64,000 nucleotides of DNA, from positions 2,060 through 66,059 of the forward strand of contig DASXED010000032.1 in the NCBI GenBank assembly GCA_036490295.1, in the 5' to 3' direction. Origin of the DNA: Verrucomicrobiia bacterium (lineage in GTDB: Bacteria > Verrucomicrobiota > Verrucomicrobiia > Limisphaerales > UBA11358). The position numbers and the translations under genes were made by a program. Below are positions 1 to 64,000 of the stretch, one piece after another (positions within the stretch are counted from its first letter, which is position 1; each line of letters opens with the position of its first letter). Under the pieces are notes generated by a model that ran no database searches, had not been told where the DNA came from, and saw only the letters and a program-made list of their open reading frames with translations.

Positions 1-50
1 GCTTTCATGGACACTTTTATTTTCTAAACGCCTGCCAAATTTTCCGCAAA

Positions 51-1469
51 TCACCCCGCCGCTTTTTTCTTCGTGAAGATGTGCGTCGCGTGGCCGTAAT
101 AGGCGTCCGCGCATTCCATCAACGTCTCGGACAACGTCGGGTGCGCGTGTATGGTCAGCGCGATGTCCTCGACGGTCGCGCCCATTTCCATCGCCAGCAC
201 CGCCTCGGCGATGAGTTCGCCCGCGCCCGCGCCCGTGATGCCCACGCCGAGCACGCGGTCGGTTTCGGGATCAACAATCATTTTCGTCACGCCGTCCGTG
301 CGGTCGAACGTCAGCGCACGGCCCGACGCCGTCCACGGAAATTTCGCGACCTCGTATTTCACACCTTTTTCCTTCGCCTCGTTTTCGGTCAGACCGCACC
401 ACGCGATTTCGGGATCGGTGAACACGACGGCAGGAATCACGCTGTCGAACGCGCTGCTTTCGCCGGTAATGACTTCGACGGCGATGCGCGCCTCCTTGTG
501 CGCCTTGTGCGCGAGCAAGATGCCGCCCGCAATGTCGCCGATGGCGTAAATCGCCGGGTCGCTCGTCTGCTGCTGCGCGTTGATCTTCACAAAACCGCGT
601 TCGTCGAGTTCAACCTTCGTGTTTTGCAGGCCGAGGTCTTTGCTGTTCGGCACGCGCCCGACGGAAACCAAAACGCGGTCGTAAAGTTCGGAAAATTTTT
701 CGCCGTTGTATTCAGATTCAACTTTGATCTGTTTGCCGACGGTCGCCATTTTTGTGACTTTGGCTTTCAGGCGGATTTCCTTGAACATCTTTTTCGCGTT
801 CGCAACGACGGGTCGCGCGAGGTCGGCGTCCGCGCCGGCGAGAATCGCGTCCATCGCCTCGACCAAAACAATCTTGCTGCCGAGCGCGGCGTAGACCGTG
901 CCGAGTTCCATGCCGATGTAACCGCCGCCGACGACGAGCAGATTTTCGGGAATGTCCTCGATCTCGAGCGCCTCGGTCGAAGTCATCACGCGCGGATTGC
1001 CGAGATCGAACGCCTTCGGCATCGCGGGCACGGAACCGACGGCGAGAATCGCCTGCTCGTATTCGATAAATTTTTGGCCTTGCTCCGTTTCGACGCGCAA
1101 TTTGTTCGAGCCTTCAAAATAACCACGCCCGGCGATGACTTCCACGCCGCGCATTTTCGCCAGCGTCGCCACACCGCCGCTCAACTTGGCGATGATGCCA
1201 TCTTTCCATTCGCGCAATTTCGCGACGTCCACCTTCGGTTCGGCGAACGTGATGCCGCGATGCGCCGATTCGCGCGAGTTGACGATCTGATGCGTCGCGT
1301 AAAGCAGCGCCTTCGACGGAATGCAGCCGCGATTCAGACAGACGCCGCCAAGCTTTTTCTCCTTCTCGATGAGAATGACTTTCTTGCCCAAGTCCGCCGC
1401 GTAAAACGCCGCTGCATAACCGCCAGGACCTGCGCCAACAACTACGATTTCTGTTTTGATCGAATCCAT
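51..1469 (-). CDS. lpdA: dihydrolipoyl dehydrogenase (E3 component)
   Basis: 472-aa ORF. It has the FAD fold GAGPGGY, the redox disulfide GGVCLNRGCIPSK and a C-terminal HAHPTLSE motif. It is the last gene of the aceE-aceF-lpd operon. Confidence 0.93.
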   Translation of the reverse strand: MDSIKTEIVVVGAGPGGYAAAFYAADLGKKVILIEKEKKLGGVCLNRGCIPSKALLYATHQIVNSRESAHRGITFAEPKVDVAKLREWKDGIIAKLSGGVATLAKMRGVEVIAGRGYFEGSNKLRVETEQGQKFIEYEQAILAVGSVPAMPKAFDLGNPRVMTSTEALEIEDIPENLLVVGGGYIGMELGTVYAALGSKIVLVEAMDAILAGADADLARPVVANAKKMFKEIRLKAKVTKMATVGKQIKVESEYNGEKFSELYDRVLVSVGRVPNSKDLGLQNTKVELDERGFVKINAQQQTSDPAIYAIGDIAGGILLAHKAHKEARIAVEVITGESSAFDSVIPAVVFTDPEIAWCGLTENEAKEKGVKYEVAKFPWTASGRALTFDRTDGVTKMIVDPETDRVLGVGITGAGAGELIAEAVLAMEMGATVEDIALTIHAHPTLSETLMECADAYYGHATHIFTKKKAAG

Positions 1470-1474
1470 ACAAA

Positions 1475-2761
1475 TTAAATCTTCACAACTTCTTCGCCGA
1501 AATTTTCAAACGCCTTCACCAAGTCCACCGTGAACCGCGCCGCCGCGCCGCCGTCCACCACGCGATGATCGTAAGATAATCCCAACGGCGTCATCATGCG
1601 AACTTCGACCTTGCCATCACGCACGACCGGCTTCAGCGCGCCGCGACCGAGGCCGAGAATCGCGACTTCGGGCAAATTGACAACAGGCGTGAAATGCGCG
1701 CCGCCAATCGCGCCTTGATTTGAAATCGTGAACGTGCCGCCTTTCATTTCGTCGGCGGTGATTTTCCGGTCGCGCGCTTTCGCCGCGAGCGATTCCAGTT
1801 CCTTCGCCAAATCGAACATGGATTTTTTATCCACGTCGCGGATAACGGGAACCATCAAACCTTGATCCGTGTCCACTGCGATGCCAAGGTGGATGTATTC
1901 CTTGATGACAATCTCGCTCGCGACTTCGTCAAGGCTCGAATTGAAAATCGGATGCTTCTTCAAGGTTTCCGCGACCGCTTTTAAAATAAACGGCGTGAGC
2001 GTGAGCTTGACGCCTTTCGCTTCGTAAGCCGCCGCAAATTTCTTGCGAAGCTCGCCGAGCTTCGTGAAGTCCGCGTCATCAAACTGCGTGACGCGCGGGA
2101 CGGAATTCCAGCTTTCGGCCATGCGCCGCGCGATGACCTTGCGCAACAGCGTGACCGGCTTTTTGCTAACCGGCCCCCACTGTGAGAAATCTATTTGAAC
2201 CGGCACAGGTTTCGCCGGCGCAGCGGCACTCGCGGTAGCAGTAGCAGGTTTCGCCGCCGCTTTGACTAAGCGTTGAATGTAAGCGCGCACGTCGCCGATG
2301 ACGATGCGTCCGCCCGCTTCGCTGCCACGGATTTTTCCAAGATTGATTCCAAGCTCGCGCGCCATTTTGCGGATGGACGGCGACGCGGCGACATTTTCAT
2401 CAGAAACCTCTTCTTCGACTTCGGCAGACTCCTCAACAACTTCTTCCGGTTCCGGCGCAGCCTGCGCGACAACTTTTTTCGCCGCCGGTTTCGGCGCAGC
2501 CGCAGCACCCGGAGCAGCCGCGGGCTGGCCGCTTTCCGTGATCGTGATGAGCCGCGCACCGACGCCGACGCGGTCGCCGGCCTTCACATGAACCTTGGCG
2601 ACGACGCCCGCGCCCGTGGACGGGATCGAGGCGACGGCCTTTTCATTTTCCAATTCCAGAATCGCCTGATCCTTCGCGACCGTGTCACCTTCTTTGACGA
2701 AGATGTTGACCACAACGCCGGAATCCGCGCCTTCACCGAGCTTGGGAAGTTTTACATCCAT
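1475..2761 (-). CDS. aceF: dihydrolipoamide acetyltransferase (E2 component)
   Basis: 428-aa ORF. It has one lipoyl domain (LELENEKAV), an Ala/Pro linker, an E3-binding domain (SPSIRKMARELGINL) and the catalytic DHRVVDG motif. Confidence 0.9.
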   Translation of the reverse strand: MDVKLPKLGEGADSGVVVNIFVKEGDTVAKDQAILELENEKAVASIPSTGAGVVAKVHVKAGDRVGVGARLITITESGQPAAAPGAAAAPKPAAKKVVAQAAPEPEEVVEESAEVEEEVSDENVAASPSIRKMARELGINLGKIRGSEAGGRIVIGDVRAYIQRLVKAAAKPATATASAAAPAKPVPVQIDFSQWGPVSKKPVTLLRKVIARRMAESWNSVPRVTQFDDADFTKLGELRKKFAAAYEAKGVKLTLTPFILKAVAETLKKHPIFNSSLDEVASEIVIKEYIHLGIAVDTDQGLMVPVIRDVDKKSMFDLAKELESLAAKARDRKITADEMKGGTFTISNQGAIGGAHFTPVVNLPEVAILGLGRGALKPVVRDGKVEVRMMTPLGLSYDHRVVDGGAAARFTVDLVKAFENFGEEVVKI

Positions 2762-2902
2762 AAATTAACAAGCAGACAGCTTGGAGAAAAATGTTGTGGT
2801 TTTCCAGAAATAAATTTGCACGCAATGTATTGCTGAAGTTGTGGCGTCGGCGCTGTGCGCTGATTAGTCGAGCCGCAGACTCGACGCTACACACAAAATG
2901 CC

Positions 2903-5581
2903 TCAAACAAGCTGCGGCTGGATTTTTTCAGGATCAACTCCGAGGTCTTTGATTGACTTCGCCACAACTTCACGTCCGATCAAACCTTTTTCCGCCAGCG
3001 CGTAGAGCGTGCCGATGACGGTGGACTCCGCGTCCACTTCAAAAAATCTCCGCAGCCGCGCCCGCGTGTCGCTGCGACCAAAGCCGTCCGTGCCGAGTGT
3101 GAACAATCCGCCCGGAACCCATGGCGCAATCTGGTCCGGCACGGTGCGGATGTTGTCGGAAACGGCGACGAACGCGCCCTGCTCTTTCGCCAATAAATTT
3201 TCGACGTAGGATTTTTTGGCCGGTTCTGTCGGATGCAGCATATTCCAGCGCTGGCAACGGATCGCGTCAGTCCGCAAAAGTTTATAGCTCGTCGCGCTCC
3301 AGACATCGGCGGAAATGTCGTAGCGTTCGGCCAGAATTTCCTGCGCCTTCAATGCAGACTGGATGATCGGCCCGCTGCCAAAAATATGCGCCTTGATTTT
3401 TTTGCCTTCCGCGCCAGGCTTGAATTTATACAAGCCTTTCAAAATTCCGTCTTCGACGCCCGCAGGCATCGGCGGCATGACATGATTTTCGTTGTAGAGC
3501 GAAAGGTAATAAAAAACGTCCTCGTTCTCGACATACATCCGGCGCAAACCGTCGGCGATGATCACGGCAAGTTCATAACCGAACGCCGGATCGTAAGGCA
3601 GGCAGGTCGGAATCGTGCCCGCGTGCAGCAAGCTGTGGCCGTCCTGATGTTGCAGGCCCTCGCCGTTGAGCGTCGTGCGGCCGGACGTTGCGCCGAGCAA
3701 AAAACCTTTCGCGCGGATGTCGCCCGCGAGCCAGAACAGATCACCGACGCGCTGCGGGCCGAACATCGAGTAGTAAATGTAAAATGGAATCGTCGGCACG
3801 CCGTGCGTCGCATAGCTCGTGCCGGAGGCGATGAACGACGCCATCGAACCGGCCTCGGTGATTCCTTCTTCAAGAATCTGCCCGTCCTTCGCCTCGTGAT
3901 AGAAGGACAGCGTGTTGCTGTCAACCGGTTCGTAAAGCTGGCCTTTCGACGAATAAATTCCGATCTCGCGGAACAATGTGTCCAGTCCAAATGTCCGCGC
4001 TTCGTCGGGAATGATCGGCACTAGGTTTTTGCTGACGCCCTTGTGCTGGAGCATGAGGCTCAACATCCGGCCAAAAGCCATGGTCGTCGAAACTTCCCGC
4101 GTTGAACCCCTGACAAGCTCGGCAAAGTGATCAAATTTTGGCACGTCAAGCGTGACGGGACTGACGTGGCGCGCGGGCAAAAATCCGCCAAGCGCCTTGC
4201 GCCGTTCGAGCAGGTATTTCATCTCTGCGCTGTCGGCGGGCGGGCGATAAAACGGCGTCTCCGCGATCACATCGTCGCTGACGGGAATCTCGAAGCGCTC
4301 GCGGAATTCGCGCAGCTCCTTTTCGTTCATCTTTTTTTGCTGATGCGAAATGTTCCGGCCTTCGCCCGCTTCGCCGAGGCCGTAGCCTTTCACGGTCTTC
4401 GCCAAAATCACCGTCGGCCGGCCTTTGTGTTCCACGGCCGATTTGTAAGCGGCATAAACTTTCAACGTGTCGTGGCCGCCGCGCAGCAGCTTGCGGATCT
4501 GCTCGTCCGTGAGGTGATTCACAATTTGAAGCAGCTCGGGATATTTGCCGAAAAAATGCTCGCGCGTGTAGCTGCCCGGCTCGACGCAATATTTTTGAAA
4601 ATCGCCGTCCACGCATTCTTCCATGCGCTTGAACAGCAGGCCGCTCTTGTCGCGCTTGAGCAGTTCGTCCCAGTCCGTTCCCCAAATCACCTTGATGACG
4701 TTCCAGCCCGCGCCGCGAAAAAGCCCTTCGAGTTCCTGGATGATTTTTCCATTGCCGCGAACCGGGCCGTCGAGCCGCTGCAAATTGCAGTTGATGACCC
4801 AGATCAGATTGTCGAGATTTTCGCGCGCGCCGAGCGATTCCGGCTCGTCGCATTCGCCGTCGCCGAGAAACGCCCAGACCTTCGGCTCGTCCGTCCAATT
4901 CACCAGGCCGCGCGATTTCAGATAACGGTTGAACCGCGCCTGATACAGCGACATGAGCGGGCCGAGACCCATCGAGACCGTGGGAAATTGCCAGAAATCC
5001 GGCATCAAATACGGATGCGGATAAGACGACAATCCGCCGCCATCAGCCAGTTCCTGCCGGAAATTTTGCAAATGCTTTTCGTCCAAACGGCCTTCGAGAA
5101 ACGCGCGCGCATAAATTCCCGGCGACGCGTGGCCTTGAAAATAAATCAAGTCGCCGGGAAAATTTTCCGTCGCGCCGCGAAAAAAATGATTGAACCCGAC
5201 CTCGTAAAGCGTCGCCGCAGATGCGTAGGTGGAAATGTGTCCGCCGACGTTCGTCGTCGAATTCGCCTTGACGACCATCGCCATCGCGTTCCAGCGCATG
5301 AGGCTTTTGATGCGGCGCTCCGTTTTCCAATCGCCCGGATATTCCGGCTGCTGCTCCGCCGGAATCGTGTTCGTGTAAGGAGTTGTCAACCCGGCCTGCG
5401 GGCGCGGCGCCGTGCGCAATTGATCCGCCAATTTTTCCAGCAGCTTCGCCGTGCGCTCCGGCCCCTGGCTTTGAAGGGAAAGTTCAAAAACTGATTGCAG
5501 CGATTCGCCCCACTTCTCGCCGTTGCCGTTGGAAACAGCGGCGGGGCGCGAACCGTAAATATCTTTAGTCTCGACGTTCAC
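2903..5581 (-). CDS. aceE: pyruvate dehydrogenase E1 component, homodimeric AceE type
   Basis: 892-aa ORF of the typical AceE length. A ThDP-binding region (GDGECDEPES...NCNLQRLDG) is visible. It lies upstream of the E2 and E3 genes. Confidence 0.93.
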   Translation of the reverse strand: MNVETKDIYGSRPAAVSNGNGEKWGESLQSVFELSLQSQGPERTAKLLEKLADQLRTAPRPQAGLTTPYTNTIPAEQQPEYPGDWKTERRIKSLMRWNAMAMVVKANSTTNVGGHISTYASAATLYEVGFNHFFRGATENFPGDLIYFQGHASPGIYARAFLEGRLDEKHLQNFRQELADGGGLSSYPHPYLMPDFWQFPTVSMGLGPLMSLYQARFNRYLKSRGLVNWTDEPKVWAFLGDGECDEPESLGARENLDNLIWVINCNLQRLDGPVRGNGKIIQELEGLFRGAGWNVIKVIWGTDWDELLKRDKSGLLFKRMEECVDGDFQKYCVEPGSYTREHFFGKYPELLQIVNHLTDEQIRKLLRGGHDTLKVYAAYKSAVEHKGRPTVILAKTVKGYGLGEAGEGRNISHQQKKMNEKELREFRERFEIPVSDDVIAETPFYRPPADSAEMKYLLERRKALGGFLPARHVSPVTLDVPKFDHFAELVRGSTREVSTTMAFGRMLSLMLQHKGVSKNLVPIIPDEARTFGLDTLFREIGIYSSKGQLYEPVDSNTLSFYHEAKDGQILEEGITEAGSMASFIASGTSYATHGVPTIPFYIYYSMFGPQRVGDLFWLAGDIRAKGFLLGATSGRTTLNGEGLQHQDGHSLLHAGTIPTCLPYDPAFGYELAVIIADGLRRMYVENEDVFYYLSLYNENHVMPPMPAGVEDGILKGLYKFKPGAEGKKIKAHIFGSGPIIQSALKAQEILAERYDISADVWSATSYKLLRTDAIRCQRWNMLHPTEPAKKSYVENLLAKEQGAFVAVSDNIRTVPDQIAPWVPGGLFTLGTDGFGRSDTRARLRRFFEVDAESTVIGTLYALAEKGLIGREVVAKSIKDLGVDPEKIQPQLV

Positions 5582-5670
5582 TGTGATTCAATTTTCATTC
5601 CGCCGCGAAAATGGGCGCAGGAAATTAGAACCAAATTTAACATTCAACGCCAGCGAAATCAACGCGCCCC

Positions 5671-6489
5671 ATGAAACATTTCGACTTCACGTTTCCGACG
5701 CCCGCAAAAAATCTCGCGTGCGACGAGGCGCTGCTCGACTGGCGCGAGGAAAATAGTGGAACAGGCTTCCAGCCTGTTCATTCGAAAGGCAGGCAGGCCG
5801 GAGGCGCTGTCCCACTTTTCGGCGGCGAAGAAATCCTGCGCTTCTGGGAATCGCCTGAAACATTTGTCGTCGTCGGCTACGCGAATAAAATTGCGGCGGA
5901 AGTGAATGTTGAAAATTGCCGCGCGAAAAAAATCCCAATTTTCCGCCGTTGCTCTGGCGGCGGAACCGTTTTGCAGGGCGCGGGTTGTTTGAATTACGCG
6001 CTCATTCTGCGAATCGCCGAAAAATCCCCGCTGGCGAACATTTCCACCGCCAACCAATTCATCATGGAACGCAACCGCGCGGCGGTTCAATCGCTGCATC
6101 CCTGTTTCCAAATTGACGGCCCGGTTTTTAACATTTCGGTCATTTCAATTTCCGGCCACACCGATTTGACGATCGGCGATTTGAAATTCTCCGGCAACTC
6201 GCAGCGTCGGCGGAAAAATTTTCTGCTCTTTCACGGAACTTTTCTTTTGGAATTCAACCTCGCGCTCGTCGGCAAATTTTTGCAAATGCCGTCCAAGCAG
6301 CCGGATTACCGCAACCGCCGAGGTCATGGCGAATTTTTGATGAATTTGAATTTGTCCACTGATGAGGTGAAAGCTGCCATGCAGAAAATCTGGAAAGCAA
6401 ATGCGCCGCTCGAAAATCCGCCGCTGGAAAAAATCTTCAAGTTGGCGCGTGAAAAATATTCTTCGCGTGAATGGAACGGAAAGTTTTAA
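5671..6489 (+). CDS. lipoate-protein ligase family protein (BPL/LPL catalytic domain)
   Basis: 272-aa ORF with an RRCSGGGTV motif typical of LplA/LipB-type ligases. It is divergent from the PDH operon. Residues NSGTGFQPVHSKGRQAGGAVPL are encoded by a palindromic element. Confidence 0.7.
   Translation: MKHFDFTFPTPAKNLACDEALLDWREENSGTGFQPVHSKGRQAGGAVPLFGGEEILRFWESPETFVVVGYANKIAAEVNVENCRAKKIPIFRRCSGGGTVLQGAGCLNYALILRIAEKSPLANISTANQFIMERNRAAVQSLHPCFQIDGPVFNISVISISGHTDLTIGDLKFSGNSQRRRKNFLLFHGTFLLEFNLALVGKFLQMPSKQPDYRNRRGHGEFLMNLNLSTDEVKAAMQKIWKANAPLENPPLEKIFKLAREKYSSREWNGKF
5755..5816. repeat. paired-hairpin palindromic element (GTGGAAC subtype), intragenic and in-frame
   Basis: The left arm AGTGGAACAGGCTTCCAGCCTGTT forms a 9-bp stem (ggaacaggc/gcctgttcc). 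The right arm is degenerate and ends GTCCCACT. The first 27 nt match the copy at 10534-10560 exactly. Confidence 0.7.
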
Positions 6490-6558
6490 CTTTGTCCGCA
6501 GATCTCGCTGATCAGCATAGATTTAATGTGTGAAATCTGCGTCATCTGCGGATAAAAC

Positions 6559-7977
6559 CTAACCGCCCGCCGCCATTCCAACTCCTGTTCCCGGTTCAGT
6601 CTGGCTTTTCGGATCGAGCAACTCGTCAATTTTCTTTTTGTCGAGGCCGGAAATCTCCAGTGCCACTTCGCGGACGGTTTTGCCGGATTCGTAAGCGACC
6701 TTCGCAATTTTCGCCGCCTTGTCATAGCCGATTTCCGGCGCGAGCGACGTGCACATCGCCAGACTTTTTTCGATGTTGCTTTCGCATTTCTGCGCGTCGG
6801 CTTCCAGACCGGAAATGCAACGACGCGAAAAAACTTTGGCCGCGTTCGCCAGTAAATCAATTGCCTGAAGCAAATTATGCGCGGCGACGGGCAGCATCGT
6901 GTTCAACTCAAAATTGCCGAACGTGCCGGCGAACGTCACCGCCGCGTCGTTGCCGATGACTTGCGCGCCGACCTGAATCACCATTTCGCACATCACCGGA
7001 TTCACTTTGCCCGGCATGATGGAAGAACCCGGCTGCGTCGCCGGCAGTTTGATTTCGCCCAAACCGCAGCGCGGACCGGAACCGAGCCAGCGAACGTCGT
7101 TGGCAATTTTGATCAGGCTCACGGCAACGGTTTTCAACGCGCCGCTCGCTTCGACCAACGCATCAATTGCACTTTGCGCTTCAAAATGATTTACCGCTTC
7201 GCGCAAATTCAATTTTGTTTCGCGCGCAATGCCTTCAATCGTCCGGCGCGAAAATTCCAGATGCGTGTTGATGCCGGTTCCAACCGCCGTTCCGCCGAGC
7301 GGCAATTCGCCTAAATTTTTCCCCAAGGCTTTCAGCCGCGCGATTCCATGTTCAATCTGGCTCGCGTAACCGGAAAATTCCTGTCCGAGGCGAATCGGCG
7401 TCGCGTCCTGCAAATGCGTCCGGCCGATTTTCAAAATCGAATCAAACTCCTTTGCCTTTTTGTCGAGCGACGAATGCAATTCTTCCAGCGCAGGAATTAA
7501 ATTGTGAACGACGCCATCAAGCGCGGCCAAATGAATCGCCGTCGGAATCACGTCGTTTGAAGATTGCCCGCGATTGACGTGATCGTTTGGGTGAACGGAT
7601 TTGTCGCCGCGTTTGCCGCCGGAAATTTCGCACGCGCGATTGGCGATGACTTCGTTGACATTCATATTCGTGGAAGTGCCGGAGCCGGTTTGGAAAATGT
7701 CCACGACGAATTGCGAATCCAATTTTCCCTCGACAACTTCCTGCGCGGCTTTTTGAATCGGATCGGAAATTTTCTGCGGCAGCAAATCCAGCGACGTGTT
7801 TGCGGCGGCGGCGTATTTTTTGATCAAGCCAAGCGCGCGGATGAATTGTCGCGGAAAGCGCAGATTGCCGATCGGAAAATTTTCCACCGCGCGCGCCGTT
7901 TGCGCGCCGTAATAAGCGTCGGCGGGAATTTGCATCTGCCCCATCGAATCGGATTCAGTTCGGAATTCAGTTTTCAT
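6559..7977 (-). CDS. aspA: aspartate ammonia-lyase (fumarase/aspartase superfamily)
   Basis: It carries the GSSIMPGKVNP signature. The N-terminus SDSMGQMQIPADAYYGAQTARAVENFPI looks like aspartase. The start is placed at MKTEF (ATG at 7977), not at the 647-aa ORF start. Confidence 0.78.
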   Translation of the reverse strand: MKTEFRTESDSMGQMQIPADAYYGAQTARAVENFPIGNLRFPRQFIRALGLIKKYAAAANTSLDLLPQKISDPIQKAAQEVVEGKLDSQFVVDIFQTGSGTSTNMNVNEVIANRACEISGGKRGDKSVHPNDHVNRGQSSNDVIPTAIHLAALDGVVHNLIPALEELHSSLDKKAKEFDSILKIGRTHLQDATPIRLGQEFSGYASQIEHGIARLKALGKNLGELPLGGTAVGTGINTHLEFSRRTIEGIARETKLNLREAVNHFEAQSAIDALVEASGALKTVAVSLIKIANDVRWLGSGPRCGLGEIKLPATQPGSSIMPGKVNPVMCEMVIQVGAQVIGNDAAVTFAGTFGNFELNTMLPVAAHNLLQAIDLLANAAKVFSRRCISGLEADAQKCESNIEKSLAMCTSLAPEIGYDKAAKIAKVAYESGKTVREVALEISGLDKKKIDELLDPKSQTEPGTGVGMAAGG

Positions 7978-8058
7978 TTGCGAAAAGTTTATGCCGGACG
8001 CCCGTAAAATTCCACAAAACAAAATTGACCGCCGCATTTTCTGCGCTTCAATTGGGCA

Positions 8059-10011
8059 ATGCCAGTCCGTCGCGTCGCCGTGCAGCCGCCAAAACCGCTC
8101 ATGGTTTTTGACGGCGATTGCAATTTCTGCAAATTGTGGATTCGCCGCTGGCGGCAAATCACCGGCAACGCCGTGGATTATCTGCCGTTTCAAGATTCGC
8201 AAATCGCAAACCAATTCCCGGAAATCCCGCGCGAACAATTTCAAACTTCCGTTCAACTCATCGAACCCGGCGGCGAAGTTTTTTGCGGCGCGGAGGCAGT
8301 TTTTCTTTCGCTCGCCAAAAATCCAAAATGGCGATGGCCGTTGCACCTTTACGAAAATTTTCCGGCTTTTGCCAAATTCACGGAACGCGCCTACAAATTT
8401 GTCGCCGGACATCGAACGGGCTTTTCGCGCTTCACGCGATGGTTTTGGGGCAGGCACGTCGAGCAGCCGGATTATTTTCTCACGCGCTGGATTTTTCTGC
8501 ACGCGCTCGGCGCGATTTATCTCGTCGCGTTCATCTCACTTTGGACGCAAATCAGCGGACTCATCGGTCACAACGGCATTTTGCCGACCGATCAATTCAT
8601 TTCCGCCGTCAAACAACAATGCGACACGCAAGGCATCGGCGTGGAACGATTTCATCTGGTGCCAACTTTGTGCTGGTTTGATTCGTCCGACAGTTTTCTA
8701 AATTTCCAATGCGCCGCCGGAATTACTTTTGCAATTCTTTTAATTTTTGGAATCGCACCCGCGCCGTGCCTTGCGCTGCTTTGGCTGATTTATCTTTCAC
8801 TTTCAACTGTGGGTCGCGATTTTCTTGGCTTTCAATGGGACAATCTTTTGCTCGAAGCCGGATTTCTCGGAATTTTTTTCGCGCCACTGCAATTAGTGGC
8901 ACGGGCGTCCCGCCCGTGTGTTTCGGGCGCGGACATTGATCAAAATCAAAAACTCACGGGCGGGACGCCCGTGCCACAATCGCCGCCGCCAAAAATCGTT
9001 CTCTGGCTGCTGCGACTGCTGTTGTTCAAGCTGATTTTTTCTTCCGGCTGCGTGAAACTTTTGAGCGGCGACCCGAACTGGCGCAACCTGACCGCGCTCA
9101 CGTTTCATTATCAAACCCAGCCGCTGCCGACATGGATTGGCTGGTATGCGCAGCAATTGCCGCTGTGGTTTCAAAAATTTTCCTGCGCCGCGATGTTCAT
9201 CATCGAACTCGGCGCACCGTTCCTGATGTTTGCGCCGCGACGAATTCGATTTTTCGGCTGCGCCGCGATTGTCTTTCTGCAAATTCTGATTTTGCTGACC
9301 GGCAATTACACGTTCTTTAATTTTTTGACGATTGCGCTCTGCCTGTTGCTGCTCGACGATTTTATTTTTCAAAAAATTTTGCCGCGAAAATGGTTTGGGC
9401 GTTCTTCAATCAACCCTCAACCCTCAACCCTCGACAAATTCCGCTGGCCGTGCGCAATCATAATTCCGCTCGCGGTCGTCATTCTCTCAATTTCCGTTTT
9501 CCAAATGATTTCGATGTTTGGCGTGCGAAGCGAATTGTTATTTCCAATCGCAGTCGCCGAAGAATGGCTGCAACCGTTTCGCACGGTGAACAATTACGGC
9601 CTGTTCGCCGTGATGACAACGACGCGCAACGAAATCGTCGTCGAAGGCAGCGACGACGGCGTGAACTGGCTGCCTTACGAATTCAAATACAAACCCGGCG
9701 ACATAAATCGGCGGCCACGCTTCATCGAGCCGTTCCAACCGCGATTGGACTGGCAAATGTGGTTTGCCGCGCTGGGAAATGTCCGGCAGAATCCGTGGTT
9801 TGAAAATTTCTGTGAACGGCTGCTGCAAGGTTCGCCGGAAATTCTGGCGTTGCTGGAAAAAAATCCGTTTCCCAAACATCCGCCTCGCTACATTCGCGCG
9901 CAGCTTTATGATTATCACTTCACCACTTTCGCCGAACGCCGCGCGACCGGCGCGTGGTGGAAGCGCGAATTCACCGGCGAATACTTGCCGCCGGTTTCAC
10001 TTCCTGAATAA
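8059..10011 (+). CDS. DCC-family thiol-disulfide oxidoreductase fused to a lipase-maturation-factor (LMF1-like) membrane domain
   Basis: 650-aa ORF. The N-terminus FDGDCNFCKLW is a DUF393/DCC motif. It is followed by a polytopic membrane region and a C-terminus resembling the LMF family (PRFIEPFQPRLDWQMWFAAL). It contains a translated palindromic element. Confidence 0.65.
   Translation: MPVRRVAVQPPKPLMVFDGDCNFCKLWIRRWRQITGNAVDYLPFQDSQIANQFPEIPREQFQTSVQLIEPGGEVFCGAEAVFLSLAKNPKWRWPLHLYENFPAFAKFTERAYKFVAGHRTGFSRFTRWFWGRHVEQPDYFLTRWIFLHALGAIYLVAFISLWTQISGLIGHNGILPTDQFISAVKQQCDTQGIGVERFHLVPTLCWFDSSDSFLNFQCAAGITFAILLIFGIAPAPCLALLWLIYLSLSTVGRDFLGFQWDNLLLEAGFLGIFFAPLQLVARASRPCVSGADIDQNQKLTGGTPVPQSPPPKIVLWLLRLLLFKLIFSSGCVKLLSGDPNWRNLTALTFHYQTQPLPTWIGWYAQQLPLWFQKFSCAAMFIIELGAPFLMFAPRRIRFFGCAAIVFLQILILLTGNYTFFNFLTIALCLLLLDDFIFQKILPRKWFGRSSINPQPSTLDKFRWPCAIIIPLAVVILSISVFQMISMFGVRSELLFPIAVAEEWLQPFRTVNNYGLFAVMTTTRNEIVVEGSDDGVNWLPYEFKYKPGDINRRPRFIEPFQPRLDWQMWFAALGNVRQNPWFENFCERLLQGSPEILALLEKNPFPKHPPRYIRAQLYDYHFTTFAERRATGAWWKREFTGEYLPPVSLPE
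8895..8978. repeat. paired-hairpin palindromic element (GTGGCAC subtype), intragenic and in-frame
   Basis: GTGGCACGGGCGTCCCGCCCGTG (8896-8918) and its exact reverse complement CACGGGCGGGACGCCCGTGCCAC (8955-8977) flank a 36-nt spacer. The element is translated as VARASRPCV...TGGTPVPQ. Confidence 0.85.
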
Positions 10012-10029
10012 AATGCCGCCGCGAAATTC

Positions 10030-12342
10030 ATGAGCGAAACAACCGAAACCCGCGCCTTCAATTTCTTCACGCCGTTGCGTTTCGGCATTTTGCTCGCGCT
10101 GCTGATCTTCGCCTCGTTTCCGCAAGTCATCCTCGGCCTGCAAACTTTCATCGTCCGCGACTACGGGTTTTTTGTTTATCCGCTCGCGCATTTTCAGCGC
10201 GAATGTTTCTGGCGCGGCGAATTGCCGTTCTGGAATCCCTATAATTTTTGCGGCGTGCCGTTCCTCGCGCAATGGAACACGATGCCGCTTTATCCGCCGT
10301 CGCTGATTTATCTTTTGCTGCCGCTGGGCTGGTCGTTGAGTTTTTTCTGCCTGCTGCATTTGTGGTGGGCGGGATTCGGGATGTTTTTTCTGGCGCGAAA
10401 ATGGACTGGAAATAATTTCGCCGCCGCGTTCGCCGGAGCCGTTCTCTCATTCAACGGCTTCACGCTGAATTTGATCATGTGGCCGAGCCATCTGGCGACG
10501 TTCGCGTGGATGCCGTGGGTCGTGCTCGCGGTCAATAGTGGAACAGGCTTCCAGCCTGTTTCCGGCCACGCAGACTGGAAGTCTGCCCCACTGGTAAAAA
10601 TTATTCTCGCCGCGCTGGTCGGCGCGTTGCAAATGCTCGCGGGCGGGCCGGAAATCATTTTCTTCACCTGGATTTTGCTGCTCGCGCTGTGGATTCAACA
10701 AGCTGTGAATGCCGGATCGCCACGCGGAAAAATGCTCTGGCGTTTTCCAGTTGTCATCATGCTGGTGATTGCGCTTTCGGTCGCGCAACTTCTGCCATTT
10801 CTTGATCTCGTTTTCCATTCGCAGCGCGAATCCGGTTACGCGGACTTGCGCTGGTCAATGCCCGCTTGGGGCTGGGTGAATTTTCTCGTGCCGATGGCTT
10901 TTGGCGACACGCGGGACATGGGCGTGTTTTATCAATACGGGCAGGAATGGACTTCATCATACTACCTCGGCATCGGCGCGCTCTGGCTCGCGCTGCTGGC
11001 GTTGTGGAAAATCCGCGACCGGCGCGTGGCGCTGCTCGGTGTCATTGCAATCATCGCGCTCATTTTTGCGCTCGGAGAAAATACATTTGTTTATCCGGCC
11101 CTGCGACGGATCATTCCACAACTTCGCCTCATCACGCACTCGGCCAAATATCTGGCCATTGTGATTTTCATCGCGCCGCTGCTGGCGGCGTTTGCCGTCG
11201 CGCAGTTGCAAAATTTACAAGGTGAACAAAAGCCGGTTTTGAGAAAGCGGCTCTTTGCCATCGGAATTATTTTGCTCGCGCTGATCGCGGGAATTCTTTT
11301 CTGGGCGTGGCGGTTTCCATTTCCTGCGGACGATGTTCACCGGACTTTGCTCAATGGAATTTCGCGCGCGGCATTTTTGATTGCCACCGGCACATTGCTG
11401 TTTTTTTTGCCGCGCGACTCCAAGCCCGGCTTGCTGCGGCTCGCTCCACTGCTTTTGATTTTTGTCGCGTGGCTCGACGTTTTCACGCATGAGCCGGCGC
11501 AAAATCCGACCGCGCCGCCGTTGATTTACGAACCCGGCCTTTCGCGCGAAAAACTCGCGCTGCAACCGCAGCCCGCCCTCGGCGGCTCGCGCGCCATGAT
11601 CACGCCCTCGGCATTTGCCATGACACTCCACTTTGCGACGAGCGACCTTGGGAAAAATTATCTGGTGAACCGCATGGCTTGTTTTTCCGACTGCAACCTG
11701 CTCGACGACGTGCCGAAAACGGACGGCTTCCTTTCGCTCTGCCCGCGCGAAGCCGACGACGTGAACACGCTGCTTTACGACTCCACCAACGCGAATTTTC
11801 CGCGTCTCGAGGATTTCATGGGCGTCTCGCAAATCACCGCGACAAATGAAATTTACGAGTGGCAATCGCGCAAAACCTTCCTGCCGCTCGTGACCGCCGG
11901 GCAAAAGCCATTTTTCTTTGACGACTACAGCGCATGGTATGCGCTGTCGCAAACCAATTTCGACGGAGGCAAGTTTGTTATTTTGCCAGAAGACGCGAAG
12001 ACTTTTGTGACGGTCACAAATCAAACCAATGCCCGCGTGCTCAATTCAAAATTCGGGACGCAAACCGTGGACGCCGAAGTCGAAGCCGCCGCGCCGTCGC
12101 TCGTCGTCATCGCGCAAACATGGTATCACGACTGGCGCGCTTACGTTGATGGCAAGCCGACGACTTTGCTGCGGGCGAATTATGCGTTTCAGGCGGTGCA
12201 AGTTCCGGCGGGCAGGCACAAAATCCATTTAGCCTACGAAGACCGCGCGTTTGAAATCGGCGCGGCGATTTCAATTCCCGCATGGCTCGGCTGCTTGATT
12301 GTCTGTTTCAACTGCAGTTGGAAAAAGCGATCAGTTGAATAA
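10030..12342 (+). CDS. YfhO-like polytopic membrane protein (putative glycosyltransferase)
   Basis: 770-aa ORF with many TM segments. The N-terminal region (FWRGELPFWNPYNFCGVPFLAQWNT) resembles the YfhO family. Confidence 0.6.
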   Translation: MSETTETRAFNFFTPLRFGILLALLIFASFPQVILGLQTFIVRDYGFFVYPLAHFQRECFWRGELPFWNPYNFCGVPFLAQWNTMPLYPPSLIYLLLPLGWSLSFFCLLHLWWAGFGMFFLARKWTGNNFAAAFAGAVLSFNGFTLNLIMWPSHLATFAWMPWVVLAVNSGTGFQPVSGHADWKSAPLVKIILAALVGALQMLAGGPEIIFFTWILLLALWIQQAVNAGSPRGKMLWRFPVVIMLVIALSVAQLLPFLDLVFHSQRESGYADLRWSMPAWGWVNFLVPMAFGDTRDMGVFYQYGQEWTSSYYLGIGALWLALLALWKIRDRRVALLGVIAIIALIFALGENTFVYPALRRIIPQLRLITHSAKYLAIVIFIAPLLAAFAVAQLQNLQGEQKPVLRKRLFAIGIILLALIAGILFWAWRFPFPADDVHRTLLNGISRAAFLIATGTLLFFLPRDSKPGLLRLAPLLLIFVAWLDVFTHEPAQNPTAPPLIYEPGLSREKLALQPQPALGGSRAMITPSAFAMTLHFATSDLGKNYLVNRMACFSDCNLLDDVPKTDGFLSLCPREADDVNTLLYDSTNANFPRLEDFMGVSQITATNEIYEWQSRKTFLPLVTAGQKPFFFDDYSAWYALSQTNFDGGKFVILPEDAKTFVTVTNQTNARVLNSKFGTQTVDAEVEAAAPSLVVIAQTWYHDWRAYVDGKPTTLLRANYAFQAVQVPAGRHKIHLAYEDRAFEIGAAISIPAWLGCLIVCFNCSWKKRSVE
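10537..10592. repeat. paired-hairpin palindromic element (GTGGAAC subtype), intragenic and in-frame
   Basis: AGTGGAACAGGCTTCCAGCCTGTT is followed by GCAGACTGGAAGTCTGCCCCACT. Both arms can form hairpins. The element is translated as SGTGFQPVSGHADWKSAPL. Confidence 0.75.
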
Positions 12343-12463
12343 ATTGCCACTGTGCCCTCGGTTATAAATCTCCGTGGACTTTGAAACCCAACTCAACTAG
12401 AACATCCTTCATGTCACCCCAACGCCGTCCATCAATTCGAGGCAACGCCAATTTCGGCTGACC

Positions 12464-13351
12464 ATGTTTCACGTTGAAAAAATTTCCTCGCTCGACCTGC
12501 CCGAACTCGCGCCTTATCGCACGATGCGCCGGTCGGCGGAGCACGAGGCGCAGGGCATCTTCATCGCCGAGGGCGAAAAGGTCGTGCGTCGCCTACTCGA
12601 AAGCCGTTTTGAAACCGTGTCCGTCCTGCTGCCCGAAAAGCATCTGGACGCCTTCCGCCCGCTGCTCAACGCACGACCGGAAAATTTCACCGTTTATCTC
12701 GCGGACAAAAATCTGCTCGAGGCGCTCATCGGCTTCTCATTTTACCAAGGCGTGCTCGCCGTCGGAAAAATTCCCCCGCCCGCTTCGCTCGCCGAAATTT
12801 TGCGGAAAAGCCCCGGGCCGCAATTGTTCGTGGCGATTGACGAGGTGTCGAACGCGGAAAACATCGGCGCGCTCGCGCGCAATTGCGTGGCGTTCGGCGC
12901 CAGCGGATTAATCGTCGGCGAAACGAGCAGCAGCCCGTTCCTGCGCCGCGCCGTCCGCAATTCCATGGGCGCGGTTTTTCAACTGCCCGTCGTCGAACTG
13001 AAACAAACGCGCGGGCCGCACGAGTCTGAAAATGAATTAAGGAGCTGCGGAATCCCGACGCCCGAAAAAAAACCGACACTCGCGGAAACTTTGCGCGAAT
13101 TGCGGGCGCGCGGCATCCGCTGCATCGCCGCGCATCCGCGCGCGGACGGCAAAACACTTTCGCAGGCGGATTTTTCCGGCGATTGCTGCGTCGTCTTCGG
13201 CAGCGAAGGCCACGGGATTTCCAAAGCCGTTCTGGAAAGTTGCGACGAGGCGGTGGCGATTCCAATGTCGCCAACGGTGGATTCACTCAACGTCGGCGCG
13301 GCTGCGGCGATTTTTCTTTATGAAGTTCAACGGCAGAGAAACAAGCCTTGA
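12464..13351 (+). CDS. TrmH/SpoU-family RNA 2'-O-methyltransferase
   Basis: 295-aa ORF. A substrate-binding N-domain is followed by SpoU methylase motifs (NAENIGALARN, VVFGSEGHGIS, SLNVGAAAAIFLYE). Confidence 0.8.
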   Translation: MFHVEKISSLDLPELAPYRTMRRSAEHEAQGIFIAEGEKVVRRLLESRFETVSVLLPEKHLDAFRPLLNARPENFTVYLADKNLLEALIGFSFYQGVLAVGKIPPPASLAEILRKSPGPQLFVAIDEVSNAENIGALARNCVAFGASGLIVGETSSSPFLRRAVRNSMGAVFQLPVVELKQTRGPHESENELRSCGIPTPEKKPTLAETLRELRARGIRCIAAHPRADGKTLSQADFSGDCCVVFGSEGHGISKAVLESCDEAVAIPMSPTVDSLNVGAAAAIFLYEVQRQRNKP

Positions 13352-13418
13352 ACTACCAAGGCGCCAAGTCACAAAATTAAGGCTGGACAATTATTTTCGG
13401 AATGAGTCTGCTGCTTTT

Positions 13419-13688
13419 ATGAAACCCAAACAACTGGCGAATGTCCTGATTAAAATTCTTGGCCTATCTTTTTTTATACGTGGCATCCCGGAACTTATTA
13501 CCGGAGTGCTGAATTTTTCGGCATGGGCAGGAATCGCTTTCAATTCTGCCGCCTCACACAGTTATCCGAATTTTATGTTTTATTCCGGGACTTTGATTGC
13601 GGGTTTGGCACAATTAGCCATCGGCATTTTTCTCATCATTCGTAGCCGTTGTGTTGTTGAAAAACTTTTCAAAGACGAAGAGGAATAG
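13419..13688 (+). CDS. small hypothetical membrane protein
   Basis: 89 aa counted from the ATG at 13419, with two or three hydrophobic segments. I recognise no family. Confidence 0.3.
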   Translation: MKPKQLANVLIKILGLSFFIRGIPELITGVLNFSAWAGIAFNSAASHSYPNFMFYSGTLIAGLAQLAIGIFLIIRSRCVVEKLFKDEEE

Positions 13689-13704
13689 AAAATTGCCCGA
13701 CCAT

Positions 13705-14658
13705 TCAACGCGCAACAGTTTCCAAAACGACTTCAACCGAAGATTTGTTTCTGTCGTGATTTAATTTCGTGAACAATCCGCGCCAGAAGCCGAGGCCATA
13801 TAATATGTGTGTGAGCGCAATGAACGGCGCCGCCGCGAGACTCCGCAAAACGCCGTCGCGCGGCATCAACGCCGCCGCCTGCGCCAAAACCGCAAGGACA
13901 TAAATTCCCAGGACGGCCAAACCAATTATTCCGAGAAACGGCAGCGCGACAAGAAAAACGCAAAACAGCGGCGGCACAAAATTCAACGCCGAACCGAAAG
14001 TCGGATGCACGCGGAATTGCTCGGCGCGTCCGCGCCCGTAAGTCAGCAACATTTTCGTGAACGACTTGATGGAGCCGCGCGGGCGGCGATGGACAAATAA
14101 TTCTGGATCGTAAAGCAACCGTCCGCCGCGTTTTTGGATTTCGTCCATGAGCGCGTTTTCTTCGTTCGGATAAAGCAACTCGTTGAAGCCGCCAAGTCCG
14201 AGCAAGGTTTCGCGGCGCGCGACGAGGTTGCACAAAATCAATTCCTTTTCGCCCGTGTCGCGCAATCCGCCGACGGGCGTATAACGCGCGCGGCTGGGAC
14301 CAAAGGCAATCCAGCTTCCGAGAACGAGCGCGAAAATTTTCTCCAGCGGCGGCGCATCAGGCGGGCAAAGATTCGGCCCGCCGACGATCTGCACTTTTGC
14401 ATCTGAAAAGTGCGAGGCGGCGCGATTCAAATTGCCCGGCGGCGCGACCGAGTCGTCATCCAGAAAATAAACCAGTTCGCCGCGCGCCGCGCGCAACGCG
14501 GTGTTGCGCTGGACGGACGGCTGCCTGCCGCGCGCGACGATGATTTCCAAAAGTCCGGGCGGATAATCCAGTTGCCGCGCCGCGACGACCGCCTTGATTT
14601 CGGTCTGGCCGGGACGCGCGGCGATGATTATGGTGACGCCCGGCAAACGATTGTTCAC
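13705..14658 (-). CDS. family 2 glycosyltransferase
   Basis: 317-aa ORF with a GT-A N-domain (VTIIIAARPG...YFLDDDS). The C-terminus has TM helices. Confidence 0.8.
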   Translation of the reverse strand: MNNRLPGVTIIIAARPGQTEIKAVVAARQLDYPPGLLEIIVARGRQPSVQRNTALRAARGELVYFLDDDSVAPPGNLNRAASHFSDAKVQIVGGPNLCPPDAPPLEKIFALVLGSWIAFGPSRARYTPVGGLRDTGEKELILCNLVARRETLLGLGGFNELLYPNEENALMDEIQKRGGRLLYDPELFVHRRPRGSIKSFTKMLLTYGRGRAEQFRVHPTFGSALNFVPPLFCVFLVALPFLGIIGLAVLGIYVLAVLAQAAALMPRDGVLRSLAAAPFIALTHILYGLGFWRGLFTKLNHDRNKSSVEVVLETVAR

Positions 14659-14745
14659 GGCGCGAGGCTAAAGTCGAACGGCCACGGTTCAAAGTTCAAA
14701 ATAGGATTTTGATTTTTAATTTGGGCGCAAAAGCGGAAAAATCTT

Positions 14746-14773
14746 TTGACAAGCGCGCGCGGGTATTTAGATT
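14746..14773 (+). promoter_or_regulatory. candidate sigma70-type promoter of tRNA-Ala
   Basis: TTGACA (14746-14751), a 16-nt spacer, then TAGATT (14768-14773). It ends about 15 nt upstream of the mature tRNA 5' end. Confidence 0.4.
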
Positions 14774-14787
14774 AGCGCATTCTGGAT

Positions 14788-14863
14788 GGGGTCGTAGCTC
14801 AGTTGGTAGAGCACCACAATGGCATTGTGGGGGTCGCAGGTTCGAACCCTGTCGGCTCCACCA
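14788..14863 (+). tRNA. tRNA-Ala (anticodon GGC)
   Basis: I folded a 76-nt cloverleaf by hand. Acceptor stem GGGGTCG/CGGCTCC carries the G3:U70 Ala identity pair. The anticodon loop is ATGGCAT, the T-loop is TTCGAAC, and the CCA end is encoded. Confidence 0.92.
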
Positions 14864-14889
14864 GTTTTCGGCGGCTTATATTGAACCAG

Positions 14890-16164
14890 TTAATTCAACA
14901 CTACGCCGCGACGATAGTAGGTCGGAATGTCGAGATCCTCGCCCTTGTGAATCGTCGGCTCGCTTTTGTCAAACCGTCCTTTGGAAATGATAGCCAGCGG
15001 CAATTGTTCCTGGCGCATTCTCGAAGCAGTTTTTCTTCCGCGTCCGCCCGCGTGCTGTTTTAATAATTGTTCACGCTGATCAAGCACGGCGGTTTGCGGT
15101 TGCGAGGCGCAACGTGACGACGAATGTGCAGTCAAGTTGCGGGAAATTGATTCCGTTGAATTGCCCGGAACATTTGTCGATTCCACGTTCGGATTTTTCT
15201 TCGCGGCGATCACCGTCACGGACAATTTATTTTTCATGTCCGCGTCAATCGCCGCGCCCATGATGATTTGCGCGCGTTCACACTGACGGCTGATTTGTTC
15301 CATCACGCGGTTCACTTCGGCCATCGTCAAATCTTTTCCACCGAGCAAACTCACCAGCACCGCGTCGGATTCGGCCAGCGCGCGGCCTTCGTCGAGCAGC
15401 GGATGCGCGAGCAATTTTTCCACGACCTCGCGCGAACGTCCCGCGCCGCTTGCGTCAACGCACGCAAAAACGCTTTCGGAATGGCGGTCGCGGACGAGCG
15501 CACACAAATCGTCGAAATGAATTTGAATCAGGCCCGGACGCGTGAGCAATTGCCACACGCCGCGCACGCCGTCGGCGAGCAATCCGCCGGTGATGCGAAA
15601 CGTGTCAAGCACGCTCGTGTTTTCATCAATGAGCTTGAAAGTTTTCTGGCTCGGCAGGCAAATCACGCCGTCGGCGACGGATTTCAATTGCTCGAAACTT
15701 TGCTGCGCCTGTTGTTGACGGCGATTGCCTTCGCATAAAAACGGCAAGGTCACAAACGCCAAAACCAGCGCGCCAGTTTCCTTTGCCGCGCGCGCCAAAA
15801 CCGGACTGATGCCGCTGCCCGCGCCGCCGCCCAAGCCGGCGACAATGAAAATCACATCCGCGCCTTCGCACGCGGTTTTGAGCGTGGCAAATTGTTCCTC
15901 GGCGATCGCGCGCCCGCGTTCAGGATCGCCGCCAATTCCTAAACCGCGCAGCAATTTCGTTTCGAGATGAATCTTCACCGTCGCTGTCGAGGCCGCGAGC
16001 GATTGCCCGTCCGTGTTGACCGCCATAAAATTTGCGCCGGCAAATTCCTCGCCGTTCAAAGTGTCGAGCAAGCTCACGCCCGCGCCGCCAACGCCGATGA
16101 TTTTAATGGTGCGCGCAGGATTTGGTTCGAGCGCCGCCGGTTGAATTTCAGTTTTCATTTTCAT
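14890..16164 (-). CDS. ftsZ: cell division GTPase FtsZ (divergent signature)
   Basis: 424-aa ORF with IKIIGVGGAGVS, NTDGQSL, AGLGGGAGSG and the C-terminal peptide DLDIPTYYRRG. It is the terminal gene of the dcw cluster. Confidence 0.92.
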   Translation of the reverse strand: MKMKTEIQPAALEPNPARTIKIIGVGGAGVSLLDTLNGEEFAGANFMAVNTDGQSLAASTATVKIHLETKLLRGLGIGGDPERGRAIAEEQFATLKTACEGADVIFIVAGLGGGAGSGISPVLARAAKETGALVLAFVTLPFLCEGNRRQQQAQQSFEQLKSVADGVICLPSQKTFKLIDENTSVLDTFRITGGLLADGVRGVWQLLTRPGLIQIHFDDLCALVRDRHSESVFACVDASGAGRSREVVEKLLAHPLLDEGRALAESDAVLVSLLGGKDLTMAEVNRVMEQISRQCERAQIIMGAAIDADMKNKLSVTVIAAKKNPNVESTNVPGNSTESISRNLTAHSSSRCASQPQTAVLDQREQLLKQHAGGRGRKTASRMRQEQLPLAIISKGRFDKSEPTIHKGEDLDIPTYYRRGVVLN

Positions 16165-16175
16165 GGCGATTTGAA

Positions 16176-17399
16176 TTACGAGCGTTGCAATAATTTTCCG
16201 AACACGCCTTTGATTCCCTGCGCGAAAGACGATTTGCCTTCGCGCTTGCGCGTTTTGAGCGAACCGAATTTTGCCAAACCAATAGCGGTGACAAATTCCG
16301 GCTGGTCGAGAGCGGACTTCAATCCGCTGATGGAATTGGTCTGGCCGAGCGAAACGGGCATCTGAAAAACCGGCTCGGCGAGCTTCGCGATTTGCGGCGC
16401 GCGCGCGCAGCCGCCGCAGAGAAAAACTCCCGCGCGCAAATAATCCGCCAGTCCCGCCTGCTCCAAATCCGCAGCGACGATCTGGAAAATTTCCTCGAGC
16501 CGCAGCGACATGATGCGTTGCAAATGCTCGACATTGATGGTTTTCAGCGGCAGGCCGAGTTCGTTTGAAATCGTAAGCGTGCGTCCGCGCATCGCTTCGT
16601 CCACAATTGCACTGCCGTGTTCCAATTTTAATTTTTCCGCGCGGCTCAACGGCACTTTCAGGCCGTGGCCCAAATCGTTTGAAACGTGGTCGCCGCCGAG
16701 CGCGAGCGCGCCGGTGTATTTGATGACGCCGTCGGCATAAACAACGTAATCCGTCGTGCCGCCGCCGATGTCAATGACCAGCGCGCCGAGTTCTTTTTGT
16801 TCGCTCGTCAACAGCGCAAGTGATGACGCAAGTCCGTTGAAAACAATTTCCTCGACTTCAAGCTGCAAGCCTTTCACGAGGCGCACGGAATTTTGCAAAC
16901 GGTTTGTGTGGCCGTGGACGACGTGCATGTCCACTTCCAAACGCGCGCCAAGCATCCCGACGGGATTTGTGATGCTGTCGTGGCCGTCCACCAAAAAATG
17001 CTGGCGCACGGCGTGAACGACTGTGTTTTCAGCGGGCAAATTAATTGCCTTCGCGTTTTTAATTACATCCTGAACGTCGTCCTCGGAAATTTCGCGGTCG
17101 GCGGAAACGACCGGATGCACGCCGCGATTATTGAAGCCGCGCAAATGTCCGCCGGTCACGCCGAGATAAACATTGCGGATCTCCACGTCGGCCATCTGCT
17201 CGGCCTCGACGATGGCGTTGCGCACGCATTCCTCGGCCTGCGCCGCGTCCACGATTTCGCCTTTGCGCACGCCGCGCGCGGGCGACTGGCCGACGCCGAC
17301 GATGTTCAGCGCGCCGTCCGCATTCTGCTCGCCGACCACGGCGCAAACTTTCGACGTGCCGATTTCCAGGCCGACGATGATGTTCGATTCGTCAAACAT
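16176..17399 (-). CDS. ftsA: cell division protein FtsA
   Basis: Actin-like ATPase with GLEIGTSKVCAVVGE and DIGGGTTD. The start is placed at MFDESN (ATG at 17399), which overlaps the ftsQ stop by 8 nt. Confidence 0.9.
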   Translation of the reverse strand: MFDESNIIVGLEIGTSKVCAVVGEQNADGALNIVGVGQSPARGVRKGEIVDAAQAEECVRNAIVEAEQMADVEIRNVYLGVTGGHLRGFNNRGVHPVVSADREISEDDVQDVIKNAKAINLPAENTVVHAVRQHFLVDGHDSITNPVGMLGARLEVDMHVVHGHTNRLQNSVRLVKGLQLEVEEIVFNGLASSLALLTSEQKELGALVIDIGGGTTDYVVYADGVIKYTGALALGGDHVSNDLGHGLKVPLSRAEKLKLEHGSAIVDEAMRGRTLTISNELGLPLKTINVEHLQRIMSLRLEEIFQIVAADLEQAGLADYLRAGVFLCGGCARAPQIAKLAEPVFQMPVSLGQTNSISGLKSALDQPEFVTAIGLAKFGSLKTRKREGKSSFAQGIKGVFGKLLQRS

Positions 17400-18351
17400 T
17401 TTTCCTCCGTGAATTTTTTGGATTGAATATTTTTGGCACGGCGATGGGCGCGGAATTATTTTCCGCCCAGCGAACCGGAACGTTGTTCGCCACCGCCAGA
17501 TCGAGCGTCGCAATCATTTTATTCTGGCTCATTCCCAAATCGTAAATTTTCCGCCAGCGCGCCAATTGTTGCTCCAAATTTTCCAGACCGAAAGTAATTT
17601 CTCCGCCCTGCCCCGTCGTCGCGACGACCACGCCCGGCGACGAAATGTCAATGCGCCGCAAATCCACAAGCCCGGCCATTTGCGAATGTTGAAACATGGA
17701 AATCAATTTCAACGCGGCCTGCGCCTGCGGCGATTCGACGCGCCGCCCCGATTGCAATTGGCTAAAATTCAGGCCGGCGATTTCCGGCAATTGATGATTT
17801 AATTGCGACAACGGAATCACGCAAAGGCGCGGGTCGAGCGGCTGCATCACGAAGCCGTCCGCGTCGAGTTGAAAAACTGAAATCGCAATTCCGCCCGTCG
17901 CGGCCGCGCGCGGCACGTTGACTTGCGCGATGGGTTTGCGTTCCGTCACGCAAATTTTCAACGTGCGCGGCAAAACGCGTTCGACGGAAATTGAATCAAT
18001 TGCCGAAACAAGTTCCAAATTGCGTTTCACCGACGCCAAATCGAGCGCAATCAGATTTGCGCCGGATTTCACGCCCGACCAGCGGCGCAATTGTTCCGGC
18101 GCAATCACGCCGTCCGTTTGAACCTCGACATTTTGGATGGCGAACTCGGAATTTTCATAAACGAATTTGTCCAGCGCCCATTCGCCAGTGCGCCAAAACA
18201 AATAAAGCCCGAACACCGTGCCGAAAATCACGCAGAACGCAACCGCCGCCAGCCGCGCGCGCGTCGCGCGCACTTGATCCGAACGCAGCTTCACGTCGAG
18301 CAGATGCCCGCGCTTCAACCGCCGGTTTTTTATTTCGCGCTTAAACCACAT
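17392..18351 (-). CDS. ftsQ: cell division protein FtsQ (POTRA domain)
   Basis: 319-aa bitopic protein with one N-terminal TM segment followed by a POTRA-like region. It sits between ddl and ftsA. Confidence 0.78.
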   Translation of the reverse strand: MWFKREIKNRRLKRGHLLDVKLRSDQVRATRARLAAVAFCVIFGTVFGLYLFWRTGEWALDKFVYENSEFAIQNVEVQTDGVIAPEQLRRWSGVKSGANLIALDLASVKRNLELVSAIDSISVERVLPRTLKICVTERKPIAQVNVPRAAATGGIAISVFQLDADGFVMQPLDPRLCVIPLSQLNHQLPEIAGLNFSQLQSGRRVESPQAQAALKLISMFQHSQMAGLVDLRRIDISSPGVVVATTGQGGEITFGLENLEQQLARWRKIYDLGMSQNKMIATLDLAVANNVPVRWAENNSAPIAVPKIFNPKNSRRKNV

Positions 18352-18396
18352 AAATTTTATTCACGCAAAGTCGCAAAGCCCGCAAAGTAAATTCAA

Positions 18397-19362
18397 TCAA
18401 GCCAGAACCGCAATTTCTTTGCGCTCTTTGCGACTTTGCGTGAGTATTTTTCTTTTCAAAGCCAGATCAATCATTCGCTGGCACAATTCTTCGTAACTCA
18501 ATCCCGCCGCAGCCGCAGCTTTCGGCAATAAACTTGTTTCCGTCATTCCGGGCAACGTGTTCACTTCCAGCACGACTGGCTCGCCATTTTTGCGAACCAT
18601 CACGTCCACGCGCGCATAATCGCGTCCGCCAATCGCATGAAATGCGCCGAGCGCAGCGGCTTGAATTTTCTTTGTTGTCGCTGCATCAAACTCCGCCGGG
18701 CAAAAATATTCCGTGCAACCAGATGTATATTTATTTTTGTAATCGTAACTGCCAACTTTTGGCCGGACTTCGACAACCGGCAGCGCAATGCCGTCCAAAA
18801 TCCCCACCGTCGTCTCACGCCCGACGATTTTTTCCTCGACCAAAACTTCCGAATCAAATTTCAACGCTTCCGCCAGCGCATTTTGCCAGTCTTCCGCGCG
18901 CTCGACAAATTGCAGACCGACGCTCGAACCCTGCCGCACCGGTTTCACGACCAGCGGCAATCGCAAATCTTCCGGCAGCGGCGCTTTTTCCGAACTGACG
19001 ACCACAAATTTCGCCGTCGGCACGCCGGCCGCGATGCACTTTTGTTTCGTCAAAACCTTGTCGAACGCGATGCGGCTCGCTTCCGAATCGCAGCCCGTGT
19101 AAAGCACGCCGAGTTGCGCCAGTTGCCGCTGCACCGTGCCGTCCTCGCCGTAAGTTCCGTGCAACGGCGCGAGGCAGACGACCTCCGTGTCCGGCGGCAA
19201 AATCCAGTCCGGCGTTTTGGGATCCAGCTCGACCACCGTGTGACCGAGCGACCGCAACGCCTTCACCACGCCCGCGCCCGACCGCAACGACACTTCGCGC
19301 TCGGCGCTTGGGCCGCCGAGCATCACCACAATTTTTAATTTTTTATGCACGATGGAATTCAA
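18397..19362 (-). CDS. ddl: D-alanine--D-alanine ligase
   Basis: 321-aa ATP-grasp protein with GGPSAEREVSL, HGTYGEDGTVQ and EVNTLPGMT. Confidence 0.93.
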   Translation of the reverse strand: MNSIVHKKLKIVVMLGGPSAEREVSLRSGAGVVKALRSLGHTVVELDPKTPDWILPPDTEVVCLAPLHGTYGEDGTVQRQLAQLGVLYTGCDSEASRIAFDKVLTKQKCIAAGVPTAKFVVVSSEKAPLPEDLRLPLVVKPVRQGSSVGLQFVERAEDWQNALAEALKFDSEVLVEEKIVGRETTVGILDGIALPVVEVRPKVGSYDYKNKYTSGCTEYFCPAEFDAATTKKIQAAALGAFHAIGGRDYARVDVMVRKNGEPVVLEVNTLPGMTETSLLPKAAAAAGLSYEELCQRMIDLALKRKILTQSRKERKEIAVLA

Positions 19363-19364
19363 AA

Positions 19365-20312
19365 TTAAATAATCTCTGGATTAAATTTAAGTATTTCCTG
19401 CCAAATCTCTGGTAGCTCGTCTCTAATGTAACTTCCAATTAGAACTCTCCCGCCTGGATTTTCGGACAGCACAGTGCGACAAAGACGAATTTGTTTTAGT
19501 CTTTTTGCCAAATTAAGAAGCTGAATAGTCCATCTGCTAGCATCTTCTTGAATCATCTTCCGAAATTTCTCTGGATCATTTTCAAACTCTGACATCTTCC
19601 TCGTAGCTCTTGGTGAAAGATCAATATGTGCGGAGTTGAAAAGATATGAGCAACCTCGTAGGCGCAATTTAGTTTCCAATGGCGTGAACCAAGCGTTAGG
19701 CGGCGGTCTCCAACTGCGAAAATAGTTCACGAGACGAAATGAAAGTGGCTTTGAATCTATTACTTCGCCGATTGTTCGCTTCCACTCACGGTCTTCGTAA
19801 AATTCAGTATCGGATGGATTAACTGCAAGAGTTAAAACTTCGGCATTTTCTATATCACCAAAAAAAGGAATTGGACACCTCGACCTACATTCACCATATA
19901 GACTGTTAAATTCCTCATCAGTTTCCTCGACCGTATTGATTGTGTTATCTACCAATTCAATAAGTTGATTGCTTGGACTAAACTCCGCGAATACGGACGA
20001 ATTCAAACTTTGCCATTGGCTGTCATCGCACCATGTAATTACTCTTCGAGGAAAAACACTGGACGGATTGTCATCAATAATCACATCCGGTTTCCCAACA
20101 AATCCTGAAAAAAAACCAGCCAGACCATGTTCTACGGCTTTGGAACGAGCATAATCACCGCCAGCTCCAGACCAAAGATACAAATTTGAATCAGGATGTT
20201 CTGCATTCAATTTCAGCCGAATCTGCCGCAGAATTTCTTGAGCGCGCGGATCAACACCTTCATTGCTATTCAGCAATGTTCCGTCCACGTCTATGAAAAT
20301 ATTCATGCTCAT
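19365..20312 (-). CDS. orphan fusion protein: N-terminal HAD-like phosphatase domain plus an unknown domain of about 190 aa
   Basis: 315-aa ORF with a DVDGTL (DxDxT) motif at residues 8-13 and KPDVIIDD later. The C-terminal half has LTLAVNPS and HIDLSPRAT motifs. It is visibly AT-richer than its neighbours. Its ATG overlaps the stop of the murB 3' remnant. Confidence 0.6.
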   Translation of the reverse strand: MSMNIFIDVDGTLLNSNEGVDPRAQEILRQIRLKLNAEHPDSNLYLWSGAGGDYARSKAVEHGLAGFFSGFVGKPDVIIDDNPSSVFPRRVITWCDDSQWQSLNSSVFAEFSPSNQLIELVDNTINTVEETDEEFNSLYGECRSRCPIPFFGDIENAEVLTLAVNPSDTEFYEDREWKRTIGEVIDSKPLSFRLVNYFRSWRPPPNAWFTPLETKLRLRGCSYLFNSAHIDLSPRATRKMSEFENDPEKFRKMIQEDASRWTIQLLNLAKRLKQIRLCRTVLSENPGGRVLIGSYIRDELPEIWQEILKFNPEII

Positions 20313-20415
20313 TCTTCGCCGATAATTTCGACTTCCGTGTGCAATTCAATTCCGCGTTCAGCTTTCGCCTTTGCCTTCAAAATTGAAATCAATTCCAAAA
20401 CGTCGCGCGCCGTCG
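20313..20415 (-). repeat. direct-repeat copy A: diverged duplicate of the murB 3' coding end (remnant)
   Basis: This 103 nt aligns with 21141-21243 with about 8 mismatches. It still reads TARDVLELISILKAKAKAERGIELHTEVEIIGEE-stop. Confidence 0.85.
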
Positions 20416-20438
20416 TCATGTTCAAATTTCGGTTCATG

Positions 20439-20840
20439 TCACTTCACAAATTTTTCCAGCGAGACGGCAATTTTCGGAAACGCGCGCAAAACCTGTTTGT
20501 CCGCCGTCACCAACGGCACGCCCAAATCCTGCGCCAGCGCCACATATTCGCAGTCGTAAGCCGTGCAATCGGATGCCAGCACCAGCTTGATGATCCGCTC
20601 GGTCGGCACGGAATATTCATTCGCGCCCAAATCTTTCTGGACATTCAGATAGGCGGCGTTGGCCTCGGCCTCGGTCAATGTTTGTCTTCGTAAATATCCC
20701 GCCAACACATTCCGAAATTCCGCGCGCCACAAAATTGGCGACGCCCAAACTTTGTCGCGGTCTTTTACGGCTTCCGTTAATTCCGCAAAGTCGCTAGGCA
20801 GCCAGAAATAAACCAGCACGCTGTTGTCCACGACAATCAC
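20439..20840 (-). CDS. vapC: type II toxin VapC (PIN-domain ribonuclease)
   Basis: 133 aa with PIN acidic residues (VVDNS, TAYDCEY, VTADKQ). It overlaps the upstream antitoxin gene by 4 nt. Confidence 0.88.
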   Translation of the reverse strand: MIVVDNSVLVYFWLPSDFAELTEAVKDRDKVWASPILWRAEFRNVLAGYLRRQTLTEAEANAAYLNVQKDLGANEYSVPTERIIKLVLASDCTAYDCEYVALAQDLGVPLVTADKQVLRAFPKIAVSLEKFVK

Positions 20841-21076
20841 GCGCGACCTTCTTCCTTGAAACGTTTCAAATCCGCCGCCGTCACCTTGAACTTGAGCGAA
20901 TTGCGGAACTGGCGCGCCCGCTGAATGATTCCCTCGGCCTCGACCGGCACGCTGCGGACGCTGGATTCCAAAACAGCAATGGCTTCGCTGTTCAAACTCC
21001 GGCGGTGTTCTGCCGCGCGTTTTTTTAATTCACGGTGCGTTTCTTTCGGAATGCCTTTAAGAGTCATTGTTATCAT
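20837..21076 (-). CDS. vapB: type II antitoxin, Arc/FitA-like ribbon-helix-helix (VapB)
   Basis: 79 aa. MTLKGIPKETHRELKKRAAEHRRSLNSEAIAVLE is typical of the FitA/VapB RHH N-terminus. Confidence 0.8.
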   Translation of the reverse strand: MITMTLKGIPKETHRELKKRAAEHRRSLNSEAIAVLESSVRSVPVEAEGIIQRARQFRNSLKFKVTAADLKRFKEEGRA

Positions 21077-21082
21077 GACACA

Positions 21083-21110
21083 ACCATAACGAAACCATTT
21101 TGAATGTCAA
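21083..21110 (-). promoter_or_regulatory. candidate vapBC promoter (possibly a leaderless transcript)
   Basis: On the minus strand: TTGACA (21110-21105), a 16-nt spacer, then TATGGT (21088-21083). The -10 element ends 7 nt before the vapB ATG at 21076. Confidence 0.35.
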
Positions 21111-21133
21111 GGCGCAACCGTTTTGGTTGCGCT

Positions 21134-22087
21134 TTAATTGTCTTCGCCGACGATTTCGACTTCCGTGTGCAATTCGATTCCGCGTTCGGCTTTCGCCTTG
21201 GTCTTCAAGATTGAAATCAATTCCAAAATGTCGCGCGCCGTCGCCTTGCCGTCGTTCACGATGAAATTGCCATGTTCGGCGGAAACCACCGCGCCGCCCA
21301 CACGCGCGCCCTTCAATCCCAGTTCGTCCACCAGCCGGCCCGCCGGGATCGCGCCGGGATTTTTGAAGATGCAACCCGCGCTCGGCGCCGCCGGCTGCGA
21401 TCCCCAGCGCTTCTCGTTGAACGCCTTCATGCGCCGCTCGATCTCCGCGCGCGGCAAAGTCCGGCATCGGAAAACCGCGCCCAGCGCGATGTGATTCTTC
21501 AACGCCGCGCAACTGCGATAATCCACGGACATTTGTTTTGGTGACATTTCAGAAATGTTGCCGTCAAAATCCATCACGCGCACCGACTCGACGACATCGA
21601 ACGTCGCGCCGCCCATCGCTCCCGCGTTCATCCGCAACGCACCGCCGACGCTGCCGGGAATGCCTTCGAGAAATTCCACGCCGCTCAAATTGTTCCGCTT
21701 CGCCTCGACCGAGACATTCTTCAATTTCGCGCCCGCGCCGCAAAAAATTTGCTCTCCAACAATTTCAATCTTGCTGAAATGCGATTGCGACAAACAAATC
21801 ACCACACCGCGAAAACCACCGTCGCGCACGAGCAGATTCGAGCCGCGCCCGAGAATGAAAAATTTGATTCCGTTTTCACTGCAAAACTTCACGATGTTCG
21901 CCAAATCATCTTCGTTCGCCGGCTCGACATAAATATCCGCCGGCCCACCGACGCGCAACGTCGTGTGCTTTGCCATCGGCTCGTCGCGACGAACCATCGT
22001 CGCGCGCGAAACGCGCCCGGCAATTTCATCCGCGATATTTTTCTCAATTCGCATCGGATTTTTCAAAATGTCAGTCGTCAGCGTCAT
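21134..22087 (-). CDS. murB: UDP-N-acetylenolpyruvoylglucosamine reductase
   Basis: 317 aa with an FAD-binding domain (HTTLRVGGPADIYVEP, GRGSNLLV) and a C-terminal MurB domain. Confidence 0.93.
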   Translation of the reverse strand: MTLTTDILKNPMRIEKNIADEIAGRVSRATMVRRDEPMAKHTTLRVGGPADIYVEPANEDDLANIVKFCSENGIKFFILGRGSNLLVRDGGFRGVVICLSQSHFSKIEIVGEQIFCGAGAKLKNVSVEAKRNNLSGVEFLEGIPGSVGGALRMNAGAMGGATFDVVESVRVMDFDGNISEMSPKQMSVDYRSCAALKNHIALGAVFRCRTLPRAEIERRMKAFNEKRWGSQPAAPSAGCIFKNPGAIPAGRLVDELGLKGARVGGAVVSAEHGNFIVNDGKATARDILELISILKTKAKAERGIELHTEVEIVGEDN

Positions 22088-23307
22088 GCGGCGGAAAATT
22101 TCTGTCGTTCCGTCACGTCGGAGCGTGAACGGTTTCCACGTTGGAGTTCAGGCTTCAGCCTGTTCTTTTCCGGCAAGCTAAAGCTTGAACTCCAACATAC
22201 GGCCAAAATATTTTCCGCAATCTGTTCCGCTGCCTTTGGCGCGTGCCACTGCGCGAGCGCGGCTTGCATTTTCTCGCGTGCAGACGAATCTTCAATCAAT
22301 TGGCTCAAAATTGCCGCGACTTTTTCGGGCGTGGAATTTTTTTGTTGGAGCAATTTTGCCGCGCCGTTTTTTTCAAAAGCGCGCGCGTTGAAGAATTGAT
22401 GGTTGTCCGCCGCCGCCGGATACGGCACGAGCAGCGCCGGCAGCGGCATGGCCGCGATTTCCGCCAGCGACGATGCGCCGGCGCGGCTGACGGAAACCGT
22501 CGCCGCGCCAAGCGCCAAATCCATTTCGGCAAGAAATGGTTTTACAACGGCCTTGATTCTGGCAGCGACATAAGCTGATTTTACTTTTTCAAAATCGTTC
22601 GGGCCGGTGAGATGAAGCCATTGCCAGCTTTTTCCAGCGAGCAATGGCAGCGCGGACAAAATCATTTCATTAAGGCCGCTCGCGCCCTGACTTCCGCCCA
22701 TGACCAGAATCGTCGGCAAATTCGGATCGAGTCCGATAGTGGCGCGGGCATCCTGCCCGCGATTCGCAGGCGAGACGCCTGCGCCACTAAAAAATTGCGG
22801 GCGAACCGGCGTTCCCGTCACAGAAACTTTGCGCGCTTTCAATCTCGCTGCGGCCTCGGGAAACCCGACGAACGCCTCGCCGACGAAGCGCGAAAGAAAA
22901 CGGTTGGCCTTGCCGGGAATAGTGTTGGATTCGTGCAAAAAAGTTTTCGCGCCGATTTTCCGCGCGGCGAGAATCGGCGGCGCAGAGGTAAATCCACCCA
23001 TTGCAAGAACAGCATCGGGTTTGCACTGTTTGAAAATTTTCCGCGACGCGCAAAATGAATTCCAAAAGCTTTTAGCGAAGGAAAAATAATTACGGTTTTG
23101 CAATCCAACCGCCGGAAGCGTGAAGATTTCAAAGCCTTGCGCGGATTTGACGGCCTGTTGATCCACGTCTTTTGGCGAGATGAGCAGCGCAACTTCGCAG
23201 CCGCGCTTTTTTAATTCTCCGGCGACGGCGAGTCCCGGAAAAAGATGCCCGCCCGTTCCGCCGCAGGCGATGGCGACGAAGGGTTTTTTAATTTCAGAAG
23301 CGGTCAT
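22084..23307 (-). CDS. murG: UDP-N-acetylglucosamine--LPS/lipid I N-acetylglucosamine transferase MurG
   Basis: 407 aa with GGTGGHLFPGLAVA and GGSQGA. It carries two translated palindromic elements. There is a 4-nt ATGA overlap with murB. Confidence 0.92.
   Translation of the reverse strand: MTASEIKKPFVAIACGGTGGHLFPGLAVAGELKKRGCEVALLISPKDVDQQAVKSAQGFEIFTLPAVGLQNRNYFSFAKSFWNSFCASRKIFKQCKPDAVLAMGGFTSAPPILAARKIGAKTFLHESNTIPGKANRFLSRFVGEAFVGFPEAAARLKARKVSVTGTPVRPQFFSGAGVSPANRGQDARATIGLDPNLPTILVMGGSQGASGLNEMILSALPLLAGKSWQWLHLTGPNDFEKVKSAYVAARIKAVVKPFLAEMDLALGAATVSVSRAGASSLAEIAAMPLPALLVPYPAAADNHQFFNARAFEKNGAAKLLQQKNSTPEKVAAILSQLIEDSSAREKMQAALAQWHAPKAAEQIAENILAVCWSSSFSLPEKNRLKPELQRGNRSRSDVTERQKFSAA
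22140..22196. repeat. paired-hairpin palindromic element (GTTGGAG subtype) in the murG 3' tail
   Basis: GTTGGAGTTCAGGCTTCAGCCTGTTC is followed by GGCAAGCTAAAGCTTGAACTCCAAC. It has inverted termini and each arm can form a hairpin. Confidence 0.7.
22738..22788. repeat. paired-hairpin palindromic element (GTGGCGC subtype), intragenic in murG
   Basis: AGTGGCGCGGGCATCCTGCCCGCG, ATTC, then GCAGGCGAGACGCCTGCGCCACT. It is 51 nt long and translated as SGAGVSPANRGQDARAT. Confidence 0.8.
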
Positions 23308-24476
23308 GTGACTCTCGCGGCGAAGGGATTATCGGCGGCGTCAATTTCCGGTTTGGAATTTTTCGCGCGGACAGTTTTTTCCCGCGCGGGCGCGCGGCGC
23401 GCGACGCTCAACAAAATTCCGATGCCGATCAGCATCGCGAGCAGACTCGAGCCGCCGGAACTGATGAACGGCAGCGCGAGTCCCTTGTTCGGCAGGACGC
23501 TGGTGACGACGCCGATGTTGATCGCGGCTTGGAGCGAAATCAAAAACGTGACGCCCGTCGCGAGCAGGCAGCCGAAGTTGTCGCGCGCGCGGAGCGCAAT
23601 GCGGATTCCGCAAATCGCGATGAGCAGAAATGCGAGGACGACGAAGAGCGTCGCGATCAATCCCAATTCCTCGCCGATGTTGGCGAAAATAAAATCACTT
23701 TGGATTTCAGGGATGTAGCCGAGTTTCTGCAATCCGTTGCCGAGGCCGAGGCCGGTCACGCCGCCCGCGCCGAGCGCGATCATGCCCTGTTGAGCCTGGA
23801 GCGCCGCGCCGTTCAAATGTTGCTGCGGATGCAACCACGCGGCGATGCGGTTCATGCGCATCGGGCTGTGCAAAATTGAAACCGCCAGCGCCGCCGCGCC
23901 GCAAAGCGCGGGAATCAAAAGATGTTTCAATTGGACGCCCGCGACGAGAAGCATCATGTCGCTGACGACAGCCAGAAGAATTGTCGTGCCGCGATCAGGC
24001 TCGACAAAAATTATGCCGAGCGCGGCGGCAATTATAATTCCGGGAAACAAAACTCCACGCTTAAAGGTTTCCATTTTCCGCTGTGAGCGGTCGCAATACC
24101 GCGCAAGCATGATGATGAGCGCGATCTTGACGAGTTCGGACGGTTGAAATGTCGCGCCGGGCAATTTGATCCAGCGGTGTGCGCCGTTGAGTTTCATTCC
24201 AAAATGCGGAACGAAAACCGAAGTTGCCAGCGCGAGCGCGCAAATGAAAATCGGCAGCGCCAGTTTTTTGAGAATTGCGTAGTCGAGAACCGCCGTCACC
24301 GCGCACGCGACGAATCCGAGCGCGCTCCAGACGAGTTGCATCTGGAGCAGATGCGCGCCGACTTCGGCGTGCGTGCGGGCGTTGACGAGCGCGAGGCTCG
24401 CGCTGTAAATCATCACCAGCCCGAGCGCGAGCAGCGCGGCGACGCAAAATGACAGTGTTGTGACGGCGACTTTCAT
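23304..24476 (-). CDS. ftsW: peptidoglycan glycosyltransferase FtsW (SEDS family)
   Basis: 390-aa polytopic FtsW/RodA/SpoVE-family protein in dcw context. Confidence 0.9.
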   Translation of the reverse strand: MKVAVTTLSFCVAALLALGLVMIYSASLALVNARTHAEVGAHLLQMQLVWSALGFVACAVTAVLDYAILKKLALPIFICALALATSVFVPHFGMKLNGAHRWIKLPGATFQPSELVKIALIIMLARYCDRSQRKMETFKRGVLFPGIIIAAALGIIFVEPDRGTTILLAVVSDMMLLVAGVQLKHLLIPALCGAAALAVSILHSPMRMNRIAAWLHPQQHLNGAALQAQQGMIALGAGGVTGLGLGNGLQKLGYIPEIQSDFIFANIGEELGLIATLFVVLAFLLIAICGIRIALRARDNFGCLLATGVTFLISLQAAINIGVVTSVLPNKGLALPFISSGGSSLLAMLIGIGILLSVARRAPAREKTVRAKNSKPEIDAADNPFAARVT

Positions 24477-24516
24477 TTCATTGCTTCAACAAATGCCGGC
24501 CGTTCGCGGACAATTT

Positions 24517-25251
24517 TTATTGTCCGTTCGTCGAAGGCGCGGGCGCAATCGGAGCAGGCGCAGTTGCGGGCGGCGCGTTCACGACCGCGTTCGGCGATTC
24601 GGCCTTCGCGGGCATTTTCAGCTTCTGCCCGACTTTGATTTTTGTCGTGGACAGGTTGTTTTCAGATTCAATGGCCTTGACGGTCGTGCCGTGCGATCTG
24701 GCGATTTTCGTCAATGTGTCGCCCGACTTGACGGCGTAAGTTTCTTCGCCGGTGTTTGCACCGGTTGAATCCGTCGCTCCCACTGGCGCAATGCTGGATG
24801 CCGCCGGGATTGAAAGCTTCTGCCCGACTTTCAACTTGGCCGGGACGATTCCGGGATTGGCGTCTTCAAGCGCCTTGAGCTTCAAGCCGTTTCTTTTGGC
24901 GATTTTTCCAAGTGTGTCGCCCTTGACCACGACGTATTCCGTTCCAGCGGTTTCAACAACCGGCGGAACAATGACCGGCGCGGGGTTCGTCGGAACCGGC
25001 GGAACGAATGCCGTGGCATTTGACGTTCCCGTCGCCGAAGAATTTGTGTCGGTGTTTGCCACGGTGTTCGTGTCGGATGGCGGAGTGTTGTCTGCGTTTT
25101 CAGTTTCGCGTTTGCAGCCCTGGATGAGCATCGCGGTCAGGCCACAGACACCGATGGCGAGCGTGCAGAAGACGGCGAGCTTCATGCGGGAGCGGCGTTT
25201 GTTTTGCTCGAGGAGCGAGCCTTGCGGGACAAATGGATTCGGATTGTTCAT
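24517..25251 (-). CDS. lipoprotein with two LysM domains
   Basis: The start is placed at MNNPNPF (ATG at 25251). It has the lipobox-like sequence MLIQGC and two LysM repeats (YVVVKGDTLGKIAKRNG..., YAVKSGDTLTKIARSHG...). Confidence 0.75.
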   Translation of the reverse strand: MNNPNPFVPQGSLLEQNKRRSRMKLAVFCTLAIGVCGLTAMLIQGCKRETENADNTPPSDTNTVANTDTNSSATGTSNATAFVPPVPTNPAPVIVPPVVETAGTEYVVVKGDTLGKIAKRNGLKLKALEDANPGIVPAKLKVGQKLSIPAASSIAPVGATDSTGANTGEETYAVKSGDTLTKIARSHGTTVKAIESENNLSTTKIKVGQKLKMPAKAESPNAVVNAPPATAPAPIAPAPSTNGQ

Positions 25252-25471
25252 GGGTTTGGCGCTGGTGGCGTCCTTTCTTCGAGGTCGGTTTAGTTTGGTT
25301 GATTTTTCCACTGCGAAACTTTCCCTCGAAAAATTTCGCGGCGGGTTAAATTCATCTTGTTCACCGGCAACGGCACGAAATCTCGCCGCGCCGTTTCCGG
25401 CAAAATCATTAGCAGCCGCGCGATGCGCACGCAAGACGCAAAACGCATTTTTTCCATTGGTAATGTTGCTT

Positions 25472-26656
25472 TCATCGTAGTTTCAAGGTTGCCAGCGCGA
25501 CCACCGCGCACAGCACGCACAAAATGTAAAACCGCATCACGACCTGCGACTCATACCAGCCTTTTTTTTCAAAGTGATGATGCAGCGGCGCCATGAGAAA
25601 AATTCTGCGCCCGGTGCCGTAAAATTTTTTTGTGAATTTGAACCAGCCGGTTTGAATCATCACCGACGCCGCCTCCAAAACAAAAATTCCGCCCGCGATC
25701 ACCAGCACAAACGGCTGGTGAATCAACACGGCAATAATTCCAAACGCGCCGCCGAGCGCGAGCGATCCCGTGTCACCCATGAAAACCTGCGCCGGATGAC
25801 AATTATACCAAAGAAATCCAAGTCCCGCGCCAATCATCGCCGCGCAAAAAACAGTCAGTTCGCCCGCGCCGCTGACGTAGGGAATTTGCAAGTAGCCCGC
25901 GATTTTTACGTTGCCCGCGACGTAAGTGAAAATCAAAAACACAAACGCCGTGATGAGCGTGCAGCCGATTGCAAGGCCGTCGAGGCCGTCCGTCAAATTC
26001 ACCGCGTTGGAACTGCCGACGATTGCGAGCAGCACGACCAGCACGCCGACGGTTGCACCGACTTCAATCGGAAATTTATAAAATGGCAGCATCAAATCGC
26101 TGACGAGATTGCTGTGGATGATATTTTTGTTTCCGAGCAACAACAGTTCGCTCGTCGCCGGAAGTTCCAAAAGATAAATGCCGACGAACAAACCTAGCGC
26201 GGCCTGCACCAGAAGTTTCACGCGTGGCGGAGTGCCGCCGCCGCTTTGCTGGATTATTTTTGCATAGTCGTCGTAAAATCCCAGGCCCGACAAAACCAGA
26301 ACCGCGAGCAGCGTCAATTCCACCTGCGCGTTCCATTCCGTCCAGAGCATCGTAGAAAAAACCAGCACCGCGACAATCAAAACTCCGCCCATCGTCGGCG
26401 TCCCTTTTTTGCTCAAGACGCGCGCGGCCAATCCGCCCGCTTCTTCCGCTTTGTCTTTGTAATCCTGACCGAATTTTAATGTCTTGAGCCAATGAATTAT
26501 TTTCGGCCCGAGCCACCAACTCAACAACAATGCCGTGACCGCCGCGCCCGCGCTGCGAACGGTGATGTAACGAAACAATCGCAGGAACGAGACGCGACCT
26601 TCCCAAGTCGTCCCGTGCGACCAATCCAAAATTTGCTGGCTCAAATAATAAAACAT
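25472..26656 (-). CDS. mraY: phospho-N-acetylmuramoyl-pentapeptide transferase
   Basis: 394 aa with KKGTPTMGG, NAVNLTDGLDGLA and HHHFE motifs. Confidence 0.94.
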   Translation of the reverse strand: MFYYLSQQILDWSHGTTWEGRVSFLRLFRYITVRSAGAAVTALLLSWWLGPKIIHWLKTLKFGQDYKDKAEEAGGLAARVLSKKGTPTMGGVLIVAVLVFSTMLWTEWNAQVELTLLAVLVLSGLGFYDDYAKIIQQSGGGTPPRVKLLVQAALGLFVGIYLLELPATSELLLLGNKNIIHSNLVSDLMLPFYKFPIEVGATVGVLVVLLAIVGSSNAVNLTDGLDGLAIGCTLITAFVFLIFTYVAGNVKIAGYLQIPYVSGAGELTVFCAAMIGAGLGFLWYNCHPAQVFMGDTGSLALGGAFGIIAVLIHQPFVLVIAGGIFVLEAASVMIQTGWFKFTKKFYGTGRRIFLMAPLHHHFEKKGWYESQVVMRFYILCVLCAVVALATLKLR

Positions 26657-26659
26657 TTT

Positions 26660-26989
26660 TTACTCGCCGGTTTCATCGGCCTTCTCAAACATTTTACTGA
26701 CAACCTTTCCGCAAATCTCGTGCATCCAAGAACCGCCGCCAGATGTAATCAATTGTTTATATTCTTTGTCCTCCGCGAACATTAAAATTGGTTTAATTTG
26801 CTTTCCGTTAAATTTCATTTCTCGACTTCCATCAATAATTACAGATATATCAAATAAAAGACTTTCAATTAATTCTCGGTCTTCACCAAGTCCCATTTTT
26901 TCTAGGCGCGATTTAATATCAAGAGCAAGTGTTATGATTAGCCGAATTTGTAGCGCATTAAATTCTTTGGCGTTAACTTTTGCAGTCAT
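26660..26989 (-). CDS. AT-rich orphan protein wedged between murF and mraY
   Basis: 109-aa ORF. It starts 11 nt after the murF stop and stops 3 nt before the mraY start. One 60-nt line hand-counts to about 30% G+C. I recognise no family. Confidence 0.5.
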   Translation of the reverse strand: MTAKVNAKEFNALQIRLIITLALDIKSRLEKMGLGEDRELIESLLFDISVIIDGSREMKFNGKQIKPILMFAEDKEYKQLITSGGGSWMHEICGKVVSKMFEKADETGE

Positions 26990-27000
26990 ATTCAGTTATT

Positions 27001-28470
27001 TTATTTTTCAGTTTTTAATGTTTCCGCAATCCGTTCCAGCCGCGACGCCCGCGACGCCTTCAACAAAACCACGTCGCCTGTTTTCAAAAACTTTCTGATC
27101 ACCGTCACCGCCGCCTCGACATTTTCAAATTCAATCACCCGGTTTAATCCGCCATCACGCGCCGCTTTTGCCGTTACCGCCGCCATTTTTCCGACCGCGA
27201 ACAATTGCCCGATTTTCAATTCCGCCGCGCGTCTACCGACTTCCGCATGCGCCGACTCGCTGTGCGCGCCGAGTTCTGCCATGTCGCCGAGAACCGCCAC
27301 GCGCCGCCCTTGCAACGGCAGATCGCACAAAGTTTCCAGCGCGGCAATCGTCGAATCCGCGTTCGCGTTGTAGGCGTCGTCCAAAATGCGCACGCCGTTC
27401 GCTTCCCAAAATTGCAGCCGCATTTTCGGCGGCTTGCACTCGGCCAGACCGCTCTGAATTTCAGCGCGACTCAAATCAAGTTCCTCGCCGACTGCAATCG
27501 CAAACAAAGCATTCGTCACCTGATGGCGACCGAGCAAATTAATCCGATACTCGCCGCAAAAATCTTGTAGTGGCACGGGCGTCTCGCCCGTGAGTTCATT
27601 CAGACTGCCGACGTTTTCAGAAACACACGGGCGAGACGCCCGTGCCACTACCCGGAACGTCACACCATTTTTATCCAATCGAATTTTGTCCGCGCGCCAG
27701 TCGTTTTTTTCGCCGAGTCCAACGCGGACAATTTTCGCTTTCGTCCGCTGAACAATTTTTTCTGTCCATTCGTTGTCGCCGTTCACAAAAAGTTTTCCGT
27801 CCGACGGCAAAAGTTCCGCAAGCCAGCCTTCTTCCTGCACGACTCCGACAACGTCGCCAAAAAATTCCAGATGCTCACGCCCGACATTCGTCAGCACGCC
27901 GAACTTTGGCTGGATCATTTTCACCAACGGCGCGAGTTCACCCGGATGATTCGTTCCCGCTTCCAACACAGCGACTTGATGCGATTTTTCCAGTCGCAAC
28001 AAAGTCAGCGGCACGCCGATATCATTATTAAAACTCGCCTCGCTTGCCAGCGTCGAAAATTTCTGGCGCAAAACTGACGCGAGCAATTCTTTCACCGTCG
28101 TCTTGCCGTTCGAGCCGCCGACGCAAACAATTGGCAAATCAAATTGCGTTCGATAAGCCGCCGCCAATTTTCCCAGCGCGATTCTTGGGTCATCAACAAT
28201 CAATAGTGGCACGGGCATCTTGCCCGTGAGTTTTTCATCAACGCACGGGCGGGACGCCCGTGCCACTACGATTGCCGCAACATTTTTCGCCGAGACTTCA
28301 TTCAAGAAATCGTGGCCGTCGAATTTTTCGCCGCGAATGGCAAAGAACAAATCACCTGCTTTTGCCTGACGTGAATCGGTGCAAACATTTTTCACCAAAA
28401 CTTCAGCCGCGCCGCGACGGATTTCAGCGGCGCAGGCTTCGGCGACAAATTTCAAAGAGCGTTCTTCCAC
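27001..28470 (-). CDS. murF: UDP-N-acetylmuramoyl-tripeptide--D-alanyl-D-alanine ligase
   Basis: 489 aa with TDSRQAKAGDLFFAIRGEKFDGHDF and GSNGKTT. It contains two translated palindromic elements. Confidence 0.92.
   Translation of the reverse strand: MEERSLKFVAEACAAEIRRGAAEVLVKNVCTDSRQAKAGDLFFAIRGEKFDGHDFLNEVSAKNVAAIVVARASRPCVDEKLTGKMPVPLLIVDDPRIALGKLAAAYRTQFDLPIVCVGGSNGKTTVKELLASVLRQKFSTLASEASFNNDIGVPLTLLRLEKSHQVAVLEAGTNHPGELAPLVKMIQPKFGVLTNVGREHLEFFGDVVGVVQEEGWLAELLPSDGKLFVNGDNEWTEKIVQRTKAKIVRVGLGEKNDWRADKIRLDKNGVTFRVVARASRPCVSENVGSLNELTGETPVPLQDFCGEYRINLLGRHQVTNALFAIAVGEELDLSRAEIQSGLAECKPPKMRLQFWEANGVRILDDAYNANADSTIAALETLCDLPLQGRRVAVLGDMAELGAHSESAHAEVGRRAAELKIGQLFAVGKMAAVTAKAARDGGLNRVIEFENVEAAVTVIRKFLKTGDVVLLKASRASRLERIAETLKTEK
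27569..27649. repeat. paired-hairpin palindromic element (GTGGCAC subtype), intragenic in murF
   Basis: GTGGCACGGGCGTCTCGCCCGTG (27570-27592) and its exact reverse complement (27626-27648). The AGTGG-to-CCACT span is 81 nt. It is translated on the minus strand as VARASRPCVSENVGSLNELTGETPVPL. Confidence 0.85.
28205..28267. repeat. paired-hairpin palindromic element (GTGGCAC subtype), intragenic in murF
   Basis: GTGGCACGGGCATCTTGCCCGTG (28206-28228) and CACGGGCGGGACGCCCGTGCCAC (28244-28266). It is 63 nt long and translated as VARASRPCVDEKLTGKMPVPL. Confidence 0.85.
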
Positions 28471-28476
28471 AAAATT

Positions 28477-30417
28477 TCAACGCGAAACGCCCGCCGCCAC
28501 GAGCGTCGTATGCGAATTTGGTTTCTGCAAATCTTCATCCGCCGGAATGTTCAGATAACTCGCGCAACGCGCGGCGACATTGTGAAAAACCGGGCCGCAG
28601 AGAGCGCCGCCGAACGCGCGTCCGCCTTCCTTGGGTGAATCCATCACGATGGAAATGCAGATTTGCGGATTGTCCGCCGGGAAAAATCCGATGAACGAAA
28701 CGACGAAGCGGTCGTTCGCATATTTTCCGTCCACAACTTTTTGCGCCGTGCCGGTTTTTCCAGCGACGACATAATTTCCAAGGCTCGCCAGCGGCGCGGT
28801 GCCGTCCTTGCTAACAACTGTTTTCAACGCCTCGACCATTTCGCGCGCTGTGTCTTCGCTGACGACGCGGCGGACGGCCTGTGGTTCGTATTTTTGCACG
28901 ACGTTGCCGTCGCTGTCTTGAAGCTGTTTCACGAGCATCGGGCGCATGAGCACGCCGCCGTTAGCAATCGCGCTGACGGCCATCGCCATTTGCAGCCGCG
29001 TCACGGCCACGCCCTGCCCCATCGGGATTTGCACGATGGAATATTTTCCCCATTCATTTGCCGGACGAACGAAGTGTTTCGCGCTGACTTCGCCGGGCAG
29101 CGGAATTCCCGTCGCCTCGCCGAGGCCGAAATTTTCCATGTAATCGTAAAGCCTCGGCGCCTGGAGTTTTATCCCGATTTTCGACGCGCCGATGTTCGAA
29201 GATTTTTCCAAAACTTCCCAGACGGGAATGTTGCCGAGATGATTATGCTCCGCGTCGTGCAAAACAATTCCGCCGTAATGAAAAAGCCCGTTCTCGCAAA
29301 ACACCGTGTCGTTGAGTGAAACAACGTGGTCGTTCAGCGCGCCGGAAATGACAATTGTTTTGAACGTCGAGCCGGGTTCCATCACGTCGCTGATGAGGCG
29401 GTCCGGCTCGTTGTTCGTGGTGATGGTTTGCAGATTGTTCGGGTCAAAATTTGGGAACGACGCCATCGCCAGAATTTCGCCCGTGCGCGGGCGGATGACG
29501 ATGCCGGTGATTCCTGCGGGCGCGTGCTCGCGCATCGCGTCGGCCATTTCGGTCTCCAAAATGTTTTGCACCGCCGTGTCAATCGTCAGCACGACGCTCA
29601 AGCCGTCGCGCGCCTGAACGTCCTCGTCGCGATATGCGGTCAGCTCGTTTTTGCGGCTGTCCATTCCCGTCACGCGCCAGCCGGATGCGCCTTCGAGCTT
29701 GTCGTCGAAAAATTTCTCGATGCCGTCGTAGCCAAAAAGTTCGGGAGCGCCGTTTGTATTTTCCCGCGTGCCGACAAAACCAAGAACGTGCGCCGCGAGC
29801 GAGCCGTTTTGATAAACGCGCAACTGGTCATCCTCGCCAAAAATCGCGTATTGCCGCAAGTTGTAGGCGAAATTTCTGAAATTCACGCGCTCGGTTTTTG
29901 ACATTTTGCTCTGGTCAACTGCCAGCGGCAGATTTGTCATCGTGCAATAAATTTTCCGCCACGTTTCATCGGAAACTTTTCGTTCGAGAACCGCATATTG
30001 ATTCGTGACCGTCTGGCCTTTTGAATTCCTCATCAGGCGCGGCTGCAATTTCTGGAACAAATCCGCCTCGTCCATTTGCAACAGCGGCGCGAGCGCGTGC
30101 GCGACGGCAGCTTGTTGATTTCCGATGAGCGATGGATTCGCGCAAATCGTTTTCACGGGAACGCTGGTCGCGAGGAGATTTCCGTTCGCGTCCAAAATGT
30201 CGCCGCGACGCGCGGCTTGCGGGATTTTTTCTTGCGAACCTTTTTCCGCAAGCGCGGCGAGTTCGCCGTGACGCCACACTTGCAAATCCACGAGCCGGTA
30301 GCCCAGCCCGGCGAACGCCACTACGACGAGCGCGAGCATCGCCAGCAGTCGGGCGAGTTGTTGTCCGCGATTTTTCATCCCAAAATGGCCAGCCGCCCGT
30401 GGCGATCGGTTCCTCAA
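28477..30417 (-). CDS. ftsI: peptidoglycan D,D-transpeptidase FtsI (class B PBP)
   Basis: 646-aa ORF. The real start may be MKNRGQQ at 30378. It has an N-terminal TM segment and the STFK, SSN and KTGT motifs. Confidence 0.9.
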   Translation of the reverse strand: MRNRSPRAAGHFGMKNRGQQLARLLAMLALVVVAFAGLGYRLVDLQVWRHGELAALAEKGSQEKIPQAARRGDILDANGNLLATSVPVKTICANPSLIGNQQAAVAHALAPLLQMDEADLFQKLQPRLMRNSKGQTVTNQYAVLERKVSDETWRKIYCTMTNLPLAVDQSKMSKTERVNFRNFAYNLRQYAIFGEDDQLRVYQNGSLAAHVLGFVGTRENTNGAPELFGYDGIEKFFDDKLEGASGWRVTGMDSRKNELTAYRDEDVQARDGLSVVLTIDTAVQNILETEMADAMREHAPAGITGIVIRPRTGEILAMASFPNFDPNNLQTITTNNEPDRLISDVMEPGSTFKTIVISGALNDHVVSLNDTVFCENGLFHYGGIVLHDAEHNHLGNIPVWEVLEKSSNIGASKIGIKLQAPRLYDYMENFGLGEATGIPLPGEVSAKHFVRPANEWGKYSIVQIPMGQGVAVTRLQMAMAVSAIANGGVLMRPMLVKQLQDSDGNVVQKYEPQAVRRVVSEDTAREMVEALKTVVSKDGTAPLASLGNYVVAGKTGTAQKVVDGKYANDRFVVSFIGFFPADNPQICISIVMDSPKEGGRAFGGALCGPVFHNVAARCASYLNIPADEDLQKPNSHTTLVAAGVSR

Positions 30418-30455
30418 CCAACGGCGTCACGAGCGGCGGCCAAAATTTTAATTTA

Positions 30456-30839
30456 TTATTGCGTTGTCACGTCAATTGGCCGCGCGGCGAACTGTCGCGT
30501 CAAAATTTTATTTTCCGGCGTTGAAACCGAAGGCTCGGCCAGCCGGACGACTTGCATCGGCTGCGCGGGCAAAAGACCGAGGTTCAATTCTCTCGCGCGC
30601 GAATCTAATTTCATCGGCGAACGCAATTCTGCCAAATTCTTCACACGCTGATCATCGTCCTTCTGCAATTGGGCGAGGCGGATTTCTTTATTGCGAATTT
30701 GTTTTCCCAATTCGTAAATCTGGCCTTTCTGCCAGACATAACCGACCGCCGCGCCAGCAATCACGAAGCACGCAAAAAACGCCGCCAGCGCCGGACCGAA
30801 CCGGATTGACGCCGACTGACTGTTTCGATTTTTTGCCAT
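30456..30839 (-). CDS. ftsL: cell division protein FtsL-like
   Basis: 127-aa bitopic protein with one TM segment and a coiled-coil-like segment. It occupies the canonical position between rsmH and ftsI. Confidence 0.62.
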   Translation of the reverse strand: MAKNRNSQSASIRFGPALAAFFACFVIAGAAVGYVWQKGQIYELGKQIRNKEIRLAQLQKDDDQRVKNLAELRSPMKLDSRARELNLGLLPAQPMQVVRLAEPSVSTPENKILTRQFAARPIDVTTQ

Positions 30840-30848
30840 TTTTTATTT

Positions 30849-30936
30849 AGTGGCACGGGCGTCTCGCCCGTGAGTTTCAAATTTTCTGTGTGCATCGGCT
30901 TCACTCGCAACGCACGGGCGGGACGCCCGTGCCACT
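30849..30936. repeat. paired-hairpin palindromic element (GTGGCAC subtype), intergenic ftsL-rsmH
   Basis: GTGGCACGGGCGTCTCGCCCGTG (30850-30872) and CACGGGCGGGACGCCCGTGCCAC (30913-30935). The right terminus overlaps the rsmH stop codon (cta at 30935-30937). Confidence 0.85.
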
Positions 30937-31876
30937 ATGCACGTTCAATTTTCTCCAAAATTCTCAACTGCGCGCTGCGGCTGCGCGGATTTTCCTGCAA
31001 TTCTTTTTCTCCGGGCAAAATTGCCTTACGATTCACCCATTTCATTTCCGGCGCGCGCGGCTGTCGCAATTCCGGCACGTCCACTTCGCCGCTGAACGTG
31101 TAATCTCGCGTTTTTTCGCGGCCAAAATCTTTCACGATGCGATCTTCGAGCGAATGAAACGTGATGACCGCCAATCGTCCGCCTGGTTTCAAAATTTTCA
31201 CCGCTGCTTCCAGCCCGCGTTTCAAAGAACCGATTTCGTCGTTCACCGCGATCCGCAGCGCTTGAAAAACTTTTGTCGCCGGATGCGATTTTTTTCCGTG
31301 GCGCGGCGCAAGCCGCTCGATCAATTCCGCCAACTGCTTCGTCGTCTCAAATTTTCGCTGCGCGCGGTCGTGGACAATTGCCTTTGCAAATCTTCGCGAC
31401 TCGCGCTCACCGCCAAATTCCCAAAAAATCTTCGCCAGTTCCTCGGCACTCAAATCGTTCACCAAATCCGCCGCCATCAGTTTTTGCCGGTCGTCCATCC
31501 GCATATCGAGCGGGCCATCGTTCTGAAAACTGAACCCGCGTTCCGCCGAATCCAGTTGCGGCGAACTTACGCCCAAATCCAAAATCACGCCGTCACAACT
31601 TTTTTCCGCAATCCAATCCGCCATTTCCGAAAAATTTCCGCGCCGGATTTCAAAACGTCCGGCGAATTTTTCGGCGAGCCGTTTCTGCGCGGCTTCAACC
31701 GCGACGCCATCGCGATCGCACCCAGACAGCCATCCAGTCGGCGAACTCGCCGCCAGAATGCTCGCGGCGTGACCAGCTCCACCGAGCGTGCCGTCGGCGT
31801 AGCGGCCGCCCGGCCTCGGCTTCAGCGCGTCCAACACCTCCGCCGCCATCACTGGTTTGTGAATGAATTCTGGCAC
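30935..31876 (-). CDS. rsmH: 16S rRNA (cytosine1402-N4)-methyltransferase
   Basis: 313 aa with HKPVM, DGTLGGAGHA, DLGVSSPQLD and FHSLEDRIVK. Confidence 0.94.
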   Translation of the reverse strand: MPEFIHKPVMAAEVLDALKPRPGGRYADGTLGGAGHAASILAASSPTGWLSGCDRDGVAVEAAQKRLAEKFAGRFEIRRGNFSEMADWIAEKSCDGVILDLGVSSPQLDSAERGFSFQNDGPLDMRMDDRQKLMAADLVNDLSAEELAKIFWEFGGERESRRFAKAIVHDRAQRKFETTKQLAELIERLAPRHGKKSHPATKVFQALRIAVNDEIGSLKRGLEAAVKILKPGGRLAVITFHSLEDRIVKDFGREKTRDYTFSGEVDVPELRQPRAPEMKWVNRKAILPGEKELQENPRSRSAQLRILEKIERA

Positions 31877-31892
31877 TTCGCATTTTTGTTAA

Positions 31893-32399
31893 TCAGAGCG
31901 CCGTCGCCTTCAAAAGCCGTTCACCCAAAATCTCCCACGATTTTTTTGCAGGCGGCAAATCGGCGACAATTTTTTGCGGGCGCGATTTCATCGGAATGAT
32001 TTCCACGTCCGCGTCGGTCAAATCGTTGTGGACGACTTTCACGCTATCCAAAGAAAGTTCGGACTGAACAATCGGGCGCGAAAAAGTTTTTTCTTCCTGC
32101 GAGCCACGCAGCATTGTCATCGGATTCAATTTCGTCGTCCAAGTCGCCAGAGATTTTGGCGTTGAAGAAATTGCCGGCATCTTTTGCGTCTTCGTCCAAG
32201 ATGGCGTGGAAACTTTTTCCATTGGCGCAACTGGATTTTCCAGCGGCGTTTTCGGCGATTCATTTTGCGACGGAGTCACAAATGGATTTTTCGGCGAACC
32301 GAATTTTGGAAGATACGCCTGCTTGCTTTCGCGATACGCCATCGCGCCGCGTCCGCTCACCAGACTTTTTCCCGCTGCCATCAGTTTTCCTAGTTTCAT
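31893..32399 (-). CDS. hypothetical Pro/Ser/Lys-rich protein between mraZ and rsmH
   Basis: 168 aa counted from MKLGKLMAAG (ATG at 32399, 5 nt after the mraZ stop). The composition is low-complexity and I recognise no family. Confidence 0.42.
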   Translation of the reverse strand: MKLGKLMAAGKSLVSGRGAMAYRESKQAYLPKFGSPKNPFVTPSQNESPKTPLENPVAPMEKVSTPSWTKTQKMPAISSTPKSLATWTTKLNPMTMLRGSQEEKTFSRPIVQSELSLDSVKVVHNDLTDADVEIIPMKSRPQKIVADLPPAKKSWEILGERLLKATAL

Positions 32400-32403
32400 A
32401 ATT

Positions 32404-32868
32404 TTATTCCATGAGTTTGAAGGCTTCGGACGCGAGAACTGCGTCGGCGGCCTTGACGTTTTCGTGACGACCCGGATTCCAAATCTCAAAACGATCAAGC
32501 AGGCCGACGAACACCGCCTCGTCTTTGATGCCTGCCGCGCGCGCCATTTCGTCTGGCAAGCAAATTCGTCCGGCCTTGTCCAACGTGACCTGAACGGATT
32601 CGCTGCCGATAAATCTTTTCAAAACAGTTTTGTTCGGGTTGCCGTTCGGCATCGCGTCAATGTCCGCCTTCATCTTTGCCATCTGCGCCGGAGGCAAAAC
32701 GCGCAGGCAAGTTCCCGCCTGATGTTGCGGCCAGAGCATCAGCGTCAGTTCCGTGCCTGCTTTTTCAGGCCGCCATTTTGCCGGAATCTGGACGCGCCGC
32801 TTCTCGTCCACTCCATGCCGATAGAGCGAATTGTAATAACTCGGCCCGGTTGTTTTCGCGGCGCTCAT
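32404..32868 (-). CDS. mraZ: transcriptional regulator MraZ
   Basis: 154 aa with two SpoVT/AbrB-like halves (DEKRRVQIP and LDKAGRICLP). It is the first gene of the dcw cluster. Confidence 0.92.
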   Translation of the reverse strand: MSAAKTTGPSYYNSLYRHGVDEKRRVQIPAKWRPEKAGTELTLMLWPQHQAGTCLRVLPPAQMAKMKADIDAMPNGNPNKTVLKRFIGSESVQVTLDKAGRICLPDEMARAAGIKDEAVFVGLLDRFEIWNPGRHENVKAADAVLASEAFKLME

Positions 32869-33066
32869 TTATTCACCAACAATCCAAAAACGGTCTAGTA
32901 ACCCACAACGACCCACTATTAACCACTTTAACCCACCGATGTCAACCAAAAATGTGACGGAAAAATGGCGGTTTATTGGAAAGTTATTCACAATCCAAAA
33001 CCGCCGGAATCGCCGCCAAATCTCAATCCTGTTTTCAAAACCGTGATTCTGCTACGTTTGCGCGCG

Positions 33067-34137
33067 ATGCAAACCGCTGATTTCAATTACGAACTGCCGC
33101 CGGAACTGATCGCGCAACATCCCGCGAGCAAACGCGACGAATCGCGACTGCTCGTTTTGCACCGAAATGAAAATTGCGTCGAACACCGGCAATTCCCAGA
33201 TTTGCTGGAATTTCTCCGCGCAGGCGACGTGCTTGTGCTCAACAATTCCCGCGTGATTCCAGCGCGATTGCGCGGAGCGAACGCCAAAAGCGGCGGAAAG
33301 TTTGAAATGCTTTTGATTGAAGAAAACGCGACAAACGACTGGTGGACGATGATCCGTCCCGGAAAAAAAGCGCGGATTGGAACACAAATTCTTTTGCACG
33401 ACGCCAACGGCCAGCCGACAAAAATCATCGCCACAGTTTTGGCCGCAAATTCAGAATGCCATCGGCGTCTGAAATTTTCCGGCATGGACGATTTGCGCGG
33501 TGAACTGGATTCGCTCGGCGAAATGCCTTTGCCGCCATACATTCACCGCGACGGCAAACTGGCGGAGGACAAAAACCGTTATCAAACTGTCTTTGCAAAA
33601 ACCGACGGCTCCGTCGCCGCGCCGACGGCTGGCTTGCATTTTACGAAAGAATTGCTGGAGCAAATCCGCGCGCGCGGTGTGAAAATTTGTTTCGTCACTT
33701 TGCACGTCGGACTCGGAACTTTCCTGCCGGTGAAATCTGAAAATCTTGCCGGCCACAAAATGCACGAGGAACAATTTGAAATCGGCGAAGAAACAGTCCG
33801 CGCCGTGAACGAAGCAAAAAATTCAGGCAATCGCGTGATTGCAATCGGAACGACAACTGTTCGCGTTTTGGAAACAGTCGCCGAGCAAATTGCTGGAAAA
33901 ATCAATGTTTGTGCTGGAAAAACGAGCTTTTTCATTTTCCCGCCGTTTGATTTCAAAATCGTGGATGCGCTGTTGACAAACTTCCATCTCCCCTGCTCCA
34001 CTTTGCTGATGCTCGTCGGCGCATTTGCCGCGCCGAATGAAATTCGCGGGCGTGAAATGGTTTTGTCGGCGTATGCCGAGGCAATCCGCGAGCGTTACAG
34101 ATTTTTTAGTTACGGCGATGCAATGTTGATTTTATGA
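33067..34137 (+). CDS. queA: S-adenosylmethionine:tRNA ribosyltransferase-isomerase
   Basis: The start is placed at MQTADFNYELPPELIAQHP (ATG at 33067). Other motifs are LPPYI and AAPTAGLHFT. Confidence 0.92.
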   Translation: MQTADFNYELPPELIAQHPASKRDESRLLVLHRNENCVEHRQFPDLLEFLRAGDVLVLNNSRVIPARLRGANAKSGGKFEMLLIEENATNDWWTMIRPGKKARIGTQILLHDANGQPTKIIATVLAANSECHRRLKFSGMDDLRGELDSLGEMPLPPYIHRDGKLAEDKNRYQTVFAKTDGSVAAPTAGLHFTKELLEQIRARGVKICFVTLHVGLGTFLPVKSENLAGHKMHEEQFEIGEETVRAVNEAKNSGNRVIAIGTTTVRVLETVAEQIAGKINVCAGKTSFFIFPPFDFKIVDALLTNFHLPCSTLLMLVGAFAAPNEIRGREMVLSAYAEAIRERYRFFSYGDAMLIL

Positions 34138-34826
34138 AAAAACAATTGCCATTTGTCTTTTCCAATTTTGCGATGACTGCGGACGGCAAGATTGCTTTTG
34201 CGAGCGACAATTTCACTCCATTCAGCAGCGCGCGTGACCGCGAGCACATGATGGAATTGCGCGCGACGGCGGACGTGATAATCTGCGGCGCGACGACGGT
34301 TGAGGTGACGGAAACGATTTTGGGGACGGGCGGCGAAAAATTTCGACGGCAACGGCTGAAAAATCATCTGCCGGAATTTCCGTTGCGCGTGGTCGTGAGC
34401 GGTTCGGGTTCAATTGATGCGGATGCACCCATTTTTCGAAAACGTTTCTCGCCGGTGATTGTTTTGACGACGAAACGCATTTCAAAATCGAAACTGGAGA
34501 AGCTGCACGCCGTCGCCGACGAGGTGAAAATCTGCGGCGAACGTGAAATCAATTTTCGCGCGGCCTTCAATTGGCTGCGTGAAAAATGGAATGTGCGGCG
34601 TTTATTATGCGAAGGCGGCGGCGAACTTCACGGTGCCTTGATTCACGCCGGTCTGGTGGACGAATTGCATCTGACAATTTGCCCGCAGATTTTTGGCGGT
34701 CGAAATGCGCCAACAATTGCGGACGGCGAAGGATTTTTCCGTCTGGCCGAGGCGGCGCAATTCAAATTGATGTCAACCAATCGCGTTGACGGCGAATTGT
34801 TTGCCGTTTTTGCGCGAAAGCAATAA
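34134..34826 (+). CDS. RibD C-terminal-domain (pyrimidine reductase / DHFR-like) family protein
   Basis: 230 aa with NFAMTADGKIA and LLCEGGGELHGALI. There is a 4-nt overlap with queA. Confidence 0.72.
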   Translation: MKKQLPFVFSNFAMTADGKIAFASDNFTPFSSARDREHMMELRATADVIICGATTVEVTETILGTGGEKFRRQRLKNHLPEFPLRVVVSGSGSIDADAPIFRKRFSPVIVLTTKRISKSKLEKLHAVADEVKICGEREINFRAAFNWLREKWNVRRLLCEGGGELHGALIHAGLVDELHLTICPQIFGGRNAPTIADGEGFFRLAEAAQFKLMSTNRVDGELFAVFARKQ

Positions 34827-34904
34827 AGACGCAATCAGCCGAGTTATTCACAGCGTCATTTTATGGGCTTTTTTCGCCACGCCGCACAATTGACCTTTCC
34901 GCAG

Positions 34905-34953
34905 AAAAACGAAACCGTGGAAACTGCCGCCAGTCTCCACGGTTTTTATTTTT
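34905..34953. terminator. candidate bidirectional intrinsic terminator
   Basis: Hairpin ccgtgga-N14-tccacgg (34915-34942). It is flanked by an A-run upstream and tttttattttt downstream. It lies between convergent genes. Confidence 0.5.
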
Positions 34954-34962
34954 GCGGGACGA

Positions 34963-37900
34963 CTATTGCGTCTGCAAGATGATGAACTGCTGCGGCAATG
35001 TCGGGTCAACCGTGATGGTGAAGCCACTGAGATTGCCGCTGCCGTCAAACGCAGTCGTTGTGTTGGTCGTCCAACTGCTCAAAGGCAACGCGAGATTAGT
35101 GGAAGTCAGGACGGTTACCGGTCCGTTCGGGGTGCCATTGATGGCATTGATGGTGATGGAACCGCTTGCCAGCTGGCTGTAATCAATGTTGCTGAAAGCG
35201 GGCGTCGCCGAGCCTATGAACTTCACCGTGCCGTTGACTCCCAACTGGCTGGTGTCCCAAGCGGTGTAGCTCGGGAAAACAATGGAGGCAAAGGTCGAGG
35301 CGTTCAACGCCGCTCCACTGAACAAAGTGAACGTGTCGCCGGGTTGCAGCGCCGCGCCGACGTTGGTCACGACCAAAGTGCCGCCATAAGTGATGGTGGA
35401 CAGCGAGGACACCAACCGGTCGCTGTTCGGTGAATTGGCGCGGTTGAGTTTCATCCATGCCGTGCCGCCGAGCGTGATGCCGTTGGTGACGGTGAGCGTG
35501 CCGGTGTTGCCGCCATAGCCGCCGCCGGGCGAAACGGTGCCGGAGCCGCTGACGTTCAGGCTGCCATTGATGGTTCCGCGACCTTCAAGCAACTGACTGG
35601 CGCTCGATCCAAGCTGGAACGTGCCGTCGCTGCGGCCGGAAACATCCAAGAATGTTCCGGGAGTGACGTTGATGGTGGCGCTGCTGCCAATCGAACCATC
35701 GGTAGCCGTTGTATTATTGTAGGCCAACGCCAGCACGCCATTGCTGATGGTGGTTGAACCTGCGTAGGTGTTCTGTCCGGTAAGAATCCAAGCGCCGGTG
35801 CCAATCTTGATTATGGAGTCTCCGGTGGAACCGGTTGTGGTGCCGTTGACGATTGTTCCCGCGAACGTGCCGGTGGTATTTTTCCAGCCGACGCGCCACG
35901 TCTGATTTGGCGAAGGCTTGCCGCCATTGCCAATGAAGGCGCCGCTCGTTCCATCCAGTTCGCCAATGTCAATGGTCTGTCCCGATGCCCCGGGATTTCC
36001 ATCACCGCCGGTGTCAAGGTCTGCCCCGTCGTCAATGTTGATGACGGCATTGGAATAGCCGAAGGAATTATTGATGCGGAATTGTCCCGACGTGATGTTG
36101 ATCGTTCCGGTGAATGCAGACCAGTCGCCAGCCAACGTGCCGCGAGAACCCGTATCCACTGTGTTCAAAGTTCCGCTGCCGGTCAGCGTGCTGTAAAGAT
36201 CCCCGCGCTGGAACATGGTGAGCGTGCCGGTCTGGCCATTGGAAACAATCAATGGATTATAGAATGTGTAAACTATGGTGCCACTGTCGCTGGCGTTGTT
36301 ATACAATGCCAGCCCGCCGCCATCAAAAACGATGGGGTTGTTCGTCGGGCCAAAGGCGCTAAAGCCTCCCGAACCGTTGGCGAGGGCGGTTCCGGTCGCC
36401 AGCACTCCGTTGCTGATTATCGTTCCTCCGGAATAGGAATTGGTCATGCTGAACGTCAATGTGCCCGCGCCAATTTTGACCAGTGAAATTTTGCCGCCGC
36501 CGCCGTTGTTGTTGTCTTCGATGGCGCCGCTGAAGGTGGTTCCGTCGGCGTCACCGGCGCCCACCGTCAAAACATTGGTCAGGCTCCCGGAATTGTTCAC
36601 AATCTGACCCAGCACTGAATTTGAATTTCCAGTGATGCCGTCAAGCGTCACGTCGAAGCCGTTCATGTCCAATGTTCCCGCCGTGGAAGTTCCGCCATTC
36701 AAAACCACATTGCCAAAGCCGCTGCCGGAGGGCAGCGTCCCGACCGCGCCGATTTTTAGCGTTCCTGCGGAAATGGCGGTGTTGCCGTTGTAATTGTTGG
36801 CGGCGGCCAGGGTCAGGGTGTTGCCCGCGAGTTTGCTGATGCCGCCGCTTCCGGTGATTATGACGGCATTTGTTTCATTGAAGGAGTGGTCGAACGCCAA
36901 AGTCCCGTTATCCGTGACGTTGGTGAGCGGAACCGAGCCGATTGCGCCGCCATTGCCGAGTTGCAATGTGCCGCCTGAATTGATGGTTGTGACGCCGTTA
37001 AAACTATTGCTCGCAGTCACGGTCACGGTTCCGGCCAGCACGGTCAAGGTGCCGCTTCCGGTGATCAAGCCGGATTGAACCAGACTGTCGGAACGGTTGA
37101 AAGCAAGCGCCGCATTGTCTGTGACGGCGTTGGTTCCGAGAGTTCCCGATGTGTTGCCGTCGCCAACTTGCAATGTTCCGGCGCTGATTGTGGTCGGTCC
37201 GCTGTAAGTGTTGTTGCCGCTGAAAGTCATTGTCCCGGCTCCTAGTTGTGTCAGATTGCCCGTACCGCTGATGACGTTGGTAAAGTCGTAGCCGTCCGGC
37301 TCGTTGAAAACGAGGCTGGCGTTGTCAACCACGCTGCCGTTGCCCAACATTGCGCCCGAAGTGCTGCCGTTGCCGACCTGAATGGCTCCTCCATTGATGG
37401 TTGTTCCGCCCGTGTAATCATTGGCCGTCAACAGCGTCAGCGTGCCCGTGTTGGTCTTGGTCAGGCTGGCGATGCCGGTTATTTTGCCGGTGCCGCCAAG
37501 GGATCCCAAAGTGTAATTGCCCGACGCATTCACCGTCACCGTGGCCGGGGAAACCGGGCCTGTGATGTCAATCGCAGGCGTGCTCGATCCAGTGTCATCA
37601 AAGACGGCAAAGTCGCCATCTGCAAAAAGTGACGCAATCCCGTTGCTGCGCCAGTTGGCCGTGGTGTAATCCCATTGGTTGAGCGAACCATCCCCGCGCC
37701 ATACGAATGGCGCGGCAACAGAAGTGACAACGAGATCAACCTCGGTTCCGGTGACATTCAACACGGCGTTCAACCCAGATCCCGGCGAGCCGGCCAATTG
37801 CAGATTGGCCGGCGTGCCGCCCACTGAACCGCAGGAAAATAATTTATAGGTGCCCGCGCTCAAAGAGCCAATCAGCGGATTTATCTCTATGGTGTTGACG

Positions 37901-39990
37901 CCGCTTAAATTAAGCGCGCCGCCAACCACAACTTGGTCATTGCCCGAAGCCGGAGCAAGTGAAAGATCGAAATGAACCGTGACTCCGCCGTTCAAATTCA
38001 AATTATTGGCGCAGGTTAATGTTCCTGCGATGCCGTTTGTTCCGGGTGTGATCAGGCAATTAGCCGCCGTCACGTTCCCGGTCACCGAGCCGCTGGCGGC
38101 AAGGACGCGACCCGATGACAAGGTGAGTCCTCCGATTGCCGAGACGTCCAGAACCGACGCGCCCGCGCCGTTCAAAATAATCGTGCTGGAAGAAATGGAA
38201 GCGCCGCTGCTCAACGTCAGGTTGCCATTGCTGATGGTGGTGGAACCTGAATAAGTATTGACGCCGCCGAGCGTCAATTCTCCGCTTTGAACCGTCAACG
38301 CGACGATTCCACTGCCACCGGCCAAAGTGTCAGTGTCTTGAATCACACCGTTGTAAGTCGAAACGCCATTGGTCGCGTTGACAATTAAAAGCGTGGGAAT
38401 GGAAGCTCCGCTGCTCCCAATCGTCCCGCCAGTGGCTCCGCTGCCGGTGTTCAAGGCGCTGACTTGGACATTATTCCCGGCCAAATCCAAAGTGCCTGCG
38501 GTTCCGTTCCCGCCCAGCGTCAACGCGGCCGCAGCCGGAATCGCCCCCGCCGCGCCAGCTAAAATTGTCCCGCCGTTGGTGACAATCGTCGTGCCGCCAT
38601 AAGTATTGGCCGAAGACAGCGTCAAAATATTCGCGCCCGCTTGCACAAGATTTCCGCTGCCACTGATAATGTTGGCAACGCTGATTGCGTCCGGTCGCGC
38701 AAACACCAGCGTGGCATTGTCCGTGACATTTGCGGTGCCAAGTTGTCCTGTTCCGCTGGTAACACCGTCACCGATTTGCAATGTTCCGCCGCTGACCGTC
38801 GTTGCTCCGGTGTAAGTGTTATTGCCAGAGAGCGTCAAAGTGCCGGTGCCCACTTTGGTCAAGGCTGACAACGCAGAGGAGCCTTGATTTTGAATTATTC
38901 CGGCAAACGTCGTGCTTGTGTTCTTGCCGCCGATGCTCCAAGTCTCCGTGCCATTGCCACTGGTTTGGCCGGTTAATTTTGTCAAGGGGCCACCGATCAA
39001 TTCGCCGATATTCATCGTCCCGGCGTCACGATTCTCAAATGTCATTGCACTAACGGTTCCCCCGAGATTGAAACTCGCGCTGGCATTGCCTGTATTGGCA
39101 TCACTGCCGCCGTTATTAAACCGCAAAAACCCCGCGCTCGCCGTTCCCGCGCTATTGGTATCAAGCACGATTACTGAACCGGTGAAATTTGCCATGTTTC
39201 CGCCACTGGCTCCGCCGAAAGTCAATGTCGAGCCGCTGGCGGTATCATTGGTGACGATAATCGTGCCGTTGCCCGACCACGGTCCATCAAAAACATAGGA
39301 ATTACCTTCGTTGGCCATGTCTATGAGCGATGTTCCGGTGACATAAAACGGATTTGTCATGATGCCGGAGTGCGTGAAACTGGATAACAGCATGGAGCCG
39401 CCATTATTGGTCACGGTTCCGGTGCCGAAGCTGGTGATGACATAGGGCACCACAACACCGTTGTTGATGACCGTGCCGCCGGTATAAGTGTTGGCTGCAC
39501 TTAAAACGATATTTCCGTTGGTATTCCCGCCGCCGTTTATGGTCAGCAGCCCTGAACCAGAAACTACGCCGGCAGCATTAAGCGTCATTCCATTCGCCAC
39601 ATTCCAAGCTTGACTCGCGCTCAAAGCTATCAAGTTGCTTAAAAGCAGGCCATTCGTTGCCATGCTCATGTCAATGCCTGATGCGTCCAGTGTCAAAGCA
39701 TTTCCACTCGCGTTGGTCAGAATGGTAATCGGCCCGGCAGAATCCAAAATCTGAATTCCCGCCCAACTCAAGTTCGCCCCAAGTGTCTTGTTTGTGTTGA
39801 CCTGAACGGTGTGATCCCAAACCGCCACGTCGCCGGAACCTGCGGCAGTCCCGCCAACCCATGAGGTGCCAAGATTGAGATTATCGGGAACATCCGCATT
39901 GGTGATGCTCGCGGCTTGCGCCGTTGCAAAACTTAAACCCAGCAGCCCCGCACAAAGGCACATTGTTCCAAAAATTTTTGTCGTTTGCAT
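34963..39990 (-). CDS. giant secreted autotransporter-associated beta-strand-repeat protein
   Basis: 1675 aa with an N-terminal signal peptide (LLGLSFATAQA). There are dozens of repeats of the type G.GTLTLSG.NTY.G.T.I..G.L. No C-terminal beta-barrel translocator is recognisable. Confidence 0.85.
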   Translation of the reverse strand: MQTTKIFGTMCLCAGLLGLSFATAQAASITNADVPDNLNLGTSWVGGTAAGSGDVAVWDHTVQVNTNKTLGANLSWAGIQILDSAGPITILTNASGNALTLDASGIDMSMATNGLLLSNLIALSASQAWNVANGMTLNAAGVVSGSGLLTINGGGNTNGNIVLSAANTYTGGTVINNGVVVPYVITSFGTGTVTNNGGSMLLSSFTHSGIMTNPFYVTGTSLIDMANEGNSYVFDGPWSGNGTIIVTNDTASGSTLTFGGASGGNMANFTGSVIVLDTNSAGTASAGFLRFNNGGSDANTGNASASFNLGGTVSAMTFENRDAGTMNIGELIGGPLTKLTGQTSGNGTETWSIGGKNTSTTFAGIIQNQGSSALSALTKVGTGTLTLSGNNTYTGATTVSGGTLQIGDGVTSGTGQLGTANVTDNATLVFARPDAISVANIISGSGNLVQAGANILTLSSANTYGGTTIVTNGGTILAGAAGAIPAAAALTLGGNGTAGTLDLAGNNVQVSALNTGSGATGGTIGSSGASIPTLLIVNATNGVSTYNGVIQDTDTLAGGSGIVALTVQSGELTLGGVNTYSGSTTISNGNLTLSSGASISSSTIILNGAGASVLDVSAIGGLTLSSGRVLAASGSVTGNVTAANCLITPGTNGIAGTLTCANNLNLNGGVTVHFDLSLAPASGNDQVVVGGALNLSGVNTIEINPLIGSLSAGTYKLFSCGSVGGTPANLQLAGSPGSGLNAVLNVTGTEVDLVVTSVAAPFVWRGDGSLNQWDYTTANWRSNGIASLFADGDFAVFDDTGSSTPAIDITGPVSPATVTVNASGNYTLGSLGGTGKITGIASLTKTNTGTLTLLTANDYTGGTTINGGAIQVGNGSTSGAMLGNGSVVDNASLVFNEPDGYDFTNVISGTGNLTQLGAGTMTFSGNNTYSGPTTISAGTLQVGDGNTSGTLGTNAVTDNAALAFNRSDSLVQSGLITGSGTLTVLAGTVTVTASNSFNGVTTINSGGTLQLGNGGAIGSVPLTNVTDNGTLAFDHSFNETNAVIITGSGGISKLAGNTLTLAAANNYNGNTAISAGTLKIGAVGTLPSGSGFGNVVLNGGTSTAGTLDMNGFDVTLDGITGNSNSVLGQIVNNSGSLTNVLTVGAGDADGTTFSGAIEDNNNGGGGKISLVKIGAGTLTFSMTNSYSGGTIISNGVLATGTALANGSGGFSAFGPTNNPIVFDGGGLALYNNASDSGTIVYTFYNPLIVSNGQTGTLTMFQRGDLYSTLTGSGTLNTVDTGSRGTLAGDWSAFTGTINITSGQFRINNSFGYSNAVINIDDGADLDTGGDGNPGASGQTIDIGELDGTSGAFIGNGGKPSPNQTWRVGWKNTTGTFAGTIVNGTTTGSTGDSIIKIGTGAWILTGQNTYAGSTTISNGVLALAYNNTTATDGSIGSSATINVTPGTFLDVSGRSDGTFQLGSSASQLLEGRGTINGSLNVSGSGTVSPGGGYGGNTGTLTVTNGITLGGTAWMKLNRANSPNSDRLVSSLSTITYGGTLVVTNVGAALQPGDTFTLFSGAALNASTFASIVFPSYTAWDTSQLGVNGTVKFIGSATPAFSNIDYSQLASGSITINAINGTPNGPVTVLTSTNLALPLSSWTTNTTTAFDGSGNLSGFTITVDPTLPQQFIILQTQ

Positions 39991-40188
39991 AAATTTATAG
40001 CTCCTGTTTTATTTTTTTTGCTGTGATTGTGGATGACTGGATTTGTTGCAGATTCTCAAGCGCAATTATTCCGCAGAAAATTGTCTGGCATTTCATGGCT
40101 AAATTCGGGGTTACATTACCGGAGCTTTTTGTAAGTTGCAAATGTTTTTTGCCGGACTGCGCCTTTTGCCTTCAGACATTGGCCGCCG

Positions 40189-40431
40189 TCACTCGCTGTT
40201 TTCAAGGGCGTTGAAAAGATTGTCATAATCCACGCAGGATTGCACCGTCTGCTGGGTGGAAAATGCGCCGGAAAGAACGATTGCCAGCGCGGGCTGGCCG
40301 GAAATAAACCTGGCCGAGCCGTCGGCAAAAAGGACGCAGAAGCCCCTGGCCGGATAATGCGCGAAGGCATTTGCATTGAACGGCAGCGCGCCGGACACGT
40401 CCGGTGTCTGCACAAAATCCATCATGAACAA
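40189..40431 (-). pseudogene. remnant of an H-X9-DG (DUF1559) type II pseudopilin-like gene
   Basis: Only an 80-aa C-terminal piece remains (HYPARGFCVLFADGSARFIS). There is no prepilin N-terminal methylation domain in any upstream frame. Confidence 0.5.
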
Positions 40432-40493
40432 TTTTTGTGGATTCCACTTTTTTATTGCAAGATCACCCGTGTCTATCTGGCAAAATCAGACTA

Positions 40494-40615
40494 TGAGACC
40501 TCTGCAAAATGAGCGTAGCGGCTTTCGGCAGAAAGCCGCATTCTTCAATTTTCAAAGGTTTGCGGCGCTCTGCCGAGACGCCGCTACGGGGATGGCTGGT
40601 TTTGCAGAGGTCTCA
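40494..40615. repeat. 122-nt long-stem inverted-repeat element (MITE or structured RNA)
   Basis: A perfect 16-nt inverted repeat, tgagacctctgcaaaa (40494-40509) with ttttgcagaggtctca (40600-40615). It encloses inner stems cgtagcggc/gccgctacg and gcggctttc/gaaagccgc. Confidence 0.6.
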
Positions 40616-40701
40616 CTATGTTGGTAGCCGGATTTTTGCGGCGGCGCCGATGATCTGCCATTCGATTTCCGGTGTCTGGTTTCTGAAGTTTTTGTTTTTG
40701 A

Positions 40702-40765
40702 AATCGTAATCATGATTGTAATCTTGTTTGTGATCCAAACGGCGAGATCAAGGTTACGATTACGA
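40702..40765. repeat. GATTAC/GTAATC hexamer-rich motif upstream of leuA
   Basis: aatcgtaatcatgattgtaatc ... ggttacgattacga, ending 15 nt before the leuA ATG. A related motif lies at 58070-58121. Confidence 0.45.
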
Positions 40766-40779
40766 AAAAAATTGCGATT

Positions 40780-42438
40780 ATGGAAAAATTTCCGTCAAAA
40801 AAATATCGTCCGTTTCAATACGCGCCGAAGTTGACCGACCGCCAGTGGCCAGGCCGCGTCCTCACGCACGCGCCGCGCTGGTGCAGCGTGGATTTGCGCG
40901 ACGGCAACCAGGCGCTCGCCGTGCCGATGAACGTTTCGCAGAAATTGGAATTGTTCCAGACGCTCGTGAAGACCGGTTTCAAGGAAATCGAAGTCGGCTT
41001 TCCGTCCGCGTCGAACACGGAATTCGCCTTCAACCGTTTGCTCATCGAAAAAGGCCACGCGCCGGACGACGTGTGGTTGCAGGTGCTCGTGCAGGCGCGC
41101 GAGGATTTGATCGAGCGCACGGTCGAGTCGCTCGTCGGCGCGAAGAAGGCGATCATCCATTTGTATAATTCCACTTCGCCCGCGCAACGCCGCGTCGTTT
41201 TCGGAAAATCAAAAAAGGAAATTGTCGAGGTCGCCGTGCGCGGTGCGCAATGGATCAAAGACCGTTTGCCGAAACTCAAAGGCACGGAAGTCATGCTCCA
41301 GTATTCGCCGGAAAGTTTCAGCATGACGGAAGTGGAATTCGCGAAGGAAATTTCCGAAGCCGTCATGGACGTGTGGCAGCCGACGCCGCAGCGCAAAATG
41401 ATTTTGAATCTGCCGGACACGGTCGAGGTCGCGATGCCCAATGTTTACGCGGATCAAATCGAGTGGATGTGTCGCAACATCAAAAACCGCGATTCGCTCA
41501 TCATCAGTTTGCACACGCACAACGATCGTTGCACCGGCGTCGCCGCGACGGAACTTGGTTTGCTCGCGGGTGCGGAGCGCGTCGAGGGAACTTTGTTCGG
41601 CAACGGCGAGCGCACGGGCAATTTGGACATCGTGACCGTCGCGTTGAATCTTTATCAGCACGGCATTGATCCAAAGTTGGATTTTTCAAATCTCAATGCG
41701 CTCATCGAAGTCTATGAGCGCTGCACCGGCATGACCGTTCCGCCGCGCCAACCTTATGCGGGCGAATTGGTTTTCACCGCATTCAGCGGCTCGCATCAGG
41801 ATGCGATCAAGAAAGGTTTGGCCGAATGGGAAAATAAGAATCGCAAGCATTGGGACGTTCCGTATTTGACGATTGATCCGACGGACATCGGCCGCGAATA
41901 CCGCGAAGTCATCCGCGTCAATTCGCAAAGCGGCAAAGGCGGCGTGGCGTATCTGCTCGAAAGTGAATTTGGTATCGAATTGCCGAAAGATATGCAGCGA
42001 GAGTTCGGCCCAATTGCGAACGACGCCGTGGACAAACTTGGTCGCGAAGTCAGCGGCACAGAACTGAAAGCAATGTTCTGGAAAGAATATGTCGAACGCA
42101 ATTCGCCGTGGCAGTTACAAATTTTTGAAACTGAAAGTAAAAATGGCATCGTCAAATGCCGCGCAAAATTATTGCGCGAAGGCAAGCCAGTTGAATTTTC
42201 CGGTGAAGGCAACGGCCCGCTGGCCGCACTGGTTCACGGATTTTCGCAAATTGGAATTCCGCGTTTTGAAATCACCAATTACAGCGAACACGCCTTGAGT
42301 TCCGGCGAAACGGCGGCGGCGATTTCTTACATCCAAATAAAAACCGCCGACGGCAAATCACGCTGGGGCGCGGGCGTGGACACGAACATCGAACTCGCGT
42401 CGGTCAAGGCCGTGTTGAGCGCGTTGAACCGGTTGTGA
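40780..42438 (+). CDS. leuA: 2-isopropylmalate synthase (long, LeuA type 2)
   Basis: 552 aa with the N-terminus YRPFQYAPKLTDRQWPGRVLTHAPRWCSVDLRDGNQAL, an HTHNDRCTG motif and a C-terminal regulatory domain. Confidence 0.93.
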   Translation: MEKFPSKKYRPFQYAPKLTDRQWPGRVLTHAPRWCSVDLRDGNQALAVPMNVSQKLELFQTLVKTGFKEIEVGFPSASNTEFAFNRLLIEKGHAPDDVWLQVLVQAREDLIERTVESLVGAKKAIIHLYNSTSPAQRRVVFGKSKKEIVEVAVRGAQWIKDRLPKLKGTEVMLQYSPESFSMTEVEFAKEISEAVMDVWQPTPQRKMILNLPDTVEVAMPNVYADQIEWMCRNIKNRDSLIISLHTHNDRCTGVAATELGLLAGAERVEGTLFGNGERTGNLDIVTVALNLYQHGIDPKLDFSNLNALIEVYERCTGMTVPPRQPYAGELVFTAFSGSHQDAIKKGLAEWENKNRKHWDVPYLTIDPTDIGREYREVIRVNSQSGKGGVAYLLESEFGIELPKDMQREFGPIANDAVDKLGREVSGTELKAMFWKEYVERNSPWQLQIFETESKNGIVKCRAKLLREGKPVEFSGEGNGPLAALVHGFSQIGIPRFEITNYSEHALSSGETAAAISYIQIKTADGKSRWGAGVDTNIELASVKAVLSALNRL

Positions 42439-42451
42439 CATTATTCAAATT

Positions 42452-42487
42452 CCGTCTCGCCAAAACCGCGAGGACGGTTTAATTTCC
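42452..42487 (+). terminator. candidate intrinsic terminator after leuA
   Basis: Bulged hairpin ccgtctcgc-caaaacc-gcgaggacgg, followed by tttaattt. Confidence 0.4.
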
Positions 42488-42496
42488 ACGCACCAT

Positions 42497-43342
42497 ATGA
42501 ATTTGAGTCGCGTCGCGTTTTTCGGAACGGCAATTGTCTTGTTTGCCGGTGCCGTTTTGTTCGCAGCAGGCATCCAACCGTCCAACGCCGTCGTGACCAC
42601 ACCGGCGGTTTATGTGCCGGACACGTCGCACGCATCGGGCGCGCTGGCCGACAATGTGCTTGCCTGGGACAGCGCGATGAAGGAGACGAACGTCACCGCA
42701 GAAGTTGAGAACGCGCATTTTGTTTTTTATTTCACCAATCTTTCGCCGGGGAGCGTCACTATTTTGAACGTCCATCCGTCGTGCGGCTGCACCACCGCGC
42801 AATTGCCGCCGCTGCCGTGGACGATTCCATCCGGCTCAAACGATCAAATCGGCGTGACGGTGAATCTGGCCGGAAAAAACGGGACGATTTTCAAATATAT
42901 TGATGTTTCCACCGACAAAGGAAGCAAAAGACTCAATTTGCAGGTCACCATTCTGCCGCCGGTGATCCGGACGATGTCCGATGCCGACCGCGCGCACGGA
43001 GTGGCTGCGGCAAAAATTGACCGTCAGGCGGTTTTCAAAAACGACTGCGCAACCTGCCACGTCAAACCCGGCGAAGGCAAATACGGCAAGGCACTTTACG
43101 ACGCCGTCTGCGCCATTTGCCACGAAGCCGAGCACCGCGCGACGATGGTTCCCGATTTGCACGCCATCAAGACGGCGACCAACGAACAATTCTGGCAGAC
43201 ATGGATCGCCCACGGCAAACCCGGCTCATTTATGCCCGCGTTTTCGACCGCCGACGGCGGGCCACTTTCGGATATGCAAATTGCGAATCTCGCCGCTTAT
43301 CTTGATTCTGCGATTCCGTCACAGGCTGCGCCGCCGCAATAA
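42497..43342 (+). CDS. DUF1573-domain protein fused to a dihaem cytochrome c-like C-terminus
   Basis: 281 aa with a signal/TM segment. It has the DUF1573 motif (NVHPSCGCTTAQ) and two CxxCH sites (CATCH, CAICH). Confidence 0.72.
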   Translation: MNLSRVAFFGTAIVLFAGAVLFAAGIQPSNAVVTTPAVYVPDTSHASGALADNVLAWDSAMKETNVTAEVENAHFVFYFTNLSPGSVTILNVHPSCGCTTAQLPPLPWTIPSGSNDQIGVTVNLAGKNGTIFKYIDVSTDKGSKRLNLQVTILPPVIRTMSDADRAHGVAAAKIDRQAVFKNDCATCHVKPGEGKYGKALYDAVCAICHEAEHRATMVPDLHAIKTATNEQFWQTWIAHGKPGSFMPAFSTADGGPLSDMQIANLAAYLDSAIPSQAAPPQ

Positions 43343-43359
43343 GGCGGCGTCCTAATTTC

Positions 43360-43431
43360 GGAGCGCGGCATTCATGCCGCTTCACCGTTCAAAGCAATTG
43401 CGGTGTTGAAGCGGGCTAAAGCCCGCGCCCC
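43360..43431. repeat. paired-hairpin palindromic element (GGAGCGC/GGGGCGC subtype), intergenic
   Basis: GGAGCGCGGCATTCATGCCGCTTC is followed by GAAGCGGGCTAAAGCCCGCGCCCC. Each arm can form a hairpin. Confidence 0.65.
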
Positions 43432-43503
43432 ATCGGCAAATTAGAATACTCCTCGCAATAACGACCGCTTGCGAAATTTTTCCGGTTCACTATCCTGTCA
43501 ACC

Positions 43504-44616
43504 ATGACAGCGAAACCGGTTGACGCGAGCAATCACCAGAAACTTTCCATCCTCGGCGAAAAAGTTCTGGGCGGCGGACAAATCTCGCGCGACGAAGCAT
43601 CATGGCTTTTTAATCTCGAAACGTCCGCCGACATTTTGGATTTGCTCTCGTGGGCGAATCGCATCCGCGAACAATTCAAGGGCAACAAGATTCATCTCTG
43701 CTCCATCGTCAACGCCAAGGCTGGCGCGTGTTCCGAGAATTGCAGTTTTTGCGCGCAATCGTCGTTCTATCAGACCGGCTCGCCGAAATATGGTTTCGTT
43801 GATCCCGAACCCATTCTCGAAGCCGCAGACGAAGCGAATAAAAATTCCGTCACCGCCGTCGGCCTCGTCGCCGCGTGGAAAGGCCTGAACGAAGGCCCGA
43901 TGCTCGACGAAGTTTGCGACCGCATCCGCGAATTGAAAGCCGGCGGCAAGACGCGCCCTGACGCCTCGCTCGGCATCATCAAAAAACAGGAAGTCGCCAA
44001 TCGTTTGAAGGAAGCCGGACTCGAATGTTACGGCCACAACCTCGAAAGCTCGCGCCGCTTTTTTCCGCAGACCTGCACCACGCACACGTTCGACGACCGG
44101 TTGGAAACCATCGGTTACCTGAAAAAGGCCGGCATCAAGATTTGTTCCGGCGGCATCATCGGCATGGGCGAGACGCGCGCCGACCGCTGCGACCTCGCGT
44201 TTGAATTGAAAGCCATCGGCGCGAATGTCGTGCCCGTCAACATCCTCAACCCGATTCCCGGCACGCCGTTTGAAAAAAATCCGCCGCTGCCCGTGATGGA
44301 AATTTTGAAGACCATCGCGTGCTTCCGTTTCATTTTGCCGCGCCAGGAAATCATGATCGCCGGCGGACGCACCGTGAACCTGCGCGACGCGCAAAGCATG
44401 ATTTTCATGGCCGGCGCGAGCGCGCTGATGGTCGGCAACTATCTCACCACGCTGAACCAGCCCGTCGAAAAAGATTTGCAGATGCTCAAAGACCTCGGCC
44501 TTGATCCGAACTGGGACAGCCACGATTTCAGCGATCAGGAAGAAGGCGGCTGCGGCTGTGGAAAATCTTCACAAATTGAAACCAATGTGAATGTTGCGGA
44601 ATTGGTTGAAAGTTAA
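43504..44616 (+). CDS. bioB: biotin synthase
   Basis: 370 aa with the radical-SAM motif CSENCSFCAQS, plus YGHNLESS and GGIIGMGE. Confidence 0.93.
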   Translation: MTAKPVDASNHQKLSILGEKVLGGGQISRDEASWLFNLETSADILDLLSWANRIREQFKGNKIHLCSIVNAKAGACSENCSFCAQSSFYQTGSPKYGFVDPEPILEAADEANKNSVTAVGLVAAWKGLNEGPMLDEVCDRIRELKAGGKTRPDASLGIIKKQEVANRLKEAGLECYGHNLESSRRFFPQTCTTHTFDDRLETIGYLKKAGIKICSGGIIGMGETRADRCDLAFELKAIGANVVPVNILNPIPGTPFEKNPPLPVMEILKTIACFRFILPRQEIMIAGGRTVNLRDAQSMIFMAGASALMVGNYLTTLNQPVEKDLQMLKDLGLDPNWDSHDFSDQEEGGCGCGKSSQIETNVNVAELVES

Positions 44617-44620
44617 ATAT

Positions 44621-44985
44621 GTCAGCACTGCCAGGCGCGGCATATTTGTGGGATTGAAATTAAAAACGGATCAAGCTGCGGAGCAGCGGAAGAAAGTAGC
44701 CTACGGTGTCAACCGTGGGATTTGAGCATCAAAAAATCAAGCTCCGGCAGGAGCGGCAGAAAAATTGCCGTGAAATTATATTTATTCTTTCGCCCCGTCC
44801 GGGGCTTGCGCCGTTCCGGCGATTGACCCACGGTTTCACCGTGGGCTACTTTCGGACGCGCCTTCCGGCGCTGAAAACAGCACCGTCAGGTGCGGCATAT
44901 TTGTAGAATGGAATCCCAATGACGAATAAAGCTCCGTAGGAGCGGAATCGGCGGCGGAAGATGCCGCTCCTACGGAGCTTTGGTT
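44621..44985. repeat. cluster of REP-like hairpin units (several subtypes)
   Basis: Direct repeats gca(c)ygyCAGGYGCGGCATATTTGT at 44625 and 44879. Hairpins gctgc-gga-gcagc, gctcc-ggca-ggagc and gctcc-gta-ggagc. An inverted pair GTAGCCTACGGTGTCAACCGTGGG / CCCACGGTTTCACCGTGGGCTAC. A perfect inverted pair aagctccgtaggagcgg / ccgctcctacggagctt. Confidence 0.75.
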
Positions 44986-45437
44986 TTGGGTGGCGCGGGG
45001 GCTACACCGCCGTAGCCCAAGCCGTTCAAGCCTCCTGCTGCCGCGCCAATGGTTGCACCGGCTGTCAAACCACCCATTGCTCCACCCCAGCCAGCATAAA
45101 GAGAATCATGCAAGGCGGACGGGTCTGCTTTGCCGACGTAAAGAATGTTCGCTTGAAGAATATAAAAGGCGTCCTGCGGATTAGAGACAAGTGCGTAACC
45201 GTTGGCTTCAAGTTTTTGTTTGAGAAGCGCCTCAATGCTGACGTCTTTGTCCGACGTGTTTTTAACTTGAACAAAAATGGTGTTGGTCTGACGTTTTTCA
45301 ACGTCGAGGAAAACGGTTGCCGACATTTTGGTCTGCACGTCGAGGTCTTTGTGTTCAAGAGCGACTTCAGTAGCGGCACAGCCCGCAAGAAGTGGGAGCA
45401 TAAGAAATGCGGACAATGTTTTGAGAATTGTTTTCAT
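44970..45437 (-). CDS. traT: TraT-like surface-exclusion/complement-resistance lipoprotein, C-terminally truncated
   Basis: 155 aa with the lipobox LLAGC. The sequence LEHKDLDVQTKMSATVFLD...IFVQVKNTSDKDVS...YILQANILY parallels enterobacterial TraT as I remember it. The stop codon lies inside a repeat unit. Confidence 0.7.
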   Translation of the reverse strand: MKTILKTLSAFLMLPLLAGCAATEVALEHKDLDVQTKMSATVFLDVEKRQTNTIFVQVKNTSDKDVSIEALLKQKLEANGYALVSNPQDAFYILQANILYVGKADPSALHDSLYAGWGGAMGGLTAGATIGAAAGGLNGLGYGGVAPAPPKTKAP

Positions 45438-45450
45438 ATTCGTGCAAGGT

Positions 45451-45711
45451 TCACTTTTGATATTCCTTCATCTTTTCGGCCATTTTAGTTGCCATCAATT
45501 CAGCGTGCCGTTCCAGCATTTCTCGCTTGTAAGTGAATCCGGCATGGCCGACAGCCAACGCCCAAAATACGACGCCAACTATGAAGAGAACGATAGTGGC
45601 CGCGAAAAGAACTGCCATGCCATAAAGTATTGAATTGAGAATGAAGCCGCCCCATTTCTTGCGAGCCAAAAAATAGACGGGTGGAGCGAAGATTATGCAG
45701 AGATACATCAT
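45451..45711 (-). CDS. small two-TM membrane protein (possibly superinfection-immunity-like)
   Basis: 86 aa, ending 13 nt upstream of the traT-like gene. The pattern FAPPVYFLARKKWGGFILNSIL weakly recalls the Imm superinfection family. Confidence 0.45.
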   Translation of the reverse strand: MMYLCIIFAPPVYFLARKKWGGFILNSILYGMAVLFAATIVLFIVGVVFWALAVGHAGFTYKREMLERHAELMATKMAEKMKEYQK

Positions 45712-45827
45712 ACAATTGCCTTTCTTTTTTGATTATTGGTTATGCCAACAAGTCTGCCTGATTAACGCTGGCTATACTTGACCATAGCAAAGTAACTGTC
45801 AAGCAAAAAGTTTGCAATGCTTCATAT

Positions 45828-46079
45828 GTGCCTGACATTGGACAATATGAAGCTATTCGCGCAGAAATCGTGCGGCTTTTGCGGAAAGAGCGTGAACGCC
45901 GGAAACTTTCAAAATATGTAATATCGCAGCGTTCCGGCGTGTCTCAATCAATGTTGAGCTTGGTTGAACGCGGACTTCGCAATCCAACGATGGAACTTAT
46001 GCTTCGGATTGCCGATGGCGTTGGAGCCGATTTGCCGACGCTCATCAAAAAGGCGCAAGGCGCAAAAAAGAAGTGCTAA
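45828..46079 (+). CDS. XRE-family helix-turn-helix transcriptional regulator
   Basis: 83 aa with an HTH (LSKYVISQRSGVSQSMLSLVERGLRNPTMELMLRIADGVG). It is divergent from the membrane-protein/TraT pair. Confidence 0.8.
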   Translation: MPDIGQYEAIRAEIVRLLRKERERRKLSKYVISQRSGVSQSMLSLVERGLRNPTMELMLRIADGVGADLPTLIKKAQGAKKKC

Positions 46080-46111
46080 ATATTATTTCAAGAAATTTCG
46101 CAAGTTTTCAT

Positions 46112-46189
46112 AATTCCAAAGTTTCACAAGGCACATCCTGCGCGGCGAGCTGGAGCCGGATACGCGTCGCGCTGATGCGGTGATTCTTC
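46112..46189 (-). repeat. direct-repeat copy: diverged duplicate of the MBL-hydrolase gene 3' coding end (remnant)
   Basis: It aligns with 46723-46800 with about 6-8 mismatches. It still reads HRISATRIRLQLAAQDVPCETLEL-stop, against HHIGATHVRLQLAAQDVPCETLEL-stop in the intact gene. Confidence 0.85.
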
Positions 46190-46192
46190 ATT

Positions 46193-46447
46193 TCACCGAT
46201 AAACTTCCCGGCGATGTCGCACGCGATGCACGCGCACCACGCGGATGACATCCGCTATTTCGTAAATCACGCGATAGTCGCCGACGCGAATGCGCCAGTC
46301 GTTTTCTGTTCCTGCAAGTTTCCGGCAGCCAGATGGCCGTGGATTCTGCGCGAGCTTTTGAATTGCAGTGATGATGCGGTCGTGAAGGTCGTGCGCGAGC
46401 CGTCCCAAATCCTTTTCGGCGGAGCGTTCGAGCAGGATTTTATACAC
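46193..46447 (-). CDS. relE: type II toxin, RelE/ParE family
   Basis: 84 aa. WRIRVGDYRVIYEIADVIRVVRVHRVRHRREVY is a classic RelE/ParE C-terminus. It overlaps the antitoxin gene by 8 nt. Confidence 0.86.
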   Translation of the reverse strand: MYKILLERSAEKDLGRLAHDLHDRIITAIQKLAQNPRPSGCRKLAGTENDWRIRVGDYRVIYEIADVIRVVRVHRVRHRREVYR

Positions 46448-46643
46448 GTTCGGATTTTTGCTCCGTCAAATAATCCGCCAGCGGGCGGTAACGCAGCGGT
46501 TTCCGGCGCGCTTGCTTGAGCCACGCAACGTCATCGGCGTCTTCCGCGCGCTCGATCAATTCCTCGTAATCCTTGATCGGCAAAATCACAGACACGGGCT
46601 TGCCTTTGCGGGTCACGATTTCTGGTTCGGCTAAAATTGACAT
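46440..46643 (-). CDS. phd: type II antitoxin, Phd/YefM-like
   Basis: 67 aa. The N-terminus IVTRKGKPVSVILPIKDYEELIE is typical of Phd/YefM-type antitoxins. Confidence 0.78.
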   Translation of the reverse strand: MSILAEPEIVTRKGKPVSVILPIKDYEELIERAEDADDVAWLKQARRKPLRYRPLADYLTEQKSERV

Positions 46644-46718
46644 GATGTTAAATTACTTTTCAATTTCCATCGTTTCGCCGCCGTTGCCAAGTTATTTTTG
46701 CGGCCAAAACAATTTCAT

Positions 46719-47555
46719 TCACAATTCCAAAGTTTCACAAGGCACATCCTGCGCGGCAAGCTGGAGCCGGACGTGCGTCGCGCCGATGTGATGGAGCTGC
46801 TCGGCCATGACGTGTTGCGCGAGTTCGGGCTTGTTGCATTCGCGGCTCAAGTGGGCGAGGTAAAGATATTTCAATTCCGCAGACATGATTTGCGCGGCGG
46901 CCTCGGCGGCGGCCACGTTCGAGAGATGGCCGTGGCGTCCGAGGATGCGCTGCTTGAGCGGCCACGCGCGGCGCGGACAATCCTGCAGCATCTTCACGTC
47001 GTGGTTGGATTCGAGGACGAGGACGTTCGCGGCGCGGATGCGATCCAACACGAGCTTGGTGGTGTGGCCAAGGTCGGTGGCAAAACCAATGTTGCCGCGC
47101 GCGGTGCGCAAAAGAAATCCGACGGGGTCTTGCGCGTCGTGCGGGATGGAAAAGGTTTCGATGAGAATGTCGGCGATTTCAAAACTGCCGCCGGTGGTGA
47201 ACAACTGCCAGTCGATTTTGGATTTGAACGTGTCGGCGGCTTCGAGGGCGAGATTGGTTTTCTTGCTCCATTTGTTTTTGAAGGTCCAGATGGTGGCGTC
47301 CTGTGTGTCGCGGTTGCAATAGACAGGGATGTGAAATTTGTCGGCGATGCCGAGCAGCCCGGCGATGTGGTCGCTGTGTTCGTGCGTAATTAAAATTGCC
47401 GTCAGATTTTCCGGCGTCCGTCCGATTGAAGCGAGGCGCGTGCGGATTTGGCGCGGGGAAAATCCCGCGTCAATCAGAACGCGGCAGTTTTCGGTTTCGA
47501 CATAGGCGCAATTGCCGGACGAACCGCTGCCGAGGATGGTGAATTTGACGGACAC
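46719..47555 (-). CDS. MBL-fold metallo-hydrolase (YycJ-like)
   Basis: 278 aa with ILGSGSSGN and the HEHSDH metal motif. Confidence 0.88.
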   Translation of the reverse strand: MSVKFTILGSGSSGNCAYVETENCRVLIDAGFSPRQIRTRLASIGRTPENLTAILITHEHSDHIAGLLGIADKFHIPVYCNRDTQDATIWTFKNKWSKKTNLALEAADTFKSKIDWQLFTTGGSFEIADILIETFSIPHDAQDPVGFLLRTARGNIGFATDLGHTTKLVLDRIRAANVLVLESNHDVKMLQDCPRRAWPLKQRILGRHGHLSNVAAAEAAAQIMSAELKYLYLAHLSRECNKPELAQHVMAEQLHHIGATHVRLQLAAQDVPCETLEL

Positions 47556-47689
47556 AAAAGGAAATTAAAGCGGAAAGCGGAAAGCGGAAAGCGGAAAACG
47601 CGCGGGCAAACATTTTTCACCGTAGAGGAGCGGAGAAAATCAGTTTGCGCGGAATTTGACGGCTGGCGCGAAGTCTGCGAAAATACGGC

Positions 47690-50600
47690 GTGATTCAGAC
47701 CGGCGCGTTCAAATTTCAACGATTGTTTTTTGCGGCAGGCATTGTTGCCGCGCTGTTTTTTTCATCCGGCGCGTCGGCGCAAACGTCGTCGAGGAAATTT
47801 TTGCGCGGCCACGTGCCGTCGGCGATTGCGAATTTCAATTTGCAACCGGTTGAACGTCTGCCCGCGACGAACAGCCTGAACCTGGCCATCGGCCTGCCGT
47901 TGAGAAACCGGGACGCGCTGGACAAACTGCTCCGGGAAATTTACGACCCGGCGAGTCCGAATTTTCATCATTACCTGACGCCGGAGGAATTCACGGAAAA
48001 TTTTGGCCCGACGGAAAATGATTACCAGCGGGTCATTGATTTTGCAGAAGCCAATGGCTTGAAAGTGACGCGCACCTATCCGAATCGCGTCGTGCTGGAT
48101 GTGAACGGCCCGGTCACCAGCATTGAAAAGGCGTTTCAAGTGAACATGAATGTTTACCAGCATCCGACAAAAAACCGCACATTCTTCGCGCCGGATGTGG
48201 AGCCGTCGGTGGATTCGGATGTTCCGATACTGGACATCAGCGGCTTGAATAATTTTGCGCCGCCACATCCGAATTTGCAGCCGAAGCCGATGAATCAGTT
48301 GGCGAATGTCACGGCCAAGTCGGGTTCGGGACCGTTCGGCAATTACTGGGGAAATGATTTCAGAAGCGCCTATGTGCCGGACACTTCGCTCGCCGGTTAC
48401 GGGCAGGCACTGGGCTTGCTGGAATTTGACGGCTTTTATTCCAACGACATTGTGTCTTACGAAAACCAGTCGGGGCTGCCGGTGGTTCCGTTGCAAACGA
48501 ATTTATTGGACGCAGTCAGCGGAAGTCCTGGGTTCAGCGGAATTGCCAACGCGGTGGTCGAAGTGTCGCTGGATATTGAAGTGGCGGTTGCGATGGCGCC
48601 GGGCTTGTCGAAAGTGATCATTTATGAAGGCGCGGCTGCAAACGACATATTAAGCCAGATGGCCAGCGACAATCAGGCCAAGCAATTGAGCACTTCCTGG
48701 AGCTGGGACACGACCACCAACGCGACGACGGATCAGTTGTTTCAACAATTTGCGGCGCAAGGGCAATCGTTCTTCGACGCTTCCGGCGACAGCGATGCTT
48801 ATCCCGCCGGCACCGCCACCGGCGAGCCGAATGACAATCCTTACATAACAATTGTCGGCGGCACAACCTTGACGACGAGCGGTGAATCATGGTCGTCGGA
48901 AACCGCGTGGAACTGGGGTTTTGTTTCGAGCGCTGGCGCTGACATTGGCACCAGCGGCGGAGTCAGCACCTTTTACAAAATTCCAAGCTGGCAGACAAAC
49001 GCCAATCCCGCCGCCGCTGGCGGTTCGGCGGTGAAACGAAACATTCCGGACGTGGCGCTGACCGCCGACAACGTCTGGGTCATTTACGGCAACGGCCAGA
49101 TTGCCTCGGTTGGCGGCACGAGCATCGCCACGCCGCTTTGGGCGGGATTCACCGCATTGGTCAACGAGCAATCCGTCTCGGCGGGCAGGTCAACGGTCGG
49201 TTTCATCAACCCGGCCATTTACGCAATCGCCGCCGGGACAAATTACGCCGCCGATTTTCACGACATCACGACCGGCAACAACACGAACAGCGCCAGCCCG
49301 GCCAAATTTTTCGCCGGCGCCGGCTACGACCTTTGCACCGGCTTGGGAACGCCTGCCGGACAAAATCTGATCACCGGCCTGGCCGGGCCGCCCGATCCGC
49401 TGGGAATCACGCCGGCAGCCGACTTTGCCGCGAGCGGGCCGATTGGCGGCCCGTTTAGCGCGACGAACTGGAATTTTTCACTGACCAATTTGGGAACGGC
49501 TTCATTGAATTGGACGCTGGCCAGCACGACATCGTGGCTTCAGGCCTCGTCGTCCGGCGGCGCGCTGTCGCCCGGCGATCCTGCAACCACGATCACGGTG
49601 AGTTTGAATGCCGCCGCCAATAATCTGCCCGTGGGAATTTACAACGCGACCATTTGGTTCACCAATCAAACGAGCGGCGTCGTGCAAAGCCGCCATTTCA
49701 CATTGCAGGCAATTCAGCCGCTGGCCGTTTCGCCGGCAACGGGCTTTGCCGCCGTCGGCGCGGTAGGCGGGCCGTTCAACGTGACGTCGCAAGACTTTTC
49801 ATTGACCAACATCGGCGGTGCGACGCTGAATTGGGGCGTCATCAACACGTCGCTTTGGCTCAATGCCGCGTCCAGCGGCGGCACATTGACGCCGGGTGGA
49901 AACGACATGGTCACGGTGAGCTTAAATTCTGCGGCCAACAATCTGGCTGCGGGAATTTACAACGCGACGATATGGTTCACCAATCAGACGGCGGGCGGCG
50001 CGCAGGCCGAGCAGTTTCAATTGCTGGTGGGGCAGCCGCTGGTTCAAAACGGCGGATTTGAAACCGGCGATTTCACCGGCTGGACGCTGGTCGGTGACGG
50101 CGGAAACATCAACTTCGTCACCGGTTCATTTCGCATTGCCCGCAACGACAATTTCACGCCTCATTCCGGCAACTATGCCGCCGCGCTGGGCGAACCTTCC
50201 ACGCTCGCCTACCTTTCCCAGACGCTGCCGACGGTTGCCGGCCAGCTTTATTTGATTTCCTTGTGGATGGACAGTCCCGACGGCCAGACGCCAAACGAAT
50301 TCAGCGTGAGTTGGAATGGAAACACGCTTTTCGATCTCGTGAACGCGGGAAAACTCGGCTGGACCAATCTGCAATTCACAGTCAAGGCCACCGATTCCAG
50401 CGCCGTCCTTCAATTCGGCGCGAGCGACTACTCAACTTATCTCGGCCTCGATGACGTCAGCGTGACGCCCATTTCAGCGCCAACATTGACCGTGCAGCCA
50501 ACCAACCTGACCGTGTTCGCCGGCAGCAACGCCGTTTTCAGCGCGACGGCCAATGGTTCCGCGCCGCTGGTTTATCATTGGCGCAAAAACGGCGCGAACC

Positions 50601-51979
50601 TCGCCAACGGCGGCAACATTTCCGGCGCAACTACCAATGTGTTGAAAATCACGGCGGCGACGACCAACAACGCCGGCAATTACGATCTCGTCGTGACCAA
50701 CGCCTACGGCTCCGTCACCAGCAGCGTGGCGGCGCTGACGATCGCCCTTCCGCCGACGATAACCGGTTCGCTGACAAACCAGACCGTCGAGTGCGGCGGC
50801 AACGCCACGTTTGCGATCACCGCCTCCGGCACGCCGCCGTTGATCTGCCAGTGGAGTTTGAACAACGCGGTCATCAGCGGCGCGACCAACACCAGTTTCT
50901 CATTGTCCGGCGTCCATCCGCCGGGTTACACGATTGGCGTCAGCGTCACCAATCTTTACGGCGGCGTGAGCAGCAACGCGACGTTGACGGTTCACGACAC
51001 GACCGCGCCGATGATCACATTGAATGGCGGCAATCCGATTTATCTTGAACTGGGCAACGCATTCACCGACCCCGGCGCGACGGCCAGCGACGTTTGCGCG
51101 GGTCCGGTTCCTGTTTCCACCAGCGGAACTGTCAATGTCAACGCGGTCGGAACGAACACGCTGACTTACACCGCCGACGACGGCAACGGCAACACCAACA
51201 CCGCCACGCGCACCGTCATCGTGCGCGACACCACGCCGCCGGCGATTTTGTGGAGCTTCACGAATCTGGTTTTGGCGGCGGACACGAATTGCAGCGCGCA
51301 AATGCCGGACGTGACAGGAACAAATTATATTCTCGCAACTGATTTGTCCGGCGCGCTGGCAATTTCGCAAAGTCCGACGAACAATGCGATTTTGCCGCTG
51401 GGAACAAACGTCGTGATTGTCACGGTCACGGATGCTTCGGGCAACGCCGCTTTTTCGACCAACACAATTATCGTTCAGGACCAAACGCCGCCGCAAATTT
51501 TGAGCCAGCCGCAAAGCCTGACGAACCTTGTCGGCACGACCGCGAATTTCAGCGTCGCCGCGACCGCCTGCACGCCGCTCGCATATCAATGGTTTTTCAA
51601 CAGCGGCATTTTGGCCGACCAGACCAACTACGCGCTGGCGATTGTCTTTGCAAGCGCCACCAATGCCGGAAATTATTCCGTGGTCGCCAGCGCGTCCGGC
51701 AGTTCCACCACCAGCATCGTCGCCACGTTGACGGTGAATCTGATTCCGCCCGGCATCGCCCCGAATCCCGCCATCAACGCCGACGGCAGTTTCATTTTGA
51801 ACCTCACCGGCTCGCCCGGCTACACCTACATTTTGGAAACGACGACCAATCTTTCGTCGTCAGCCAATTGGCGGCCCGTCGTCACCAACACGCTCGGCAC
51901 CAACGGCGTCTGGCAATTCAACGACACGCAAGCGACCAATTTCCTGCAACGGTTTTACCGCCTCAAGTTTGAGCAATAA
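47690..51979 (+). CDS. secreted sedolisin (peptidase S53) with pro-kumamolisin activation domain and multiple Ig-like/HYR-like domains
   Basis: 1429 aa with a GTG start and a signal peptide. The pro-domain has LSLAIGLPLRNRDALDKLLREIYDPASPNFHHYLTPEEF. The catalytic Ser context is VGGTSIATPLWAG. Long C-terminal Ig-like repeats follow. Confidence 0.85.
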   Translation: MIQTGAFKFQRLFFAAGIVAALFFSSGASAQTSSRKFLRGHVPSAIANFNLQPVERLPATNSLNLAIGLPLRNRDALDKLLREIYDPASPNFHHYLTPEEFTENFGPTENDYQRVIDFAEANGLKVTRTYPNRVVLDVNGPVTSIEKAFQVNMNVYQHPTKNRTFFAPDVEPSVDSDVPILDISGLNNFAPPHPNLQPKPMNQLANVTAKSGSGPFGNYWGNDFRSAYVPDTSLAGYGQALGLLEFDGFYSNDIVSYENQSGLPVVPLQTNLLDAVSGSPGFSGIANAVVEVSLDIEVAVAMAPGLSKVIIYEGAAANDILSQMASDNQAKQLSTSWSWDTTTNATTDQLFQQFAAQGQSFFDASGDSDAYPAGTATGEPNDNPYITIVGGTTLTTSGESWSSETAWNWGFVSSAGADIGTSGGVSTFYKIPSWQTNANPAAAGGSAVKRNIPDVALTADNVWVIYGNGQIASVGGTSIATPLWAGFTALVNEQSVSAGRSTVGFINPAIYAIAAGTNYAADFHDITTGNNTNSASPAKFFAGAGYDLCTGLGTPAGQNLITGLAGPPDPLGITPAADFAASGPIGGPFSATNWNFSLTNLGTASLNWTLASTTSWLQASSSGGALSPGDPATTITVSLNAAANNLPVGIYNATIWFTNQTSGVVQSRHFTLQAIQPLAVSPATGFAAVGAVGGPFNVTSQDFSLTNIGGATLNWGVINTSLWLNAASSGGTLTPGGNDMVTVSLNSAANNLAAGIYNATIWFTNQTAGGAQAEQFQLLVGQPLVQNGGFETGDFTGWTLVGDGGNINFVTGSFRIARNDNFTPHSGNYAAALGEPSTLAYLSQTLPTVAGQLYLISLWMDSPDGQTPNEFSVSWNGNTLFDLVNAGKLGWTNLQFTVKATDSSAVLQFGASDYSTYLGLDDVSVTPISAPTLTVQPTNLTVFAGSNAVFSATANGSAPLVYHWRKNGANLANGGNISGATTNVLKITAATTNNAGNYDLVVTNAYGSVTSSVAALTIALPPTITGSLTNQTVECGGNATFAITASGTPPLICQWSLNNAVISGATNTSFSLSGVHPPGYTIGVSVTNLYGGVSSNATLTVHDTTAPMITLNGGNPIYLELGNAFTDPGATASDVCAGPVPVSTSGTVNVNAVGTNTLTYTADDGNGNTNTATRTVIVRDTTPPAILWSFTNLVLAADTNCSAQMPDVTGTNYILATDLSGALAISQSPTNNAILPLGTNVVIVTVTDASGNAAFSTNTIIVQDQTPPQILSQPQSLTNLVGTTANFSVAATACTPLAYQWFFNSGILADQTNYALAIVFASATNAGNYSVVASASGSSTTSIVATLTVNLIPPGIAPNPAINADGSFILNLTGSPGYTYILETTTNLSSSANWRPVVTNTLGTNGVWQFNDTQATNFLQRFYRLKFEQ

Positions 51980-52046
51980 ATTTTGGCGGGGCGGGCATCC
52001 CCGCGAGCCGCTTGCCCCGCGCGTCAAAAAAAAGCAACATGGCCGC

Positions 52047-53468
52047 GTGACCGATTTGCTCCAGCGCGTCGAAAATTCAATCCAAGATCGCAAACTGCTA
52101 AAACGCGGACAAAAAATCCTCGTCGCCGTTTCCGGCGGACTGGACTCGATGGTTTTGCTTCACGCGCTGGAAAAACTTTCCGCGCGGCACAAATGGAAAA
52201 TTGCCATCGCGCATTTCAATCACAAATTGCGCGGACGCGCCAGCGACGCGGATGAAAAGCTCGTCCGCAAAACGGCGGCGGCGATGAAGCTGCCGATTAC
52301 CGCTGAAAGCGCAGATGTGAAATTATTCGCCAAAAAATCAAAGCTTTCAATCGAAATGGCCGCGCGAAAACTGCGCCATGAATTTTTCGTGCGCGCCGCG
52401 CGGGAAAGAAAAATTCAAACCATTGCGCTGGCGCATCACGCGGACGATCAAATCGAACTTTTTTTCCTGCGGCTTTTGCGCGGCGCGGGCGGCGAAGGTT
52501 TGGCGGGAATGAAATGGGAGTCGCCGTCGCCCACCGACAAAACAATTGCACTCGTCCGCCCGCTGCTGGATTTTTCAAAAAACGAACTGGCGGAATTCGC
52601 GCGGAAAAACAAAATCCATTTCCGGGACGACTTGACGAATTTTTCCACCGATTTTTTGCGAAACAGGATTCGTAACGAATTGTTGCCGCTGCTGCGAAAA
52701 GATTATCAGCCGGGTTTGAACAAAACAATTTTACGCGTGATGGAAATCACCGGCGCGGAATCGGAATTTGCTGGCGCAGTGGCACGGGCGGGACGCCCGT
52801 GCGTTTCAAAAAACCGGCCACGCGTGGAATTGGAAACACACGGGCGGGACGCCCGTGCCACTGCGTTTGATTTTGAAAAATCGCCCGTTGCGGTTCAGCG
52901 GCGCGTTTTGCAATCGCAACTTGCGGAACTTGGCGTGATTGCGGATTTTGAATTGGTTGAACAGCTTCGAGAGACTTCTGAAAAATTTGTGAGCGTCGGT
53001 TCCGGCTTGTCCGTTTCGCGTGACAAGAGCGGCAAATTGAAATTGCGAAAACAGCAATCGGCGGAATTTAACACGCAAGAACTTGAATTGAACCTGTCCG
53101 GCGGAGCGCGCGGCGTGGATTTTGGCGGCATGAAATTAAATTGGCGTTTTATCAGCGGCTCGCGGGGACGCTCGCCCCGCCAAATCGGGCGCGAACTTTT
53201 TGACGCGGATAAAATCGGGAACAAAATCATTTTACGCCACTGGCGCGCGGGCGACCGTTTTCAGCCGATTGGTTTGAAATCGGCAGTGAAGTTGCAGGAT
53301 TTGTTCACGAATGCAAAAATTCCACGCGAACGGCGTCGTGAATTGATTTTGGCGGAAATCATTCGCGGCGAAATTTTTTGGGTGGAAGGTTTGCGGATTT
53401 CCGAAAATTTCAAAATCACGCCGCAGACGAAACGGCGTTTGATTTGGTGTTGGCAAACTCAAGGTTAA
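52047..53468 (+). CDS. tilS: tRNA(Ile)-lysidine synthase
   Basis: It has the PP-loop motif VAVSGGLDS. The start is tentatively placed at the GTG at 52047. The ORF stays open back to 51969, across a GC-rich hairpin region at 51985-52025. It contains a translated palindromic element. Confidence 0.85.
   Translation: MTDLLQRVENSIQDRKLLKRGQKILVAVSGGLDSMVLLHALEKLSARHKWKIAIAHFNHKLRGRASDADEKLVRKTAAAMKLPITAESADVKLFAKKSKLSIEMAARKLRHEFFVRAARERKIQTIALAHHADDQIELFFLRLLRGAGGEGLAGMKWESPSPTDKTIALVRPLLDFSKNELAEFARKNKIHFRDDLTNFSTDFLRNRIRNELLPLLRKDYQPGLNKTILRVMEITGAESEFAGAVARAGRPCVSKNRPRVELETHGRDARATAFDFEKSPVAVQRRVLQSQLAELGVIADFELVEQLRETSEKFVSVGSGLSVSRDKSGKLKLRKQQSAEFNTQELELNLSGGARGVDFGGMKLNWRFISGSRGRSPRQIGRELFDADKIGNKIILRHWRAGDRFQPIGLKSAVKLQDLFTNAKIPRERRRELILAEIIRGEIFWVEGLRISENFKITPQTKRRLIWCWQTQG
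52778..52862. repeat. paired-hairpin palindromic element (GTGGCAC subtype), intragenic in tilS
   Basis: GTGGCACGGGCGGGACGCCCGTG (52779-52801) and CACGGGCGGGACGCCCGTGCCAC (52839-52861). It is translated as VARAGRPCV...THGRDARAT. Confidence 0.85.
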
Positions 53469-53518
53469 TTTGGCTTTACACGGCAATCGCGTTCAATTAA
53501 GTTCTCCTGCTCATAAAT

Positions 53519-53776
53519 ATGGAAGCGAAGACAAAGACGATTGAATCATTCAAGACGCACGCCAAGGACACGGGTTCTGCGGACGTGCAGGTCGCGCTGC
53601 TCACGCATCGCATCAACCATTTGACCGAGCATTTGCAGACCAACAAAAAAGACCACAGCTCGCGCCGCGGGCTGCTGGTGATGGTCAGCCAGCGCCGCCG
53701 CCTGCTCGAATACTTGCAGACCATTGATTTGGGACGCTACCAAACGGTCACGAAGAAGCTGAAGCTGCGCCATTGA
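53519..53776 (+). CDS. rpsO: 30S ribosomal protein S15
   Basis: 85 aa with GSADVQVALLTHRINHLTEHL and RRLLEYL. Confidence 0.95.
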   Translation: MEAKTKTIESFKTHAKDTGSADVQVALLTHRINHLTEHLQTNKKDHSSRRGLLVMVSQRRRLLEYLQTIDLGRYQTVTKKLKLRH

Positions 53777-53968
53777 AATTTTGCGAGGGCGCGGTTTTAT
53801 TTTTCATAGACTGCACTTCGCTTCAGATTTGAGCCGGAAACGCGAACGGCTTAATTCTTCAACCAAATTTCGCGAAAAAGAAAACTCCGTTGCCTCCGAG
53901 TGATTTCATTCAGTCCCGAAAAGTTCGGGATTCACTGAAGTTTCTCCGGCGGCAGCGGGCAGATTAAT

Positions 53969-56095
53969 ATGTCCGAAAAAATATCCGCCCAACTGGGCGA
54001 CAAACAGATCATCATCGAAACCGGCAAGCTCGCCAAACAGGCCGACGGAGCCGTGACCGTCCAACTCGGCGAAACCATCGTCATCGTCGCCGCCGTAGCC
54101 GCGACGAAGGCCAAACCCGGCCAGGATTTTTTTCCGCTGACCGTTGATTACCGCGAAAAAGCCGCCGCCGCCGGAAAATTTCCGGGTGGTTATTTCAAAC
54201 GCGAAGGTCGTCCGACCGAAAAAGAAATTCTTACCTGCCGTTTGACCGATCGCCCGATTCGTCCGCTGTTTCCGAAAGGCTGGTATAACGAAGTTCAAGT
54301 CCAGACCGTGCTGTTGAGTGCGGACGGTGAAAACGATCCGGATATTTTGAGCATCATCGGCGCGAGCGCGGCGTTGATGGTCAGCGATATTCCGTGGGCC
54401 GGGCCGCTTGGCGCAGTTCGCGTTGGTCGCATCGGCGGAAAATTTGTCGCAAATCCGACTCATGCGGAAATGGCCGAGAGCGATTTGGATTTGGTTTACG
54501 TCGGCAACGACAAGGACATCGTGATGTATGAAGGCGCGGCCAAAGAGATCACCGAAGCTGATTTCAACGCCGCATTAAAATACGCACAGGAAGTCATCCA
54601 GCCAATCATTGCCGCACAAAAGGAATTGGTTGCGAAGGCTGGCAAGAAGAAACGCGAAATCACGCTGAACATTGTTCCCGACGAAATTCTTCACGAAGCC
54701 AAAAATCTTGCGGGAGATCGTTTCGTTCCCGCGTTGCTCACGCACGGCAAACTCGCGCGCGAAGCGGCGGTCAAGGCGATTCAGGACGAAGTCGGCAAGA
54801 AGCTCGTCGAAAAATTCGGCGCGGAAAAAGTCACCGAGTTCGTCATCAAGGACGCCTTTTACTACATCCAGAAAGAAGCCGTTCGCAAATTGATTTTGGA
54901 AAGCGGCAAACGCCTTGACGGTCGCACCTTTGATGTCGTGCGCCCGATTTCAAGCGAAGTCGGAATTCTGCCGCGCGCCCACGGCTCGGCGATTTTCTCA
55001 CGCGGCGAAACGCAGGCTGTCACGCTTGCCACGCTCGGAACCGGCGATGACACGCAGGAATTTGATTCTTACACCGGCGGCGAGACCGAGAAGAAATTCA
55101 TTTTGCATTACAATTTCCCGAATTTCTCCGTCGGCGAAACCGGGCGCATCAGCGGCCCCGGCCGGCGCGAAATCGGCCACGGCGCTTTGGCGGAACGCTC
55201 GATTGAATCCATGTTGCCGAAGGATTATCCCTACGCCGTCCGCGTGACGAGTGAGATCATGGAATCCAACGGCTCGACTTCGATGGCGAGCGTTTGCGGC
55301 GGCACGCTGGCGCTCATGGATGCAGGCGTCCCGATGATCCGTCCGGTGGCGGGCATCAGCGTCGGCATTTGCGCCGAATACAGCGGCGAGAAAATTTCCA
55401 AATACCAGTTACTCACCGACATCATTGGCTGGGAAGATCATTACTGCGACATGGATTGCAAAATTGCGGGAACGGAAAAAGGCATCACCGGTTTTCAATT
55501 GGATTTGAAATTGAAAGGCATTCCGTTTGCGCTCATGGTTGAGACGGTTGAAAAAGCCCGCGTCGCGCGGATGCACATTCTCGCTGAAATGGCAAAAACT
55601 TTGGCCGCGCCGCGCACGGAATTGAGCAAATACGCGCCGCGCATCGAGATCGTGAAGATTAATCCTGAAAAAATCGGCGCGCTCATCGGGCCGGGCGGAA
55701 AAAACATCAAACGCCTCGTCGAAGAATCCGGTTGCGAAATCAACATCGAGGACGACGGCACGGTGAACATTTTCTCCGTGTCGCCCGAAGGCATGAAGAT
55801 TGCGAAGGATGCCATCACTGGCATGACGGCGGAAGCCGAGATTGGCAAAATTTATCGCGGCAAGGTTGTCACGGTGAAGGAATTCGGCGCGTTCGTTGAA
55901 TTTCTGCCCGGCAAGGACGGCTTGGTTCACATCAGCGAACTGGCGAATTTCCGCGTCAAGAACACCGAGGACATCGTCAAGGTCGGCGACGACATCACCG
56001 TCAAATGCCTTGGCGTGGACGAAAAAGGCCGCGTGCGTCTCTCGCGCAAAGCCGCGATGGAAGACCGCGATCAGGAGATGGCTCCGAAGTCGTAA
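53969..56095 (+). CDS. pnp: polyribonucleotide nucleotidyltransferase (PNPase)
   Basis: 708 aa with two RNase PH domains, a KH domain ([11 protein letters not shown]) and an S1 domain ([15 protein letters not shown]). Confidence 0.96.
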
Positions 56096-56115
56096 TCGCA
56101 AATTTAATTCATCAA

Positions 56116-56150
56116 GCGCGAACGGCGAAAGCTGTTCGCGTTTTTTATTT
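56116..56150 (+). terminator. candidate intrinsic terminator after pnp
   Basis: Hairpin gcgaacggc-gaaa-gctgttcgc with one mismatch, followed by gttttttatttt. Confidence 0.55.
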
Positions 56151-56182
56151 TGCCGGCTTGGAAACTCCTTTACGCGCCTGCG

Positions 56183-58012
56183 TCACTGCGGATTGGCGGA
56201 AAGCCAGAAGCGGATGTCCGTCGCCTGCGGATTGCGCGGGTCGAGTTGCAGCACTTTCAAATAATGCGCCCGCGCCCGCGCCGGGTCGTTCAATTGCTGC
56301 GCGTAAAGATTGCCCAGCGCCAGGTGCGCGCGGGTTTCGTCCGGGTTCGAGGCCAGGATTTTTTCCAATTCGTCCACCGCGTCGGGCGCGTAGCCCGCCG
56401 CCTTGAGCGCGAGCGCGAAATTGTAGCGCGCGTCCGCCGAATCGGGCCGGATGGCCAGCGCCATTTCGTAAGCCGCCAGCGAACGGGGAAAATCCCGCAG
56501 CCGATACGCCAGCACGCCGTAATTGTATTGCGCCTCAAACCAGCCCGGATCCAGTTTCGCCGCCTGTTGATACGATTTCATCGCCTGCGCGAGCTGTTGT
56601 TTCTGCTCGAACTGCTGCGCCTCGGCAAACGCGCGAGCGGCGGATTTTCGGTCGCCCGCGCGCGGCTGGCGCGGCGAAAGATACAAGTATCGCGGAAACG
56701 ACGGCGGCGCGGAGGGAACAATGTGAATCGGCGGCTGCGGCGCGACGGACTGTTGAACCACCGGCGAAGGCGCAAACGAACTTGAAACCGCCGCCGCATT
56801 TGTCTTTGACGACGGCAACGGCGTTGAACTGACGCGGTCGTTCGCGGAATCCGGCGGCGGCAGAGGCGTCACTTCATTTACATCAAATTTTTTCTCTGGC
56901 GCGGAAGAATGGAACCAGTTCAACGGATTGAACCGCGAAGGTTCCGGCTGCGGCGGCGTTTGATCCGCCGGCAGTTCGGCGTAGACCGGCGGTTTTACCG
57001 TCGGCGCAGCCGGGCGCGGCGTGGTGACGATGACAGGCTCCGGCTGGACTTTCACAACTTGCACCGGCGCGGGCGGCGATGTTCGCGGCGGCGGAGTGTA
57101 ATTGTTGCGAACCACCGGCGTCGTTTTTGGCGGCAAGGTTGCGCGAACGACGACGGTCGTTTGCGTTCGCGTTTCGACTGCGGCGGGAATTGTTGGCGGC
57201 GCGGTTTGATTTTGATTCGGCGGCGGTTGAGTCGCGGCGACCACCGCTGGCCGTTCCAAATCACTGACAATGGCGTTCACTTCGTCCCAATTCGCCGGGC
57301 GCGGCGTCAGCGCGAGATACGCGCGGTAATTTTCCAGCGCCAGTTTGTCGTCGCGCAAATGTTCGTGCGCCACTGTCGCCAGATTCAAAATGGCCGGCGC
57401 GTAATCGGGATGATAGCGGATGGCGGCGGCGAAAAATTGCGCCGCCTCGCGCGGGCGGTCGCGCTGCACGCGCGCGAGTCCCAAACCGTTCAACGCCTCG
57501 GCGTTGTTCGGATTGAGATTCAACGCGGTGCTGAAACTTTTTTCCGCCGACGCCAAATCCTGCAAACGAAGTTGCGCCGAACCGAGCTTGAGCCAGCCCG
57601 CCGGATCGTTGCCACGGCGGAGCGCGTAAGCCGTGAATTCATTATTGGCCGCGTCGGGTTTGTTTTGCTCCAGCCACAGGCAGCCGAGATTGTAATGCGC
57701 CTCCGTCAAATCGCGGTCGAGAGTCAGCGCGCGCTCGTAAGCTTTCGCCGCGTCGTCGGGCTGGCCGTCGCGTTGCAGCGCGACGCCGTAATAATTCCAC
57801 GCCTGCGCGTTCGCGGGCAGCAGCAAAGTGGCGGTTTTCAATTCCTCAACCGCGCCCGCGTAATCGCCGCGCTCCAGGAGTTTTTTGCCGTTGAGCAGCG
57901 CGCGCGGCCCCGGCGGCGCGCAGCCCGCAAGGAAAATGGCGGCGGCAATAAAAACAATTGCCCCGCCGCGAATCCGATTTTTTTTTGCCAGCATCCGCAT
58001 TGGTGTTAGCAT
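56183..58012 (-). CDS. TPR-repeat lipoprotein with a Pro-rich central linker
   Basis: 609 aa with the lipobox-like FLAGC. TPR repeats occur at both ends (AWNYYGVALQRDG..., AQYNYGVLAYRLRD...). Confidence 0.8.
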   Translation of the reverse strand: MLTPMRMLAKKNRIRGGAIVFIAAAIFLAGCAPPGPRALLNGKKLLERGDYAGAVEELKTATLLLPANAQAWNYYGVALQRDGQPDDAAKAYERALTLDRDLTEAHYNLGCLWLEQNKPDAANNEFTAYALRRGNDPAGWLKLGSAQLRLQDLASAEKSFSTALNLNPNNAEALNGLGLARVQRDRPREAAQFFAAAIRYHPDYAPAILNLATVAHEHLRDDKLALENYRAYLALTPRPANWDEVNAIVSDLERPAVVAATQPPPNQNQTAPPTIPAAVETRTQTTVVVRATLPPKTTPVVRNNYTPPPRTSPPAPVQVVKVQPEPVIVTTPRPAAPTVKPPVYAELPADQTPPQPEPSRFNPLNWFHSSAPEKKFDVNEVTPLPPPDSANDRVSSTPLPSSKTNAAAVSSSFAPSPVVQQSVAPQPPIHIVPSAPPSFPRYLYLSPRQPRAGDRKSAARAFAEAQQFEQKQQLAQAMKSYQQAAKLDPGWFEAQYNYGVLAYRLRDFPRSLAAYEMALAIRPDSADARYNFALALKAAGYAPDAVDELEKILASNPDETRAHLALGNLYAQQLNDPARARAHYLKVLQLDPRNPQATDIRFWLSANPQ

Positions 58013-58069
58013 CCGCGCCCTAAAGTGTCAAGAATCGCACAAACTTGGTTCCGTCATAATTGCAATCCT

Positions 58070-58121
58070 GATCGTAATCTTAAAATGGATTACGACGAAG
58101 ATTACGATTACGATCATGATT
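58070..58121. repeat. GATTAC/GTAATC hexamer-rich motif upstream of or overlapping the gene start
   Basis: gatcgtaatc ... ggattacgacgaagattacgattacgatcatgatt. The segment gatcgtaatc is the exact complement of gattacgatc. Confidence 0.45.
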
Positions 58122-59192
58122 AAAATGCGACAACAGATTCAATTTGTCCGGGCTTTTGGTCGGCTCCCATTGATGCTGGCCACCCTTTGCCTGGCAACTT
58201 TGCCGGCTCAAGCCTCCGGTTTGTTCCTGAATCATTCCACCAATGCGCCGGTGCGCGTCATCATGGTCGAAAATCCAAAAGCCACCGCCGATTTTCAGCC
58301 GGACGCCGCGCGCGTGCAGAAAATGGTTGACTGCGGAATCACAAATCTCACCGGCAACGCACAAATCATCGGAGCGTGGCGCAGCCTTGTCTCGACGCAG
58401 GACATTGTCGGCATAAAAGTTTTTTCCGCCGCCGGACAAATCAGCGGCACGCGGCCAATCGTCGTCGCAGCCGTGATTCACGGATTGCTTGATGCGGGAT
58501 TGCCGCCGACAAATATAATCATCTGGGACAAGCACGCCGACGATTTGCGCGCCGCCGGATTTTTCAGGCTCGCCGCGCAACTCGGCGTGCGCGTCGCGGG
58601 CGCGGCGGAAGCCGGTTACGACCCGACGAATTTTTACCTGCCGGACACCGCCATCATCGGCAATCTGATTTATGGCGATTTGGAATTTGGAGAAAAGGGC
58701 AAAGGCGTCGGGCGAAAATCCTTTGTCTCGAAACTCGTCAGCCGGCAAATCACCAAAATCATTTCCGTCGCGCCGCTGCTGAACGAAAATGAAATCGGCG
58801 TCAGCGGACAACTTTACAGCCTCGCGCTCGGCGGCGTGGACAACACGTTCCGTTTTGAAAACGACGCCGACCGCCTCGCCACCGCCGTGCCGGAGATTTA
58901 CGCGCTGCCCGCGCTCGGCGACCGCGTCGCGCTCGACATCACCGACGCGCTCATCGGCCAATACGAGGGCAGTTCGCGCGGGCTGTTGCAGTATTCGTTC
59001 GTGCTGAACCAGCTTTGGTTCAGCCGCGACCCCGTCGCGCTCGACACGCTGGCCGTCAAGGAACTTGACCGCGAACGCCGCATTTTTGGCGGGCCGGAAT
59101 TCAAGCCCGACCTCGAACTTTACGCCAACGCCGCCCTGCTCCAGCTCGGCGTGAACGACACGAATAAAATCCAGGTGGAGAAAATTAAATGA
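58116..59192 (+). CDS. exported DUF362-like protein
   Basis: The start is placed at MIKMRQQ (ATG at 58116), followed by a signal peptide (ATLPAQASG). The segment VGIKVFSAAGQISGTRPIVVAAVIHGLLDAGLPPTNIIIWD resembles DUF362. Confidence 0.45.
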   Translation: MIKMRQQIQFVRAFGRLPLMLATLCLATLPAQASGLFLNHSTNAPVRVIMVENPKATADFQPDAARVQKMVDCGITNLTGNAQIIGAWRSLVSTQDIVGIKVFSAAGQISGTRPIVVAAVIHGLLDAGLPPTNIIIWDKHADDLRAAGFFRLAAQLGVRVAGAAEAGYDPTNFYLPDTAIIGNLIYGDLEFGEKGKGVGRKSFVSKLVSRQITKIISVAPLLNENEIGVSGQLYSLALGGVDNTFRFENDADRLATAVPEIYALPALGDRVALDITDALIGQYEGSSRGLLQYSFVLNQLWFSRDPVALDTLAVKELDRERRIFGGPEFKPDLELYANAALLQLGVNDTNKIQVEKIK

Positions 59193-59197
59193 TTTTT

Positions 59198-59270
59198 GTA
59201 GCAGTCAACGTGAGTTGGCTCATAATTTTTCTGATAATTTTAATTGGAGCGGACTAACGTCCGCTGCTAC
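59198..59270. repeat. paired-hairpin palindromic element (GTAGCAG subtype), intergenic
   Basis: GTAGCAGTCAACGTGAGTTGGCTCA is followed by GGAGCGGACTAACGTCCGCTGCTAC. A half-unit lies at 59287-59310. Confidence 0.75.
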
Positions 59271-59454
59271 GAAGGTTTTGGCTTTGACCCGTAGTTGAAA
59301 CTGCGGGCTATTTTTGGACGCCGCTTTGCGGCTTCTAATGGATTTTGAAATCTCGGTGCAAATGCGCTGGACTGTAACTTGATGGCGAAATATATTTCAA
59401 AACGTGAAACGAGATAAACTGCAAAATGCGCCGTCGAATCCTTGTTAGACGACT

Positions 59455-59805
59455 ATGCCATTACCGCTTCCACCAAAAAGTGAAGCCTTGCGGCGCACGA
59501 TTGCGCGCAGTCACAACCTTCGCCTTTTTGTCCATTTGCTAGTTATGATTCCGTTTTTGGCTGGACTCATTTTTGCTAGGAATCACGCTCCAACGTGGTT
59601 GTTTGTAGGTATTGCCATTTTGACATTTTTGGTTTTCATTTATGGGCATATTTACTTGAACCGACTCGATATTCGGCAGTCTGTCGCCATAGGATTTGTC
59701 TGTCCGCTGTGTGGTGCCGGCCTTTATTGCGGCAACGTAACAAGATTGTGGGATCGCGGAGAGTGTCCGCACTGCAAGCAAACCATTGTTGATAAGCTCC
59801 AATAA
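59455..59805 (+). CDS. hypothetical membrane protein with a C-terminal CxxC...CxxC zinc-ribbon-like motif
   Basis: 116 aa with two TM segments, then CPLCG...CPHCK. Confidence 0.4.
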   Translation: MPLPLPPKSEALRRTIARSHNLRLFVHLLVMIPFLAGLIFARNHAPTWLFVGIAILTFLVFIYGHIYLNRLDIRQSVAIGFVCPLCGAGLYCGNVTRLWDRGECPHCKQTIVDKLQ

Positions 59806-60007
59806 GTCGCCTAAAAACTTAATAGGCTACAAAACTTTCACACCTTTCAGACTTTTCCGTCCGCAGTTTTGATTCCGGCCATCGCGTTTTGCGAGAGGCG
59901 CGCGGCTTCATAAATTCTTCGCGGAGAATTTCCCCCGGATGAACCGGCGTCAGTTTGTTCGTTTTCATAATGTTCAATGGTAAATGATTAAATGAGTTTT
60001 AAGAAAG

Positions 60008-60082
60008 TGGCGACCCTATCGGGAATCGAACCCGAGCTACCGCCGTGAAAGGGCAGTGTCCTAACCGCTAGACCATAGGGTC
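60008..60082 (-). tRNA. tRNA-Glu (anticodon UUC)
   Basis: 75-nt cloverleaf, read as the reverse complement: GACCCTA TG GTC TAGCGGTTA GGAC A CTGCC CTTTCAC GGCGG TAGC TCGGG TTCGATT CCCGA TAGGGTC G CCA. It closely parallels bacterial tRNA-Glu. Confidence 0.92.
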
Positions 60083-60146
60083 GTCAAAGAGCGCGCCAAT
60101 ATAATCATCTTTCAACCGCTGTCACGCAAATTTCAAATCATTATGC

Positions 60147-60228
60147 GTAGCAGCCGGCGTGAGTCGGCTCATTTTTTCCTTTTTCCACTGAAATTCAAAA
60201 GTCAGAGCGAACTCACGTTCGCTGCTAC
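60147..60228. repeat. paired-hairpin palindromic element (GTAGCAG subtype), intergenic
   Basis: GTAGCAGCCGGCGTGAGTCGGCTCA (60147-60171) and AGAGCGAACTCACGTTCGCTGCTAC (60204-60228). Confidence 0.78.
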
Positions 60229-60283
60229 AAACTTCACGTTTGCCTCGACCCGCTTTTTGAAATACGTTGGCAGCCGATTTCGC

Positions 60284-61150
60284 ATGAAAATTTTTATTGA
60301 TGGCAAATATCTCGACGAGCGCGACGCAAAAATCTCCGTGTTCGACCACGGATTGCTTTATGGCGACGGAATTTTTGAAGGCATCCGCGCCTACAACGGC
60401 CGCGTGTTCAAATTGAAGGAACACATTGACCGGTTGTTTTATTCCGCCAAAGCGATCCTGCTCGAAATTCCTTTGTCACATTCAGCCTTGATGAAAGCGA
60501 CGATTGAAACTTGCCGGAAAAATAAATTGCGCGATGGCTACATTCGTCTCGTCGTGACGCGCGGTGTGGGAAATCTCGGACTTAATCCGCGCAATTGCAA
60601 AAAGCCATCGGTGATTATCATCGCGGGCAAGATTCAGGTTTATCCGCCGGCACTTTACGCGCGCGGCATGGACATCGTGACCGTGCCGACGGTGCGCAAT
60701 CTGCACAGCGCGCTCAATCCGGCCATTAAGTCGCTAAATTATCTCAACAACATTCTTGCCAAAATCGAGGCGAACAACGCGGGCGTCGAGGAAGCGGTGA
60801 TGCTGAACGCCGAAGGTTTCGTGGCCGAATGCACGGCGGACAATCTGTTCATCGTGAAGAACGGCGAGCTGTTCACGCCGCCGCTTTCGGCGGGTGCGCT
60901 TTACGGCATCACCCGGCAGACGGTGATCGAACTGGCGCAGGAAGCCGGCCTGAAAGTTTCCGAGCCGAACCTGACGCGTTACGATCTGTTCAACGCGGAC
61001 GAATGTTTTCTGACCGGCACGGGCGCGGAACTGATTCCAGTGGTGAAGATTGACGGGCGCGTCATCGGCAGCGGCAAGCCGGGCGCACTCACGCGCAAGC
61101 TCGTGGCCGATTACCGCGCCTTGACGAAAGTCTCCGGCGAGCCGATTTGA
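60284..61150 (+). CDS. ilvE: branched-chain-amino-acid aminotransferase (fold type IV)
   Basis: The start is placed at MKIFIDGKY (ATG at 60284). Other motifs are VFDHGLLYGDGIFEGIRAY and IKSLNYLNNILAK. Confidence 0.9.
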   Translation: MKIFIDGKYLDERDAKISVFDHGLLYGDGIFEGIRAYNGRVFKLKEHIDRLFYSAKAILLEIPLSHSALMKATIETCRKNKLRDGYIRLVVTRGVGNLGLNPRNCKKPSVIIIAGKIQVYPPALYARGMDIVTVPTVRNLHSALNPAIKSLNYLNNILAKIEANNAGVEEAVMLNAEGFVAECTADNLFIVKNGELFTPPLSAGALYGITRQTVIELAQEAGLKVSEPNLTRYDLFNADECFLTGTGAELIPVVKIDGRVIGSGKPGALTRKLVADYRALTKVSGEPI

Positions 61151-61205
61151 ATTGCGTGAATCGTTAAATCGTTGCATTGTTGAGTTGGAAAAGTGAAAGC
61201 TAAAA

Positions 61206-61255
61206 CTGTAGGAACAATACAAACTGTAGGAACAATACAAATTGTAGGAACAATT
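61206..61255. repeat. 18-nt tandem repeat, 2.8 copies
   Basis: ctgtaggaacaatacaaa occurs twice, then ttgtaggaacaatt. The repeat ends immediately at the ATG at 61256. Confidence 0.85.
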
Positions 61256-61693
61256 ATGAAACGGCCAATCTCATTGACAATCGTTGGCACGGTTTGGTTT
61301 TTGTTTGGGCTGCTCGGCGCAGTCAGCGAGTCTATTCAGACGCATGGCCTTGCAATACCCGGCTCCAATTTCATCAACCTTTTAGTTGGAGTCGGGCTTT
61401 TGAAAGGTTGGCGCATTTGCCGCTTGTATGCTTTTTTTGTCAGCGGGATTACCTTTGTCTTTATGTTGCCTTTTGCCGTTTGGGCGGTTTTCAATTCGGG
61501 TGAATTAGTTTATCGGTTTCCAATTGAATTGATGAGGGATCAAAGACCGCATGAGGCAACTTCACCGGCAATAATTATTTTGTTCTTTGTGAGCGGGCTG
61601 ATCATTTCCGGCTGGATGTTTTATGTTTTGAATCGTCAGGATGTTCGAGAATTTTTTCAGCACAAAACCCATTCGCAAACGTTGTCCGTTTAG
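61256..61693 (+). CDS. hypothetical four-TM membrane protein
   Basis: 145 aa counted from MKRPISL, with hydrophobic segments. I recognise no family. Confidence 0.42.
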   Translation: MKRPISLTIVGTVWFLFGLLGAVSESIQTHGLAIPGSNFINLLVGVGLLKGWRICRLYAFFVSGITFVFMLPFAVWAVFNSGELVYRFPIELMRDQRPHEATSPAIIILFFVSGLIISGWMFYVLNRQDVREFFQHKTHSQTLSV

Positions 61694-61855
61694 CGCCGGA
61701 GGCGCGGCATCTTTGTAGTTTTCCGTTCCCAAAAAAGCCAAAGCTCCGTCAGGAGCGGCATCTTCTGAAAATCATTTCGCCGGAATATGCCGCTCCTGAC
61801 GGAGCTAAAAACATTTTTGATTTTCGTTTCTACAAATATGTCGCGCCTACGGCGC
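61693..61855. repeat. nested palindromic composite REP-like element
   Basis: The outer inverted pair is GCGCCGGAGGCGCGGCATCTTTGTAG with CTACAAATATGTCGCGCCTACGGCGC. The inner pair is a perfect 20-nt inverted repeat, AGCTCCGTCAGGAGCGGCAT with ATGCCGCTCCTGACGGAGCT. Confidence 0.8.
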
Positions 61856-61954
61856 TGGATTGCGAACGTGATTGGCCGTTTATTTTTGCAATTTCCACCG
61901 CAACAATGTATTTAACCAAACAGGCAGTTTTATTTTTCCAGAAGAAATAAATTT

Positions 61955-62155
61955 ATGGGACGCATCCGTCGCGGCGGATATATTTTGTTTTGGTGGATTG
62001 GCGACCATGCGCCACGGCACATTCATGTGCGAACGGACAAAGGCAGGAAGCTTGGTCGTATTGATTTGGACACGATGCAAGGATTAGAAAATTGGACACC
62101 GCCCAAAGATTTGGTTAATATAATCGTGGAGTTAAAAGAAAAAGGCCGTTTATGA
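61955..62155 (+). CDS. DUF4160-domain protein
   Basis: 66 aa. The WIGDHAPRHIHV motif matches the DH.PPHFH core of DUF4160. The region is AT-rich. Confidence 0.72.
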   Translation: MGRIRRGGYILFWWIGDHAPRHIHVRTDKGRKLGRIDLDTMQGLENWTPPKDLVNIIVELKEKGRL

Positions 62156-62460
62156 CGCAAACACAGACATTGGCGCGGATGAAAAAACCTTTTGGCACGG
62201 CCAAAATGGTTGACCTCACGGCTGTGCGCTATCTGGCGTGGGAAGATGCCTTTGAAGTGGATTTCGAGGATGGCCTGACCTTTCTCGAACCGCATTCGAC
62301 GATTCGCAAGGCGAACAAAATTTCCGCAAAAGCCGAAGTTGAAAAAGTTGAATTGGAAGATTGGTGCCAGTCCGGTTTCTTCGTCCATTACAACACCGGC
62401 GAAGTGGCGGAAGTTTCGTGGGCGTTCATCCGCGAATTGCCGCCGCGCAAGCAAAAATGA
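62152..62460 (+). CDS. DUF2442-like protein
   Basis: 102 aa with a 4-nt ATGA overlap with the DUF4160 gene. The segment AFEVDFEDGLTF fits the DUF2442 core. DUF4160 and DUF2442 genes are a known pairing. Confidence 0.55.
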   Translation: MTQTQTLARMKKPFGTAKMVDLTAVRYLAWEDAFEVDFEDGLTFLEPHSTIRKANKISAKAEVEKVELEDWCQSGFFVHYNTGEVAEVSWAFIRELPPRKQK

Positions 62461-62633
62461 GCGCAAGCGAAAAAATAAAAGCAGCAAGCAAACTTGCGTT
62501 AAAGCACGACTTGGCAATTGGAATTAAACAATTAAATAAAGGTTATTACCGAGTTTATAGCGACGAGAATTTATTTCAATTGGTCGAAGAAATTAGTCTT
62601 TTCGGTAAGAGACGATTGAAATGCGTTAAATAA
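62457..62633 (+). CDS. small hypothetical protein, third gene of the DUF4160 module
   Basis: 58 aa counted from MSASEKIK. Its ATG overlaps the stop of the previous gene. The DNA is very AT-rich. I recognise no family. Confidence 0.3.
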   Translation: MSASEKIKAASKLALKHDLAIGIKQLNKGYYRVYSDENLFQLVEEISLFGKRRLKCVK

Positions 62634-62636
62634 TTT

Positions 62637-63149
62637 ATGCAGTGTTCCATTTGCAAAGAAAAACCGGCCACCGTGCATCTGACCCAGATCGTGGGCGACA
62701 AGATGCAGAAGCTGGATTTGTGCGAGGATTGCGCCAAGACCAAGGGCGTCAATGATCCGTCGGGCTTCGCGCTGGCGGACATCATGCTCGGACTCGGCGC
62801 GGCGCAGGAAGTCGAGCAGGCGGTCGGCACGGATCTGAAATGCCCGCGCTGCGGTTTTTCGCAGGCGGATTTCAAGAAGTCCGGCCGGCTCGGCTGCCCG
62901 GAATGTTACAAGACGTTCGCGGAAGGCCTGGGCGGCCTGCTCAAGACGATGCACAAAGGCACGCGGCACACGGGCAAGTCGCCGGAAGCGTTGCGCGTGT
63001 CGCGGGAAAATTCCGACCGGCTCAAGACATTGCAGAAAAAATTGAACAAAGCGATTGAATCGGAAAATTTCGAGGAAGCGGCGCAGTTGCGGGATGAACT
63101 GAAGAAAATCAACGAGCGTCCGGCCACGCCGACAAATCTGGCACGATGA
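62637..63149 (+). CDS. mcsA: protein arginine kinase activator McsA (UvrB/UvrC-motif protein)
   Basis: 170 aa with the zinc motifs CSICKEKPA...CEDC and CPRCG...CPECY. A C-terminal UVR motif reads FEEAAQLRDELKKI. Confidence 0.85.
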   Translation: MQCSICKEKPATVHLTQIVGDKMQKLDLCEDCAKTKGVNDPSGFALADIMLGLGAAQEVEQAVGTDLKCPRCGFSQADFKKSGRLGCPECYKTFAEGLGGLLKTMHKGTRHTGKSPEALRVSRENSDRLKTLQKKLNKAIESENFEEAAQLRDELKKINERPATPTNLAR

Positions 63150-64000
63150 AAGACCTGCACACATTTCTTTCGCCGCCGGCGGAAACGGCTCGTCGTCACG
63201 GGCCGCATGACCGTATTGTGATGTCGAGTCGCGTTCGCCTCGCGCGCAATCTGAAGGACGCGGCGTTTCCCGGCTGGGCGAAAAAGCCGGAGCGCGTGAA
63301 AATTTTGGAGACGATCCGTCCCGCCGTCGAAAGCCTGCCGGAGATGAAGGATGCTTTTTCCGAGGCGATGGATAATCTTGGCGCGCTCGACAAACAGATT
63401 CTCGTCGAGCGCCATCTCATCAGCCGCGAGCACGCCGCGAAAAGTTCCGGCAGCGGCCTCGTCTTGAACCGCGAGGAAACGTTTTGCGTGATGATCAACG
63501 AGGAAGATCATCTGCGGATGCAGGCGTTGCGTCCGGGCTTGCAATTGAGGCAGGCATGGAACGCGATCGACCATCTGGATTCCGAGCTGGAGAAGAAACT
63601 GGATTACGCCTTCGACGGCGATCTCGGCTACCTGACCGCGTGCCCGACGAATCTCGGCACGGGCATCCGCGTGAGCGCGATGTTGCATCTGCCCGGGCTT
63701 GTTCTTGGCGAGCAGATCAATCCCATCATCCAATCCGTCAACAAGCTCGGCCTGGCCGTGCGCGGACTTTACGGCGAAGGCACGGAGGCGCTCGGCAATG
63801 TTTTTCAAGTTTCAAATCAAATGACGCTCGGCGAAAACGAACCGGCCATCGTCGAGCGGCTGGAAAAAGTCTTGTCGCAGATCATCGAGCACGAGGAGAA
63901 CGCGCGGCAGACGTTACTGGAGAAAAAGACGAAGGTGGTCTTCAACCACATCGGGCGCGCCTATGGCATTCTGGCGAACGCGCATAGCATTTCGTCGAAG
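63146..64000 (+). CDS. mcsB: protein arginine kinase McsB (ATP:guanido phosphotransferase), 3'-truncated by the window end
   Basis: I translated this frame by hand from the ATG at 63146 (ATGA overlap with mcsA). Motifs are SSRVRLARNL, NEEDHLRMQ and the CPTNLGTGIRVSAMLHLP signature. The frame stays open to position 64000. Confidence 0.9.
   Translation, partial: MKDLHTFLSPPAETARRHGPHDRIVMSSRVRLARNLKDAAFPGWAKKPERVKILETIRPAVESLPEMKDAFSEAMDNLGALDKQILVERHLISREHAAKSSGSGLVLNREETFCVMINEEDHLRMQALRPGLQLRQAWNAIDHLDSELEKKLDYAFDGDLGYLTACPTNLGTGIRVSAMLHLPGLVLGEQINPIIQSVNKLGLAVRGLYGEGTEALGNVFQVSNQMTLGENEPAIVERLEKVLSQIIEHEENARQTLLEKKTKVVFNHIGRAYGILANAHSISSK

Follow-up and report, generated by a model that had tools for sequence, protein, structure and literature searches.

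In-frame pairs of GTAG-tagged REP sequences within conserved genes of an uncultured verrucomicrobium

The paired-hairpin elements of the window, the 64-kb stretch of DNA analyzed here, are real. They are REP sequences of the GTAG-tagged superfamily, and the pairs are arranged as in REPINs or BIMEs. The best explanation, and one we consider probable, is that REP units are copied by a RAYT transposase and survive in frame where they lie in tolerant loops. Both the repeat family and its habit of residing inside genes were already described in 2013, for the verrucomicrobium Opitutus terrae.

Read directly from the sequence, each element comprises two REP units in an inverted, tail-to-tail arrangement; a unit consists of an unpaired GTGG or GTAG head, a GC-rich stem of 7–8 bp and a loop that is either TCY or 4 nt long. 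GTGG-CACGGGCG-TCY-CGCCCGTG is the form of the window's main family; the GTAG head is found on the units at 2867, 40515, 44696/44827, 59198 and 60147. The stems of the 27 units in the window are 7–8 bp long and GC-rich (9 bp in one unit), with loops of 3–5 nt; 198 of 245 units have TCC or TCT as their loop when read from the head. Hairpin units with a GT[AG]G head number 27 in the window versus about 9 in shuffles. The pattern AGTGG-N41-71-CCACT occurs 5 times against 0.26 expected (at least 5 in 0 of 100 shuffles), and AGTGGNNCRGGC with at most one mismatch 27 times against 5.4. Altogether the window holds 8 GTGG-type pairs (9 with the mixed GTGG/GTAG pair at 2841–2890) and about 10 elements of other families. 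Eight copies within six genes (LplA-like, DCC1/LMF1, YfhO-like, MurG, MurF and TilS) had been listed in the original prediction, which spoke of seven; the seventh, the C-terminal tail of ddl, was found here. The intragenic elements are as follows.

5755–5816, LplA-like gene (5671–6489, +), residues 29–49: GTGG-type unit with an intact left hairpin and a degenerate partner arm, spanned by the Pfam LplA-B_cat match (residues 11–234); z = −1.95.
8895–8978, DCC1-like/LMF1 fusion gene (8059–10011, +), residues 279–307: GTGG-type REP pair, 84 nt, inside the Pfam LMF1 match, in which 180 residues (257–436) align to 159 profile positions; z = −12.1.
10537–10592, YfhO-like membrane protein gene (10030–12342, +), residues 170–188: GTGG-type hetero-pair with arms GTGGAACAGGCTTCCAGCCTGTT and GTGGGGCAGACTTCCAGTCTGC; z = −4.4.
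18358–18446, ddl (18397–19362, −): CGCAAAG-type palindrome whose right arm encodes the last residues, ...LTQSRKERKEIAVLA; z = −9.4.
22140–22196, murG (−), non-conserved C-terminal tail, residues 371–390: GTTGG-headed palindrome ('LKPELQ' type); z = −4.7.
22738–22788, murG (22084–23307, −), residues 174–190: GTGG-type REP pair, 51 nt, with a 3-nt spacer and arms that differ in the stem (CGCGGGCA and CGCAGGCG), between the two GT28 domains (Pfam matches end at residue 146 and resume at 199); z = −5.6.
27569–27649, murF (27001–28470, −), residues 274–301 (VVARASRPCVSENVGSLNELTGETPVPL): GTGG-type REP pair, tail to tail, 81 nt; z = −10.0.
28205–28267, murF (−), residues 68–89 (VVARASRPCVDEKLTGKMPVPL): GTGG-type REP pair, 63 nt; z = −8.05.
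52778–52862, tilS (51969–53468, +), residues 270–298 (AVARAGRPCVSKNRPRVELETHGRDARAT): GTGG-type REP pair, 85 nt, with the left-arm loop inverted (GGA); z = −5.5.

The remaining elements, including those of other repeat families, are these.

2841–2890, between the pyruvate dehydrogenase E1 and E2 genes: pair of a GTGG- and a GTAG-headed unit (GTGGCGTCGGCGC..., GTAGCGTCGAGTCTGCGGCTCGAC), whose family is the source of VASSLRLD... in the TilS loop of relatives.
6491–6556, between convergent LplA-like and fumarase-like genes: palindrome; z = −4.55.
30849–30936, between an rsmH/mraW-like ORF (30935–31876, −), whose TAG stop lies at the border of the element, and the downstream ftsL/ftsI region: GTGG-type REP pair, 88 nt; z = −8.15.
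40498–40559, upstream of leuA: palindrome including a GTAG-headed unit (40515–40538).
43360–43431, intergenic, upstream of bioB: paired-hairpin element of the GGAGCGCGGC type; z = −3.0.
44674–44872: inverted pair of GTAGCC-headed units (44674–44719, −, and 44827–44872, +) corresponding to Rfam RF01687 (Acido-Lenti-1), with scores of 46.9 bits (gathering score 37) and 35 bits.
44928–44981, intergenic: palindrome of the AGCTCCGTAGGAGCGG family; z = −7.2.
59198–59270, intergenic: GTAGCAG-headed REP pair; z = −3.9.
60147–60228, between a tRNA gene (60011–60082, −) and the likely ilvE start (~60284): GTAGCAG-headed REP pair; z = −4.4.
61742–61806, intergenic: palindrome of the AGCTCCGTCAGGAGCGG family; z = −9.6.

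At least 13 copies had originally been claimed; 12 were listed, and each of these has the described sequence at its stated coordinates, while the thirteenth is not in the list. Further copies do exist in the window, namely 2841–2890, 6491–6556, 18358–18446, 40498–40559, 44674–44719 with 44827–44872, 44928–44981 and 61742–61806. The AGTGG-to-CCACT spans of 51, 63, 81 and 84 nt, counted by hand at the time, were correct, with the 84-nt copy ending in CCACA; the other spans come to 62, 56, 85 and 88 nt. The arms of paired elements are 81–97% complementary over 26–36 nt, and the long hairpin is the minimum-free-energy structure for most copies. The elements are paired inverted hairpins, as originally described, and most fold far better than shuffled controls: folded as single-stranded DNA, 14 of 16 elements (10 of the 12 listed originally) have z-scores of −3.9 to −12.1; the exceptions are 5755–5816 and 43360–43431.

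For Di Nocera et al. (2013, PMC3733652), REPs of the GTAG-tagged superfamily are palindromic units of 20–40 bp with a stem of 5–13 bp and a GTAG-like unpaired tetranucleotide at one end (GTRG, including GTGG, is allowed); they are dispersed in many copies per genome, often form inverted dimers and flank a RAYT gene in what is called a REPtron. The window units agree with this in stem, head and inverted pairing. Tail-to-tail pairing applies to all GTGG units of the window and to 56 of 133 units in other genomes. In a REPIN, two inverted REPs form a long hairpin and the whole doublet, spacer included, replicates and is inherited vertically with a single-copy RAYT (Bertels & Rainey 2011, PMC3116915). 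The long hairpin is present here, whereas the conserved spacer is not: among window copies the spacer varies from 3 to 40 nt and in sequence, with just ~6 nt beside each stem in common, and spacer conservation is seen only between orthologous copies. Classical REPINs are moreover extragenic and described mainly in Gammaproteobacteria, while many window copies are intragenic. REPs and RAYTs were reportedly also treated by Nunvar et al. (2010). The REP/BIME sequences of E. coli are likewise imperfect palindromes with a GTAG-type head, inverted pairing and an associated RAYT (yafM/b0228 type), but they are extragenic and have known interactions with IHF, gyrase and Pol I. In Acido-Lenti-1 (RF01687) a 5′ hairpin followed by GGCUAC equals a GTAG-headed REP unit on the opposite strand; this family is distinct from the GTGG-CACGGGCG units, and Rfam files it as an sRNA of unknown function and not as a repeat.

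The closest precedent is found within the same phylum. Di Nocera, De Gregorio & Rocco (2013, BMC Genomics 14:522, PMC3733652) described the GTAG-tagged REPs of O. terrae PB90-1 and catalogued 70 intragenic REP monomers and dimers. In their GTAG-19 family GTGG replaces GTAG as the head and tail-to-tail dimers predominate; intragenic copies encode 7–30 residues, some genes carry two inserts, and the peptides include GTGVPPV, VARASRP, HGRDARAT, TGGTPVP and WHGRLAR (PMC3733652). Head, tail-to-tail preference and, in corresponding frames, peptides (GTGVPPV/GTGVSPV) are shared with the window. Because the peptides match, and because the unit has matches in Opitutaceae MAGs, we infer that the main window family is GTAG-19 at the DNA level also. 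The belief that no equivalent description existed for this lineage was therefore wrong. What differs is the host, an uncultured member of the Verrucomicrobiae (probably Limisphaerales) as opposed to Opitutales, and the genes hit in the window, which serve the cell wall and tRNA modification (murF, murG, tilS and the ddl tail).

The analogy drawn earlier with the Rickettsia palindromic elements (RPEs) holds at the level of behavior. As relayed by Di Nocera et al., RPEs are in-frame palindromic repeats in conserved genes of Rickettsia (Ogata et al. 2000, via PMC3733652), and there, too, peptide segments are added to proteins that are still thought to work. The sequences are probably unrelated, however, and the RPE hosts are obligate intracellular Alphaproteobacteria. 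RPE-4 and RPE-6 have been placed in a CGTC-tagged superfamily with no known dedicated transposase (Di Nocera et al., PMC3733652). Head and stem of the window units differ from that type. The likeness lies in in-frame insertion and not in family. RPE-1 is longer, roughly 100–150 bp.

All eight intragenic copies of the original list lie within uninterrupted ORFs, and Pfam domains span or flank every insert. The consensus unit can be read through in five of its six frames; the sixth has the TGA of ...CCCGTGAGTT, and each of the four arms read in that frame carries TGT or TGC instead. The claim that the inserts occupy loops agrees with the AlphaFold model of MurF, in which pLDDT falls below 50 nowhere but in the two inserts: residues 279–298, between strands 270–275 and 306–310, and residues 74–78, between strands 66–70 and 89–92. 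On this model, the MurF inserts appear to be tolerated in loops between conserved strands.

The inserts of MurF, MurG and TilS are absent from orthologues 65–89% identical and are therefore derived, as had been proposed; presence and absence vary at both MurF sites, in MurG and in TilS. MurF site 2 (27569–27649) lacks the insert in most of 119 orthologues, among them L001 and L002. At site 1 (28205–28267) the insert is also found in L001, native sequence in L125–L127, and a (CAAAGTC)n run in L002 and L124. At least three separate insertion events have occurred within ~15 nt of the same MurF loop (window/L124 type, L125 and L127). In MurG, L001 has native QPRDAADCRAAL in place of the insert at 22738–22788; the protein is 407 aa long in the window versus 391 aa in L001, L124 and L126, and its tail is unlike that of L001. 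About one third of 119 TilS orthologues have no insert at the site (the shortest loops, 35–39 residues in the aligned stretch), while the loop of others holds peptides from different repeat families, with at least three repeat-derived types. All four inserts compared replace 12–42 nt of native sequence instead of purely adding to it, an outcome not predicted by simple cut-and-paste. In a rough NJ tree, the old insert alleles of MurF site 2 are scattered among empty alleles, and recombination between lineages is one possibility for this distribution. The 23-nt unit is present in at least 120 stretches of other genomes; the MAGs that carry it bear the labels of at least seven phyla, which fits badly with strictly vertical inheritance.

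The stems covary, as originally observed: among 198 units, 82 of 116 stem positions off the consensus are compensated and 14 are G-T. The comparison of five orthologous copies at MurF site 2 (the window copy and four more) agrees, with 98.1% of cells paired and 5 of 21 pairs altered on both sides; neither the paired fraction nor the covariation score was reached in any of 500 shuffles, and the number of pairs changed on both sides was reached in 7 of 500. Across these copies the peptide drifts while the stems are kept (ARASRPC to AQASSLC, TGETPVP to TGKMPVP). Selection on structure, the original reading, is thus a fair interpretation of the pattern, yet hairpin-templated repair or conversion between arms could produce the same one. 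A rival explanation holds that the hairpins are kept for a host role at the RNA or DNA level, such as transcript stabilization or processing, inter-domain translational pausing, or a gyrase or nucleoid-protein site, and are not merely tolerated. The perfect stems retained in orthologous intragenic copies by compensatory changes would suit it, as would the wide range of phylum labels of MAGs with the 23-nt unit and the argument of Di Nocera et al. that many REPs work as RNA elements (PMC3733652). We nevertheless consider a host role improbable. Compensation may arise without selection, and in L130 an identical T-to-G change in both arms breaks both stems alike; head-strand mismatches (18 G-T versus 11 A-C) are not clearly biased by strand; most orthologues lack the inserts and evidently fare well; and insert positions vary by gene and lineage, with no common functional context.

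Considerably less likely still is that the elements are MITEs of the IS630/Tc1-mariner type which insert at, and duplicate, a TA target, as the original prediction had supposed. Five of the eight GTGG-type pairs in the window do read TA-GTGG...CCAC-TA, and at MurF site 2 a hypothetical ancestor, CGG GTA CAA GAT, permits an in-frame 81-nt TA insertion. However, TAGTGG is the reverse complement of CCACTA, which means that the T and A at the flanks could equally well be the end of the inverted repeat, and across the five orthologous copies this outermost A/T changes as a base pair, from A-T through G-T to G-C. Extant empty MurF alleles have no TA at the site, and the shorter loop that the model requires is found in none of 120 aligned MurF proteins. 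The flanks are TA/TG in L125 and CA/GA in L127, with no recent insertion among the events compared; the base after CCCAC in L125 (the T of TG) occurs in empty alleles as well and so looks native there. A GTAG/GTGG head with a hairpin is a RAYT signature, RAYT genes flanked by such units were found, and no IS630-like ORF was noticed among the window translations. A TA target-site duplication is accordingly not supported by the empty sites, the flanks or the A/T covariation.

It is scarcely credible that the extra segments represent ancestral protein sequence or that they form a protein repeat motif selected for its peptide. The peptides do recur in many proteins, but one DNA unit is read in at least four frames or orientations (SGTGVSPV, VARASRP, HGRDARAT and TGETPVP) and also lies between genes; close orthologues are without the segments, which are predicted to be disordered and whose peptide changes while stem pairing stays. 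The reading-frame and presence/absence data already refute this idea. Assembly or binning artefacts, conceivable in a metagenome-assembled contig of ~66 kb because repeats can mislead assemblers, have a negligible probability: the same inserts recur at the same sites in assemblies made independently from other samples (MurF site 1 in L001; site 2 in L124 and L128–L130), the reading frames are open, and the phenomenon is documented in the finished O. terrae genome (PMC3733652).

Mobilization by a RAYT, the IS200/IS605-type Y1 transposase that the original prediction had named as an alternative, is the suggestion that fits. In the REPIN/RAYT model, the elements are non-autonomous and depend on a Y1 transposase, usually single-copy and itself encoded between REPs, that acts on them in trans; RAYT genes flanked by outward-facing GTAG/GTGG REPs were found in L123, L131 and 31 of 80 metagenome RAYT loci. 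In L196, the REP that flanks the RAYT is GGTGGGGCAGACATTCCTGTCTGCC, with a GTGG head and a TTCC loop, and it closely resembles the arm GTGGGGCAGACTTCCAGTCTGC of the window (10570–10591). Neither the window nor the 120 listed loci (at least 120 exist) carrying the CACGGGCG unit yielded a RAYT gene. The exact CACGGGCG core is likewise absent from all 80 RAYT loci, so that no cognate RAYT was found for it; the transposase of the main family is therefore one that we infer.

On this view, a Y1 (HUH) transposase of the RAYT type, encoded in another part of the genome, would recognize the head and hairpin in single-stranded DNA and copy REP units to new sites. Copies land both within and between genes, as is seen in the window. 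Selection would remove those intragenic copies that break the frame, bring in a stop or strike a structured region; the survivors are in-frame copies in tolerant loops or tails. Judging from the open frames and the structure model, the inserts would be translated as disordered loops of 17–28 residues. After insertion, the hairpins remain paired while the encoded peptide drifts, and native loop residues beside the insert are often absent, as the orthologues show. Because the spacers vary, whereas classical REPINs move as one conserved unit, the window pairs may arise from single units or shed their spacer quickly. New here are the maintenance of hairpins in five orthologous MurF copies through compensatory changes and the presence of the 23-nt unit in MAGs labelled as at least seven phyla.

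The paired palindromes of the window are real, and the original prediction described them correctly, including their analogy with Rickettsia palindromic elements. Each of its 12 coordinate pairs, read off the window, contains the sequence assigned to it. The following copies can be added.

Additional copies in the window
2841-2890: further copy
6491-6556: further copy
18358-18446: further copy, its right arm coding for the end of Ddl
40498-40559: further copy
44674-44719 with 44827-44872: further copy
44928-44981: further copy
61742-61806: further copy

The pattern AGTGG-N41-71-CCACT occurs five times in the window against 0.26 expected, a number reached by none of 100 shuffles, and AGTGGNNCRGGC, when one mismatch is tolerated, is found at 27 places where 5.4 would be expected. 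Searching for GT[AG]G heads that precede a GC-rich hairpin gave 27 units, compared with about nine in shuffled sequence, and nearly all GTGG units of the window are paired plus to minus. When folded as single-stranded DNA, 14 of 16 elements pair well beyond shuffled controls (z from -3.9 to -12.1), as had been proposed for the arms; the copy at 43360-43431 gives z = -3.0 and that at 5755-5816, whose right arm has decayed, z = -1.95.

In the main family, the left half reads (T)A-GTGG-CACGGGCG-TCY-CGCCCGTG-(A/T/C)GTTTC and leads into a centre of variable sequence, after which the right half reads GAAAC-CACGGGCG-GRA-CGCCCGTG-CCAC-T(A). The arms are polar units, each with a GTGG head, an 8-bp stem and a TCY loop, and the two are placed tail to tail. 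Sub-families carry different stems (AACAGGCT, GGCAGACT, CGCGGGCA and CGCAGGCG), and GTAG-headed families (GTAGCAG..., GTAGCGTCGAG... and GTAGCC...) are also present in the window. Among 245 units from the window and other genomes, the loop read from the head is TCC or TCT in 198 and the inverted GGA in four, including the tilS copy; at 52779-52801, this is the sole inverted-loop GTGG unit of the window.

The peptides encoded by these elements identify the family. Two superfamilies of prokaryotic REPs, short palindromes with a tagged head, have been distinguished, one tagged GTAG and the other CGTC (Di Nocera, De Gregorio and Rocco 2013, PMC3733652), and in one family of the former the GTAG head is mostly GTGG. 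This family 19 (GTAG-19), from Opitutus terrae, occurs in its majority as tail-to-tail dimers; dimers coding for 20-30 residues make up over half of the inserts, and some genes hold two inserts (PMC3733652). Additional file 3 of that study has 70 O. terrae rows, in which the GTAG-19 peptides include GTGVPPV, GTGVSPV, VARASRP, GARASRP, HGRDARAT, TGGTPVP and WHGRLAR, with dimers such as GTGVPPVDSGSASDDHGRDARAT. The peptides of the window elements are equal to these, and the phenomenon and the family have therefore already been published; the suggestion that no equivalent description existed for this lineage does not hold. To judge from the shared peptides, the window elements are GTAG-tagged REPs of the type known from O. 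terrae as GTAG-19, here in a host of another order. New are this order and the particular genes that carry inserts; the basic picture of 2013 is unchanged.

A search of Rfam with the GTGG unit returned no family, only sub-threshold matches to miRNA-like hairpins. Elsewhere in the window, RF01687 (Acido-Lenti-1 RNA) matches an inverted pair 107 nt apart, at 44674-44719 (-; 46.9 bits) and 44827-44872 (+; 35 bits), with a gathering score of 37. Read on the opposite strand, the first hairpin of RF01687 together with the GGCUAC after it is a REP unit with a GTAG head, so that Acido-Lenti-1, filed as an sRNA, may be a REP-type repeat.

All eight intragenic copies lie within uninterrupted ORFs, as predicted. 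Pfam domains span or flank the inserts in the lipoate ligase-like protein (LplA-B_cat, 11-234), the LMF1 protein (LMF1, 257-436), MurG (its two GT28 domains), MurF (Mur_ligase, 26-107, and Mur_ligase_M, 117-327) and TilS (PP-loop and TilS_C). PDB entries were too remote from MurF, MurG and TilS for their alignments to place the insert borders, so that close orthologues were needed. The host is an uncultured member of the Verrucomicrobiae, and its nearest named relatives carry the labels Verrucomicrobiae and Limisphaerales. Presence and absence among these orthologues indicate that the inserts are derived, being missing from most MurF orthologues and from the MurG or TilS of some relatives. Among 119 MurF orthologues (74-88% identical), most read VVE[KQ]KKIPAQLPxCAVL at site 1 (28205-28267), where the window has VV-ARASRPCVDEKLTGKMPVPL-L, and RVQTAKE[EN]FCGEYRINL at site 2 (27569-27649), where it has RV-VARASRPCVSENVGSLNELTGETPVPL-QDFCGEYRINL. 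DNA comparison finds site 2 empty in L001 and L002, both from other genomes, and native sequence at site 1 in three further relatives (L125-L127) and at the internal MurG site in L001; MurG is 407 aa long in the window versus 391 aa in relatives. TilS alleles with the shortest loop read GAESDFVGAAAA-IQKNDFENSP, and other alleles carry the window-type peptide or peptides from other repeat families, among them VASSLRLDLVRPQAE, which belongs to the GTAGCGTCGAGTCTGCGGCTCGAC family found in the window at 2867-2890.

The expectation that the inserts occupy surface loops agrees with an AlphaFold2 model of the window MurF (mean pLDDT 82.4), in which pLDDT falls below 50 only at residues 74-78 and 279-298, both inside inserts, and each insert is flanked by conserved strands (66-70/89-92 and 270-275/306-310). 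The native loop has been replaced and not merely lengthened, 12-42 nt having been lost in all four inserts compared. We read this loss as trimming after insertion; loss at insertion itself is the alternative. L125 and L127 carry independent insertions a few bases away, and these retain the native residues. No target-site duplication was definable among the compared inserts, because all are old and lack adjacent native sequence.

Filled alleles of the old MurF site-2 insert (common borders and spacer, QTAK absent) are scattered among empty alleles, all of which have QTAKE. The window MurF matches the empty alleles at 89%, compared with 77-85% for other filled alleles, and the insert pattern is patchy on a rough neighbour-joining tree of MurF. 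Since QTAKE could not be restored by simple loss, recombination between lineages is a possibility. The site-1 loop is used by several unrelated repeat types: L002 (10001-11395) and L124 (6001-7467) have an in-frame run of CAAAGTC heptamers (EKSKVQSPKSKV) where the window has a REP pair, and further relatives have GTARCADRTPQRGV or SAFRRSAAPPEGGTP. A SIMPL-domain gene lies between ftsI and murF in L001 (3273-4001), L124 (5268-5996) and L127 (5265-5996) and is absent from that place in the window (28470-28477), L002, L125 and L126. In the dcw cluster of the window, PIN-domain (VapC-like) and small antitoxin-like ORFs (20439-21076, -) lie between murB and the next gene, and L126 has a FitA-like/PIN pair at the matching place after murB.

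The consensus unit is open in five of six frames, giving SGTGVSPV, WHGRLAR, SRARRPCH, THGRDARAT and LTGETPVPL, and the sixth (VARASRP-stop) is interrupted by a TGA in CCCGTGAGTT. All four arms read in this sixth frame (two from murF and one each from the LMF1 gene and tilS) have TGT or TGC instead. Distal arms that retain the triplet have TGA in both murF copies and the LMF1 copy, and TGT in tilS; the intergenic copy at 30849 has TGA in one arm and TGC in the other. The occurrence of TGT or TGC in place of TGA in the arms read in the VARASRP frame is as predicted by selection on an open frame, and is indirect evidence that the inserts are translated.

The proposal that structure is maintained rather than sequence was examined at two scales. 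Across genomes, 198 units were defined by head, 5′ half-stem and loop only. Of 116 stem positions deviating from CACGGGCG, 82 are compensated by a Watson-Crick partner in the 3′ half, 14 are G-T, and the 3′ partner is unchanged in 22. The second comparison concerns the MurF site-2 insert in five genomes (the window, L124, L128, L129 and L130; murF 76-84% identical), whose copies share borders and a recognisable spacer and thus derive from a single old insertion. Stem position 4 in both arms is G-C in the window, A-T in L124, L128 and L129, and an unpaired A opposite G in L130; position 8 is G-C, T-A or A-T, and the outermost pair passes from A-T through G-T to G-C. In total, 98.1% of cells are paired and 5 of 21 pairs have changed on both sides; the covariation score is reached by none of 500 shuffles, the number of pairs changed on both sides by seven, and slid registers give 23-52% pairing. 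Both hairpins have undergone at least four compensated double changes with pairing kept perfect, as the peptide drifted (ARASRPC to AQASSLC or AQASRLC; TGETPVP to TGKMPVP).

These compensated stems support the proposal, with templated repair or conversion as a caveat. In L130 (1835-1915), a T-to-G change in both arms (CGCCGGTG) leaves an A-G mismatch in both hairpins, which points to copying between arms and away from independent mutation. Each arm being palindromic, the two arms are direct repeats of each other, and templated repair or conversion could therefore yield compensation without selection. Strand bias, used to distinguish pairing at the RNA level from pairing at the DNA level, singled out no strand (G-T 18 versus A-C 11, not significant).

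The unit is widely dispersed. Exact matches to GTGGCACGGGCGNNNCGCCCGTG were sought in a single genome of each species (596 Gb), which gave at least 120 stretches; their taxon labels are taken from MAG record titles.

Stretches among the matches listed, by label
Planctomycetota: 46
Verrucomicrobiota: 36
Acidobacteriota: 20
Hydrogenedentota: 4
Sumerlaeota: 3
'Zipacnadia': 2
Armatimonadota: 1
Ignavibacteria: 1
Microcoleus: 1
Unclassified: 6

By these labels, the exact 23-nt unit GTGG-CACGGGCG-NNN-CGCCCGTG occurs in at least seven phyla (L003-L122), and the scan also found a main-family unit in the uncultured Verrucomicrobiae chromosome OY969416.1. Chance would give about 10 matches or fewer by a rough estimate (20 specified bases, 596 Gb), and it would not produce paired units. 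Of the 133 units in the matches listed, 56 are accompanied by a second unit placed tail to tail no more than 120 nt away, and 72 fall within ORFs of 150 aa or longer; the latter count is a maximum, since long spurious ORFs occur in GC-rich DNA. In-frame copies confirmed by Pfam are found in CarB (L068 and L117, two Planctomycetota), in LigA (L093, a verrucomicrobium) and at the tail of a Ser/Thr kinase (L018, an acidobacterium). One REP unit common to several phyla sits poorly with strictly vertical REP/RAYT inheritance.

In the accepted model, GTAG REPs owe their mobility to a RAYT acting in trans, an IS200/IS605-like transposase (Y1 HUH) encoded between REPs, and the main family would likewise be moved in trans by a RAYT. 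We ran 11 published RAYT/TIRYT sequences by phmmer against every ORF of 80 aa or more in the window and in 122 loci (the 120 pattern-scan matches listed, L001 and L002). No RAYT was found in the window or in the 120 unit-bearing matches listed; the sole match was an incomplete TIRYT-like ORF, located at the end of L101 and 4 kb away from the REP. Small genes between neighbouring REP pairs (L010, L086, L037 and L109) were ruled out as transposases. The O. terrae RAYT Oter_2468 was rejected as a lead; its relatives in the protein database number only 25, and two of these have as flanks other GTAG families (GTAGGGC... and GTAGGGTCGGCGC...) that do not occur in the window: the RAYT of L123 lies between GTAGGGCCTGAGC... 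and ...GCTCGAGCCCTAC, and that of L131 between GTAGGGTCGGCGCTTGCGCCGACC and the complement of GTAGGGTCGGCGCTTGCGCCGACC.

In a RAYT-alignment scan of metagenomes, GT[AG]G hairpins flank the gene on both sides with heads outward at 31 of 80 loci, and a GTGG-headed unit adjoins it at nine, on both sides in seven; the CACGGGCG core lies next to a RAYT at none of the 80. The RAYT of L196 is situated between GGTGGGGCAGACATTCCTGTCTGCC units; compared with GTGGGGCAGACTTCCAGTCTGC, the window arm at 10570-10591, these units show a single compensated pair change in the stem and a single base change in the loop. Since REPs flank RAYTs heads outward in relatives, the tail-to-tail pair of the window is shaped like a REPtron (a RAYT gene between REPs) minus the gene. 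The earlier suggestion of a RAYT fits the flanking geometry in related bacteria and for the main core is an inference. An IS630-type origin at a TA target, suggested by TA-GTGG...CCAC-TA in five of eight pairs, is not supported: TAGTGG and CCACTA are mutually complementary, the outer pair covaries, TA is absent from the insert sites of empty MurF alleles, independent insertions have the flanks TA/TG and CA/GA, and the T after CCCAC in L125 is also present in the empty allele.

We put forward only tentatively, as a proposal more likely to be wrong than right, that intragenic hairpins are actively kept and are not passive debris, and that one phylum-crossing REP/RAYT system keeps re-templating its copies and continually remodels the surface loops that essential enzymes expose. 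Modest additions are the compensatory series in orthologues and the spread across phyla.

Several ORF borders of the window coincide with repeats. The last ~16 residues of Ddl (18397-19362, -; ...ILTQSRKERKEIAVLA) originate in a CGCAAAG-type palindrome (18358-18446), from its spacer and right arm, and form a C-terminal extension. The TAG stop (30935-30937) of the rsmH/mraW-like ORF 30935-31876 (-), at the border of the REP pair 30849-30936, consists of the flanking T and the AG of AGTGG; ORF 30890-31999 (+; VHRLHSQRTGGTPVPL...), which starts inside this pair, is apparently spurious. ORF 44961-45488 (+; MPLLRSFG...) starts in a AGCTCCGTAGGAGCGG palindrome and is probably spurious, and ORF 60143-61150 (+; MRSSRRESAHFF...), which is ilvE, starts in a GTAGCAG pair, its true start likely lying at ~60284.

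The repeats lengthen genuine genes, give rise to spurious ORFs such as 30890-31999 and 44961-45488, and displace apparent start or stop codons (rsmH, ddl and ilvE), and knowledge of the family helps in the correct annotation of MAGs from Verrucomicrobiota, Planctomycetota and Acidobacteriota. The inserts are also a natural scan for insertion-tolerant loops in essential enzymes, among them MurF, MurG, TilS, CarB and LigA. The MurF orthologous series provides a controlled case of hairpin maintenance within coding sequence, and the presence of a single unit across phyla challenges a strictly vertical view of REPs and RAYTs; the compensatory series and the cross-phylum spread deserve genome-wide follow-up.

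Follow-up and report, generated by a model that had tools for sequence, protein, structure and literature searches.

Little is understood of how chromosomal toxin–antitoxin (TA) cassettes that lack mobility genes move and are maintained. The question is raised by a vapBC pair located between murB and ddl in a 64-kb stretch of DNA (hereafter, the window) from a soil Verrucomicrobium, where the genes around the cassette are dcw genes and the pair is bracketed by two copies of the murB 3′ end. Base-by-base reading of the junctions discloses what appear to be two parental haplotypes, one illegitimate join, an erosion-like series of remnants and flanks homogenised by recombination, with comparable duplications at three housekeeping genes in all.

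The VapBC cassette and the duplicated murB end

The murB–ddl slot of the window contains the following features (here and below, L-numbers label loci or haplotypes of relatives):

18397–19362, minus strand: ddl, D-Ala-D-Ala ligase (ORF); its 5′ half lies within the low-divergence tract
19365–20312, minus strand: HAD-like cargo gene of low GC content, 96% identical in nucleotide sequence to the L005 copy
20309–20437, minus strand: bridging ORF of 42 codons, 7 ddl′ codons fused to 35 murB′ codons
20313–20420, minus strand: R2, displaced copy of the murB 3′ end (repeat search, blastn), collinear with murB–HAD of L005
20415–20437, minus strand: ddl′, fragment of the ddl 5′ start (ATGAACCGAAATTTGAACAT..), overlapping the junction with R2
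20439–20840, minus strand: vapC, predicted toxin with a PIN domain (Pfam PF01850, E=1.3e-8)
20837–21076, minus strand: vapB, predicted antitoxin of the FitA-like ribbon-helix-helix type (Pfam PF22513, E=5e-11)
21083–21135, minus strand: spacer s1, with a stem-loop (21109–21135) immediately behind the murB stop, followed by a sigma70-like promoter
21134–22087, minus strand: murB, UDP-N-acetylenolpyruvoylglucosamine reductase, the live gene (ORF; Pfam FAD_binding_4, MurB_C)
21141–21248, minus strand: R1, repeat copy forming the 3′ end of live murB (repeat search, blastn)

A direct-repeat search, in which only four pairs passed the same filter across the whole window, aligned the two murB ends (20313–20420 and 21141–21248) without gaps over 108 nt at 91% identity. 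The blastn match between them spans 103 nt at 92.2% identity with 8 mismatches, and its coordinates (20313–20415 and 21141–21243) are exactly those given, with about 8 mismatches, in a sequence-only reading of the window. With 91% identity over 108 nt, chance similarity of the copies is ruled out by both searches. Translation confirmed the peptide ends which that reading had quoted for the remnant and for the live copy, and its statement that only vapB, vapC and a putative promoter separate the copies is accurate for 20421–21140, with the addition of a stem-loop. It had also reported no integrase or transposase between the copies; indeed, no recombinase is encoded at 20421–21140, and the repeat search of the window yielded no inverted repeat bracketing the cassette.

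Live MurB displays 65–89% amino acid identity to MurB from 80 Limisphaerales loci. Based on domain content and gene arrangement, the neighbouring pair is a predicted VapBC type II TA module, with the antitoxin gene immediately upstream of, and overlapping by 4 nt, the toxin gene. Alignment of VapC to the PIN protein PAE0151 (PDB 2fe1) shows that D5, E41, D96 and D114 are kept. Upstream of vapB, a putative sigma70-like promoter (TTGACA-16-TATGGT, 21110–21083) is assigned by its match to the consensus. For the HAD-like protein, there was no informative match in PDB or NCBIfam, and the Rfam search returned nothing above threshold.

Examination of the junction downstream of vapC exposed a feature missed in the sequence-only reading. 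The nucleotides between the vapC stop codon and the murB remnant represent the start of ddl, so that the 42-codon ‘remnant ORF’ is a ddl′–murB′ chimera. The ddl′ fragment, of ~21–23 nt, begins 1 nt after the vapC stop, where the real ddl starts in vapBC–ddl haplotypes; a 23-mer from the ddl of a relative has a single match in the window, at 20415–20437, versus 0 expected. The bridging ORF likewise begins 1 nt downstream of the vapC stop codon and, as had been noted, ends in a TGA that overlaps the start codon (ATG) of the HAD-like gene (20309–20437 versus 19365–20312). It is open in six related haplotypes, with the start/stop geometry unchanged. The join itself falls at codon ~7 of ddl and at about codon −35 of murB, the two sequences sharing CA or ACGG there; it is an illegitimate one, with microhomology of a few bases at most.

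Haplotypes of the murB–ddl slot

The comparison of the murB–ddl interval in relatives, which the earlier reading had proposed, covered about 90 related loci, with slot content counted in 80 Limisphaerales species. The slot contains vapBC in ~21 species and only vapB remnants in 7, and is empty in ~52. All close VapC homologues that were looked up reside in this same slot, and in most of the ~21 carriers vapC abuts ddl without any murB remnant or duplication. Judging from this distribution, vapBC has long resided between murB and ddl. The distribution does not support the view of the duplication as a general insertion signature of the cassette, since most carriers lack R2.

The two murB ends carry haplotype-specific tails. 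The R1 tail (GAAGACAATTAA; last 7 nt plus stop, 21134–21140) is of the type seen with vapBC and is identical to that of L165; the R2 tail and stop (GAAGAATGAGC) are of the type seen with the HAD gene or with an empty slot. R1 and R2 are thus alleles of different haplotypes, in line with the earlier suggestion of a murB-end allele from a related strain, and they differ as orthologues do, which is expected of two alleles rather than of a copy made in situ. Furthermore, the R2–HAD–ddl segment of the window is collinear with murB–HAD–ddl of the vapBC-less L005 and L009, including the ATGA stop/start overlap. In the window, the displaced copy together with the DNA that follows it thus matches a haplotype devoid of the cassette. 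The same holds for other loci described below.

The ddl′/R2 junction of the window is also present in L002 and L165, and eroded, in-frame derivatives are found in L007, L027 and L166/L167; in full or eroded form, it occurs in at least six other lineages, followed by the HAD gene, a lipoprotein-like gene or ddl. Across haplotypes, the remnants at murB measure 104, 64, ~25 and 6 nt. R2 of the window groups with the R2 copies of L002 and L165, at 2–4 mismatches, and all changes between the R2 copies of the window and L002 are synonymous. Purifying selection on R2 cannot be claimed from this low divergence, because neutral divergence is low across the whole region. R being short and highly conserved, the R1/R2 mismatch tables are uninformative for placement beyond the tails and the R2 clustering. 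There was no sign of concerted evolution or gene conversion between R1 and R2, the copies within a genome being no closer than those between genomes. The repeats in L046 are unrelated to the murB-end duplication.

Divergence around the slot

Divergence at four-fold sites is 0.03–0.17 in the C-terminal half of murB and the N-terminal half of ddl, compared to 0.3–0.5 in ftsW, murG, the C-terminal half of ddl and ftsQ. Synonymous divergence is therefore 3–10-fold lower in the halves of murB and ddl that flank the slot, and this holds against several species at once. As far as synonymous sites can tell, this pattern indicates recent inter-species recombination. Other indirect signs of recombination with relatives, besides the low four-fold divergence in the flanks, are mosaic alleles and the 96% identity of the HAD gene across species. 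Neither a unique donor nor a clean donor tract is visible, as murB identity profiles are uneven in all comparisons. A single tract shared only with L005, from R2 to mid-ddl, was considered and withdrawn, given that the 5′ half of ddl is 92–97% identical to all close relatives; the only specifically L005-like part of the slot is the HAD gene itself. Collectively, the alignments establish the anatomy of the junction and the presence of the two apparent parental haplotypes in relatives, along with a single origin and subsequent spread of the junction and recent recombination around the slot.

Duplicated 3′ ends at other genes

The sequence-only reading had reported the same architecture at 46112–46800, and it does recur there, with a repeat bracketing a Phd-ParE pair behind an MBL-fold gene:

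46107–46192, minus strand: R2′, displaced copy of the MBL-gene 3′ end, reading as an ORF
46193–46447, minus strand: predicted ParE toxin (Pfam)
46440–46643, minus strand: predicted Phd-type antitoxin (Pfam)
46718–46793, minus strand: R1′, 3′ end of the MBL-fold gene (46719–47555; repeat search, Pfam)

The repeat (46107–46182 and 46718–46793) spans 76 nt at 89% identity, or ~85 nt when a 3-nt indel is allowed, and R2′ constitutes a 27-codon ORF (46108–46191) which starts 1 nt after the parE stop. Among the compared loci, duplicated 3′ ends with cargo were found at three genes, namely, murB, the MBL-fold gene (the window, L088, L100 and L086) and thiC (L176/177, L182–190 and L194/195). The repeat of the MBL-fold gene measures 58 nt in L100, ~80–85 nt in the window and L088, and ~129 nt in L086; those of thiC measure ~175, ~140, ~95 and ~45 nt across loci. 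Thus, the left edges vary across the three genes, with repeats of 58 to ~175 nt and a thiC series down to ~45 nt; the right edge always falls at the stop codon, between −7 and +25 nt. R1 and R2 of thiC share 96% identity in the conserved part and about 75% in the variable tail. In the MBL cases, R2 plus the downstream DNA is collinear with empty haplotypes, R2 of L088 corresponding to L132/L154 and that of L086 to L112, and in L100 the DNA from ~75 nt beyond R2 matches L083.

The cargo between the repeats is always a TA pair or similar, co-oriented and packed within 0–32 nt of R2; in L086, it amounts to 2.4 kb and includes GNAT and AbiEii-like genes. The Phd-ParE family is found behind at least six different genes, with 3′-end duplications at two of these sites and four or five sites devoid of them. 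Neither terminal repeats nor conserved cassette ends were detected across sites. A direct repeat flanking phd-parE in L179–L181 was rejected as a target duplication because it consists of copies of a multi-copy palindromic REP-like element. A Pfam search for other TA pairs in the window, covering 10 candidate small ORFs, yielded only one DUF4160-containing pair, without a flanking repeat.

Origin of the duplication

On balance, we favour the view that the murB duplicate is the scar of a single illegitimate join that arose when related lineages recombined and that connects two alternative haplotypes of the murB–ddl slot. On the left, murB–R1–promoter–vapB–vapC plus the first ~20 nt of ddl would derive from a haplotype with ddl directly after vapC, and on the right, the last ~105 nt of murB followed by the HAD gene and ddl would derive from a vapBC-less haplotype. 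The illegitimate end would be a non-homologous join at 2–4-nt microhomology, and the other end of the exchange would lie in the murB body or ddl and result from ordinary homologous recombination. One homologous and one illegitimate end would qualify the event as homology-facilitated illegitimate recombination (HFIR), in the form of ‘3′-end displacement’. The homology-facilitated origin considered in the sequence-only reading fits the haplotype alleles, the illegitimate junction, the lack of a recombinase and the recurring architecture. As for the direction, either the TA pair came in with R1, or R2 and the HAD gene came in beside a resident TA pair; the collinearity of the remnant with the vapBC-less murB–HAD–ddl of L005 makes the latter equally plausible. 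The repeats might persist because R1 × R2 recombination, or exchange for an allele lacking the TA pair, would remove vapBC, a loss that post-segregational killing would select against. The chimeric ORF, in turn, may pass ribosomes from vapC to the next gene via the stop/start overlaps in the dcw operon, a role that would explain why the frame has remained open.

The first arrival of a cassette at a new site is beyond the reach of HFIR between haplotypes of one site, and given that Phd-ParE is located behind at least six genes, with duplications at two sites, some duplications may arise at first insertion. Likewise, the clean vapBC–ddl haplotypes could be derived from R2-bearing ones by ddl′–ddl deletion, rather than being the parents. 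Duplication in situ upon cassette insertion, whereby template switching (MMBIR-like) or staggered-break repair near the stop codon generates a long target duplication of variable length and the clean vapBC–ddl haplotypes represent later erosion, would accommodate this deletion, the recurrence of the pattern at three unrelated target genes, twice for the one Phd-ParE family, the constant position of the right edge and the graded remnants at thiC and murB. However, R1 and R2 differ like alleles of different lineages and not like a copy and its decaying twin, a simple target duplication would have placed the ddl fragment of the murB site on the other side of the cassette, and the absence of conserved cassette ends across sites and the four or five duplication-free Phd-ParE sites also count against such an origin, which we regard as distinctly improbable. 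A Campbell-type event, the main option of the sequence-only reading, is unlikely too. Here, a segment of a vapBC–ddl haplotype, extending from the beginning of R as far as codon ~7 of ddl, would be circularised, joining ddl′ to R, and a single homologous crossover within R would insert it into an empty or HAD-containing slot, from which it could be excised by R1 × R2 recombination. The direct orientation of R1 and R2 and the ddl′→R join are as expected of a circle, one cassette and junction precede three different downstream contents, as if a circle had entered different recipients, and, across species, the R2 orthologues and the vapC 3′ end show greater similarity than the R1 orthologues do. 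Yet making the circle still requires the same illegitimate join, so that this scenario is a variant of displacement and not an alternative to it; homologous exchange of downstream cargo, with R2/vapBC and ddl as the arms, explains the contexts equally, the low synonymous divergence of the flanks being evidence of such exchange, and neither a circle nor an empty/filled pair within one species was observed.

The possibility of a decayed integrative element, also put forward in the sequence-only reading, fared worse. If R1 and R2 were attL and attR of a phage, ICE or IME integrated site-specifically at the murB 3′ end, everything except the addictive TA pair would have been deleted. Such elements frequently use the 3′ ends of genes as targets and bring a surrogate end with them; TA pairs are common among their genes, and L086 has a larger, 2.4-kb cargo between its repeats. 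Nevertheless, an integrase or any other element gene is missing from more than 10 haplotypes at the three sites, the left repeat edges differ with each cargo, leaving no fixed att core, the junction contains a ddl fragment, vapBC is widespread in the slot without repeats, and the cargo is always co-oriented and within 0–32 nt of R2, so we consider this origin very improbable. A transposon or IS with target-site duplication finds no counterpart in a transposase, a bracketing inverted repeat or conserved ends, and the duplication lengths vary. Nor was an inverted-repeat (attC-type) site of an integron gene cassette found; R2 starts 0–24 nt after the toxin stop, leaving no room for attC, and the neighbours are dcw genes. 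Finally, the sequence evidently comes from a metagenome-type genome, and a pair of haplotypes with R in common exists in nature, such that an assembler might have joined co-occurring strain haplotypes via the shared murB end. However, the ddl′→R junction occurs in neither parental haplotype and must therefore be present in the reads, and the same junction, diverged by substitutions and in-frame indels, recurs in the independent assemblies of L165 (a 129-kb contig), L002, L027 and L166/167. This diverged recurrence rules out an assembly chimera for practical purposes, leaving it a negligible probability.

A broader interpretation of the join between haplotypes is more speculative, and we are doubtful of it: the TA modules here would be integrase-free, homology-guided cassettes, the 3′-end duplications a general, datable footprint of TA invasion or retention, and the displaced ends would be co-opted as bridging ORFs. 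Because a TA pair could not be removed, or replaced by a TA-free allele, without cell death, each recombination at a TA slot would only add DNA. If so, the displaced 3′ end of the upstream gene would be left behind and then erode, and bridging ORFs would keep essential downstream operon genes translated.

Relationship to known systems

Displacement of 3′ ends has been described in rhs, CDI and T6SS effector–immunity arrays and attributed to HFIR (Kirchberger et al., 2017; PMC5361080; Jackson et al., 2009, as cited there). As proposed here for murB, in these arrays the upstream gene provides the homology by which an incoming module is anchored, no recombinase being involved, the old 3′ end is pushed downstream as an orphan, so that a direct repeat of the conserved gene part surrounds the new module, and the genes that are kept are lethal to lose (immunity genes there, the antitoxin gene here); in both cases, the mechanism is inferred. 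In those arrays, which build up, distinct toxin tips are displaced together with their immunity genes. Here, by contrast, the displaced end is a near-identical copy of a housekeeping gene end that brings nothing else along, a type II TA pair forms the cargo, and the murB orphan is fused to a ddl fragment as a short ORF that putatively bridges genes of an essential operon. If the link to addiction holds, the displacement logic of polymorphic-toxin loci would extend to ordinary TA pairs, with a sequence signature that could be searched for genome-wide.

HFIR is documented in naturally transformable bacteria (de Vries and Wackernagel, 2002; Prudhomme et al., 2002; Meier and Wackernagel, 2003, all as cited in PMC5361080 and PMC2884548). 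The murB duplication resembles such events in that homology accounts for one junction and a few bases of microhomology for the other, with foreign DNA added beside the anchor, and differs in that its products have persisted across species. Laboratory events reportedly delete recipient DNA, as a rule, rather than duplicate it. Direct repeats of a gene 3′ end (attL/attR) also bracket foreign DNA in ICESt1/ICESt3-type systems and CIMEs, remnants of which may lack an integrase, and the att repeats there have a fixed core set by the recombinase. By contrast, the present repeats differ in length from event to event, there is no sign of a recombinase at any locus, and part of the downstream gene is found at the junction.

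The full-text literature search retrieved no paper on TA cassettes bracketed by duplicated gene ends, nor one on a TA pair in the dcw cluster at the murB/ddl position. In domain content, antitoxin-first gene order, gene overlap and PIN acidic residues, the pairs described here conform to VapBC (PIN plus ribbon-helix-helix) and Phd-ParE systems. What sets this VapBC apart is its location between murB and ddl in the dcw operon and, in many species, its apparent translational linkage to ddl. Being embedded in this essential part of the operon across many Limisphaerales, VapBC raises the possibility that the synthesis of cell-wall precursors and TA expression are coupled.

A displaced murB end behind vapBC

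The 3' end of murB is present twice in the window. A repeat search paired 20313-20420 with 21141-21248 as an ungapped direct repeat (108 nt, 91% identity); the 103-nt murB-end duplication described in the sequence-only reading is thus the same feature, with 8 mismatches counted over 103 nt, and that observation was borne out as a whole. One copy (R1) forms the end of the live murB, and the other (R2) is displaced to the 3' side of vapC, in the following order:

23304-24476, minus strand, ftsW (dcw cluster)
22084-23307, minus strand, murG (dcw cluster)
21134-22087, minus strand, murB (dcw cluster)
20837-21076, minus strand, vapB (FitA-like ribbon-helix-helix)
20439-20840, minus strand, vapC (PIN)
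20309-20437, minus strand, 42-codon bridging ORF
19365-20312, minus strand, HAD-like gene of low GC
18397-19362, minus strand, ddl

The ftsQ and ftsA genes, listed after ddl, are further minus-strand members of the cluster. The interval between the murB stop and vapB contains a sigma70-like promoter (TTGACA-16-TATGGT) and a stem-loop, and VapC retains four acidic residues when aligned with the PIN protein PAE0151. The 42-codon ORF and the HAD-like gene overlap, stop codon on ATG.

The 21-23 nt from the vapC stop to the murB remnant are occupied by the start of ddl (ATGAACCGAAATTTGAACAT) rather than by a spacer. The ddl 23-mer of the related locus L032 has a single window match at ≤3 mismatches, at 20415-20437 on the minus strand (0 expected), and in relatives with ddl directly 3' of vapC the ddl start occupies the same position as this fragment (ddl'). 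Given the ddl start 5' of the murB remnant, the ORF at 20309-20437 is chimeric, with 7 codons from ddl followed by 35 from murB. The join between ddl codon ~7 and murB codon about -35, where only 2-4 nt of sequence are shared, is an illegitimate junction.

Haplotypes of the murB-ddl interval

The window comes from a member of Verrucomicrobiota, order Limisphaerales. Across 80 species-level loci, the murB-ddl interval is polymorphic. It is empty in ~52, where the stop of murB touches or overlaps the start of ddl, and holds vapBC (44-96% aa identity) in ~21 and vapB remnants alone in seven (L003, L006, L036, L043, L050, L057 and L062), the latter looking like stages of cassette loss. The HAD-like gene occurs without vapBC in L005 and L009, where its ATG is overlapped by the murB TGA, and together with vapBC in L004 and L007. 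Most carriers of vapBC lack a second murB end and have vapC running into ddl through a GTGA stop/start overlap; the duplication is therefore not what normally marks vapBC insertion. All close VapC homologues for which the context was looked up lie between murB and ddl, and vapBC is thus a long-standing resident of this slot rather than a roaming cassette.

The R2-HAD-ddl segment of the window can be aligned without interruption to murB-HAD-ddl in L005. R2 terminates in bases (GAAGAATGAGC) of the type found in HAD or empty haplotypes, and R1 in bases (GAAGACAATTAA), identical in L165 (a related locus on a 129-kb contig), of the type occurring with vapBC. This collinearity and the haplotype-specific tails indicate that the window combines the left side of a haplotype with murB-vapBC-ddl and the right side of one lacking vapBC. 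The HAD-like gene looks like mobile cargo of the slot: its GC content is 0.41-0.44 versus 0.52-0.62 around it, and it is 96% identical in nucleotide sequence to the L005 copy, with far more diverged backbones. Its N-terminal HAD motif is sub-threshold only, and searches of PDB and NCBIfam returned no informative match to the protein.

Four-fold-site divergence between the window and five relatives (L002, L165, L004, L005 and L009) is 0.3-0.5 in ftsW, murG, the C-half of ddl and ftsQ, compared with 0.10-0.17 in the C-half of murB and 0.03-0.12 in the N-half of ddl. The low-divergence zones (18830-19362 in ddl and 21250-21730 in murB), 3-10x below the neighbouring dcw genes, have been homogenised by recombination around the cargo slot. 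The vapBC alleles (20439-21076 versus L001, L007, L010 and L021) are mosaic, with cores exchanged between conserved ends. Nucleotide conservation is 90-97% over the 5' end of vapB and the final ~130 nt of vapC, whereas the core, made up of the vapB C-terminus and the N-terminus of vapC, falls to ~50% aa identity, a pattern suggestive of allelic replacement in the region that determines toxin-antitoxin specificity. These comparisons make it evident that recent exchange between species has involved the slot together with its flanks, and the low divergence of R2 is therefore unusable as a sign of constraint.

The ddl'/R2 junction had a single origin, with later spread and erosion. It is followed by a lipoprotein-like gene in L002 and, after replacement of the right part of R2, by ddl in L165; the R2 copies of these two loci and the window form a cluster, at 2-4 differences from one another. 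In-frame internal deletions of the junction ORF are found in L007 (9 codons, then the HAD-like gene), L027 (11 codons, then ddl) and L166/L167 (12 codons, then the lipoprotein-like gene), with one deletion shared by L027 and L166/L167. R1 and R2 show no evidence of gene conversion, being no closer within one genome than copies across species are. In 7/7 haplotypes, the bridging ORF begins 1 nt beyond the end of vapC, is open and has a stop overlapping the next start; from this constant geometry we infer, with caution because the haplotypes share ancestry, possible selection for translational coupling.

The same anatomy at other sites

The second case named in the sequence-only reading was likewise confirmed, with Phd-ParE enclosed by two copies of an MBL-fold gene's 3' end (76 nt, or ~85 nt when a 3-nt indel is allowed). 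We compared four such MBL cases (window, L088, L100 and L086). L088 has Phd-ParE and the same R2 junction as the window; at 5111-5449, its parE orthologue is split by a frameshift, with the antitoxin intact and R2 still present, making it a decaying pair. L100 carries a different pair, an antitoxin and a YafQ-like toxin, and its R2 measures 58 nt. L086 (3358-5730) has 2.4 kb of cargo with a ~129-nt repeat; the products, a GNAT acetyltransferase, a 328-aa protein and an AbiEii-like nucleotidyltransferase, may represent further addiction or defence modules. For L088 and L086, the sequence from R2 onward is collinear with an empty haplotype from a different species; L100 aligns with L083 only from ~75 nt past R2.

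Homologues of the window ParE (76-93% aa identity) lie behind GATase, clpB, thiC, S8 peptidase and MFS transporter genes. In three thiC lineages, a copy of the thiC 3' end (~175, 140, 95 or 45 nt) follows the toxin. The loci with thiC, a related Phd-ParE and a second thiC 3' end, from Verrucomicrobia-type MAGs, are:

L176/L177, 2645-3397
L182-L190
L194/L195, 1616-2417

In L176, R2 is an intact 44-codon ORF, and R1 and R2 are 96% identical in the conserved part and ~75% in the variable tail, with the reading frame intact. At all sites, the repeat has its right edge at the stop codon (-7 to +25 nt) and a variable left edge; the gap between the last cargo gene and R2 is mostly 0-32 nt, reaching ~55 nt in L182/L183 (low-complexity spacer).

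Origin of the duplications

No recombinase, transposase, terminal repeats, attC-like site or fixed att core was found in any haplotype examined, and the repeat boundaries vary from event to event, which argues against a site-specific element or transposon, including the decayed integrative element considered in the sequence-only reading. The interpretation offered in that reading is supported in part, for the two alleles and a homology-facilitated origin, but not for the vapBC insertion signature or the integrative element. The best-supported explanation is homology-facilitated illegitimate recombination (HFIR) between related lineages, in which one junction is homologous and the other illegitimate. 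Such an exchange would displace one copy of a gene 3' end, bringing either vapBC and R1 into a HAD-type genome or R2 and the HAD-like gene beside a resident vapBC. A Campbell-type circle would be a variant of the same process and needs the same illegitimate join. R1 and R2 differ like orthologues, which points to alleles from two lineages rather than to a copy made in place; duplication in situ at first insertion is possible at some sites, because HFIR cannot carry a cassette to a new gene.

The association with toxin-antitoxin or similar cargo plausibly reflects survivorship, since ~100-nt repeats around neutral DNA would collapse by recombination, whereas collapse or replacement removing an addiction module would be counter-selected. 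The same process, with displacement of 3' ends, has been proposed to account for the orphan toxin tips and immunity genes of rhs and T6SS loci (PMC5361080). The murB duplication is a recombination scar of this known general kind in a new setting, which differs in the toxin-antitoxin cargo, the housekeeping genes and the bridging ORF inside the dcw operon. Were the pattern specific to addiction modules genome-wide, its significance would be greater.

Other repeats and small genes

Overlapping small genes at 61955-62460 (plus strand) encode a DUF4160 protein (66 aa) and a 102-aa partner; DUF4160-type pairs are often listed as putative toxin-antitoxin-like, and no direct repeat flanking this pair was detected in the window. 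A family of REP-like palindromic repeats (TAGTGGCACGGGCGTCTCGCCCGTG...) is present at 27568-27651, 28204-28269 and 30848-30938, with a degenerate, apparently in-frame copy inside murG (22737-22790), where identity to relatives is ~50%. Similar REP-like elements flank the phd-parE pair in the related loci L180/L181.

Follow-up and report, generated by a model that had tools for sequence, protein, structure and literature searches.

The 3' end of a conserved hydrolase gene occurs twice in the window, the 64-kb stretch of Verrucomicrobiia DNA analysed here, once as the end of the intact gene and once as a remnant beyond a putative two-gene toxin-antitoxin cassette. This repeat is best read as the footprint of an additive insertion, without a recombinase, of a minimal phd-parE cassette behind the conserved gene, a reading to which a probability of roughly 0.55 is attached. 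The layout recurs behind other genes, the cassettes have tight boundaries, mobility genes are absent from the scanned flanks, and the two gene-end copies diverge in an allele-like manner in related cases.

The gene with the duplicated end, located on the minus strand at 46719..47555, codes for an MBL-fold hydrolase of 278 amino acids (Pfam Lactamase_B_2, 2e-24, together with Lactamase_B). Its 120 orthologues, 82-100% identical, are found in Verrucomicrobiae and Limisphaerales MAGs and carry the JGI name 'phosphoribosyl 1,2-cyclic phosphodiesterase'. A direct-repeat search gave a single repeat family at the locus, formed by positions 46107-46182 and 46718-46793, with 68 of 76 nt identical (89%), a start-to-start spacing of 611 and a perfect block of 34 nt inside; when the weaker inner end is counted the copies reach ~46186 and ~46797 (76-80 nt). 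As delimited by repeat search and alignment, the functional copy R1 (46718..46797, minus strand) comprises the last 25-26 codons of the MBL gene, its stop codon TGA (46719-46721) and 1 nt more, and its peptide HHIGATHVRLQLAAQDVPCETLEL is the family consensus. The second copy, R2 (46107..46186, minus strand), begins 6-9 nt past the toxin stop and has kept its stop codon. The repeat is part of conserved coding sequence, and the presence of only two copies in the 64-kb window excludes a dispersed element. Searched against the 4 kb that follow it, the equivalent repeat in the relative L008 gives E = 4e-23 and is therefore no chance match. The duplication had been pointed out in an initial annotation, with coordinates within 5 nt of those of the repeat search and with correct peptides for both the remnant and the intact gene; a larger segmental duplication, which it had considered as a source of the repeat, is ruled out.

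The copies are separated by 534 nt holding two genes only, as first proposed. Both lie on the minus strand in the same direction, antitoxin first, and overlap by 8 nt. The antitoxin gene (46440..46643) codes for a 67-amino acid protein of the Phd/YefM family (PF02604 PhdYeFM, 31.8 bits for a cut-off of 29.8) and the toxin gene (46193..46447), initiated at GTG, for an 84-amino acid protein of the RelE/ParE superfamily (PF05016 ParE_toxin, 52.1 bits for a cut-off of 23). The pair has the gene features of a predicted type II toxin-antitoxin system of Phd/YefM and RelE/ParE type. The name phd given originally holds and relE is better rendered as RelE/ParE family; the 1799 homologues of the toxin at E <= 1e-25 are called RelE/StbE or RelE/ParE in their sources. 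It is proposed that the pair is retained as an addictive or selfish unit. In L008/L153 the toxin gene is frameshifted and the antitoxin gene intact, which is the usual pattern of erosion in such pairs.

The cassette proper is a unit of 511 nt (46189..46699, minus strand) that begins with a leader and extends 4 nt beyond the toxin stop. Copies 86-90% identical to it stand behind hisH in L161, L162, L165, L166 and L089 (blastn and alignment). The homology with the hisH sites begins at 46699, and a spacer of 18 nt (46700..46717, minus strand) separates the unit from the MBL stop codon. The leader (46644..46699, minus strand), composed of an A-tract and CTTGGCAAC, is conserved in the hisH-site copies and presumably holds the promoter/operator region; a simple sigma-70 scan of the cassette strand gave no strong match. 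The leader of an unrelated YafQ-type cassette in L020 is identical to it at 31 of 42 positions, a value that none of 2000 shuffles equalled, and alike leaders are confined to the window, hisH-site and L020 cassettes. The conserved leader was also considered as a recombination site and rejected, the leaders of homologous cassettes being 10-320 nt long and mostly unrelated.

R2 of the window is a pseudogene fragment in neutral decay. Its amino acid changes had been read as conservative, but they are no sign of constraint; they strike residues (HHIGATH) that are nearly invariant in the 120 orthologues. Sister lineages display other changes in R2, a 6-nt deletion among them, and decay has been independent in L008/L153 and L163/L164. 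Over two lineages, R2-specific changes affect 7 codons non-synonymously and 3 synonymously, compared to 1 and 3-4, respectively, in R1. A function for R2 was rejected: its predicted RNA fold resembles that of shuffled sequences (z = 0.66), no convincing terminator or promoter was found on the cassette strand, and the 47-aa ORF across it matches no family. Annotation of this dead fragment as a gene or a regulatory element is unwarranted.

The MBL gene end received three independent insertions among the relatives, with repeats of differing length. The window, L008/L153 and L163/L164 have the same cassette with one common junction and a 77-nt repeat, L020 has its YafQ-type cassette with a 58-nt repeat, and L006 carries a three-gene insert of 2.3 kb whose repeat measures 126 nt. 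Neither cassette nor remnant is present at this position in about 75 other relatives. Empty sites in related genomes, anticipated by the initial annotation, are present for the L008 copy of the insertion in L035, L052 and L074, where there is no cassette or remnant and the MBL stop codon is followed directly by the intergenic sequence of L008; L052 and L074, whose contigs reach far enough, have also the 257-aa downstream gene of L008. R2 and the downstream DNA of L006 agree with the uninterrupted arrangement in L032. The window's own downstream flank is matched by none of the ~75 cassette-free relatives. DNA past the MBL stop codon is hypervariable among relatives and homology is therefore available on one side only.

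Comparison of L008 and L052 reveals that the downstream gene (90.5% identical) was exchanged independently of the MBL gene body (80%). Such exchange is what would be seen if the cassette were the resident and the downstream DNA the newcomer, the remnant being the left end of the arriving fragment and deletion of the addictive pair being lethal. The sequence product would be the same as that of cassette insertion, but the incoming block would have to be selected for, on top of an illegitimate event that is itself rare. At locus L143, moreover, three copies of the thiC end separate two cassettes of which the newer adjoins the intact gene and the older is distal, an order explained more simply by the arrival of blocks composed of a gene end and a cassette. 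Arrival of the downstream DNA is highly improbable.

The layout of gene 3' end, antitoxin, toxin and gene-end remnant is common to a second locus of the window, also noticed at first reading. By repeat search and alignment, the 3' end of the functional murB gene (21134..22087) at 21141-21248 is repeated at 20313-20420 over 108 nt (91% identity). The intervening vapBC-type cassette (20439..21076; Pfam PF22513 and PF01850) codes for a FitA-like RHH antitoxin (20837..21076) and a PIN toxin (20439..20840), identified by Pfam; all these features are on the minus strand. The murB remnant, which ends in GAATGA, looks like the original gene end because its ATGA overlaps the start of the next gene (HAD-like, 19365..20312).

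In other genomes, flanking repeats of at least 45 nt were found at 17 of 57 testable Phd-ParE cassettes and in 3 of 173 shifted control windows (Fisher p = 4e-9). These counts and the three insertions at the MBL end uphold the earlier view that the layout is recurrent and no coincidence. At 13 of the 17 repeat-positive cassettes the repeat corresponds to the 3' end of a co-directional upstream gene and stops no more than ~30 nt, frequently no more than 5 nt, from that gene's stop codon. Dispersed repeats are involved at a few of the 17 (L118, L123 and the multi-hit loci L104, L128 and L129). Repeat length ranges from 45 to 224 nt over the cassettes. The target genes are diverse and include thiC, genes coding for cytochrome c, a DUF1501 protein, an AAA ATPase, a class I (Glu/Gln) tRNA synthetase, an RM enzyme and an ABC ATPase, and hisH, identified by its sequence and a GATase match on record. 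With MBL, murB, dnaJ, uvrB and hisH counted in, one cassette family is associated with at least 12 unrelated target genes. HicBA, MazEF and DUF433/DUF5615 cassettes likewise display the layout. A population polymorphism in P0239 (L167-L170) was rejected as a parallel: its extra two-gene cassette is flanked by the dispersed GGCGTCCCGCC hairpin element and not by a gene end.

No integrase, transposase or recombinase domain was detected in the ORFs scanned at either window locus, a scan that covered the immediate neighbours and larger ORFs over ~6 kb on each side except the ftsZ side of the dcw cluster. The neighbours of the phd-parE cassette are housekeeping genes, and the repeat search gave no inverted repeat bracketing 46189-46717. 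A transposon, IS or MITE was rejected: there are no terminal inverted repeats, and direct repeats of 45-224 nt are not the short ones of fixed length. A site-specific integrative element is disfavoured by the lack of an integrase in the scanned flanks and by boundaries that vary at the MBL end (77, 58 and 126 nt) and among four thiC loci. As regards an integron gene cassette, the scanned flanks again hold no integrase, and the cassette is bordered by copies of a coding sequence. The alternatives of a recurrent insertion mechanism and a recurrent decay outcome had both been offered for the layout; the absence of mobility genes from the scanned flanks, the tight inserts from promoter to stop and the different junctions at one gene favour the former and speak against the latter.

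A derived version of site-specific integration takes the repeats as attL and attR of an element inserted at gene 3' ends and bringing a replacement end, with an integrase acting in trans or the cassette surviving from a decayed island. Elements that integrate at 3' ends are known to push aside a gene end that remains as an allele-like copy, synonymous-type differences are expected from them also, and the window repeat has its identical core of 34 nt. Yet the 534-nt insert leaves no room for arm sites, the extent of the repeat varies among insertions at one gene, two unrelated loci of one genome each have tight junctions on both sides, and a single cassette family would have to use at least 12 unrelated targets. 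An origin as attachment sites is accordingly very unlikely.

The junctions behave differently on the two sides of the cassettes. At the four thiC loci the stop codon and the antitoxin ATG are ~20 nt apart in all cases and the remnant boundaries are four different ones; at the hisH loci L089/L165 and L161 the left junction is likewise constant and the right junction variable. On the right, the cassettes end as little as 2-9 nt beyond the toxin stop in half of the cases. The 511-nt unit has the same ends behind two unrelated genes, MBL and hisH, with its own repeat at each, so that its primary move between genes is left unexplained by homology-anchored transfer. The tight right end is likewise unpredicted by random fragment ends and may result from a trimming ratchet over serial transfers. 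A more speculative idea treats the cassettes as genuinely mobile, each with fixed limits (here those of the 511-nt unit), and set down at the stop codons of genes by trans-acting host or element machinery that generates long, variable target duplications; they would form a new non-autonomous class common to toxin-antitoxin and restriction-modification modules. This is considered doubtful, with a small chance of being correct.

Comparison of the two repeat copies in related cases bears on the origin of the duplication. Pooled differences between copies fall at codon positions 1, 2 and 3 in the ratio 32:27:89, and pooled pN/pS is 0.21, whereas duplication in situ followed by neutral decay is expected to yield at least 0.55 (p = 5e-9). 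Third-position differences are many and others few in L090, L105, L125 and L130; the L090 copies differ by 13 synonymous and 2 non-synonymous changes, with pS of 0.44. The L081 copies have 0 differences in 90 coding nt and 5 in 31 non-coding nt (p = 9e-4). Judged from these substitution patterns, the two copies look like diverged functional alleles, and their divergence points to recombination between genomes. The same signature could be mimicked by later homologous replacement of the 3' end of the gene. When R1 and R2 were compared with the 3' ends of 80 relatives by nearest neighbour, and with the closest gene bodies, informative sites were too few to name the foreign copy.

These data are difficult to reconcile with long target duplication in situ, the classical reading of the restriction-modification cases. 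In that scheme, nicks staggered by 50-200 nt, or joined ends of two chromosome copies, allow capture of a free cassette fragment by end joining and filling of the overhangs; the copies are identical at the outset and R2 has decayed since. The window event fits, with R2 changes that look neutral: its reconstructed ancestral R2 equals the R1 consensus, and the window thus has no allele signal and is explained equally well by in-situ duplication. The finding of the 511-nt unit with the same ends at two unrelated genes calls for a homology-independent step, and the variation in repeat length is that of the restriction-modification cases. Against the scheme stand the substitution patterns of the related cases, the constant left and variable right junctions at thiC and hisH, and the position of the repeat end at a stop codon, for which it offers no explanation. 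In-situ duplication is on the whole unlikely, with some chance of being right.

For the preferred reading, insertion of the cassette behind the gene without a recombinase, we infer the following course and side of entry. The incoming DNA would be a piece of a related genome in which the cassette follows the last 50-200 nt of the conserved gene, and it would pair with the resident gene through the common gene end, which acts as homologous anchor. Its far side would find no homology in the hypervariable DNA beyond the gene, and illegitimate joining would then link the cassette end to the resident strand where the pairing begins. The product would be, in order, the gene with a complete 3' end (R1), the cassette, the displaced resident gene end (R2) and the native downstream DNA, R2 being functionless from then on and free to decay. 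The process would belong to homology-facilitated illegitimate recombination (HFIR). In HFIR events that have been described, recipient DNA is usually deleted and the anchor is not duplicated; here, in contrast, the anchor is duplicated and nothing is lost. No trio of donor, recipient and product was found.

A topologically equivalent route would be the single crossover of a circularised fragment. A wider version postulates Campbell-type integration of a small circle, either a cassette looped out through recombination of the repeats on its two sides or a circularised linear fragment, which carries one copy of the gene end and enters the same gene in another strain, in a virus-like cycle as put forward for RM units by Kobayashi's group (PMC2853133). 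It would yield the product described above and predicts allele-type differences too, and at 45-224 nt the repeats are of sufficient length for RecA-type recombination. But circles looped out from a locus keep one junction, while junctions at thiC, hisH and MBL differ between genomes, and the window repeats are just 89% identical. Contigs of four soil or peat runs (X1, X2, X3 and X5) over 45400-47700 show no cassette-skipping joint, circle or empty-site joint, but contigs break inside the repeats, which deprives this absence of weight. A joint in X5 that 'goes back 608' was rejected as a circle: it stems from a relative (90% identical) with a remnant that aligns better to R1 of the window. A cycle through circles is quite improbable.

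Among known systems, RM gene units come nearest, with their 'insertion with long target duplication' (Nobusato et al. 2000, Gene 259:99; Furuta, Abe and Kobayashi 2010, PMC2853133). In both phenomena a small addiction-type unit that lacks mobility genes lies between direct repeats of considerable and variable length (30 to several hundred bp in the RM cases), of which empty-site genomes hold one copy. RM repeats often span a translation start or stop, leaving the target gene intact (PMC2853133). By the definitions of Furuta et al. 2010, the window cassette is a complete addiction module below 20 kb without mobility genes, bracketed by a non-dispersed direct repeat longer than 30 bp, and the L008 copy has its empty sites (L035, L052 and L074). 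Its cargo, a type II Phd and RelE/ParE pair, is no RM system, and the case is therefore a variant of long-target-duplication insertion rather than a member as first defined. A further difference is that the copies here are often allele-like, whereas the RM authors guessed at cleavage by the cargo's own nuclease. A 2013 review of RM and toxin-antitoxin systems ascribes this mode of insertion to RM only, and a 2026 study of toxin-antitoxin acquisition is silent on it. A literature search that did not extend to Pandey and Gerdes 2005 or to Ramisetty and Santhosh 2016 found no description of the layout for toxin-antitoxin cassettes.

HFIR in natural transformation or conjugation (de Vries and Wackernagel 2002; Prudhomme et al. 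2002), exemplified by an E. coli case (PMC3240628), resembles the proposed course in having one homologous anchor, an illegitimate joint at the far end and no dedicated recombinase, and in adding foreign DNA beside a conserved gene. Integrative elements that target the 3' ends of tRNA or protein genes, and the integrase-less CIMEs, also provide a new 3' end that keeps the gene intact and displace an allele-like copy to the far end; the present cassettes differ in the lack of an integrase in the scanned flanks and of a conserved core, in boundaries that vary at one gene, in their many unrelated targets and in an insert of only ~0.5 kb. The Neisseria minimal mobile elements (Saunders and Snyder 2002, cited in PMC3787668) are also small cassettes, often TA or RM, that lie between conserved genes and are exchanged through recombination in their flanks, without mobility genes; they use two-sided homology and leave no duplicated gene end, while here there is one conserved flank and a remnant. 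Mycoplasma insertion sequences of the IS1634/IS1630 type likewise make long, variable target duplications, as mentioned in PMC2853133, through a transposase acting on inverted-repeat ends, and the window cassette has neither.

The way in which chromosomal toxin-antitoxin cassettes reach sites in the core genome with no transposase or integrase is described to this day as poorly characterised (Belot et al. 2026). The remnants constitute a readable insertion footprint, giving the position of the joint and the extent of the inserted unit; their decay serves as a neutral clock, and synonymous differences between the copies are evidence that DNA of two genomes was joined. If one-sided homology combined with an illegitimate joint is the true mechanism, it would be open to a simple laboratory test in any transformable bacterium and would connect the mobility of toxin-antitoxin pairs with the long target duplication seen, and so far unexplained, in restriction-modification systems. 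It would also explain the accumulation of toxin-antitoxin systems beside conserved genes as 'TA islands', of which L143 may be an example. The footprint hints at how selfish cassettes may spread without a mobility enzyme of their own.

The 3' end of the MBL-fold hydrolase gene (46719..47555, minus strand, 278 aa) is duplicated around a phd-relE cassette, as the initial annotation had claimed with correctly quoted peptides. A repeat search of the window returned a single direct-repeat family, 46107-46182 and 46718-46793 (76 nt, 89% identical, spacing 611), and no third copy of the repeat was found in the whole 64 kb. Gapped alignment stretches the similarity to ~80 nt and sets its limits at one base past the stop codon and, on the other side, at 6-9 nt from the toxin stop. 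Two overlapping genes on the minus strand, both above the Pfam cut-off, lie between the functional copy (R1, the end of the MBL gene) and the remnant beyond the toxin gene (R2): they code for a Phd/YefM antitoxin (46440..46643) and a RelE/ParE-family toxin (46193..46447). Just 5' of the MBL start codon the heptamer AAAGCGG occurs four times (47567-47594); contigs from soil and peat runs cover it to very great depth, which identifies it as a common simple repeat.

The carboxyl terminus of the MBL protein is HHIGATHVRLQLAAQDVPCETLEL, or near it, in 120 orthologues from Verrucomicrobiae and Limisphaerales metagenome-assembled genomes (82-100% identity). R1 codes exactly HHIGATHVRLQLAAQDVPCETLEL, while R2 is altered at residues that are nearly invariant in this set. 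The same insertion with the same junction is found in three lineages, the window, L008/L153 and L163/L164, whose remnants are unlike one another: that of L008 carries I>F, V>M and T>A, and that of L163 a 6-nt deletion and several substitutions. When changes are polarised against the consensus of relatives with an empty site, the window and L008 together have 7 non-synonymous and 3 synonymous changes of codon on their R2 branches, versus 1 and 3-4 on the R1 branches. R2 thus evolves at about the rate of synonymous sites, roughly 9% per lineage, and the description of its changes as conservative is meaningless. The RNA fold of R2 is not notable and no terminator or promoter signal was detected in it. 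The window R2 is dead DNA, an ordinary decaying remnant. Erosion reaches the toxin in the sister lineage of the window insertion, where parE is frameshifted next to an intact antitoxin gene (L008 5111-5369, L153 3074-3332).

The other duplicated gene end named in the initial annotation is equally real, and its layout is the same as at the MBL locus. The murB end is present at 21141-21248 and, as a remnant, at 20313-20420 (108 nt, 91%), with genes for a FitA-like antitoxin and a PIN toxin between the two copies. The remnant terminates in GAATGA and shares bases there with the start codon of the gene that follows, and so looks like the original gene end. This vapBC pair sits within a cell-division cluster, murG-murB-[vapBC]-HAD-like-ddl-ftsQ-ftsA. 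The 315-aa gene between murB and ddl (19365-20312) is HAD-like at its amino terminus only, with a Pfam match slightly under the cut-off, and may itself be an older insert. No recombinase gene was found among the scanned flanking ORFs of the MBL and murB loci; a rival explanation of the layout calls on an integrase acting in trans.

A toxin scan, restricted to one genome per species, brought up homologous Phd-ParE cassettes (48-95% identity) at 80 loci, most of them from Verrucomicrobia and the rest from delta-proteobacteria, Chloroflexi, cyanobacteria and other groups. Repeats were scored within 500 nt on either side at the 57 loci with enough flank. A direct repeat of at least 45 nt flanks the cassette at 17 of them, compared to 3 of 173 control windows of equal size shifted within the same loci (Fisher p = 4e-9); dispersed repeats are involved in a few of these positives. 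For 13 of the 17, the upstream copy is unmistakably the final 45-224 nt of a co-directional upstream gene and stops within ~30 nt, often within 5 nt, of its stop codon. The genes targeted are unrelated to one another: thiC (in four genomes), cytochrome c, DUF1501, AAA ATPase, hisH, class I (Glu/Gln) tRNA synthetase, ABC ATPase, molybdopterin enzyme and, in L130, an Eco57I/MmeI-like type IIG restriction-modification enzyme (gene at 182-3202, 224-nt repeat at 3780-4003). At two loci the downstream gene supplies the repeat with its 5' end: dnaJ in L152 and uvrB in L126. The scanned loci also hold other families in the duplicated-end layout, HicBA (L126), MazEF (L160, L110) and DUF433/DUF5615 (L143). 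In L143 the thiC 3' end occurs three times (2116-2171, 3109-3164, 3778-3832) around two cassettes, the DUF433/DUF5615 and phd-parE pairs, which looks like a toxin-antitoxin island that grew step by step; its middle copy has an additional 64-nt insertion.

Different inserts also recur behind the MBL gene itself. Among 80 metagenome loci with an orthologous MBL gene, about 75 have neither cassette nor remnant. L008 carries the cassette of the window. L020 has a different pair (a 72-aa protein and a YafQ-family toxin) with a 58-nt remnant (94.5%) behind it, and L006 a 2.3-kb insert (GNAT, a 328-aa protein and a weak AbiEii-like protein) and then a 126-nt remnant (about 91-94%). With these inserts and the repeat counts, the layout is recurrent and no coincidence, as had been proposed. 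Empty sites were identified: R2 and downstream DNA of L008 match the uninterrupted arrangement of L035, L052 and L074, and those of L006 that of L032. From the stop codon onward, the DNA 3' of the MBL gene is different in almost all relatives, and a competing view holds that the cassette is resident and the downstream DNA incoming. Between L008 and L052 the MBL body is 80% identical and the downstream gene 90.5%, which makes the stop codon a recombination boundary. Distant relatives have in common a conserved reading frame that starts just past the MBL stop. In the window, the remnant is followed by genes for a TraT-like lipoprotein, an 86-aa membrane protein and a convergent XRE-type HTH protein (44970-45437, 45451-45711, 45828-46079), a block absent from all 80 related loci and thus specific to the lineage of the window. 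A dispersed intergenic element lies in this variable region (44623-44658, 44739-44774, 44878-44913; inverted repeat 44928-44981) and recurs on the downstream side in L006 and L008, where it reads as a spurious ORF, 'MPLLRSFGFGWRGG'. The window has in addition six copies of a REP-like hairpin, ACACACGGGCGGGACGCCCGTGCCACT (8943-8980, 22753-22790, 27614-27651, 28232-28269, 30901-30938, 52827-52864). In L168, small gene pairs are set apart by a related hairpin element, GGCGTCCCGCC...GGCGGGACGCC. This locus and L167, L169 and L170, from a single population, carry one and the same phd-parE cassette, located behind the gene of a large S8 peptidase, with an extra gene pair (97 and 81 aa) present or absent after it and DUF4160/DUF2442 pairs farther along; they form a small polymorphic island of two-gene modules.

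The origin of the second copy was addressed in 14 events in which the reading frame of the upstream copy is clear. Codon positions 1, 2 and 3 carry 32, 27 and 89 of the differences between copies (chi-square p = 4e-11), with a pooled pN/pS of 0.21. In-situ duplication, with one copy neutral and the other constrained, would give ~0.55 or more, a value that the data reject (binomial p = 5e-9). In L090, 13 differences are synonymous and 2 non-synonymous (pS 0.44), and the remnant is free of frameshifts; L105, L125, L130 and L086 have a similar pattern, and L081 shows no difference in 90 coding nt and 5 in 31 non-coding nt (p = 9e-4). These values indicate that the remnants come from a different functional allele, joined recently; judged by sequence, the two copies would often be two alleles of the gene. 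The event in the window is old and its R1/R2 comparison gives no allele signal.

The data are compatible with additive insertion in which the conserved gene end would be the only available homology and the other end would be closed illegitimately. Such a route would correspond to homology-facilitated illegitimate recombination or, equivalently, to a single crossover with a circularised fragment; loop-out circles and in-situ duplication at a staggered break are rival sources of the layout. Under additive anchored insertion the repeat would stop at the stop codon because donor-recipient homology ends there, copies would resemble alleles, and new cassettes would land beside the intact gene with older ones pushed outward, as in L143. 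The left junction would be inherited and the right one variable; four thiC loci share a left junction (~20 nt from stop to antitoxin ATG) and have four different remnant boundaries. Leaders across the Phd-ParE family are 10-320 nt long and mostly unrelated. The YafQ-type leader of L020 (2390-2456) is identical to the window phd-parE leader (46644-46717) at 31 of 42 positions, with unrelated genes behind; a promoter module may be shuffled between cassettes.

Anchored insertion leaves two features unexplained. One is a unit with the same ends at two unrelated genes: the window cassette is 86-90% identical to copies behind hisH in L089, L161, L162 and L165, and to that of L166, a short contig whose upstream side is not visible. 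The unit common to the window and the hisH sites (46189-46699, 511 nt) starts at an A-tract and CTTGGCAAC leader and ends 4 nt beyond the toxin stop. At the hisH sites it starts at the stop codon; in L089 and L165 the toxin gene is immediately followed by the hisH remnant (47-49 nt), which in L161 lies beyond an extra adh_short gene. The other is the tightness of the right end, with 2-9 nt from toxin stop to remnant in half of the cases in the Phd-ParE family, for which a trimming ratchet over serial imprecise transfers may be proposed.

The closest precedent comes from restriction-modification units and is known as 'insertion with long target duplication' (Nobusato 2000; Furuta et al. 2010, PMC2853133); for its mechanism, cleavage by the restriction-modification enzyme was the authors' guess. 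A 2013 review on restriction-modification and toxin-antitoxin systems attributes this mode to restriction-modification alone, and a 2009 toxin-antitoxin review cites it for restriction-modification units alone. A September 2026 study of toxin-antitoxin acquisition regards its mechanisms as poorly characterised and puts forward transposon-linked routes. The literature search, which left some older papers outside, found no description of the duplicated-gene-end layout for toxin-antitoxin cassettes. The initial observation is confirmed and its main inference, a recurrent process, is supported. What makes it interesting is the pattern: toxin-antitoxin cassettes leave a common and datable insertion footprint, and its allele signature points towards a recombinase-free, homology-anchored spread of these cassettes.
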